In this document: piece after piece, positions 1 to 33,102 of the stretch
Position numbering within the stretch: position 1 is the first letter of the stretch
Layout: each line of letters begins with the position of its first letter
Assembly (NCBI GenBank): GCA_964478085.1
Contig: CAYZGY010000002.1
Span: forward strand, 1-33,102
Direction: 5' to 3'
Length of the DNA: 33,102 nucleotides
From: an uncultured Planctomycetia bacterium
GTDB taxonomy: Bacteria; Planctomycetota; UBA8108
Notes under the pieces: generated by a model
What the model saw: only the letters and a program-made list of their open reading frames with translations
Databases searched by the model: none
Told to the model about the DNA's origin: nothing
Made by a program: the position numbers and the translations under genes

Positions 1-172
1 CGTCGTTCGTATCCGCCGCCGACGGACACTCCGGATCCGCGCCGCCGAGGAAGAGAAAGTCGAGCGTGAAACGCGCGTCCGAGATATCGACGAGCTCATC
101 CTGATTCGAGTCACCCCGAATGAACCCACCGAACGCGATAGGCGAGGCGAGCATGCACGCGAGAAGACACAT
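1..172 (-). CDS. Exported dockerin-like (Ca-binding GDxNxDxxxDxSDA...LFLGG repeat) protein, N-terminal part; gene continues beyond the left edge
   Basis: Hand translation of the minus strand; the ORF is open-ended, so it is absent from the ORF track. ATG at 172..170 gives MCLLACMLASPIAFGGFIRGDSNQDELVDISDARFTLDFLFLGGADPECPSAADTNDD... A hydrophobic signal-like start is followed by the same dockerin-type repeat that recurs at about 27700-27900 and 29170-29400. Third codon positions are G/C-rich. Confidence 0.5.
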   Translation of the reverse strand, partial: MCLLACMLASPIAFGGFIRGDSNQDELVDISDARFTLDFLFLGGADPECPSAADTND

Positions 173-232
173 GATCGACTTCGTCCAGCTCCCACGACAA
201 GAACTTCGCGAGCTCAGCATCTGCGCAACCCT

Positions 233-253
233 CTTTCGGCTTTCGGCTTTCGG
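233..253. repeat. Perfect tandem heptamer (CTTTCGG)x3
   Basis: Read directly: ctttcgg ctttcgg ctttcgg at 233-253. It lies in the 217-nt spacer between the start of the dockerin-like gene (172) and the end of the esterase remnant (390). Confidence 0.9.
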
Positions 254-389
254 CCATCGAAGCCAAATCGCGGTAGAGACCCCGAGCGGCCATCTTACGT
301 CTTGGATCACCGGGAGACGAGCGCGAAAGAGGGGAAGACGTCCGGTCCGTCGCGAGTTTTTTGCCGGTCAGACCCGAGCTACCCGTCGC

Positions 390-1092
390 TCACCGCCGCG
401 GCCAATCGAGATGCCGCTCGAGAAACTCGAACGTCTTCTCCCCGCGGATGCTGTGCCCGCCCTGGAAGAACGTGATGTCGGTGCGATCCGCCAGCCCGTA
501 CTGCGCGTAGAGCCAGCGCACCTTCGCGTACTCGTGGGCGACCCAACGGTCTCTTCCGACGCGATCGTGATGTCCACGCTCGACCATGAAGGGACGCGGA
601 AAGATGAGGTAGGCCATCTCGGCGTAGTCGAAGGTCTGGCCGAGATTCCAGTCTCGCGATGGGCTCACCCTTCGGCCGGGCGAGGAGGCCCTCGCCCCAG
701 ACTCCGACGAGGACGGGCCATCGGACTTGGTAGATCGAGTAATTGGCCGTTTCGGCGACGAGCGATGGATTCTGTTCGTCGCCGAAAAACTCGAAACGCG
801 AGGGCTACCGCGTGTCGACCGCGCCGATACGCTCGCGGAGGTCGCGCCGGTTGAGCGCGACGGATCGTTCGTACGCCTCGCGGGAGGAGAAGTCGTGGTT
901 CCAGTGGCGTGCGCGTTTCCCGTGAGCCTCGGAGATCATCCTCTCGGCAAAGAGGTGCGCGCCGTCCATGAGCCGCGGCGACAGATCGCCCTCGGGCCAA
1001 TCGAGAGCCTGTGTTCCGGGGAGGGAACCTTGCGCGAGCAGCGTGATCGGCTGGATCGAAAACAACACGAAGAGTCCACGAATGAGCACCAT
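390..1092 (-). pseudogene. Remnant of a secreted alpha/beta-fold esterase (acetyl-xylan-esterase / dienelactone-hydrolase-like): in-frame TAG plus loss of the catalytic core
   Basis: ORF 805..1092 encodes a signal peptide and N-terminus (MVLIRGLFVLFSIQPITLLAQG...RERIGAVDTR) and stops at TAG 805..807. The same frame reads on over 804..661 as PSRFEFFGDEQNPSLVAETANYSIYQVRWPVLVGVWGEGLLARPKGEP. The reading then jumps frame into ORF 390..668 (RDWNLGQTFDYAEMAYLIFPRPFMVERGHHDRVG...FFQGGHSIRGEKTFEFLERHL), which is a typical C-terminus of this esterase type. No GxSxG nucleophile region lies between the two parts. Confidence 0.6.
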
Positions 1093-1176
1093 CGAACAAA
1101 CGTCTCGAAGAGTTTCTCTGATCCGAGCTGTTACACTGTGACCTACCGGTCCCTCGCCGACAGTCTACCTGCATCC

Positions 1177-1716
1177 ATGCCCCCGGAGGCCATCATGATC
1201 GTACCGCGACCTTCGCTTTCTGCCGCGCTACTCGTCACGTGCAGCCTCGTGTTCCTTCGTGACACACATTCCGAAGGCGACAACCGCACCGGCCCGGCAC
1301 CGCGACCCGACGAGTCGCAAGAGCCGTTCGCGATGCACTCGAAGATGTCGACGCGTCCCGGCATCCGCGTCGGGCAGAGCGACGAGCTGCTTCGTCGCAA
1401 TCGCGTGCTGCGAAACGGCGCCGACGGAGTCTTCTTCCGCAACGAGACGCTCGGCATGGCCGCGCATCGCAATCGGATCGAAGAGAACATCATCGAGGAC
1501 AACGGCACGAAGGAGCCGTCGGCGGGCATCCGCGTTCGTGGGGAGACGCACGGTCTCATCTTCAAAGGCAATACGATTCGTGATACACGTAGCGGTGACT
1601 CGCAGACGCAGACGACGGGAGTCCTCATCGAGAAGAGCGTCGGCAGGGTGAAGCTCGAGAAGAACAAGATCGAGGCGAAGAAACCGATCGACGACCGTCG
1701 AGGCGCGAAGAACTGA
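1177..1716 (+). CDS. Small exported protein with right-handed parallel beta-helix repeats (possibly an N-terminally deleted version of a larger protein)
   Basis: In-frame ATGs at 1177 and 1195 precede a hydrophobic segment (IVPRPSLSAALLVTCSLVFL). The C-terminal part, GIRVGQSDELLRRNRVLRNGADGVFFRNETLGMAAHRNRIEENIIEDNGTKEPSAGIRVRGETHGLIFKGNTIRDTR...GVLIEKSVGRVKLEKNKIE, shows the periodic N/G-rich turns of PbH1 beta-helix repeats. The first 450 nt of track ORF 727..1716 is only the antisense shadow of the esterase remnant. Confidence 0.5.
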   Translation: MPPEAIMIVPRPSLSAALLVTCSLVFLRDTHSEGDNRTGPAPRPDESQEPFAMHSKMSTRPGIRVGQSDELLRRNRVLRNGADGVFFRNETLGMAAHRNRIEENIIEDNGTKEPSAGIRVRGETHGLIFKGNTIRDTRSGDSQTQTTGVLIEKSVGRVKLEKNKIEAKKPIDDRRGAKN

Positions 1717-1717
1717 C

Positions 1718-3367
1718 GTGAAAGAGATCGACTGGGCCATCGTCTTCGTCCTCAACGTCGGCGTGATCCTCCTCGGGCTCTGGCTCGCACGCGGGACTCG
1801 CTCGAGCGATCAGTGGTTCCTCGCGGGACGCGCGCTGCCGTGGTGGGCGGTCGGTCTTTCGATGTACGCGACGAACGTCGACAACGCCGACCTCGTCTCG
1901 ATCACGAGCACCTCGTATCGAGAGGGCCTTCATATCATGATGGTTCACTCCTTCGGCTCCGTGCTCGCGAGCACCTTCGTCGCGTTCTGGTTCATTCCGG
2001 TGATCTACCGAGCGGGGCTCTACACGAACGCGGAGTACCTCGAGGCGAGGTTCGGGCGAACGACGCGCATCCTGTCGGCGCTGATTCAAATCCAGTACCG
2101 CACGAGCATGCTCGGGCTGATGATCTGGTCGATCTTTCTCCTCTTGAACGGTTTCGTCGGGCTCTCGGCGACGCTTGCGTGGACGCTGATCGTGGTGCTC
2201 GCGACCTTCGCGGCGATCTACACGGCGTGGGGCGGTCTTCGATCGGTCGTCTTCACCGATGCCGCGCAGGCGATCATCATTCTCCTCGGTGTCGCGGCGA
2301 TCCTCTTTGCGGTGTGGAACGAGGCCGGGGGCTGGTCGGGAATGACCGAGAAGCTCACGGCGCTCGACAAGATGGAGCTCGACAACGGACTCCGGCCTTC
2401 GGATCTGCCGCGCATGGGGAGCTATCGCGGAGACGACGGCAGCGAATCCCCGCTCGTCATCGCGGTCGCGTGGCTCCTCGTCGCGGGAGGCTACTGGACG
2501 GTCAACCACACCCAGACGATGCGGCTCATGGGCGCGCGAAGTCTCTGGGACATCAAGATGGCGGCGCTCGCCGGTGCGACGATCAGCATGCCGATCATGT
2601 TCGCGTCGGCAAGTCTGGGAATCTTCGGACGCGCACTGCATCCCGAGTTCGAGGATCCCGACAAGCTCTATCCGCATCTCGCGCACGTGCTTCTCGACGA
2701 CGGTACGCGAGGCCTCGTCGTCGCTGGAATCATCGCGGCGGCGATCAGTACCTTCGATTCGATGGGCTCGGCGCTCTCGGCGGTCTTCACGCGAGACATC
2801 TACGGCTTGTTTCGGCCGAATCGTGACGATGCGCACTACGTGCGAGTCAGCCGCATCGCGACGGTCGTCATCCTCGCCCTCGGCTTCGCGTACCTGCCGT
2901 TCATTCGATCGAAGGGGTCGATGCTGACGGCCTTCCTCACGCTGATCCCGGTCTTCGTCACGCCGCTCTTCACGGTCTACCTCGTCGGAGTCTTTACGCG
3001 TGCGCCGAGGATCAGCGGAATTGTGGGTCTCCTTGTCGGAGCGGCGTACGGCGTCATCGCCCTGGTGGACCGCGAGGTCGCGGACCTCGGACTGCCGAAC
3101 GGTTTCACGGGGCGTTGGGCCGCGTATCCGTGGTCGTTCGCGTTTACGTTCGTGACGATGATCATCGTCACGTGCGTCCGCGGACGTGAAGATCGGCGCG
3201 ATCTTGCGCTGGCATCATCTACCTGGTCGAAGACGGACCACGACAGCTCGGCGCACCTTCTCGAACATCCCTTCCGCGAAGGCGTGCCGACCCATCTGCG
3301 GCCGGGCCCGATTGCCATCGCCGTGATCGCGGTGACGGCGTACCTCGTCTTCTGGGTTTTTTGGTAA
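1718..3367 (+). CDS. Sodium:solute symporter family (SSF) transporter
   Basis: 549-aa ORF. GTG 1718 lies one nt after the upstream TGA, which suggests coupling. There are about 13 hydrophobic segments. The N-terminal region WFLAGRALPWWAVGLSMYATNVDNADLV...NAEYLEARFG is typical of the SSF (PF00474). Confidence 0.85.
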   Translation: MKEIDWAIVFVLNVGVILLGLWLARGTRSSDQWFLAGRALPWWAVGLSMYATNVDNADLVSITSTSYREGLHIMMVHSFGSVLASTFVAFWFIPVIYRAGLYTNAEYLEARFGRTTRILSALIQIQYRTSMLGLMIWSIFLLLNGFVGLSATLAWTLIVVLATFAAIYTAWGGLRSVVFTDAAQAIIILLGVAAILFAVWNEAGGWSGMTEKLTALDKMELDNGLRPSDLPRMGSYRGDDGSESPLVIAVAWLLVAGGYWTVNHTQTMRLMGARSLWDIKMAALAGATISMPIMFASASLGIFGRALHPEFEDPDKLYPHLAHVLLDDGTRGLVVAGIIAAAISTFDSMGSALSAVFTRDIYGLFRPNRDDAHYVRVSRIATVVILALGFAYLPFIRSKGSMLTAFLTLIPVFVTPLFTVYLVGVFTRAPRISGIVGLLVGAAYGVIALVDREVADLGLPNGFTGRWAAYPWSFAFTFVTMIIVTCVRGREDRRDLALASSTWSKTDHDSSAHLLEHPFREGVPTHLRPGPIAIAVIAVTAYLVFWVFW

Positions 3368-3407
3368 GGAACTGACTCGAGAGAGAATCCATAGAGGAGA
3401 AGTCACG

Positions 3408-4286
3408 ATGGCGACATCCGATCGAGCGAAGTCGGAGCATCGATACTGGAAGCTCACGTGGCCCGAGATCGAGGACGCGGTCGAGCTCGGCAAGGTGTGC
3501 ATCGTTCCGTGCGGAGCGGTCGAACAGCACGGGCATCACTTGCCGCTCGACGTCGACATCCTCTGCTCGACCGAGGTAGCCCTCGGCGGCGCGAAGGCGC
3601 GCGCGGAGAAGGCTCTCGTCTTGCCGTCTGTGAACTACGGCTACACGGGTCACGTGATGGACTTCCCCGGGACGATCAACAACGACTTCGAGACGTTCAT
3701 GCGCCACGTCCTCGACGTCACGAGGTCGCTCGCGTACCACGGCTTCAAGAAAATCATCCTCCTCAACGGCCACGGCTCGAACATGCCGAATCTCAACCTC
3801 GTCGCAAGACGCACAAACCTCGAGACCGACGCGGAGTGCATGCTGACGGCGTGGTGGGAGCTGCTGGCGGTCGACAAAGACTTCATGCCGAGCTGGCGCG
3901 AGAGCAAGTACCCGGGAGGTTGTGCGCACGCGTGCGAGCTCGAGACGTCGATGTACCTCTACCTGGACGAGGAGAACGTGCGGAAGGACCTGATCAAAAA
4001 CGGCACCATCTCCTTCAACGAAGAGAACAGCGACTTCAACTACGTCGACCTCTTCGCGCAGGGACCCGGCACGGTCGTCAGCTGGACGAGCAGCTACTCG
4101 GAGAGCGGCGTGCTCGGGGAAGCGGAACTCGCGACGAAAGAGAAGGGCAAGCGCGCCTACGACGAAGCGGTCAAGCAGCTCGCTCGCCTCATCGACGAGT
4201 TCCACGGAAGACCGAAAGACGAGCGGAAGGACCGACACCGGACCCCGCCGACGATGCCGATGCCGTGGAGGCAACGGCCGATTTGA
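3408..4286 (+). CDS. Creatininase-family amidohydrolase
   Basis: 292 aa. GGAGAAG lies upstream of ATG 3408. Family motifs are present: CGAVEQHGHHLPLDVD, LLNGHGSN, CAHACELETS (PF02633 metal and catalytic residues). Confidence 0.85.
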   Translation: MATSDRAKSEHRYWKLTWPEIEDAVELGKVCIVPCGAVEQHGHHLPLDVDILCSTEVALGGAKARAEKALVLPSVNYGYTGHVMDFPGTINNDFETFMRHVLDVTRSLAYHGFKKIILLNGHGSNMPNLNLVARRTNLETDAECMLTAWWELLAVDKDFMPSWRESKYPGGCAHACELETSMYLYLDEENVRKDLIKNGTISFNEENSDFNYVDLFAQGPGTVVSWTSSYSESGVLGEAELATKEKGKRAYDEAVKQLARLIDEFHGRPKDERKDRHRTPPTMPMPWRQRPI

Positions 4287-4330
4287 GCGTGCACTCGCGC
4301 AAATCCGAAGCTGAACCAAGGAGAAGAACG

Positions 4331-5386
4331 ATGACGCAGCGTCGCCTCATTCTCTCGGTCCTCGCGTTCCTCGTGCTACCGGTCGTGAGCGCCGTCGGAC
4401 AAGACCGACCGCGAGATCCAGTCGACGAGGTTCCGAAACGCGACGTGAAGATCGACGGCGACATCTCGCTCCACGTTCTCGAGCTTGGCGAAGGTGATCC
4501 GGTCGTCTTCCTCCACGGAGCGACCAGTGACGCGTACTTCTGGACTTACCAAATACAAGCCTTCGCGAGAGCGGGTTTCCGAGCGATCTCGTACAGCCGC
4601 CGCTACAACCACCCGAATCAAAACAAGCCGCAGCCGAACCACTCCGCCGTCGTCGATGCCAAGGACCTCGCGAGCCTCCTCGACAAGCTCGAGATCAAGC
4701 AAGCGCATCTCGGCGGCCACTCGTACGGAGCCTACTCCTCCCTCCTCTTCGCGCTCGAGCATCCCGACCGCGTCAAAACCCTGACGCTCGCGGAGGCTCC
4801 GATCGTTCCCTGGCTCGAGAACATGAAGGGCGACAAGGAAACGAAGGACGCGGCCAAAGCGCACTAAGACAAGGTCTGGAACGGGCTCGTCAAACCCCTC
4901 CGCAAGGTCTTCGAGAAGGAAGAATCCGAGACGAGCGACAAAGCGCTTCGCGCCTTCTACGACGCAGTCGTCCGCCCGAACGCCATCGACCGCATGCCAC
5001 CCCACATCGTCGCCCGCTGCCGAAGAAACCTCCCCGAGCTCAAAGCGATCATGACCTCGAAGACGCCATACCCGAAGGTCGCGAAAAAGGCGGTGAGGAA
5101 ACTCGAGATCCCGACGCTCCTCCTCTGCGGCAGCCGAACGACAGGAACGGAGAGGTATTCGGACGTCGAGCTCGAAAGGCTGCTGCCCGATGAAACGTCG
5201 CGGCGCGTCAACATCGAAGACGCTTCGCACATCATGTGGGTCGAGCAGCCGAGGAGGTGTCGGGAGGCGGTGTCGGGAGGCGGTGTTGAGGCTACTGCGG
5301 AGCTCCGCAACCGCCTCGGAACAGCCCCTACTCCCCAACGAGCCGCAGCGCCGCCTCCTTCACCATCGGCCCCACCGCCGGACTGA
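4331..5386 (+). pseudogene. Secreted alpha/beta-fold hydrolase interrupted by an in-frame TAA (4865..4867) and carrying a 13-bp duplication near the 3' end
   Basis: AAGGAG lies before ATG 4331. Present: signal peptide MTQRRLILSVLAFLVLPVVSAVG, oxyanion region VVFLHGATSD and nucleophile elbow GGHSYG. After ...KDAAKAH comes TAA, then the same frame continues DKVWNGLVKPL...LEIPTLLLCGSRT...NIEDASHIMWVEQP (catalytic His region). The current 3' end overlaps the convergent gene by 59 nt. Confidence 0.65.
5256..5281 (+). repeat. Perfect 13-bp tandem duplication (GGTGTCGGGAGGC x2, degenerate third copy follows)
   Basis: Read directly: ggtgtcgggaggc at 5256-5268 and again at 5269-5281, followed by ggtgttgaggc. 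13 is not a multiple of 3, so one copy shifts the reading frame of the hydrolase tail. Confidence 0.9.
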
Positions 5387-7097
5387 CCGACATCCCCTCC
5401 TCGTACGCCCCCGCGCGGTAGTCGTAACCCGGGACCATGTACCCCAGCTCGTCGTTCACGAGCCCGACGATCATTCGCGGGTAGCCCTTCATCTTCTCGA
5501 GAATCTCGAACGAGATCTCCGGCAGTAGCTCTCCCGGGATCGTGACGATCTCCGCTTCGCCGATGCGCAGGTGGAACATCTCGCTGACGACACGGCCTCG
5601 GTAGTACGGTCGGCGGTTGCCGCTCATGCGTTGGAAGATGAGGAGCTTGGGGTTGGTGACGGGGACTTCGATGCGTTGGCGTTGAAGCTTGAAGTGGTCG
5701 GACTGCGAAGGGGCGGCCTGGGTGCGGATCGCGAGGAGCGCGTCGGCGAAGGCTTTGCCGGCGGCTTTTGCTTCGGCGTGCGTGCGCGCTTTCGTGTCTC
5801 CCGAGACCATGCCGCCCAGGGCTCCGTTGAGGAAGATCGCCTGCGCACCCGTCTCCTTTTTCCATCGCTCGCAGAGGTAGCCCGGGAAGTCCGCGCTGAT
5901 CTCTTTCGCGCCCTTCTCGAGTCCTTCGGGGTGACATGCGAAGTGGAGGAGAGTCGCGATCGGCTTGCCGCCCTTGCCTCTCGCTTCTACGAGGGCGATC
6001 TGTGGATCGACGATTCCCGGGTTTCTCGCGTTTCGCATCAGGCCGTGGACTCGCGCGCCCGTGAGGAGGAGCTCGTCCGAGGACACGGCGACCTCTTCGA
6101 CGTCCTCGAGCTTCGCGAGCGCTTCGGTGACGACCTTCTCGATCTGAGTCTGGATGTGCGCGACGTAGTCCTTCGGGTAGTAGCCGTAGATTCCAATCGT
6201 GTCCGGCGCCGCGTGATTGTGCGACATGCCGACGATGAGCGCGGTGAGCCCGACCTTCTTCTTGAGCTCGGCCTCGATCGGATCGAACTCGCTCTTGAGC
6301 ATGCCGAAGAGGTCCGCTCCCACGATCGCGACCTTCTGACCGTCACGCTCGAAGACGACACACCGCGCCTTCATCGCGTCGTGGATCGTGAACTCGTCCT
6401 TGAACCACTTCGGATCGGTGGGGGAGATGTCGATCTCCGCGGCGCCCGCCTTGAGATTCGGCTTCGGCGGATTCTTCGCGCGCAGCGTCGGGCCTTGACG
6501 AAGGTGCGAAAGATCGATCTCTCGACGACAACCGTCGTGCACACGCGAGTAGCCGTGCGGAAAGTACGCCGTGCCGATCGTGCGGTAATTCGGGTCGAGC
6601 GTGAAACGCACACCCTTCGAGCTGTAGTCGAGCAGGACCTGTCCGCCGGCGTGCGTGAGCTTGAGCTCGGGATCGCCGAGCTTCGCCCGGATCTTCGCCT
6701 CGGTCTCGTAACCATCCGGGACGCTGACGGCTTCGATCGTTCCGATATGTCCATCCTCGGGACTTCCGAGAAGATGGAACGAATCGAAAAGGCCACTCTC
6801 CTTCGCCCGTACTCGCTTCGCCGCAGGTCCGACGGGCTCGTAGAGGAGCTTCCACGCGTACCACTTCGCTCGGTGCACCGGCTTGCCGATCTTCTCGCGC
6901 ACCTCTTCCATCGACGTCAGTCCCGGGGAGATGCCACGATACGTCACCTGGCGCCTCGGCGCGCCCTTCGCCGGGCCGCCCTTGACCGCCTGGGCGCGGA
7001 GGTCGACATCGACGGCCAAAAGCGCGAGGATTACCGTTCCGATGAAAGCAGTCGGGAACGAGAGAGGGGAGGGAAACGATCTTCGAGTCGTCATCAC
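5328..7097 (-). CDS. Exported neutral/alkaline-ceramidase-N-terminal-domain-like hydrolase with an extra N-terminal domain
   Basis: 589 aa with a signal-like start (FPTAFIGTVILALLAVDVDLRAQA). The core KARCVVFERDGQKVAIVGADLFG...LIVGMSHNHAAPD...LLHFACHPE...IFLNGALGGM resembles the ceramidase_alk N-domain (PF04734). Stop is TAG. Confidence 0.6.
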   Translation of the reverse strand: MMTTRRSFPSPLSFPTAFIGTVILALLAVDVDLRAQAVKGGPAKGAPRRQVTYRGISPGLTSMEEVREKIGKPVHRAKWYAWKLLYEPVGPAAKRVRAKESGLFDSFHLLGSPEDGHIGTIEAVSVPDGYETEAKIRAKLGDPELKLTHAGGQVLLDYSSKGVRFTLDPNYRTIGTAYFPHGYSRVHDGCRREIDLSHLRQGPTLRAKNPPKPNLKAGAAEIDISPTDPKWFKDEFTIHDAMKARCVVFERDGQKVAIVGADLFGMLKSEFDPIEAELKKKVGLTALIVGMSHNHAAPDTIGIYGYYPKDYVAHIQTQIEKVVTEALAKLEDVEEVAVSSDELLLTGARVHGLMRNARNPGIVDPQIALVEARGKGGKPIATLLHFACHPEGLEKGAKEISADFPGYLCERWKKETGAQAIFLNGALGGMVSGDTKARTHAEAKAAGKAFADALLAIRTQAAPSQSDHFKLQRQRIEVPVTNPKLLIFQRMSGNRRPYYRGRVVSEMFHLRIGEAEIVTIPGELLPEISFEILEKMKGYPRMIVGLVNDELGYMVPGYDYRAGAYEEGMSVSPAVGPMVKEAALRLVGE

Positions 7098-7213
7098 TTT
7101 TCTTTTCCTGGAAACGTACGCACGTGATTCCTACATCGACATCGGTACGATCACGATCCGCGCTGAGATGTTAACCGACCCGAAGCCCCGCCGGCGAAAG
7201 AAGGCCTGAGAAC

Positions 7214-9589
7214 TTGGACCTCCTCCCTGTCGTTCTGTTCGCCGACCGGCGGCGGCGCGTCATTCTGTTCCTGGTCCTCGCCCTGACGATCACACTCGGG
7301 ATCGGTCTGCGCGACCTCCGCGTCGAAACCGGCGTCCTCGACTGGCTCCCGAAGAGCAACCCGAATGTCGAAGCCTTCTCCCGCCTCTTCCGCGACCTCG
7401 ACGGCGCCGTCAATCAGGAGCTGATCTGGATCGAGCTCGACGACGAAAAAACACGCGCCTCGGGCGTCAACCGGGTCACCGATCACACAGCGCTTCTCGC
7501 GCAAGAGGAGCTCGTCGAGTACGTCCGCGCACGCGTCGATCGCATGCGCGGTCACTTCGGCGTCCTCTCGTTCCTCCAGTCCGCCGCCGCGAAGCTGCCC
7601 GGTCGACCCGGCGCGGCGAAGAACGATGGAGAGCCTGCACGCCTGCCGAGATCCGAAGGCGCCACGCGACTCCTCTGGGGATCGATCCGCGTCGTCGCGA
7701 AAGACTATGTTACGGCCTTCGTCTCCGAGGATGGTCGTGGCACGATCCTCTCCGTAATCTACGACGCACCCCCGCTCTCGACTGAAGCGCGCGCCGTCGG
7801 TCGCGAGCTCGCACAGGCCCTTCGCGACTACACCGGGTCGAACGACCGCGAGCACGACCTCTTTCGCGATGACCTTCTCGTCCCTTGCGGTCTCGCTTCG
7901 GGTACGTCGGCCATCGACGACAGCCTCTCGGACGGTCTTCGCCTCTGGGCCCCGATCGCGGCCGCGACACTCGCGATCCTCCTCGTCGTCCTTCTGGGAA
8001 GCCTACGCTCCGCCGCGACCGTCCTCGCCGTGCTCGCGGTCGGAGCGATCTGGACTCTCGGCGCGATGGGCTGGTTCGGCGCGACGCTCAATGTCGTCAC
8101 GATCGCGCTCGTCCCGCTCGTCCTCGGCTGCGGCATCGACTACGCAATTCTGATCGCGGTCGAATCGTCCGACGCACGCGACACACGGACCGCCTCCCCG
8201 GACGACACCCGCGCGACGATTCTCGAACGCGTCGGACGCAGCTCGGTCTCCGCCGTCTTTCTGACAGCCGTGACGACGTCTGCCGGTCTCCTTCTCCTCG
8301 TCTTCAGCGACAGCCCCGGCATGGTCGAGCTCGGACTCTACGCGTCGATCGGCATGCTCGGTCTCGCAGCGCTCGCGATCCTCATCTTGCCGTCGTCCGT
8401 GCTGCGCACGCGATCCTCAGCCGGCTCGCGGCTCGGCTCGCTTCTCGTGACTTGGGCCGGCGGCGTTTCGCGACGACGCGTTCTCGTTGCAGCCTGTGCG
8501 ATCACCGCGCTGGCCATCGGCGCAGCGCTTGCCGGTCGCCCGGTCGTCCTCCTCGACACGATCGATGGTCACTATCCACCCGAAGCTCGCATCGCACAAG
8601 TCACGCACCGCATGCGCGCACAGTGCGGCGGCGCCTTTCCCGAGATCGTCATCGTCGAAGGCGATCTCACGAAGCCCGGCGCGCTCGACAAAATCCGCAC
8701 ACTCGAGCGACGACTGCGCGACGTCGAGAAGCCTCTCGGGGACTTCCGCACCGTCAGCGTCGTCGATGTCCTTCGTCTGACCGCGCCAATGTCGCTCTTG
8801 CGCGGCGGGGCGGCGCTCGACTCTCCCGAAGAGGTCCGCGCAGCGATCGACAAGCTCTACGACGACCCCGTGCTCTCACCCTTCGGCAGCATGTTCGTAT
8901 CGCGTGACGCGCAAGTGTCGACGATGCTTCTTCTCGGTGCCGATCCCGGCAACGACCCGACCGTCGTCGAGAAGCTCTGGAGACAACTCGATGAGACGCT
9001 CGCCCGCGAGAATTTTGCCGAGGCCGGACTCGACGTCTCGTTCCTCGGCTATCGCACGATGGCCTACCTCTTTTCGTCGTACAGCCTCGAGTGGATCGGC
9101 CGCATCGGCGTCGTCTCGCTTCTCGCCGTGCTCGCGATGACCGCGCTATTCCTGCGCAGCCTTCGCGCCGTCGCGCTCGTCGGGGTACTCGTGCTTCTCA
9201 GCAGCGTGACGTGGTACCTCCTCGTCAACGCGTCGGGGATTTACGTCTCGGTCTTTCTCCTCTTCCCGCTCGTCTTCGTCGTCTGCATCGGAAGCGACTA
9301 CGGGCTCCACCTCCTCTTCCGCTTTCGTCTCGAAGGGCGAGGGGGTGACTCGACCCATCGAGTCTGGCGAACGACCGGTCGAGCGATCGTGCTGGCGGCG
9401 GTGACCGACGCGATCGCGTTTCTCCTCTTCTCGCCGATGGAGCTCGTCAGCGTCTCGCAAGTGATGATCGCCGTCGCGCTCGCCGTTGCTGCGGTGTTCG
9501 TAACGACGCTCGTCGTCGTCCCGATCCTGACGCGTCGAGACGCAGACCCGCCGTCGTCGAATTCCGCGGAAACTGGGGAATCCACCTAA
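7214..9589 (+). CDS. MMPL/RND-superfamily exporter (two TM bundles, two periplasmic loops)
   Basis: 791 aa; the TTG start at 7214 is uncertain. Architecture is TM1, a large loop, 5 TM (LVPLVLGCGIDYAILI...), a second TM, a second loop, then 5 TM (VVCIGSDYGLHLLFRF). This is the MMPL/HpnN-like pattern. Confidence 0.75.
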   Translation: MDLLPVVLFADRRRRVILFLVLALTITLGIGLRDLRVETGVLDWLPKSNPNVEAFSRLFRDLDGAVNQELIWIELDDEKTRASGVNRVTDHTALLAQEELVEYVRARVDRMRGHFGVLSFLQSAAAKLPGRPGAAKNDGEPARLPRSEGATRLLWGSIRVVAKDYVTAFVSEDGRGTILSVIYDAPPLSTEARAVGRELAQALRDYTGSNDREHDLFRDDLLVPCGLASGTSAIDDSLSDGLRLWAPIAAATLAILLVVLLGSLRSAATVLAVLAVGAIWTLGAMGWFGATLNVVTIALVPLVLGCGIDYAILIAVESSDARDTRTASPDDTRATILERVGRSSVSAVFLTAVTTSAGLLLLVFSDSPGMVELGLYASIGMLGLAALAILILPSSVLRTRSSAGSRLGSLLVTWAGGVSRRRVLVAACAITALAIGAALAGRPVVLLDTIDGHYPPEARIAQVTHRMRAQCGGAFPEIVIVEGDLTKPGALDKIRTLERRLRDVEKPLGDFRTVSVVDVLRLTAPMSLLRGGAALDSPEEVRAAIDKLYDDPVLSPFGSMFVSRDAQVSTMLLLGADPGNDPTVVEKLWRQLDETLARENFAEAGLDVSFLGYRTMAYLFSSYSLEWIGRIGVVSLLAVLAMTALFLRSLRAVALVGVLVLLSSVTWYLLVNASGIYVSVFLLFPLVFVVCIGSDYGLHLLFRFRLEGRGGDSTHRVWRTTGRAIVLAAVTDAIAFLLFSPMELVSVSQVMIAVALAVAAVFVTTLVVVPILTRRDADPPSSNSAETGEST

Positions 9590-9651
9590 GAACGGCGTGA
9601 GCGGCGTCGACTCGCTACTCAGGATGGACCAGGTCCCGTCTCACGGACTCG

Positions 9652-9882
9652 ATGACGACGACGAAGAAGAGCGCCCCGATGAACTACCGATTCTTCTCGA
9701 CCGCCCTGTGCCTCGCGACGCTCACAGTGGTCATCGGGTTCCCTTCCACGCTGTTCGCGCTCATCACCCTTGCCGTCCCGTGGTTCGGAATCGGCTACGC
9801 CGCCGGTGTGATCTACTACTACCCGTTCGTGCTCTTGGTGCTCGGGATGATCTCCGTGATCAAGGGCGTGCTCGAGGGGTGA
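9652..9882 (+). CDS. Small hydrophobic protein (2-3 predicted TM helices), unknown function
   Basis: 76 aa: MTTTKKSAPMNYRFFSTALCLATLTVVIGFPSTLFALITLAVPWFGIGYAAGVIYYYPFVLLVLGMISVIKGVLEG. Strong G/C third-position bias. Lies 62 nt downstream of the MMPL gene on the same strand. Confidence 0.5.
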   Translation: MTTTKKSAPMNYRFFSTALCLATLTVVIGFPSTLFALITLAVPWFGIGYAAGVIYYYPFVLLVLGMISVIKGVLEG

Positions 9883-10369
9883 GACGGCTCAAGCTCAAGA
9901 TCATGCTGACGCCGGCGCTCGCCCGTCGCGGCACTCACGGGTATCACGGGAACGCCCATCGAGACCGACTCGGCCTCGTCGATGAGCGCGTCGCGATCCT
10001 CGGGCACGTCGAGCTTGTTGAGCACGATCACAGGATCGGCACCGCAGTCCCACGTCGCGGTAAGGTAGCGTTCGATGCGGCGTGCGTTGAAGTCGCCGTC
10101 GAGCCCGCTGACAAGGAATACGGTGTCGACGTTGACCCGCCGCTCACGACGACCCAATCACCGACGGCGGGGAAGTCGCGCGCGCTTACCGCGTCGTGTC
10201 GCAGCCTGCCACTGATCTGCGCACCGGGCTCGTTCGCGCCGTCGTCGATCGTGAAGAGCTCGCGCTCCTCGAGAAAGACGCGTGCGGGTTAGGCGTCTTC
10301 GTATCCCGCGGCAAGCTCGCCAAAGGCCGCCTGAAGCTCGTCGTTCCAACCGAAGTCTTTGCGTATCAT
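9819..10369 (-). pseudogene. rsgA: Degraded ribosome small-subunit-dependent GTPase A gene
   Basis: ATG 10369 overlaps the DUF4416 stop (ATGA). The reading runs MIRKDFGWNDELQAAFGELAAGYEDA, then TAA (10289..10291), then in the same frame PARVFLEERELFTIDDGANEPGAQISGRLRHDAVSARDFPAVGDWVVV (OB-fold region). At about 10135-10145 there is a frame jump with loss of about 40-50 codons. It continues NVDTVFLVSGLDGDFNARRIERYLTATWDCGADPVIVLNKLDV...VIPVSAATGE (G4 NKxD region). Homology stops near 9915. The P-loop (GxSGVGKS), the rest of the GTPase domain and the zinc finger are absent. Confidence 0.7.
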
Positions 10370-10929
10370 GCGTCCATCTTGTCCCTTGATGCACGCTCTC
10401 GCAATTGCGCACGGAGCTTCTCGCGCATCGAGAGGAGCTCGTCGTCGTAGACGCCGCTGGCGAAATCGGGAAAGCTCCACTCGAAAGGACGGTAGAGCCC
10501 TTGTCGAAAGCGCGCTTGGATATCCGCCCAGATGCCGTCGCCAAGGTAGACCTTCTGCCCGGCCGCCTTCGCCGACGCGAGCACGTACTTGTGCGGATCG
10601 AGATAGCCGACGTCGAGGTTGACCGGACGACGCCCGTCGATGCGCAACTCGTCCTCGATCTCGATCGTCCGCCGCTTCGCGCTCGAGAGAGCCTCCGGAG
10701 AGACGAGCGACTCGAAGGAGATCAATCGCCGCGTCAGCCCGTCGCCCATCTCTTCGGCGTAGTAGTTCGAGTCGGCCCAAGGATGATCCGCACCGGAGAT
10801 GTCGATGGGGCCCCACTCCGCGTTCATCGATTCGATCGCCAGATCGAGTGACGAAGACGCGTCGCTTCCGTAGAGCACGGCGACGAAGAGTTTCACCGGA
10901 TCCGGTTCGAACTTCGTTCCCACTGCCAC
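10366..10929 (-). CDS. DUF4416 family protein
   Basis: VKLFVAVLYG...EWGPIDISGADHPWADSNYYAEEMGDGLTRRLISFESLVSPEALSSAKRRTIEIEDEL...RRPVNLDVGYLDPHKYVLASAKAAGQKVYLGDGIWADI matches my recollection of the DUF4416 (PF14385) pattern, and the length (about 187 aa) fits. I placed the start at GTG 10929, 14 nt after the upstream stop. The track ATG at 10986 would overlap the upstream gene by 44 nt. Confidence 0.65.
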   Translation of the reverse strand: MAVGTKFEPDPVKLFVAVLYGSDASSSLDLAIESMNAEWGPIDISGADHPWADSNYYAEEMGDGLTRRLISFESLVSPEALSSAKRRTIEIEDELRIDGRRPVNLDVGYLDPHKYVLASAKAAGQKVYLGDGIWADIQARFRQGLYRPFEWSFPDFASGVYDDELLSMREKLRAQLRERASRDKMDA

Positions 10930-10942
10930 GAACCTGTTCCTG

Positions 10943-11380
10943 TCACTCCCCGCGGAGCTTTCGAAGGCTCTTGAGGTCTTCGACATCTTTCGGACGCGCC
11001 GCGGCTTCCTTCATCGCGATCAACGCATCGAGACCAGCAAAACTCGCCGGGGTCTCACCAAACTTGTCCTCCACCCGCGTATCCCAAACGTCTGCGAACT
11101 CCATTCCCTTCACGAACGGATGAATATCCGTCGCCACGACGTACTGACGGATAAGGATCTTGTGCGTAAGAAGGTCCTCGACGCTCAGGTCCGTCACGTC
11201 GTATCCGAACTCTCGCAACGCGTTGAGAGTCTTCTCAGCGTTCGCCTGCGTCGGCTCGATGAAGACGTCGATGTCCAGAGTAGCGCGCGCGTAACCGTGA
11301 ATCGGGAAAGCGGTCGCCCCAATGATCACGTATCGGACTTCATTTGCGTTTAAGGATTTCAGTAGGCCTTCGATGTCCAT
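10943..11380 (-). CDS. Minimal nucleotidyltransferase-fold protein (DUF2204/MNT-like)
   Basis: 145 aa. EVRYVIIGATAFPIHGYARATLDIDVFIE fits the G-[GA]-x9-12-D-x-D pol-beta NTase signature. The C-terminus is GLDALIAMKEAAARPKDVEDL. GC is about 50-55 % against about 65 % in the flanks (hand count on sample blocks). Confidence 0.6.
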   Translation of the reverse strand: MDIEGLLKSLNANEVRYVIIGATAFPIHGYARATLDIDVFIEPTQANAEKTLNALREFGYDVTDLSVEDLLTHKILIRQYVVATDIHPFVKGMEFADVWDTRVEDKFGETPASFAGLDALIAMKEAAARPKDVEDLKSLRKLRGE

Positions 11381-11522
11381 GTCGGATCAACGCTTCCGCC
11401 ATCTGCTGAGACTTTTCGATCATCAGACGGAATCGCTCTTCAGTAGTAAGCGAGCGAAGAAACTCGAGGTCAAATTCGAGTTCGCGGTCTTCGTCGTCTT
11501 CTTGGATCTTCAGAATTGTCAT
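11340..11522 (-). CDS. 60-aa acidic/helical protein, putative partner (antitoxin-like) of the downstream nucleotidyltransferase
   Basis: MTILKIQEDDEDRELEFDLEFLRSLTTEERFRLMIEKSQQMAEALIRHGHRRPTEILKRK. It overlaps the NTase start by 41 nt. About 47-50 % GC. I recognise no family. Confidence 0.4.
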   Translation of the reverse strand: MTILKIQEDDEDRELEFDLEFLRSLTTEERFRLMIEKSQQMAEALIRHGHRRPTEILKRK

Positions 11523-11585
11523 CGATAAGCCTCGTATCGCGATCCTCGGGGCAACTCTATTCTAACCTGTACAGGGTCGATCGCA

Positions 11586-12461
11586 CTATCGACCACGTCG
11601 CGCCCCCTCAATCACCGCCAGCGCCTCCGCCGCGACCGTCGCGTCGATGCCGAAGTCCCGCGCGATGCGCTCGACGAGCCTCGTCGGATCGACGTCGATG
11701 CGATCGACACTCTCTTTCGTACGCGTTTGAAACCGCCGGTCTTGAAGATAGAGCTGTCGCTCACCGTCGACGCGCGTCAGGAGTGGGTAGCGCATCATGT
11801 CCCAGTCGAACGAAGCCGTCCAGGCGTCGAGAAATCGATCGGGGTCGGCCGGGTCGGTCTTGAAGGTCAATCGGGAGACCTCACTGGGACGGCGATTCGG
11901 GCCCTCTTGATGAACCGTACGCAGCTCGATCTTCGAGCCGTCGTCGTTCGGGACGAGGAGGAGACGATTGAAGCGCGTCTCGACGTCGAGCTCTCCCGAC
12001 TTCGCCGCGTCGAGCGGGATCGCGTCGACGATGAGAAAGCCCGGATCCAGGAGGTGCGGCGTCGCATCGATCCAAACGACGAGCGCACTGTGCGTGTCCT
12101 CCCCGTAATGACGGTCGGCGAGGAGCGGCTCGGCGCGAAAGCCGAGGGCACGGAGAATGTGAACGAGTGTCGCCGTCAGCGAGAAGCACGTCCCGCCCGT
12201 ACCGAGCCGGATGTGCTCACCGACGACCTCTTCGGCTCCGCGCTTCGTCGTGCGGCTTCGTCCCTCGCGCGACTCTTTGAGAATCTTCGTGAGGTTCTCG
12301 TAGGGGATGCGCGCGAAGGCTCTCGCAATGTCGCCGAGTAGCGCGCGAGGCGACGCGGTCACGTCGATACGAAAGTGACGCAAGAACGCACGAAGCGCGG
12401 GCGAGTCGCGATCCGGCGGATCGAGCGGGTTTTGGCAGGCGTCGACTGAAGATGGAGCCAC
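11586..12461 (-). CDS. Arylamine N-acetyltransferase (NAT) family protein
   Basis: FARIPYENLTKIL, GTGGTCFSLT (catalytic Cys context), THSALVVWID and LLDPGF fit the NAT Cys-His-Asp fold (PF00797). I placed the start at GTG 12461 (292 aa), because the track start 12653 would overlap the upstream ATPase gene by 136 nt. Confidence 0.7.
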   Translation of the reverse strand: MAPSSVDACQNPLDPPDRDSPALRAFLRHFRIDVTASPRALLGDIARAFARIPYENLTKILKESREGRSRTTKRGAEEVVGEHIRLGTGGTCFSLTATLVHILRALGFRAEPLLADRHYGEDTHSALVVWIDATPHLLDPGFLIVDAIPLDAAKSGELDVETRFNRLLLVPNDDGSKIELRTVHQEGPNRRPSEVSRLTFKTDPADPDRFLDAWTASFDWDMMRYPLLTRVDGERQLYLQDRRFQTRTKESVDRIDVDPTRLVERIARDFGIDATVAAEALAVIEGARRGR

Positions 12462-12517
12462 GATCGACTCGTCGAGAAGAAGAACGGCGGACGTCGGTCG
12501 AGAGACGGAGAGTGATT

Positions 12518-14713
12518 CTAACCCCTCGCCAGCGTTTCGCCGCTCCCGCTTCGCAGCCAATTCGGAGTCGTCTCGAACTCGTCGCGGCGCACCTTCGCGA
12601 TGATCTCCTCGAGCGTGGTCAATCCCGCACGCGCCTTCTCGACGGCGTCCCACCAGAGTGTCGTCAGGCCGCAGTCGTCCATCGCGATTGCGCGCAAGGC
12701 CTCTGCGGTGACTCCCGGGCGGTTGATCTCGAAGCGCAGGGCGTCGTTCGGCACGAGAATCTCGTGAATGCCGAAGCGGCCGCGATAGCCGATGCCGCTA
12801 CACTTCTCGCAACCGACCGCGCGCCACATCAGGGCACTCTCGTCGTCGTCGTCGTATCCGACGATGCGACGCTCGCCGGGCTTCGGCCGGTACTGCTCTC
12901 GACAATCGGGGCAGACGCGCCGGATCAGTCGCTGCGCACAGAGAAGCTCGAGCGAGGAGCTCACCATGAACGGCTCGATGCCCATCTGGATGAGTCGCGT
13001 CGCTGCGCTCGGAGCATCGTTCGTGTGAAGCGTCGAGAGGAGAAGGTGACCCGTGAGCGAGGCTTCGACGGCGATCTCGGCCGTCTCGATGTCGCGAATC
13101 TCGCCGAGCAGAATGATGTCGGGGTCCTGACGCAGAAAACAACGGAGCGCGCGTCCGAACGTCAGTCCGATGCCCGGGTGAACCTGAAGTTGGCTGATGC
13201 CCGGAATCGAGTACTCGATCGGATCTTCGGCTGTCTGGATGTTGAGCTCAGGACGCTGAATCTCGTTGAGCGCCGCGTAGAGCGTCATCGACTTTCCCGA
13301 TCCCGTCGGCCCGACGTGAAGAATCATACCGTAGGGCGATCGGATCTTCTCTCGATAGACTTCGAGGTTGCGCGGCGAGAAGCCGAGGTCGCTGAGCGGC
13401 AAGACGGACTTCTCCTTGTCGACGATGCGCATGACGACCTTCTCGCCGTGCTGCATCGGCGCGGTCGAGACGCGCAAGTCGAAGTTCGCAGCGACGTCGC
13501 TGAAATCGCGAAAGACGATGCGGCCGTCCTGTGGCAAGCGGCGTTCGGAGATGTCGAGACCGCACATGATCTTCAGTCGAGAGACGAGAGGGCGAATCAA
13601 CGAGAGCGGCTGGATGTGGTAGAGCTCGCGCAGGTCGCCATCGATGCGCACACGCACGGCAATCTCGTGCTCGGTCGGCTCGATGTGAACGTCCGAGGCG
13701 CCCATCGCGTGCGCCTCCTCGATGATCCGATTGACCGCGACGACGAGACGCTCGCCGCCGTCGGCTCCACCCTTTAGTGAGTCGAGGATCTCTTGAACAG
13801 TCTCGAGCCGTTTCGAGGAGCTCCCGCCGCTCAACGTGGTAGAGAAGACTCTCGCGATGTTCTTCGGCTCGCTGACGTAGACCTTGAGAGCGTCGCCCGG
13901 ATCCTTGAGGTCGAGGATGCTCCCGATCATCTGCCAGTCGAAGGGATTGCTGACGAGGAAGGCGCCGGGCTCCTCGAGCGCGAGCACCGCATTCTCGCGG
14001 CAGAACGACACGGGCAAACCCGCGAGGCGGATCGAGTCCGGATCGACGCGCTCGACGTACGGAAGCTCGAGCACCTCCGCGATCCACTCGGCGATCTGCC
14101 GTTCGGAGACCTTGAGCGTGTCGACGAGCGTGTACACCGACGCGACCGTCGAGTCTTGAATCGCGACGTGCGCCGAAACGTCGTTCGGGAACTTCGCGGA
14201 GAGGAAGTCGCGGAAGCGAGTAAACTCGCTGCGATGGACGCGTGTGCGGCTAAGGTCGCGCCACTCCCAAAGTCGACTCCAGCGGTCCTTGACGCCGAGG
14301 TGCGCCCGCACCTTCTCGAGGAGCTTGTCGCGCTCGATGGGCTTGAGCAAATAGTCCACCGCACCTGCTGCGATGAGCTGCGCCTTGTCCTCTACGTCTC
14401 GGCTGGCCGTCTGAAAGACGACTGGGACGTCCGGGCAAAGCTCGGGCTCCGCGAGCCGACGGCAGACGTCGAATCCGCTCATCCCTGGCATCATGACATC
14501 GAGAAGAACGAGATCCGGTGTGCGATCACGCACCGACTCGAGCGCCTCGGGGCCGTTCGCGGCTTGCACGACTTCGTATCCCGATCGTTCGAGCGTCGTC
14601 TTGAGGAGCTCGAGCGTGATCGGGTCGTCGTCGATGCAGAGAATCAGTGGAAGGGGCGACCGATCCGACAAAAATGTATCCTCGCGGTCCTCGTGCGGCG
14701 TGTGATGCCGCAC
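12518..14713 (-). CDS. Response-regulator receiver domain fused to a GspE/PilB-family type II/IV secretion ATPase
   Basis: 731 aa. REC domain: LILCIDDDP..., acceptor Asp in DLVLLDVMMPGMSG, VVFQTAS, DYLLKP. Middle: a GSPII_E-N/MshEN-like domain (VSERQIAEWIAEVLELPYV...). ATPase: Walker A HVGPTGSGKS, Walker B DPDIILLGEIRD, His box LLLSTLHTND, tetra-Cys CPDC...CEKCSGIGYRGRFG. Confidence 0.9.
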   Translation of the reverse strand: MRHHTPHEDREDTFLSDRSPLPLILCIDDDPITLELLKTTLERSGYEVVQAANGPEALESVRDRTPDLVLLDVMMPGMSGFDVCRRLAEPELCPDVPVVFQTASRDVEDKAQLIAAGAVDYLLKPIERDKLLEKVRAHLGVKDRWSRLWEWRDLSRTRVHRSEFTRFRDFLSAKFPNDVSAHVAIQDSTVASVYTLVDTLKVSERQIAEWIAEVLELPYVERVDPDSIRLAGLPVSFCRENAVLALEEPGAFLVSNPFDWQMIGSILDLKDPGDALKVYVSEPKNIARVFSTTLSGGSSSKRLETVQEILDSLKGGADGGERLVVAVNRIIEEAHAMGASDVHIEPTEHEIAVRVRIDGDLRELYHIQPLSLIRPLVSRLKIMCGLDISERRLPQDGRIVFRDFSDVAANFDLRVSTAPMQHGEKVVMRIVDKEKSVLPLSDLGFSPRNLEVYREKIRSPYGMILHVGPTGSGKSMTLYAALNEIQRPELNIQTAEDPIEYSIPGISQLQVHPGIGLTFGRALRCFLRQDPDIILLGEIRDIETAEIAVEASLTGHLLLSTLHTNDAPSAATRLIQMGIEPFMVSSSLELLCAQRLIRRVCPDCREQYRPKPGERRIVGYDDDDESALMWRAVGCEKCSGIGYRGRFGIHEILVPNDALRFEINRPGVTAEALRAIAMDDCGLTTLWWDAVEKARAGLTTLEEIIAKVRRDEFETTPNWLRSGSGETLARG

Positions 14714-14902
14714 CCTCGTGCTACCAAGTTCGGCCTCGCTTGCGGCGAACCTTGAGGGAACTGAAACGACGTGAATCGCAGTAGGCGAGTCGGTCTACGC
14801 GATCTCGCAATCGCACGCTCCCGCTGTTAGAGTCTCGGAACGAGGTGGCCTCGTCGGTCTCGACACCTCGTCCATTCGACCTACGTGAGCTCACCGACTC
14901 TC

Positions 14903-16204
14903 ATGGATCTGAAGATCACGGATCTCGTCGTCCGCGACATTCGCTTTCCCACTTCTCGCACGCTCGCCGGATCCGACGCGATGAATCCGGATCCCGATTA
15001 CTCGGCTGCGTACGTCGAGGTTCAGACGGACAGCCCCGACGGACTCGCCGGTCACGGTCTCGCGTTCACGATAGGACGCGGCACCGAGATTTGCGTCGCC
15101 GCGATCGAAGCGTGGAAGCCCTTCGTCGTCGGTCTCAGCCTCGCAGACATCAGCGGAGACATGCGGACGTTCTGGAAGCGCGTGACGGGCGACAGCCAAC
15201 TGCGGTGGGTCGGACCCGAAAAAGGAGCCGTGCATCTCGCCTCCGCCGCGATCGTCAATGCGGCATGGGACCTCTGGGCGAAAGCCGAAGGAAAGCCGCT
15301 CTGGCGTCTCGTCGCGGAGATGAGCCCCGAGGACCTCATCGGAACGATCGACTTCACGTACCTGTCCGATTTCCTCAGCGAATCGGAAGCGCTCGACATC
15401 CTCAAGCGCTGCGAGCCGACACGCAACGAGCGCATCGCCGAGATGATGCGCGACGGCTATCCTGCGTACACGACCTCGACGGGATGGCTCGGCTACTCGG
15501 ACGAGAAGCTGCGTGAGCTCTGTCGCGAAGCGCTCGCTGAGGGATGGTCCCACTTCAAGATCAAGGTCGGCCGCGACCTCGACGACGACATCCGCCGCGC
15601 GCGCATCATCCGCGAAGAGATCGGCCCTGATCGCAAGCTGATGATGGACGCGAACCAGATCTGGGACGTCGACGAAGCCATCGAGTACATGCGCAAGCTC
15701 GCGGAATTCGACCCCTGGTGGATCGAAGAGCCCACGAGCCCCGACGACGTCCTCGGCCACGCGGCGATCTCGAGAGCGATCCGGCCGATCGGCGTCGCGA
15801 CGGGGGAGTGCTGTCAGAATCGCGTGCTCTTCAAGCAGCTCATACAAGCCGACGCGATCCAATTCGTGCAGATCGACAGCTGCCGACTCGGCGGCGTCAA
15901 CGAAGTCCTCGCGGTGATGCTCCTCGCCGCGAAAGCCGGCGTCCCCGTCTGCCCGCACGCGGGTGGCGTGGGGCTCTGCGAGCACGTGCAACACCTCTCG
16001 CTCATCGATTACATCGCGATCAGTGGAAAGCTCGAGAATCGCATCGCGGAGTTCGTCGATCACCTGCACGAGCACTTCGAGCACCCGGTGACGATGAAGA
16101 ACGGGCGGTACATGCCTCCGATCGCGCCAGGGTACAGCATCTCGATGAAGGAGGAGTCGCTCGCAGAACACGAGTATCCGAACGGGCCGGTTTGGGCGGG
16201 GTAA
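14903..16204 (+). CDS. fucD: L-fuconate dehydratase (enolase superfamily, mandelate racemase subgroup)
   Basis: DIRFPTSRTLAGSDAMNPDPDYSAAYVEVQTD, GAVHLASAAIVNAAWDLWAK, KIKVG, MMDANQIWDV, WIEEPTSPDD and VQIDSCRLGGVNE match FucD/ENOSF1-type sequences. ATG 14903 is preferred; GTG 14885 is possible. Confidence 0.88.
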   Translation: MDLKITDLVVRDIRFPTSRTLAGSDAMNPDPDYSAAYVEVQTDSPDGLAGHGLAFTIGRGTEICVAAIEAWKPFVVGLSLADISGDMRTFWKRVTGDSQLRWVGPEKGAVHLASAAIVNAAWDLWAKAEGKPLWRLVAEMSPEDLIGTIDFTYLSDFLSESEALDILKRCEPTRNERIAEMMRDGYPAYTTSTGWLGYSDEKLRELCREALAEGWSHFKIKVGRDLDDDIRRARIIREEIGPDRKLMMDANQIWDVDEAIEYMRKLAEFDPWWIEEPTSPDDVLGHAAISRAIRPIGVATGECCQNRVLFKQLIQADAIQFVQIDSCRLGGVNEVLAVMLLAAKAGVPVCPHAGGVGLCEHVQHLSLIDYIAISGKLENRIAEFVDHLHEHFEHPVTMKNGRYMPPIAPGYSISMKEESLAEHEYPNGPVWAG

Positions 16205-16442
16205 CCGTCAACGACGTCGCGCTATCGGCCACGAGCTGGCCCCCGGAGGAGGTAAGCCATTGGACTTTCTGGATCGCTTACTTGCCCACGATGTCTGGAC
16301 GACGAAGGAGTTGCTTTCGCTCTGCCAAGGGATTGACCTGCCCCCGCAATCCGAGTCCAAACTCTTTGTCAGCACCGGGCCATAGACGCAAGTCAAAGCG
16401 AGATCGTGAATGCGCAGGCACTTTGCCTCTACCGCAAGAACC

Positions 16443-18356
16443 TCACTGATACTCCCACGCGCTCCGATACTCCCCGAACGCCCCCAGGTACTCGACCAGG
16501 CCCGCGAGGAACGGATCGTTCGACACCGTCGCGCTGTCGCCGATGATCGTTACGTGCCTTCGCGCACGCGTCACCGCGACGTTGAGTCTTCGGCGGTCGG
16601 CGAGGAAGCCTACGTCGCCTCGGTCGTTGGATCTTACGAGGGAGATGATGACCGCTTCCTTTTCCCGGCCTTGGAAGCCGTCGACACTGCCGATCTCGAG
16701 GTCGGGGTAGCTTCCTGAGAGTCTCGTACGCAACTCGCCGACCTGCGCGTTGTACGGCGTGATGACCGCGATGTCGCTCGGTAGGACTCCGGCTTCGAAG
16801 AGTCTCAGGAGGTGCGTCTTGACGAGACCCGCTTCCCCTGCGTTCGCGAGCGAGTCGCCGTCGGCGTCGCGTTCCTCTTCGTAGTCGCAGCCGGCGGTGT
16901 CGATGTGGATCATCGGCGGGCTGGAGTCGTCGGTTTCCGTGACTCCTCCGAGCTCGTGGAGGCAGTGGGTCGCGACGGAGTCGTGGGCGATGATCTTGCC
17001 GTCGTAGAGGGCTTCGGACGACCAGTTCATGATCGTTTCGTGCATGCGGTACTGGACGTTGAGCATGCGCGTGATCGTGTCGCCGTACCTTTCGATGAGG
17101 CGTTCGAAGAGGGTTACCGCGAGTCCGTCGCGTTCTGCTTTTCTGGAGACGACCGTCGGGGGGAGCTGGAGGTGGTCTCCTGCGAGGACGGCTCGTTTCG
17201 CGCGGAGGAGGGGGATCCAGCAGGAGGCTTCGATGGCTTGGGCGGCTTCGTCGATGACGACGAGGTCGAAGTTGGTGCCTTCGAGTGTCTTGTTGGCGGA
17301 GCCCGTCAGTGTTGTGAGAACGACTTGGGCTCCTTCGACGACTTGCTTGACCGTCCAGTCTTCGATCTCTCTCAGCTCACGGCGAAGCTGTCCGAGCGCT
17401 GATCGGCGTTCGCGGCGCTCCGACCAGTCCCTCGCTCGCCTGAGCTCTCTCGAAGCTTGGCGGATCTCCTTTCTCACGTCGTCGGCGATCTTGCTGCCTT
17501 CCGAGTCGGCGACGAGGGCGTCGAGGGAATGGTCGACGACGCTGGGGAGGAGTCTTGCCGGATGGCCGAGGCGGACGACTTTGACGCCCGAGCGTGCGAG
17601 GCGCTCGACGAGGTTGTCGACCGCGACGTTGGATGGTGCGCACGCGACGACTCGCTCTCCGCGCGTGACGGCTTGTCGAATCGCCTCGACGAGCGCCGTC
17701 GTCTTGCCCGTCCCTGGTGGGCCGTGGATCAGCGCGATCTCCTTCGCTGTGAGAGTCAAGCGGACCGCTTCCTTTTGCGATTCGTCGAGACTCTCGTCGA
17801 AGAAGACGAGCGGCTTCTCCGCGCGGCCGGGCTCTTCGAAGTACGGCTCGCGCTGACCGAAGGAGACCTCTCTCAGTCGCGAGGCGGGGCCTTTGCTGTA
17901 GGACTGGAGCTTGCCGAGAGCGTCCCGCAGCCTGCGGTAGGTGATGTCGTTCGCGACGCGATCGAGACGCACGGGCTCGGAGACGCTCGCGTCGCTGTCG
18001 TCGAGCGCGACGGTGATCGCCCCCGAACGCACACGCCAAATGACGCCGGTGGGGGAGTCGTCGACCTTCGCGTCACTTCCGTGCGTGCGCACCGTGACGA
18101 TGTCGCCGGGCGACATTCTGTGCGCCGGGAGGTCGTAACCGCTCGAAGGCTCGAGGACGAGCAGTGTGCGCCCGCCGAGCCCGACGTCATCGTCCGCAAT
18201 CTTGAGCTTCAGGAGAGCCACACCTCGCTTCTGCAGCTCGCCATCGGAAAGCTCGCGCATCATGCGACGCGCTTCCTCGACCTCTTCGCGACGTTCGAGC
18301 TCGAGCAGCTCGAGATGATGATCGACGAAGGCGTCGACCGAGGGAATCTGACTCAC
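16443..18356 (-). CDS. IGHMBP2/Upf1-like superfamily-1 helicase
   Basis: 637 aa with an N-terminal beta-barrel region. Motifs: I IHGPPGTGKT, II VIDEAAQ, QYRMH, VDGFQGREKE, LNVAVTRARR. This is the AAA_11/AAA_12 architecture. Confidence 0.88.
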   Translation of the reverse strand: MSQIPSVDAFVDHHLELLELERREEVEEARRMMRELSDGELQKRGVALLKLKIADDDVGLGGRTLLVLEPSSGYDLPAHRMSPGDIVTVRTHGSDAKVDDSPTGVIWRVRSGAITVALDDSDASVSEPVRLDRVANDITYRRLRDALGKLQSYSKGPASRLREVSFGQREPYFEEPGRAEKPLVFFDESLDESQKEAVRLTLTAKEIALIHGPPGTGKTTALVEAIRQAVTRGERVVACAPSNVAVDNLVERLARSGVKVVRLGHPARLLPSVVDHSLDALVADSEGSKIADDVRKEIRQASRELRRARDWSERRERRSALGQLRRELREIEDWTVKQVVEGAQVVLTTLTGSANKTLEGTNFDLVVIDEAAQAIEASCWIPLLRAKRAVLAGDHLQLPPTVVSRKAERDGLAVTLFERLIERYGDTITRMLNVQYRMHETIMNWSSEALYDGKIIAHDSVATHCLHELGGVTETDDSSPPMIHIDTAGCDYEEERDADGDSLANAGEAGLVKTHLLRLFEAGVLPSDIAVITPYNAQVGELRTRLSGSYPDLEIGSVDGFQGREKEAVIISLVRSNDRGDVGFLADRRRLNVAVTRARRHVTIIGDSATVSNDPFLAGLVEYLGAFGEYRSAWEYQ

Positions 18357-18389
18357 GTGAAATTCGAGACGGACTTGTGCTGAATCGGA

Positions 18390-19151
18390 TCACTCGCGCC
18401 ACTCGGCGAGCGGCTCGCGGCAGTCGAGCCATTCGCTCGGGAGACCTTCCTCTCCGACGAACGCCGCGACGATGCCTCCGACGATCGCGCACGTCGTGTC
18501 ACGATCACCGAGAGCACTGACGGTATGCCACATCGCCTCCTCGAAGTCGCCGAGATTCTTGGCGGCGCTCCAGATCGTGAACGGGACGGTGTCGTGGCAG
18601 ATGACTCTCGTGCCATTGCCGAGAATTTCGACCGCCGAGCGCACCGACGTGTCCGGATCGAGCGTTCGCGCTCTCGCGATTCCCGCGCGCGTATCCGAAT
18701 CCGGCACGTGCGGGAGGACGAGCTCGATGAACTCGAGTACCGTCGGAGGATCTCCGCTGCCACTCAGCCGACACGCCCAGGCGGTCGCCACCGCGATCGC
18801 GATCGCTCCGGCGACGCCCTCTGGGTGAGCGTGCGTCACGACCGAGCTGCGCGTAGCTTCGTCGATGACCGCATCCATGTCTTCGCTGAACGCCGCGCCG
18901 ATGGGCGCAACACGCATCGCCGAACCGTTTCCGAACGAGCCCGTGCCCGCGAAGAGGCTTCGCGACGTTTCCGACCACGATTCGCCCTCACGGATGCGCG
19001 CGAGCGCCGAGTGCATCGCCGGCATCGCGCGCGTCGCGATCATGCGATCGACGAGATCGGGGTGGACGAAGAAGCGCTCGCCGAACGAGTCGCCGAGCGA
19101 AAGGCCATCGAGCGAGAGACGGGCCGCGTCGAGATTCGGAGAGGTCATCAA
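18390..19151 (-). CDS. ADP-ribosylglycohydrolase-family protein, atypically short and lacking the N-terminal [ST]DD[ST] metal-binding motif (possibly inactive)
   Basis: GSFGNGSAMRVAPIGAAF, VTHAHPEGVAGAIAIA, HDTVPFTIWSA and GDRDTTCAIVGGI are ARH (PF03747) hallmarks. No DDT or DDS occurs anywhere in the 253-aa product. The gap falls between ...IATRAMPA and MHSALARIREGESW. Confidence 0.7.
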   Translation of the reverse strand: MMTSPNLDAARLSLDGLSLGDSFGERFFVHPDLVDRMIATRAMPAMHSALARIREGESWSETSRSLFAGTGSFGNGSAMRVAPIGAAFSEDMDAVIDEATRSSVVTHAHPEGVAGAIAIAVATAWACRLSGSGDPPTVLEFIELVLPHVPDSDTRAGIARARTLDPDTSVRSAVEILGNGTRVICHDTVPFTIWSAAKNLGDFEEAMWHTVSALGDRDTTCAIVGGIVAAFVGEEGLPSEWLDCREPLAEWRE

Positions 19152-19172
19152 GATCCTCGGAAAACAGGTGAG

Positions 19173-19787
19173 CTACTCGAGGAGCTCGCTGCTTTCGACG
19201 ATCTCGACTCCGGCCTCGCGCATCTCGGCGAGGGCACCTTCGACATCCCCAGGCTCGAGCTCCACCCCACGACAGGCATCGACCGCGACCGTCGTCGTGA
19301 ACGCGAGCTCCGCCGCGTCGAGCGCCGTGTACTTCACGCAGTAGTCTGTGGCCAAACCCGTGATGTTCAACTCGTCGACGTTCTTATTTGCGAGATACTC
19401 GCCGAGACCGGTCGCCCGCAAGTGCCCGTTGTCGAAGAAGCCGCTGTAGGAGTCGATCTCGGGATCCGTGCCCTTCTGGAAGACCTTGTCGATCTCGACG
19501 CCCGCGAGTCCCTCGTGAAGCTCGGCGCCGGCCGTGCCTTCGACACAGTGCACCGGCCAGAGAATCTGATCGAGACCGCCGAGCTCGATCATCTCACCGA
19601 CCTCGCGACCGTGCGTCGCCGCGAAGCTGCCGTGCTTCGCGGGGTGCCAGTCCTGCGTCGCGACGACGAGATCGACGACCTTTGCGAGACGGCGAATCGG
19701 CTCGATGACGAGGTCGCCCTCGGGAACGGCGAGCGCACCGCCGGGGCAGAAGTCGTTTTGGACGTCGACGATGATCAGCGCTCGCAT
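19173..19787 (-). CDS. pncA: Nicotinamidase / pyrazinamidase
   Basis: MRALIIVDVQNDFCPGGAL (catalytic Asp), metal site QDWHPAKH...H, ITGLATDYCV (catalytic Cys). 204 aa. Confidence 0.9.
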   Translation of the reverse strand: MRALIIVDVQNDFCPGGALAVPEGDLVIEPIRRLAKVVDLVVATQDWHPAKHGSFAATHGREVGEMIELGGLDQILWPVHCVEGTAGAELHEGLAGVEIDKVFQKGTDPEIDSYSGFFDNGHLRATGLGEYLANKNVDELNITGLATDYCVKYTALDAAELAFTTTVAVDACRGVELEPGDVEGALAEMREAGVEIVESSELLE

Positions 19788-19809
19788 GCTCGTTTCACCT
19801 GCCCGTCTT

Positions 19810-20479
19810 TTAGAGACCGACTCTCGCCTCGATCTTGAACGGAACCTCGACCGTCTTGAGATCCTTCCAGTACTTGATCTCTATTTTGGCGCTCGTGAGC
19901 TTTTTCTCCAGCAAGTAAGTGCTCATCGAGGTCGTCTTCGTTCCGAACGTCATGCTGCTCGATCCACTCGGCTTCGACGGAATCGGCTTTCCTTTCGAGT
20001 CGAGGAATCGGAGCGAATGGATGCCGCTCAGATCGTCCGTCGATTCGAACTCGATCTCGTATCCGCCGCCACCGAGCTGAGGCTTGCCCGCACGCGCGTT
20101 TCCAGGTCGTCGAGCCCATCTCGAAGGGTCCGCCGAACTTCTCCTTCACCAGGAGGTCGGAGCCCGTCGAGCCACTGAACTTCGTCACCTTCGACTTCTT
20201 GCGATCGAGCTCGATGATCCCGCCCTTGATGCCCGAGAGCACGACCGCGAGCGGCGTCCCGGGTCGCTGCCCGAGGAAGGCCTCCTGTTTGGCGTCCTTG
20301 TCGCTCGGAGTCGGAAGGTCGATCTCGCTGTTGACGAGAATGCCGACGACCGGGAAACGCGCGTGCGGGTTCTTGTCCTTGGCGCCGGCGGACGTGGCGG
20401 ACGTGGCGGACGTGGCGGACGTGACGCAGAGAAGCAACGCCGCCGCTGCGGTCAGAATCGAGAATCGCATGAATGTCAT
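19810..20479 (-). pseudogene. Exported (lipo)protein of unknown function, split by one frameshift at an A3 run
   Basis: The ATG at 20479 overlaps the M16B stop (ATGA). The N-terminal part is MTFMRFSILTAAAALLLCVTSATSATSATSAGAK...KEKFGGPFEMGSTTW. After 20099-20101 (coding-strand AAA) the track frame turns into Arg-rich nonsense. The +1 frame (hand translation) reads NARAGKPQLGGGGYEIEFESTDDLSGIHSLRFLDSKGKPIPSKPSGSSSMTFGTKTTSMSTYLLEKKLTSAKIEIKYWKDLKTVEVPFKIEARVGL, ending at TAA 19810..19812. Confidence 0.6.
20388..20423. repeat. Perfect 9-bp tandem repeat (GCGGACGTG)x4, in-frame (Thr-Ser-Ala)n in the minus-strand gene
   Basis: Read directly at 20388-20423. It encodes ...VTSATSATSATSAG... immediately after the signal/lipobox-like LLLC. 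Confidence 0.9.
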
Positions 20480-21933
20480 TCCTTCTCAGGCGCTTCGACG
20501 AGAATCAGCTCGCCATTTCGATCGCGATACTCCGGCTTCGGCAATCCGAGGTCGCCGGAGAGCGCCTCGTCGATCTTCTTGCGATCGCCGACGAGTACAA
20601 CGATCGCCTTCGACCAGTCAAGGGCGGCGCATACCTCGGTGAGGTCGTCCTCTTCGATACTTGAAATCTCCGAGTAGAACTTCTGACGCTCGTTAGGGCA
20701 CCACCCAGCGCCCATCGATTCCTCGTAGACTCGCAGCAGCGCAGTCTGTCTCTCCATCGCGCTGATGAGTCGACTGCGAATCGATGATTTCGCCTTCTCG
20801 AGCTCGCCCTCGCGTAGGGCGCCCGTTTCCATCGCCTCCAGCTCCTTGCGAAACTCGCGCAGTCCGAGAGCCGTAGCATCAGATTGGACCGACGAGTACG
20901 AGAGATGGTACGCGTCGGCGAGAAGTCGCGAGTTCAGGCTCCGCGCTCCGTACGTGATCTTCTTATCCTCGCGGAGATTCGAGTTGAGACGACTCGTGAA
21001 TGTGCCTCCGAGCACCGTGCTCGCGACCCACATCGAGGCGTTCTGCGAAGAGCTGAAACGCGTCCCCTCGTGGTAGATTCGAATCACAGTCTGTGGCGCG
21101 CGCGACTTGTCGACCACCACGAGGCGGCCCTTCGTGTGGGGCTGACGCGGAGGCATGCGGAACGGGTCCTCGGGCGCCGAGTAGGGCAGGTCGTCCTTGT
21201 GCGACCACCCGCCAAAGTGCTTTTTGAGCGAACTGTGCAGGCTCTCCGGAGCAACGGCACCTGTGACGAGAACCTGCGTCTTACTCGGCCTGAAGAACCC
21301 CCGCCACATCCCGCGCACATCGTCGAGTGTGATCGAGCTCACCGAGCTCTCGAATCCGTCAACGGGATGCGCGTAGGACACGCTGCCCGTGCTGAAGAAC
21401 ACGCGATCTCCGACGAGTCGAGCGACGGACGTCGCGCTTTCGCTGCGCTGGCGCACGTCGTTTAGCGTCAGAGCATGAACACGCTTCCACTCCTTCTCCT
21501 CGAAGCGCGGCCTGAGAACGACGTCCGAGAGAATCTCGAGGGCTTGGTCGAGGTTGCGACGAAGCGTCTGGATCGTGATCGTCGTGTAATCCTTCGAAGT
21601 ACGAAGCGAGAGCGACGCGCCGAGAAAATCGACCTCCTCGGCGAGCAAGAGGGCGTCGCGCTCGCCGGCTCCCTCGTCGAGCATGTCGGCCGTGATCGCC
21701 GCGAGACCCTCCTTGCCTTTCGGGTCGTAACTCGACCCCATGGAGACGAGAACACGAACAGTTACGAGCGGCACGTTGTTCGCCTCGAGAAACCAGACGC
21801 GAAGGCCGTTCGAGAGCTTCGATTCCGCAGGGATCGGAACGATCGAAGAATCCGACTCGCGCTGACCGAGACGACACCCGACAGAAGAGACGGAGAAGAT
21901 CACGAGCAGAGAAAGGAAAGTACGTCTCATCAC
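20476..21933 (-). CDS. M16-family peptidase, non-catalytic (M16B-like) subunit, exported
   Basis: 485 aa with a signal/lipobox-like start (LLVIFSVSSVGC). It has the two-domain insulinase fold pattern (LSNGLRVWFLEANNVPLVTVRVLV...) but no HxxEH motif. Its start overlaps the stop of the upstream M16 gene. Confidence 0.8.
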   Translation of the reverse strand: MMRRTFLSLLVIFSVSSVGCRLGQRESDSSIVPIPAESKLSNGLRVWFLEANNVPLVTVRVLVSMGSSYDPKGKEGLAAITADMLDEGAGERDALLLAEEVDFLGASLSLRTSKDYTTITIQTLRRNLDQALEILSDVVLRPRFEEKEWKRVHALTLNDVRQRSESATSVARLVGDRVFFSTGSVSYAHPVDGFESSVSSITLDDVRGMWRGFFRPSKTQVLVTGAVAPESLHSSLKKHFGGWSHKDDLPYSAPEDPFRMPPRQPHTKGRLVVVDKSRAPQTVIRIYHEGTRFSSSQNASMWVASTVLGGTFTSRLNSNLREDKKITYGARSLNSRLLADAYHLSYSSVQSDATALGLREFRKELEAMETGALREGELEKAKSSIRSRLISAMERQTALLRVYEESMGAGWCPNERQKFYSEISSIEEDDLTEVCAALDWSKAIVVLVGDRKKIDEALSGDLGLPKPEYRDRNGELILVEAPEKE

Positions 21934-23339
21934 TTTGCCTCCTCCTCGCTCTTCTCCTTCGGAAGAACGCTCAAAACGAGCCGCTTCTTCGCGTCGAGCA
22001 CCGTCGAGTACCTCTTCACCGATGCCGCGTCGACCTTCTCGAAACGCTCGCGATCCTTCGCGACGGCTCCGGGATCGTCGAAGTAGAACTGATAGCCGTT
22101 GAGAAGATCCGCCTTGCGCGCGAGGCTCTCGAGGTTTGTCCAGAAGCCCGTCTCCATCTTGTTGCGGGCACGGTCGACCTCACGCTTGGTCGGCCCCTCG
22201 GCTTGCAGCTTCGCGATCTCCTCGTCGACGAGCTTCTCGATCTCGGCGAGCTTCGCGCGGTTCTCGTCGTTCGAGGCGCCAGGGCGCGCGTAGACCTCGA
22301 TGCGAAACTCTCCACCGAGGAGACGCGAGTACTGGTAGACATCGACGCTCTGCGCGAGCTCCTTCTCGTAGACGAGCTTTCGGTAGAGCCGACTCGACTT
22401 TCCGCCACCGAGGACGTCGGCGAGGATGTCCATCTCGGCATCGCCCGCTTTGTAGAACGCCGGCGAGTGCCAGACGAGCGTCAGAAGCGGCAAGCGCACG
22501 GCGTCGAAGACCTCGCGCTGGACCGTATCCTCGAGCTTCGCGGGCTCGACCTTCGGGCGCACGAGCGCGGGGCGCTTCGGGAGCTTGCCGAAGTGCTTGT
22601 CGACGAGCTTCAGCGCCTCGTTCGAGTCGAAGTCGCCCGCGATGACGAGCGACGCGTTCCCGGCAAAGTAGAACCCGTCAAATTACATTTTTCCTAAAAC
22701 CTCCACGACGTCGTCCACACTCGCCGATTCTCGGTCCTCGTGCGAGCCGATCGTCGGCTCGCGATACGGATGCCCATCGGGATACATCGCCTTCGGAATG
22801 ACGAGCTGCGCACCGCCGTAGGGACGATTCTCGTAGTTTTGTCGGCGCTCGTTGCGCACGACGCCGCGCTGGACGTCGAGCTTCTCGAGCGTCATCGCCT
22901 TGCCGAGCCCGGCCATGCGGTCGGCCTCGAGGAAGAGGAAGAGGTCGAGAAGATCCGAAGGGCCCGTCTCGAAGTAGTTCGTGCGATCCGACGACGTCGT
23001 CGCGTTGTTGCTACCGCCACGGCGCTCCATGCGCGTGTCGAACTCGCCCGTCGGCACCTTCTCCGTCCCCATGAACATCAGGTGCTCGAAGAGATGCGCG
23101 AAGCCCGACCGCTTCGGTGGCTCGTCCTTCGCTCCGACGTAGTACCAGAGGTTGACCGAGACGAGCGGCAGTCGATGGTCTTCGTGAAGGATGACCGTCA
23201 GACCGTTGTCGAGACGCGTGCGCGTGAAGGGAATCTCCTGCGCGAACGCCGACGAGGCCGAGGTCGCCGAGAGGGCGGCGACGAACGCGACCGTCGCCAA
23301 GAATGGCACGCCGCGCCTTCGAGTTCTCTGTGCTTTCAT
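21930..23339 (-). pseudogene. M16-family zinc peptidase, catalytic subunit (HxxEH), interrupted by an in-frame TAA within an 18-nt AT-rich insertion
   Basis: ATG 23339 gives MKAQRTRRRGVPFLATVAFVAALSATSASSAFAQE (signal), then FAHLFEHLMFMGT (HxxEH) and NATTSSDRTNYF. The frame reads ...SHEDRESASVDDVVEVLGKM, TAA (22683..22685), then in the same frame FDGFYFAGNASLVIAGDFDSNEALKLVDKHFGKLPKRPALVRPKVEPAKLED..., joining track ORF 21930..22562. Confidence 0.7.
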
Positions 23340-23357
23340 GCCGCCCTTGTAACAGGG

Positions 23358-23412
23358 CAAAAAAGGTGTCAGGAACCTTTTCTTTTGGAAAAGGTTCCTG
23401 ACACCTTTTTTG
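23358..23412. terminator. Perfect 25-bp inverted repeat with 5-nt loop, A-tract/T-tract flanked: probable bidirectional intrinsic terminator
   Basis: caaaaaaggtgtcaggaaccttttc (23358-23382), loop ttttg, gaaaaggttcctgacaccttttttg (23388-23412). All 25 pairs are complementary by hand check. It lies 120 nt downstream of the stop of gene 23532..24299 and 19 nt upstream of the M16 ATG. Confidence 0.75.
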
Positions 23413-23531
23413 AAGAAAACGCGGCCGGAGCGTCTTGAATCCCGCGCGGAATCCTCGATGCCCCGGCCACCCGGAGAGTACTCGAAATTTCAGGAGGAGT
23501 TTTCGTTCAGAGGAGGAGAGTGGGTCTGGGT

Positions 23532-24299
23532 CTATTTCTTCTTGGGCACGCGAATCACGGGCTTGCCCTCGATCTCGTTCGACGGCTTCTTTCCCGTGCG
23601 ATAGACGCGAAGGACTTGTCGTCCGTTCGAGAGCGTCTTCTTTTCCATCGACCAACCCGATGCCTTGAGGAGCTCTTTGACGAGGACGTCGTCGGCGCCG
23701 CGAATCTCGGAGACGACGTGAATCGTGTCCGTCGGCTTCACCTCGCTACCGACCGTAGGAATTCCCGTGTAGTCCGAAAGGAACTTGAGGAAGTCCTCGA
23801 CGGGAATCTTGCCCGAGGTGATGTCGACGCGAGTGCCCTTGAGTGCGCCCTTCGGATTCGTCGCTTTCGGAGCTGCCTTCGCGACCTTCTTCGTAGCGGC
23901 ACCAGTCGCGGCTTTCGCGGTCACCGGAGACTCGCTCGCCCCGAGGTCGAGCACGCGGACGAGCGCTTTCACTCGCGCGAGCTTGTGGGGATCCGCCGTC
24001 TGCACGAGAAGAGTCTTCGACTCGCGATGGGCGACGACGAGAACGCCACCGACCTTCCGCCCGCCAGAGATCTGACCGCCGGGGCCCTTCGCGACGCGCT
24101 TCGCCGGTCCGTACCAGAGCTCGAGCGCCGCGATCACGACCTTTTTGAGGTCGCCCGGCTCGACGTTCGCGATCTTGATCAGCTCCGCACTCTCGGTCGC
24201 TTCCTTCTTCTTCGAAGAAGCATCCTGAGCGCGAGCGAGATCGCTCGAGCTGAAGACGAGTGAGAGCGCGAAGGCCGAACTGAGCAGGACGCGAGTCAT
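23532..24299 (-). CDS. Exported protein built of two secretin-N-terminal-type (N1-like then N0/STN-like) domains joined by a Lys/Ala-rich linker; no secretin barrel
   Basis: I chose the ATG at 24299 (MTRVLLSSAFALSLVFSSSDLARAQD, signal peptide). Domain 1: LIKIANVEPGDLKKVV...VVAHRESKTLLVQTADPHKLARVKALVRVLD. Linker: TAKAATGAATKKVAKAAPKATNPKG. Domain 2: GKIPVEDFLKFLSDYTGIPTVGSEVKPTDTIHVVSEIRGADDVLVKELLKASGWSM. The similarity call comes from pattern memory only. Confidence 0.5.
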   Translation of the reverse strand: MTRVLLSSAFALSLVFSSSDLARAQDASSKKKEATESAELIKIANVEPGDLKKVVIAALELWYGPAKRVAKGPGGQISGGRKVGGVLVVAHRESKTLLVQTADPHKLARVKALVRVLDLGASESPVTAKAATGAATKKVAKAAPKATNPKGALKGTRVDITSGKIPVEDFLKFLSDYTGIPTVGSEVKPTDTIHVVSEIRGADDVLVKELLKASGWSMEKKTLSNGRQVLRVYRTGKKPSNEIEGKPVIRVPKKK

Positions 24300-24544
24300 G
24301 CGAGTAACTCCTGATTTCGATCCGACGGGAGAGCACAAAGAGCAAAGGCCGTTCCATCTCTCGACAATTCTCGCAAAGAACCCGCGAAAGACGCTCAAAG
24401 CCCCGATCTTTCGCGGTTCACGACGGTCTGTCCGAGGGCCGAGAATGACGCTCACCCCGAATGGGGCAGCAGCGAAAGCTCTGCGGCATGTGTCGAGCGC
24501 ACACACGCCGTATCAGATTTCAACAGCCCCGAGGAAAGGAGCAG

Positions 24545-27163
24545 TCACTCGCGAGCGACCGAAACCCGTACCCGATCGCGTCCGGGAACGAAGTCCTCTC
24601 GGCGGACTCGCACCTTCCCATCGACGCGCACCGTCAGCCCGACACCGAGCTCCGCCGCGCGCGCGCTCCCCGCACGCGCCCACGTCACGTCGACCGAGTG
24701 ACCGTGAAACGGAATTCCGAGTCCCGCGAAGTGATCGAAGCCCATCGGAAGCGGGAAGACCTCGAACTCGTCGCCTTCTCCCGGCTGCATGCCGACGACA
24801 TGACCGAGGAAGATGTCGATCCACCACGAGTGCATGTAATCGCGAAAGCCGCTGAGCGGATCGCCCGTGATCGGATCGTAACGCTCGAAGAAGTCGGCAC
24901 GCGGCCGCAGATGATTCCCCACGGCTCGACGCAGGAGCTCGGCCACGTGAGGAAGCGATGCCGGGTCGTGCTCCTTCGCCGCTCGCGCGTAGGCCTCGAT
25001 GACGTGCGAGGTCGCCGCAGGCCACGAAGGCCCCTGCCAGAACTTGCGCGGACCGAAGCCCGGTTGGTTCTTCGCGAGCGCGGGGATCGGTCGCGGAAGC
25101 CAGAACTCCTCGGGATTGAGCAGGTGTTTCGCGAAGACCTCGAAATGACGCTGATCGGCGGCTCCTGCGAAGAAGGGATAGAACGTCGTGATGGTCAGGA
25201 GCGGCGAAAGCTCCTTCGTCTCGGGGTGACGATCGTGAAAGCGCTTCTCGGTGTCGTTCCAAAGAAGCGTCGAGAGAGCGTGCGCGGCGAGCTTCGCGTA
25301 GCCCTCGAAGCGTTCACGATCGCGATCGTTCTTGAGAACTCGCGCCATGCTCGCGACGGCGGAGAGATTGGCGTAGGCGTAGCTCGTCGCGTCGACGGCG
25401 TCGTAGCGCAGCTTGGCGTCGGGCCAACGAAACAAATCGTCCATGCCCGTCTCGAGCTGGTGGTCAAGGACGAAGAGACCGTCGCCGTTCGCGTCGCGAT
25501 CACGAATCCACCACTCGACGTTTCGCTTCATCGCCGAGTAGAGCTTGATGAGATCACGCTGGCGTCCGTGGACGAGGTAGTGCTTCCACGCGGCGTGCGG
25601 CAAGAGCGAGAGGCCCGTGCGCGAGCGGTGGTGGAGCGGCACCTCGTTAGTATCGGGCGCGGTGTACCACGGAAAGCGGCCGTCGTCGTAAGCAGCGAGC
25701 GCCATGCTGGCGATGTGGCCGAAGCCGACCTTTCGTTTCACCGACCAGTTGAGGTCGAAGGCCATGTACGGCGCGCTGTAGCAGCAGTAGGTCTGATAGG
25801 CCTGTCGACCTTCGAGCACGACGGGATACTTGAGGTAGCCGAGGTCGCCACCCGTCGTCGAGAACTTGAGGAGGAACCAGCGAAAAGCGTAGAGCTCCTC
25901 GAAGCCCGCGTCGGAACACTCGAAGCGCGGCACGTCATCGGCGTAGAACGAGGCCCACTTCTTCTGATTTCCCGCGATGACATCGCCGCCCGCGAGTGCA
26001 CGAAAGAGTGCCTTGCCCGCTTTCGAGGCGTCGGGATCGAAGGCACACGCCGCGACCAAACGCTCGCGGTTTCGAGGCGGCACGCGTACCTCGTAGACGA
26101 GCCGGTAGGCGCCGGGCGTGTCGACGTCGACCTCCTTCGGCGCGCGATCCGCTCCGACCGCCATCGCGAGTCCGCCAAAGAGGCTCGGAAAGACATTGTG
26201 GTCATGGAGCAGAACACCGTTGGCGATGCGGCGTGACGACTTCTTTCCGCCAGGCTTCCCACGCCAACCGCGCGAGCCGCGACCATCACCCTCGATGACG
26301 ACGCGATGGGTGACCTCTTCCTGCGTCGGGTTATCGAGCCAGTATTCGACGAAAACGACGTCCTCGTCCGTCACGCAGACCCGGCGCTGCTCGCGAACGC
26401 TGCTCGATGCGCGCACGACGCGCTTCTCGGTTCCTGCGGGAGGCGGCGCCACACCCTTCGAGCGACGGACGATGATCTGGTCGACGTTGACGTTCGGTCG
26501 ATCCGATCCCGTTCCCTCGGGCGAGACGACGACGTGATCGGGATACCAGAGAACCGTCGTGCCGTCCGCCGCGCTGAAGATGTTTCCGAGCTCGTGCGTC
26601 GAGAAGAAGAAGCGCGACGGTCGCCCGGTGTAAAGAGCGATGTTCTTGCCGTGACCGACGCTGTTCTTGTCTCGCCGACCACCGACGCGCGCGAGCACGG
26701 CGGGAGGCTCGGACTCGATCCTCGGCAAGAGCTCGACGGGGCTCGGCCCGCGTACGGTCAATCGCAACTTGTGCTTCCCTGCCGCGAGCTCGGGGATCTC
26801 GAGAGCGCTCGTCTTGAACTCTGCCTTCGTGCTTCCCCAACCGCCGGTCGACTCGTAACCGATCGTGCCGACCTCCTTGCCGTCGCCCTCGACCTTCCAC
26901 GATCCCGTCCCGGCCATCTTACGCGCGTAGCGCACGACGATCGACGCCGGTGAAAGCGCCTTCTCGAGCTCGAGCTCGTACTCGGCGAAGTGGCCGGCTC
27001 GCGCTCCCCACTCCATCCCGAGAACCTCGCCGCCCGAAGCCGCGGCCTTGCGATCCTGACCGATCGATCCCGTCTGTCGAGCGGGCCGTTCGGCCTCGAG
27101 GATCACGCCCTGGGCACCGAGCGAGGCGGAGAGAAGCGAACAAAGGGCGAGAAGACGCGTCAT
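24545..27163 (-). CDS. Secreted glycoside hydrolase: N-terminal carbohydrate-binding-module-like domain plus (alpha/alpha)6-barrel catalytic domain (GH63/MGH1/trehalase-like)
   Basis: ATG 27163 gives MTRLLALCSLLSASLGAQG (signal). ILEAERPA...AASGGEVLGMEW...AEYELELE...IVVRYA is CBM6/35-like. The C-terminal half (DRDANGDGLFVLDHQLETGMDDLFRWPD..., FWQGPSWPAATSHVIEAY, YDPITGDPL) is typical of six-hairpin glycosidases. Confidence 0.65.
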   Translation of the reverse strand: MTRLLALCSLLSASLGAQGVILEAERPARQTGSIGQDRKAAASGGEVLGMEWGARAGHFAEYELELEKALSPASIVVRYARKMAGTGSWKVEGDGKEVGTIGYESTGGWGSTKAEFKTSALEIPELAAGKHKLRLTVRGPSPVELLPRIESEPPAVLARVGGRRDKNSVGHGKNIALYTGRPSRFFFSTHELGNIFSAADGTTVLWYPDHVVVSPEGTGSDRPNVNVDQIIVRRSKGVAPPPAGTEKRVVRASSSVREQRRVCVTDEDVVFVEYWLDNPTQEEVTHRVVIEGDGRGSRGWRGKPGGKKSSRRIANGVLLHDHNVFPSLFGGLAMAVGADRAPKEVDVDTPGAYRLVYEVRVPPRNRERLVAACAFDPDASKAGKALFRALAGGDVIAGNQKKWASFYADDVPRFECSDAGFEELYAFRWFLLKFSTTGGDLGYLKYPVVLEGRQAYQTYCCYSAPYMAFDLNWSVKRKVGFGHIASMALAAYDDGRFPWYTAPDTNEVPLHHRSRTGLSLLPHAAWKHYLVHGRQRDLIKLYSAMKRNVEWWIRDRDANGDGLFVLDHQLETGMDDLFRWPDAKLRYDAVDATSYAYANLSAVASMARVLKNDRDRERFEGYAKLAAHALSTLLWNDTEKRFHDRHPETKELSPLLTITTFYPFFAGAADQRHFEVFAKHLLNPEEFWLPRPIPALAKNQPGFGPRKFWQGPSWPAATSHVIEAYARAAKEHDPASLPHVAELLRRAVGNHLRPRADFFERYDPITGDPLSGFRDYMHSWWIDIFLGHVVGMQPGEGDEFEVFPLPMGFDHFAGLGIPFHGHSVDVTWARAGSARAAELGVGLTVRVDGKVRVRREDFVPGRDRVRVSVARE

Positions 27164-27257
27164 CCGGGGAGCCTTTCGTTTGTGATGGGTCACCACGACA
27201 TTCTAAACTATTCCGTAGCGCGGAACGCCAGCCACACTTCGCGCAGGAGGGCTCGGA

Positions 27258-28100
27258 ATGAACGCTCGGAACACGCTTCCCGTCGGTATCGCTGTTCTAG
27301 CTCTTCTCTGAGTTCCCTCGAACGGCGCGGCCGACTCGACAGACTCGATGCCCTGCGCGGATGTCGTCGACTGCCCCCACTCGACGACGCGCACCTGCGC
27401 AACGTGGAAGTACCACTTCGAGGCGGAGCCTGTCTCCGGACGACCGTGTTCTATCGAATCATCGGCTCGCCGGGCGACGAGAGCCCGATCTCGTTCTGCG
27501 ACACCGCCCTCGAGTGGCGTCGCCTCGCCATCCGTGTCAGACGAACGAGATCTACGCGAGGAACTTCAAGCCACGCGAGTCGTCGTTCCTGTCGCTGCTC
27601 CATGCCGGCGCGTCGATTCGCGTCGAGGACGGCCCCCCCTGTTCCGCCAGGATCGACGACGGATGCCACGACCCCTCCGTCGAACACGGCCGCTGAACCG
27701 GGCGCGTTTCGCCGAGGTGACGCCAACCTCGACGATCGACTCGACCTGAGCGACGCGAGCTACACGCTGAGCTATCTCTTCCTCGGTCGTCCGACATCTC
27801 TCGACTGCGAGGACGCGGCCGACTCGAACGACGACGGAACGGTCAAGGTGGCCGACGAGAGCTACACACTCGCGTACCTCTTCCGCGGCGCGACGCCACC
27901 GCCAGCTCCGCTCGATCATTGCACGATCGACCCGACCCCTGACGCGCTCACCTGCACGAGCTTCTCGCCCTGCGAGCCGGAGCCGGTTCCGCCGTCCTTC
28001 GGCGATCTTCCTCGGAGACTTCGACCGAGACGGCAGACTTGACGTCGCGACGTCGAGCTGGCAAGTAGAGACGCGCGTTTCGATGTATTTCTCTCGTTAA
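27258..28100 (+). pseudogene. Heavily decayed gene for an exported dockerin-like / FG-GAP-repeat protein (in-frame TGA, at least 4 frameshifts, 3' truncation)
   Basis: AGGAGG lies 7 nt before ATG 27258. MNARNTLPVGIAVLALL is followed by TGA (27309..27311). The same frame continues VPSNGAADSTDSMPCADVVDCPHSTTRTCATWKYHFEAEPVSG. Coding-like text (high GC3) then hops frames: TTVFYRIIGSPGDESPISFCDTALEWRRLAIRV, then QTNEIYARNFKPRESSFLSLLHAGASIRVEDGPPCSARIDDGCHDPSVEHG, then GAFRRGDANLDDRLDLSDASYTLSYLFLGRPTSLDCEDAADSNDDGTVKVADESYTLAYLFRGATPPPAP..., then FLGDFDRDGRLDVATSSWQVETRVSMYFSR, ending at TAA 28098..28100. Confidence 0.65.
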
Positions 28101-28125
28101 CCGGCTGACACGACCCGCAGATACC

Positions 28126-29166
28126 TTGACCGATCGCATCAACCGCCACTGGCGTCTCGCCGCTCACCCCGAAGGGCTCGCGAAAGCATCCGATTTCGAA
28201 TGGCGCGAGTCGCCCGTACGCACGCTCGAGGACGACGAGCTGCTCGTCCGCGTGCTCTACCTCTCGCTCGACCCGGCCACGCGCGCGTGGATCAGCGAGT
28301 ACGAGTCGTACGTCAAACCCGTGGCCGTCGGCGAGATCGTACGCGGCGCGACGATCGGCGAGGTGGTCGAGTCTCGGAACGCCCGGTTCGCCGCGGGCGA
28401 CATCGTCACGGGTGCGCTCGGTTGGCAGAGCTTCGGGATCTCAGACGGCAAAGGCCTCCTCAAGATCTCGAACGCGGCGCATTTGCCGATCCCGCTCAGC
28501 GACTGGTTCGCGGTCTTCGGACACGTCGGCCTGACGGCGTACGTCGGGCTTCTCGACATCGGCCAGCCGAAGAGCGGTGAGACGCTCGTCGTCTCGGCGG
28601 CGGCCGGCGCGGTCGGGTCGCTCGTCGGGCAGATCGGCAAGATTCACGGGCTACGCGTCGTCGGCATCGCGGGCGGCGAGGAGAAGTGCCGCTGGGTCAC
28701 GGAGGAGTGCGGCTTCGACGCGGCGATCGACTACAAATCGGAGGACGTGCCCGAACGTCTCAAAGAGCTCTGCCCCGACGGCATCGACATCGACTTCGAG
28801 AACGTCGGCGGTGAGATTCTCGAGGCGGTCATCGGCCGCCTCGCGCAGAACGCGCGAATCGTCCTCTGCGGCATGATCTCGCAGTACAACGTCACTGAGG
28901 CACCGCCGGGACCTCGCAACCTCGTCAACGTCTTGATGAAGCGTGGGCGTATCGAAGGCTTCATCGCGCTCGATCATTACGCGCGAGCACCCGAGGCCTT
29001 CCGCGATCTCGGGACGTGGTGCGCCGAGGGACGACTGATGTACCGCATGGACATCGTCGACGGGCTCGAAAACGCGCCCATCGCGCTCAACAAGCTCTTC
29101 GACGGGTCGAATCGTGGCAAGCTGATGATTCGCGTCGCCGAATCAGCGTCTTCGACGACCGGATGA
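28126..29166 (+). CDS. NADP-dependent medium-chain oxidoreductase (YncB/CurA, alkenal/one reductase - prostaglandin reductase family)
   Basis: 346 aa with a TTG start. Motifs: LYLSLDPATRAW, TAYVGLLDIGQPKSGETLVVSAAAGAVGSLVGQIGK (AxxGxxG NADP fold), IDFENVGG, NRGKLMIRV tail. Confidence 0.88.
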   Translation: MTDRINRHWRLAAHPEGLAKASDFEWRESPVRTLEDDELLVRVLYLSLDPATRAWISEYESYVKPVAVGEIVRGATIGEVVESRNARFAAGDIVTGALGWQSFGISDGKGLLKISNAAHLPIPLSDWFAVFGHVGLTAYVGLLDIGQPKSGETLVVSAAAGAVGSLVGQIGKIHGLRVVGIAGGEEKCRWVTEECGFDAAIDYKSEDVPERLKELCPDGIDIDFENVGGEILEAVIGRLAQNARIVLCGMISQYNVTEAPPGPRNLVNVLMKRGRIEGFIALDHYARAPEAFRDLGTWCAEGRLMYRMDIVDGLENAPIALNKLFDGSNRGKLMIRVAESASSTTG

Positions 29167-29167
29167 T

Positions 29168-29956
29168 TCACGCGGCGCAAGACGACGCGGCGTTCGTGCA
29201 ATCGTCGTCCTCGCTCGCGGCCTCGCATTCGGGGAAGGGTGCAGGCGGCGGAGAGCCGTTCTGAAACTTGAAGACGATGTTGTAGATCGCGTCGGAGCCG
29301 TCGACACGTCCGTCACCGTTGCAGTCGCCGGCCGGCGCGCAGGTCGAGGCAGCGCCGCCGCGGAAGAGCTCGTTGAAGATCCAGACGGCGTCGCCGATGT
29401 CGACGCGGACGGCGCGAGCTGCATCTCGAGAATCGTTCCCGTGCCACGCGTATCGAGCTCCACACGGTCGATGAGCGAGAGGACGACCGCGGAGACGACG
29501 CCGGGTCCTTGGTCGTTGAGGTCGGGATTGATGAGAAACGTCGCCTCGAAGCCGCGCGTGCGAAGGCCGCCGTCGTCAAGGTCGTCGCCCATCGTGCCGT
29601 CGCCCCGTCGCGTCAACGATGCTGAGACCTTCGGAGAGCGACACGCTCGGCGACCACGCGTAGACGCCAGGCTCATCGGGCGTCAATTGAGAGACGACAC
29701 CGACGAACATCGAAGCGACGCCTTCGGATGCGTCGATCCTCTTTTCGACGAGCGCGCGAGAGTCATCTGCGGCGTCACACGAGGACGTAGCCCCCGTGAA
29801 GACCTCGTTCGTCTGACCGTGGTTCTCCGTTTGGAAGATCACGGAGGTCGGATCGTCACAAATCTGTGCTGCGACCGGGCTCGATGCACCGCATGAAATC
29901 AGTACGGCTACGAGAGCGACCGCGCCTGGTTCGAATCTTCTCGACGACTTCGACAT
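29168..29956 (-). pseudogene. Lipoprotein with C-terminal dockerin-like repeat, split by two frameshifts at short homopolymers
   Basis: ATG 29956 gives MSKSSRRFEPGAVALVAVLISCGASS (lipobox LISC), continuing ...SVSLSEGLSIVDATG. Frame change at the C4 run 29603-29606. Then DGTMGDDLDDGGLRTRGFEATFLINPDLNDQGPGVVSAVVLSLIDRVELDTRGTGTILEMQLA. Frame change near 29405-29420. Then (hand translation) VRVDIGDAVWIFNELFRGGAASTCAPAGDCNGDGRVDGSDAIYNIVFKFQNGSPPPAPFPECEAASEDDDCTNAASSCAA, ending at TGA 29168..29170. Confidence 0.6.
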
Positions 29957-29977
29957 CAATTTCCCCTCGAGGTTTCC

Positions 29978-30208
29978 GTGGCACAATTGATCGTCCGAAA
30001 CATCGACGAAGAGCTCGTTCGGCAACTCAAGATTCGGGCAGCCCAGCACGGCCGTTCCGCGGAAGCAGAGCATCGAGAGATCCTTCGGCAGGCCCTCGGT
30101 TCGGGCCGTCGGGGGTCGATCAAGTCCGTACTGCTCGAGATGCCCGATGGTGGCGACGACGAGGACTTCGCCAGAGTTCAAGATCGAGGGCGCTCGGTAG
30201 AGATTTGA
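29978..30208 (+). CDS. vapB: Type II antitoxin, ribbon-helix-helix (FitA/VapB-like)
   Basis: 76 aa. MAQLIVRNIDEELVRQLKIRAAQHGRSAEAEHREILRQAL is the classic Arc/MetJ-type antitoxin N-terminus, followed by an acidic tail. Its stop overlaps the toxin start (TTGA). Confidence 0.8.
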   Translation: MAQLIVRNIDEELVRQLKIRAAQHGRSAEAEHREILRQALGSGRRGSIKSVLLEMPDGGDDEDFARVQDRGRSVEI

Positions 30209-30651
30209 GCTACCTCATCGAGACGAACGTCATCTCTGAGCTTCGCAAAGGGAAGGGGGCGGACCTGAATGTGGCCGATTGGTTCTCGGGAGTTTCCGAT
30301 GAGGAGATCTTCCTGAGCGTGCTGACCATCGGCGAGATTCGCCGGGGCATCGAGAATGTCACCCGCCGCGACCCAACGTCGGCGAAGGCACTTTCGGCGT
30401 GGCTCGCCAAGCTCCTGGCAGCGCACGCGGATCGCGTTCTACCGATCACCACGCCCATCGCCGAGCAGTGGGGGAGATTTCAAGTCCCGAACCCGCTCCC
30501 GGTCATCGACTGCCTGCTCGCCGCGACCGCACACGTTCACGGGCTCACGCTGGTTACTCGCAATGTTGCAGATGTCGAGTGCACCGGTGTTCACGTGATG
30601 AATCCGTGGTCCGACTCCGAGGAATCAGACCACACCAGTACCAATTCGTAG
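30205..30651 (+). CDS. vapC: PIN-domain ribonuclease toxin
   Basis: TTG 30205 gives MSYLIETNVISELRKGKGADLNVADWF...LSVLTIGEIRRGI...VIDCLLAATAHVHGLTLVTRNVADVE, the canonical VapC/FitB layout. 148 aa. Confidence 0.85.
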   Translation: MSYLIETNVISELRKGKGADLNVADWFSGVSDEEIFLSVLTIGEIRRGIENVTRRDPTSAKALSAWLAKLLAAHADRVLPITTPIAEQWGRFQVPNPLPVIDCLLAATAHVHGLTLVTRNVADVECTGVHVMNPWSDSEESDHTSTNS

Positions 30652-30667
30652 ATCTGCTACCGACAGA

Positions 30668-32311
30668 CTAGGTCGTACGCACCGAGTAGCGTCGATAGAG
30701 GAGCTCCTTGCGTAGCGCATTGCGCTCCTCGCTCGCACCTTGAAGCTTGCCTTTGAAGACGAGCTCCTTGAGACGGCCGGCGAAGTACTCGAAGAGCTGG
30801 GCGTGGTGGACGAGATCGCGGTCGGCGCTCTTGAGAGCGGCCTCGCGGAGCTTCGGGAAGTCCTTCTCGAGCATCTCGTGAACGACTTTCACCGAGGCCT
30901 CGTTGCCGCTGTCGAGCGCGAGCCGGATGGTCTCCATGCCGATGACGAGCTTGCTGTAGACGTCAACCTTCTCGTTCGCCGGCTTCGTCTTCGTCTTCGA
31001 GCCCGAACGCACCGAGACCGTCCGCTCGAGCGTGTTGCGGCGCAGCGGCGCGACGCGCTCGTAGCGGAGACGGAAGTCCGTCGGAAAGAGGCGCGCCGGG
31101 CGATCGCTCGGCGGGAACTGAATGCGTAGGAGAAGACTGCGCTGCTCGCCAGGGACGAGGTCGGCGAGAGCGAGCTCGTCGACGCCTTCCTTCGGGTTCG
31201 GGAACTCGAGACCGTGCGCGCTGAGGACCTGCGCACCTTCGTTCGTCACGACGCGAAGGCGCACGTTGCGCGCGTAGACGTGAAGCATCGTCTCGAGCTC
31301 GCGTCCGAGCACCTCGCCGACTTCCCGCGCGTTCTGCACGTAAGCGAATCGCCCGTCGCCTTCGCGTGCGAGCTCGGAAAGGAATGGCGCGTCCATCTGA
31401 CGTCCGACTCCGATGACGCTGAGCTGCACACCCTTCTGTGCATGACGACGAAGCGCCATGCTGACGAAGCGCCACGCACCGGCGCCACCGCGACCGGCTT
31501 CGCCGTCGGTGACGAGGACGACATGTCCGGCCTCACCGTCTTCGAGGACGATCGACTCCATGTGCGAGTAGCCTTCATCGAGCGCGGTCGCGAGCTGACC
31601 GCTTCCCCTGGGCTGAAGCGCATCGACCATCGCGTGCAGCTCGGCCTTGTCGGCCTTCTCCGTCGTGCGGAGCGCGACACGGACACGGTCCGTGACGATC
31701 ACGAGTGACGCACGATCGCCGGGGAAGATCTGATCGATGAGATAGTGGCTCGACGCGCGTAGAAGCTCGAGCTTCTCGGGCTCGCGCATCGATTCGGAGG
31801 CGTCGATGACGAACGTGATGTTGTTGCCGTCACGCTGCGCCGACTTCCGGCTCGGCGCGGAGATGCGGACACGAACGTCGACGATGTCTCCATCGGGGGA
31901 GATCACCTGCTCGGCCGACTGGATGTCGAGACCGACGAGCTCGCCGCCGTCGTGATGGACGGGATCGTTGCGCTTGGTGATGAAGTATCGCGAGGGATAC
32001 TCGTGCTCGTAGGAGGTGTTGAACTCTTCGTGGCCCGACCCGTAGCGACCGCTGTAATTGACCGAGTTGCTGCTGTGAGTCACGCCCTCGGTGACCCACA
32101 TGAGCTTGCGATGCGGCACGGTGTACGAGTAGCCGTCGGGCCCGTCGCCATCATTGCGCCGGACCACACCCGATTTGTGGGAAGGGTTCGGGGAGCTGAC
32201 CGGGCGGAAATTGAAGAGGCTCGTCCTTTCGCGAGCCTGGCGGGTTTGGCAGCCCGAGACCGCGACGTGGACGACTGCGACAGAGACGACGAGAAAAAGA
32301 GTTCTTTGCAT
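30668..32311 (-). CDS. von Willebrand factor type A (vWA) domain lipoprotein with N-terminal and C-terminal helical extensions
   Basis: I chose ATG 32311: MQRTLFLVVSVAVVHVAVSGC (lipobox). The MIDAS motif is ITFVIDASESM, then LVIVTD...GSGQLATAL...VVLVTDGEA. The C-terminal ~200 aa are not recognisable. Confidence 0.75.
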   Translation of the reverse strand: MQRTLFLVVSVAVVHVAVSGCQTRQARERTSLFNFRPVSSPNPSHKSGVVRRNDGDGPDGYSYTVPHRKLMWVTEGVTHSSNSVNYSGRYGSGHEEFNTSYEHEYPSRYFITKRNDPVHHDGGELVGLDIQSAEQVISPDGDIVDVRVRISAPSRKSAQRDGNNITFVIDASESMREPEKLELLRASSHYLIDQIFPGDRASLVIVTDRVRVALRTTEKADKAELHAMVDALQPRGSGQLATALDEGYSHMESIVLEDGEAGHVVLVTDGEAGRGGAGAWRFVSMALRRHAQKGVQLSVIGVGRQMDAPFLSELAREGDGRFAYVQNAREVGEVLGRELETMLHVYARNVRLRVVTNEGAQVLSAHGLEFPNPKEGVDELALADLVPGEQRSLLLRIQFPPSDRPARLFPTDFRLRYERVAPLRRNTLERTVSVRSGSKTKTKPANEKVDVYSKLVIGMETIRLALDSGNEASVKVVHEMLEKDFPKLREAALKSADRDLVHHAQLFEYFAGRLKELVFKGKLQGASEERNALRKELLYRRYSVRTT

Positions 32312-32489
32312 CGCTCTCACCTTCAGCTGGAGGAAGTTCCGCTGTCGACCATCTCTCGACGCGGCTACAGTGAGCTGTCCTTCGTGCCGGCGAGCCCACT
32401 CCTGGGTCCTCGGGCACATCCTATCGACGCCCCGGAATTCGGGGCTATTCAATTCGGGGACGTAAATCGACAAGAGCTCACGGATTCAG

Positions 32490-33102
32490 ATGATTTCACC
32501 GCTTGATTCCTGCCGCCGCACTCTCCAGGGGCACCTGACATCGTACCTCTCTCTGATCCTTCTCGCGGTCTTTTGCATGTCGCCTCATATCGGGCGTACC
32601 TCGAATCGAATCAGGAGGGCTACCGCGGCTGAAACAGAGAAGGCGGGTGCCGATAAGACGAACAAGCCCCGCCCCAACGTGCTCTTCATCGCCGTCGACG
32701 ACCTCAACGACTGGATCACTCCGCTCGGCGGTCACCCGCAAGCGAAGACCCCGAACCTCGACCGACTCGCTGCGCGCGGTGTCGTCTTCACGCGAGCGTA
32801 CTGCTCGGCGCCGGCGTGCAACCCGTCGCGTGCGAGTTTGATGACGGGACGTCGTCCCTCGACCTCGGGCGTCTACCACAACCCGCTCCCCTGGCGTCTC
32901 GCGATGCCGAATGCCGTGACGATCTCGCAACACTTCATGGCAAACGGTTACGCAGTCGGTGGAGCCGGCAAGATCTTCCACGGCGCCTTTCCCGATCGTG
33001 CCTCGTGGCAAGAGTACTTCCGTCAACCCGGAGATCCGAAACCGAAGAAGCTGCCCGTCAACGGACTCCCGAAGACGCGTCACTTCGATTGGGGACCCGT
33101 CG
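32490..33102 (+). CDS. Formylglycine-dependent sulfatase (arylsulfatase family), N-terminal part; continues beyond the right edge
   Basis: Hand translation; the ORF is open-ended and not in the track. ATG 32490 gives MISPLDSCRRTLQGHLTSYLSLILLAVFCMS...KPRPNVLFIAVDDLNDWITPLGGHPQAKTPNLDRLAARGVVFTRAYCSAPACNPSRASLMTGRRPSTSGVY... with the C-x-P-x-R signature (CNPSR). Confidence 0.85.
   Translation, partial: MISPLDSCRRTLQGHLTSYLSLILLAVFCMSPHIGRTSNRIRRATAAETEKAGADKTNKPRPNVLFIAVDDLNDWITPLGGHPQAKTPNLDRLAARGVVFTRAYCSAPACNPSRASLMTGRRPSTSGVYHNPLPWRLAMPNAVTISQHFMANGYAVGGAGKIFHGAFPDRASWQEYFRQPGDPKPKKLPVNGLPKTRHFDWGPV

What the first reader, a model, noticed from the sequence alone, without database searches (positions are those of the whole stretch)
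390..29956. Mosaic of flawless long ORFs and about ten decayed genes: lesions are clustered, not random
Broken genes seen in the sequence:
- 390-1092: TAG plus loss of the catalytic core.
- 4331-5386: TAA plus a 13-bp duplication.
- 9819-10369: TAA, internal deletion and 3' truncation.
- 18390-19151: loss of the N-terminal metal motif.
- 19810-20479: one frameshift.
- 21930-23339: 18-nt insertion carrying TAA.
- 27258-28100: TGA, at least 4 frameshifts and truncation.
- 29168-29956: two frameshifts.
- Probable remnants at 1177-1716 and 16260-16385.

In contrast, about 23 kb of other coding sequence has no lesion. This includes the 2.6-kb glycosidase, 2.4-kb MMPL, 2.2-kb GspE and 1.9-kb helicase genes. 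Roughly 17 lesions in about 6.5 kb against none in about 23 kb is hard to reconcile with uniformly distributed consensus errors. It looks like genuine relaxed selection on a subset of genes. Most are exported hydrolases and dockerin-type exoproteins, but a normally conserved ribosome-assembly GTPase is also hit. Such density is more typical of a lineage after a recent lifestyle restriction or bottleneck than of a free-living GC-rich heterotroph.
Basis: partly seen in the sequence, partly recalled or inferred. Interest (0 to 1): 0.7.

Follow-up and report, generated by a model that had tools for sequence, protein, structure and literature searches.

The report
Real pseudogene cluster in a planctomycete
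About eight genes in this 33-kb stretch of an uncultured planctomycete chromosome are truly broken; seven are broken identically in many independent metagenome assemblies, so this is ordinary but unusually dense gene decay, not sequencing error.

Summary
All eight main loci carry the lesions described, at the stated coordinates. I checked them against full-length homologues, a codon-usage frame model, or both.

Seven loci are base-for-base identical in 6-17 other public assemblies of the same population. These come from at least 8 libraries and three assembly pipelines and are 99.6-100% identical to the window. Consensus error is therefore excluded, and these lesions are fixed at consensus level.

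The eighth lesion, the TAA in peptidase M16A, is private to the window. It is a 15-nt AT-rich insertion plus about 9 substitutions within 60 nt. Four assemblies have the intact gene, and four more contigs end exactly there. It is either a polymorphic allele or a local mis-assembly.

Two corrections. The "one frameshift" gene has lost about 60 codons. The RsgA fragment is divergent and is absent from the same site in the closest relative, so loss of the housekeeping GTPase is not shown.

The nearest relative (67% identity) has a compact, fully intact syntenic backbone. The 16 kb flanking the window holds 2-3 further remnants.

Relaxed selection on mainly exported or accessory genes is supported. 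A lifestyle shift or bottleneck remains untested. This is ordinary biology at an unusual density.

The parts
390..1092 (-). Pseudogene of a dienelactone-hydrolase/S9-like secreted esterase. TAG at 805-807, loss of about 150 residues including the GxSxG nucleophile, frame change at about 649-656.
   Evidence: Translations. Full-length homologues are 371-379 aa. Alignment A2. Identical in L005-L008, L012 and L114.
1177..1716 (+). Short (173-179 aa) right-handed beta-helix ORF with a signal-like N-terminus. Remnant status is not established.
   Evidence: Pfam Beta_helix positions 23-111 of 158. Single frame in the codon model. Called as a gene in all assemblies.
4331..5386 (+). Alpha/beta-hydrolase pseudogene. 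TAA at 4865-4867, and a frameshifting 13-bp tandem duplication within 5251-5286.
   Evidence: Homologues are 300-312 aa. Alignment A1. TRF. Truncated 178-aa product called in 7 assemblies.
9819..10369 (-). RsgA-like GTPase remnant. TAA at 10289-10291, deletion of about 30 residues plus frame change near 10136-10145, truncated after G5 (about 9918). No P-loop or zinc finger. A 76-aa membrane ORF (9652-9882, + strand) overlaps its end.
   Evidence: Pfam RsgA_GTPase positions 21-98 of 174. PDB RsgA residues 121-194 of 350. Alignment A3. Identical in L001, L005-L010.
16263..16334 (+). Possible DinB-like helix-1 remnant in the helicase-enolase spacer. Unconfirmed.
   Evidence: Translation only. No Pfam hit. 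The spacer is about 100 nt longer than in L019.
18390..19151 (-). ADP-ribosylglycohydrolase with an in-frame 47-residue deletion (junction about 19002-19037) that removes the TDDT metal-binding motif. The ORF is still open.
   Evidence: Pfam covers only positions 90-287 of 287. Alignment with the L019 and L022 orthologues. The 252-aa product is called in all assemblies.
19810..20479 (-). Pseudogene of an uncharacterised secreted protein family (265-280 aa). About 60 residues are deleted, with a frame change at about 20088-20093.
   Evidence: GC3 and codon model. Representative search. Alignment A4. Identical apart from 1 SNP in at least 8 assemblies. No gene at this site in L019.
21930..23339 (-). 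Peptidase M16 (HxxEH) interrupted by TAA at 22683-22685, inside a window-private patch at 22675-22732 (15-nt AT-rich insertion plus about 9 substitutions).
   Evidence: Intact 464/451-aa gene in L116-L119. Four contigs end inside the patch. Truncated product not on record.
27258..28042 (+). Heavily decayed dockerin-type exoprotein. Signal peptide, TGA at 27309-27311, at least 3 frame switches, C-terminal double dockerin-like repeat. Window-private in-frame patch at 27837-27904.
   Evidence: The codon model scores 27035-28137 as non-coding. Shared by L013-L018.
29168..29956 (-). Dockerin-type exoprotein pseudogene with two frame switches (about 29604, consistent with a +1 G in a G4 run, and about 29412-29430).
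   Evidence: Weak Pfam Dockerin_1 hit (E = 0.006). Identical apart from 1 SNP in L013-L018.

Best explanation
The window is a chromosomal segment of an uncultured member of the Planctomycetia. Between intact genes it carries seven genuine pseudogenes, fixed in the sampled population, plus one lesion seen only in this assembly.

The pseudogenes are at different stages of decay:
- Young: the alpha/beta hydrolase, the ADP-ribosylglycohydrolase and the RsgA-like fragment still keep nearly all family-invariant residues.
- Old: the 27258-28042 exoprotein has lost almost all codon signal.

The lesion types are nonsense substitutions, a short tandem duplication, a likely homopolymer slip, and above all internal deletions of 30-150 codons. 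This is the usual spectrum for genes that are no longer under purifying selection in a bacterium with a deletional mutation bias.

Most affected genes encode exported or accessory functions: esterases, dockerin-type exoproteins and a secreted protein of unknown function. Several lie at positions that are empty in the closest relative. The likely process is therefore turnover of dispensable or redundant secreted-enzyme paralogues and acquired genes.

Shown: the lesions, their reproducibility across assemblies, and the intact state of homologues and neighbouring genes. Inferred: relaxed selection, and why these particular genes became dispensable.
For: - Reproducibility: 30 loci from ENA, JGI and Logan assemblies of at least 8 libraries are 99.6-100% identical to the window. 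They carry the same lesions at seven loci.
- Lesions verified against full-length homologues: A1, A2, A3, A4 and the ARH alignment.
- Frame switches are supported by the GC3 plot and a codon-usage Viterbi path.
- There are two to four independent lesions in five of the genes.
- The neighbouring roughly 23 kb is intact by Pfam coverage and by end-to-end orthologue alignment.
- The closest relative, L019, has 9 syntenic genes that are compact and intact. It has no gene where the window has the decayed secreted protein or the RsgA fragment.
- The flanks add a sigma-54 activator remnant, a dockerin stub and a split TPR gene.
- Clustering by gene: P = 0.004-0.014.
Against: - No reads were available, so fixation is shown only at consensus level.
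- The libraries may come from one site or project, so they are not fully independent samples of the species.
- The M16A lesion is not reproduced anywhere and may be an assembly artefact.
- The two frameshifts at 29168-29956, and the lesions at 27258-28042, rest on codon statistics and motifs, not on full-length homologues.
- Loss of function and lack of expression were not tested. The ARH deletion leaves an open reading frame that could still make a protein.
- The gene content of the ancestor is known from only one syntenic relative.
Confidence: 0.8

Rival explanations
1. The lesions are assembly, polishing or consensus artefacts of this one sequence.
For: - The M16A patch (22675-22732) and the dockerin patch (27837-27904) occur only in the window.
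- The truncated M16A product is on record nowhere.
- The comparator scaffolds themselves show clusters of mismatches next to 10-N gaps.
Against: - Seven of the eight loci are identical in 6-17 other assemblies made by three pipelines from at least 8 libraries.
- The lesions include nonsense substitutions and deletions of 30-150 codons, which are not typical sequencing errors.
- Lesions cluster by gene.
Confidence: 0.05
2. The lineage is undergoing genome-wide reductive evolution after a bottleneck or lifestyle restriction, and the window is a typical sample of a genome with about 20-25% pseudogenes.
For: - There are 8-10 decayed genes among about 30 in the window.
- There are 2-3 further remnants in the 15.8 kb of flanks.
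- The population is nearly clonal across libraries, with about 1 SNP per 10 kb.
- The syntenic 12.5 kb of the closest relative has no lesion.
Against: - Only about 49 kb of one genome region was seen.
- GC is 63% with strong GC3, and there are no IS elements or transposases.
- Large transporter, secretion, helicase and peptidase genes are intact.
- The only 'housekeeping' casualty, RsgA, is a divergent fragment at a site where the relative has no gene.
- Several victims are lineage-specific genes, which fits ordinary accessory-gene turnover.
Confidence: 0.15
3. The interrupted genes are expressed by programmed recoding (stop-codon read-through or reassignment, programmed frameshifting), or are conserved functional split genes.
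For: The open reading frames on either side of some lesions keep family-invariant residues. Internally shortened versions of the esterase family exist in other organisms.
Against: - All three stop codons occur as lesions (TAG, TAA, TGA), and all are also used as normal terminators here.
- Lesions come together with deletions that remove catalytic motifs: GxSxG, TDDT and the P-loop.
- The shortened esterase homologues have different deletion boundaries, so they are independent decay events and not a conserved form.
Confidence: 0.02
4. The M16A lesion specifically is a real minor allele (a polymorphic pseudogene or short recombination tract) that coexists with the intact allele, not an artefact.
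For: - Four independent contigs (L120-L123) terminate within the same roughly 50 nt. That is what a branch in the assembly graph produces.
- L003/L119 has further SNPs just upstream, at 22752 and 22759.
- The window's other private patch is in frame and gives a more canonical dockerin motif, so it looks biological.
Against: - The allele is seen in no other assembly, and its truncated product is not on record.
- No donor sequence or template-switch source was found.
- An AT-rich 15-nt insert in a 63% GC gene is odd.
Confidence: 0.55

Closest known systems
Bacterial pseudogenes formed by relaxed selection with a deletional bias (general phenomenon; from my own knowledge: Mira, Ochman & Moran 2001; Liu et al. 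2004 on decay of acquired genes)
   Same: Homology to functional families continues across disabling lesions. There are multiple independent lesions per gene. Internal deletions dominate. The victims are enriched for accessory or lineage-specific genes. Intact neighbours remain under selection.
   Different: The local density (about a quarter of the genes over about 49 kb) is far above the 1-5% usual for free-living bacteria. The organism is an uncultured planctomycete with no published pseudogene census that I could find.
Genome-wide reductive evolution in recently host-restricted bacteria (Mycobacterium leprae, Sodalis, Shigella; from my own knowledge)
   Same: High pseudogene density and a near-clonal population.
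   Different: There is no IS expansion, no drop in GC, and no demonstrated loss of core genes. Only one region was seen. The host or environment is unknown.
Apparent pseudogenes caused by sequencing or assembly error (long-read homopolymer indels, scaffold-gap artefacts)
   Same: One lesion (M16A) and one patch are private to this assembly. One frameshift sits in a G4 run.
   Different: Seven loci are reproduced exactly in many independent short-read assemblies. Lesions include nonsense codons and large deletions.
Loss of secreted 'public-good' enzymes (the Black Queen idea; from my own knowledge)
   Same: Most casualties are exported hydrolases or dockerin-type exoproteins, whose products could be supplied by neighbouring cells.
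   Different: Nothing here shows that loss was selected rather than neutral. Other exoproteins in the same region are intact: the 990-aa dockerin/Big_7 protein, the GH+CBM6 enzyme and the sulfatase.

Membership tests
Pseudogene (decayed protein-coding gene) | Recognisable homology to a functional protein family on both sides of the lesion | tested here: met
   Pfam or homologue matches for 390-1092, 4331-5386, 9819-10369, 18390-19151, 19810-20479 and 21930-23339. For 27258-28042 and 29168-29956 there is only a dockerin-type motif plus a signal peptide.
Pseudogene (decayed protein-coding gene) | Disabling lesion relative to intact homologues (premature stop, frameshift, loss of catalytic motif) | tested here: met
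   Alignments A1-A4 and the ARH alignment. Codon-model frame switches.
Pseudogene (decayed protein-coding gene) | The lesion is in the organism's DNA, not an artefact of one assembly | tested here: met
   Met for seven loci, which are identical in 6-17 other assemblies. Inconclusive for M16A, which is private to the window.
Pseudogene (decayed protein-coding gene) | No functional product (not expressed, or product inactive) | not testable with these tools
   Needs transcriptomes, proteomes or enzymology. Inferred only from the loss of GxSxG, TDDT and the P-loop.
Genome-wide reductive evolution / recent bottleneck | High pseudogene fraction across the whole genome | tested here: inconclusive
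   Only +/-10 kb of flanks could be reached. They hold 2-3 further remnants in 15.8 kb. The rest of the genome was not seen.
Genome-wide reductive evolution / recent bottleneck | Proliferation of IS elements or transposases | tested here: not met
   No transposase or IS family among the Pfam results for any ORF of the window.
Genome-wide reductive evolution / recent bottleneck | Loss of conserved housekeeping genes | tested here: inconclusive
   The RsgA fragment is decayed, but its best homologues are 42-48% identical and from other phyla. The site is empty in the syntenic relative. A second, intact rsgA elsewhere cannot be excluded.
Genome-wide reductive evolution / recent bottleneck | Compositional drift towards AT / weakened codon bias | tested here: not met
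   GC is 58-67% along the window, and GC3 is 0.75-0.9 in intact genes.
Programmed recoding (read-through, reassigned stop, programmed frameshift) | A single stop codon type or a conserved slippery site, with the full-length product conserved in relatives in the same interrupted form | tested here: not met
   TAG, TAA and TGA all occur as lesions. Homologues are uninterrupted. Lesions are accompanied by deletions.

The most novel reading that the evidence does not exclude
This nearly clonal planctomycete population may be in an early stage of genome-wide gene decay, with about a fifth or more of its genes pseudogenised. The decay would start with exported enzymes, for example after a shift to a dependent, particle- or host-associated way of life. 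It would be a rare example of reductive evolution caught early in a high-GC, normally large-genome, free-living phylum.
Probability: 0.12. Interest if true: 0.6.

Novelty: new member of a known kind. Interest (0 to 1): 0.35.

Why it matters
For annotation, these loci should be labelled as pseudogenes. Public gene calls currently list them as short 'hypothetical proteins' (fragments of 92, 95, 112, 177, 178, 231 and 285 aa), which pollutes protein databases.

For biology, a quarter of the genes being broken over about 49 kb is well above the norm for free-living bacteria. If the rest of the genome looks the same, this population would be a useful natural case of early gene loss centred on secreted enzymes. 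If not, it is simply a decaying accessory region. A genome-wide scan of contigs and reads that are already public would settle the matter.

Tried and rejected
- The metagenome scan with the enolase-superfamily protein returned 80 loci. All were at most 71% identical and none was syntenic, so it did not help.
- The genome scan found no genome of the same species. The best hit was 67% identical.
- I looked for a donor or template-switch source for the M16A and dockerin patches and found none.
- Looking up the window's truncated M16A product found nothing on record.
- Pfam on the 16263-16334 'DinB-like' peptide, on the middle pieces of the two dockerin pseudogenes and on the 76-aa membrane ORF gave no hits.
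- The PDB search with the esterase fragments gave only a marginal hit.
- The split malectin gene in L013 turned out to be a 10-N scaffold gap, not a polymorphic pseudogene. The different gene lengths in L014 have the same cause.
- Literature searches for the sample accessions and for planctomycete pseudogenes found nothing. My guess that the samples are from the Cariaco Basin could not be verified, so I do not rely on it.
- No tRNA or Rfam family marks an island boundary.
- The first low-penalty codon model was too noisy to count frameshifts. I replaced it with a stricter one.
Full report
**What the window is.** The window is 33.1 kb at about 63% GC, with strong third-position GC periodicity. 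This allows coding frames to be read directly. Pfam assigns about 20 full-length genes:
- a sodium:solute symporter and a creatininase-family amidohydrolase;
- an MMPL transporter, DUF4416, and a DUF6036 nucleotidyltransferase;
- an arylamine N-acetyltransferase and a response-regulator-GspE ATPase;
- an enolase-superfamily enzyme, an SF1 helicase and an isochorismatase;
- peptidase M16, a GH (MGH1-like) enzyme with CBM6, a zinc-type dehydrogenase, a PIN domain protein, a VWA protein, and the start of a sulfatase.

The closest genomes are uncultured Planctomycetia/Planctomycetota MAGs. The best has a helicase 67% identical to the window's.

- **390-1092 (-).** This matches a family of 371-379-aa DLH/S9-type hydrolases. 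In alignment A2 the TAG at 805-807 replaces a conserved Leu. About 150 residues, including the GLSYGG nucleophile, are absent, and the reading frame changes at the junction.
- **4331-5386 (+).** This matches 300-312-aa alpha/beta hydrolases. The TAA at 4865-4867 lies in a well-aligned column. Deleting one copy of the 13-bp tandem repeat (TRF: 2.8 copies, 5251-5286) restores the family's conserved C-terminal helix.
- **9819-10369 (-).** This is an RsgA remnant. It has a TAA where homologues have Leu or Phe, and about 30 residues are missing between the OB fold and the G4 motif, with a frame change. It ends after G5, so the P-loop, G2/G3 and zinc finger are gone.
- **18390-19151 (-).** This is an ADP-ribosylglycohydrolase with a clean in-frame 47-residue deletion that removes the TDDT metal motif. 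The motif is present in the orthologues of two relatives.
- **19810-20479 (-).** This belongs to an uncharacterised family of 265-280-aa secreted proteins. Its two halves lie in different frames but match one protein, and about 60 residues between them are missing. The lesion is therefore a deletion with a frame change, not a single-base shift.
- **27258-28042 (+).** This has a signal peptide, a TGA at codon 18, at least three frame switches, and a C-terminal dockerin-type double repeat. The codon model scores the region as non-coding, so this is the oldest wreck.
- **29168-29956 (-).** This has a signal peptide and a dockerin repeat in one frame and its middle part in another. Removing one G from a G4 run at about 29604 restores the upstream frame, which points to a +1 G insertion there.
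- **1177-1716 and 16260-16385.** These suggested remnants could not be confirmed.

**Are the lesions real?** Exact-protein look-ups returned 30 loci from ENA, JGI and Logan assemblies of at least 8 libraries. All are 99.6-100% identical to the window. Seven of the eight lesion loci are identical in every assembly that covers them. The public gene calls accordingly show the same fragments (178-aa hydrolase, 112-aa RsgA, 252-aa ARH and so on). Consensus error is therefore excluded, and the lesions are fixed at consensus level in the sampled population. A non-circular occupancy test also rejects uniform scatter (P = 0.004-0.014).

**The M16A exception.** The window differs from all other assemblies in a 60-nt patch at 22675-22732. 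The patch has about 9 substitutions and a 15-nt AT-rich insertion (TTAGGAAAAATGTAA) that carries the stop.
- Four assemblies have the intact 464/451-aa gene.
- Four further contigs end inside this patch, all with intact-type bases. This suggests a branch in the assembly graphs at this point.
- The truncated product is recorded nowhere, and no donor sequence was found.

The patch is either a minor allele or a local mis-assembly, and only reads can decide. A second window-private patch (27837-27904) is in frame and changes one dockerin repeat to a more canonical form.

**Context.** The closest relative, L019, has the backbone M16A - M16B - isochorismatase - ARH - helicase - enolase - NAT - DUF4416 - MMPL. 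It is compact and intact. In the window this backbone is interrupted by several elements:
- the decayed secreted-protein gene;
- the intact GspE gene;
- a nucleotidyltransferase gene;
- the RsgA fragment together with a 76-aa membrane ORF.

So several casualties are lineage-specific or sit at sites where the relative has no gene. The RsgA fragment's best homologues are only 42-48% identical and come from other phyla. Loss of the housekeeping copy is therefore not demonstrated.

**Flanks.** I could reach 6.6 kb upstream and 9.2 kb downstream. The large genes there are intact, but the uncalled gaps hold more debris:
- a sigma-54 activator remnant (the tail of the AAA+ domain and HTH_8, in different frames);
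- a stub consisting of a signal peptide and a first dockerin repeat;
- a TPR gene whose signal-peptide part lies in another frame.

The upstream flank is identical in two assemblies. Decay therefore does not stop at the window's edges.

**Interpretation.** The best explanation is ordinary pseudogenisation under relaxed selection with a deletional bias. It mostly affects exported or accessory genes, in a nearly clonal planctomycete population. Several points argue against advanced reductive evolution: high GC, no IS elements, and intact large genes. The density (about a quarter of the genes over about 49 kb), the clonality, and the intact state of the relative keep a genome-wide process possible but untested. 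Recoding is rejected. All three stop codons occur as lesions, homologues are uninterrupted, and catalytic motifs are physically deleted.

**Verdict.** This is a known kind of feature at an unusual local density, and the interest is modest unless a genome-wide scan shows the same load.

Noticed in passing
L005/L006 1240-1570 (about 5350 to 5030 nt upstream of window position 1): Remnant of a sigma-54-dependent (NtrC-type) activator. Only the last 40 positions of the Sigma54_activat domain and an HTH_8 domain remain, in different frames. It is identical in two assemblies.
   Followed up: partly
L005 about 1800-2000 (about 4790 to 4600 nt upstream of window position 1), minus strand: An ORF stub with a signal peptide followed by 'FLRGDANDDGRVS', a first dockerin-type repeat, and then nonsense. 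It is probably another truncated dockerin exoprotein.
   Followed up: no
L115 about 2710-3590 (about 5.6-6.5 kb beyond the window end), minus strand in window orientation: An uncalled 193-residue TPR_12/TPR_10 open frame, with a signal-peptide-like piece just upstream in a different frame. It lies inside a 1.1-kb 'gene-less' gap and is a candidate frameshifted gene.
   Followed up: partly
window 27837-27904: A window-private, in-frame patch of 9 substitutions changes one dockerin repeat from DDESLNVADATY (all other assemblies) to the more canonical DDGTVKVADESY. It looks like gene conversion from a paralogue, or a strain variant.
   Followed up: partly
Proteins P0123, P0124, P0125, P0127 (homologues of window 390-1092): Four homologues of the esterase from other organisms are also internally shortened. 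Their deletion boundaries differ, and some lose the nucleophile. This family seems to decay repeatedly, or to be mis-assembled.
   Followed up: no
window 12518-14713 (-): An intact fusion of a response-regulator receiver domain to a GspE/T2SSE secretion ATPase. It is absent from the syntenic position in the closest relative, L019.
   Followed up: no
window 9652-9882 (+): A 76-aa, very hydrophobic ORF with GC3 of 0.88 overlaps the truncated 3' end of the RsgA remnant. It is called in all assemblies and has no family match.
   Followed up: no
window 29866-30651 (+): The PIN-domain ORF is open for 113 codons upstream of the called 148-aa gene and has no separate antitoxin ORF. Together with the DUF6036 nucleotidyltransferase at 10943-11380, this gives the region an accessory, toxin-antitoxin flavour.
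   Followed up: no
L001/L007 (window 12594-12686), L011 (window 6345-6363), L013 16513, L014 3392-3401: The third-party 'SUTE22-1' scaffolds contain 10-N gaps flanked by clusters of mismatches. These create false gene differences: a 686-aa GspE without Pfam hits, a split malectin gene and a 717-aa GH. They are comparator artefacts, not biology.
   Followed up: yes
window 20387-20423: A perfect 9-bp x 4.1 tandem repeat encodes (SAT)n within the signal-peptide region of the decayed secreted-protein gene.
   Followed up: no
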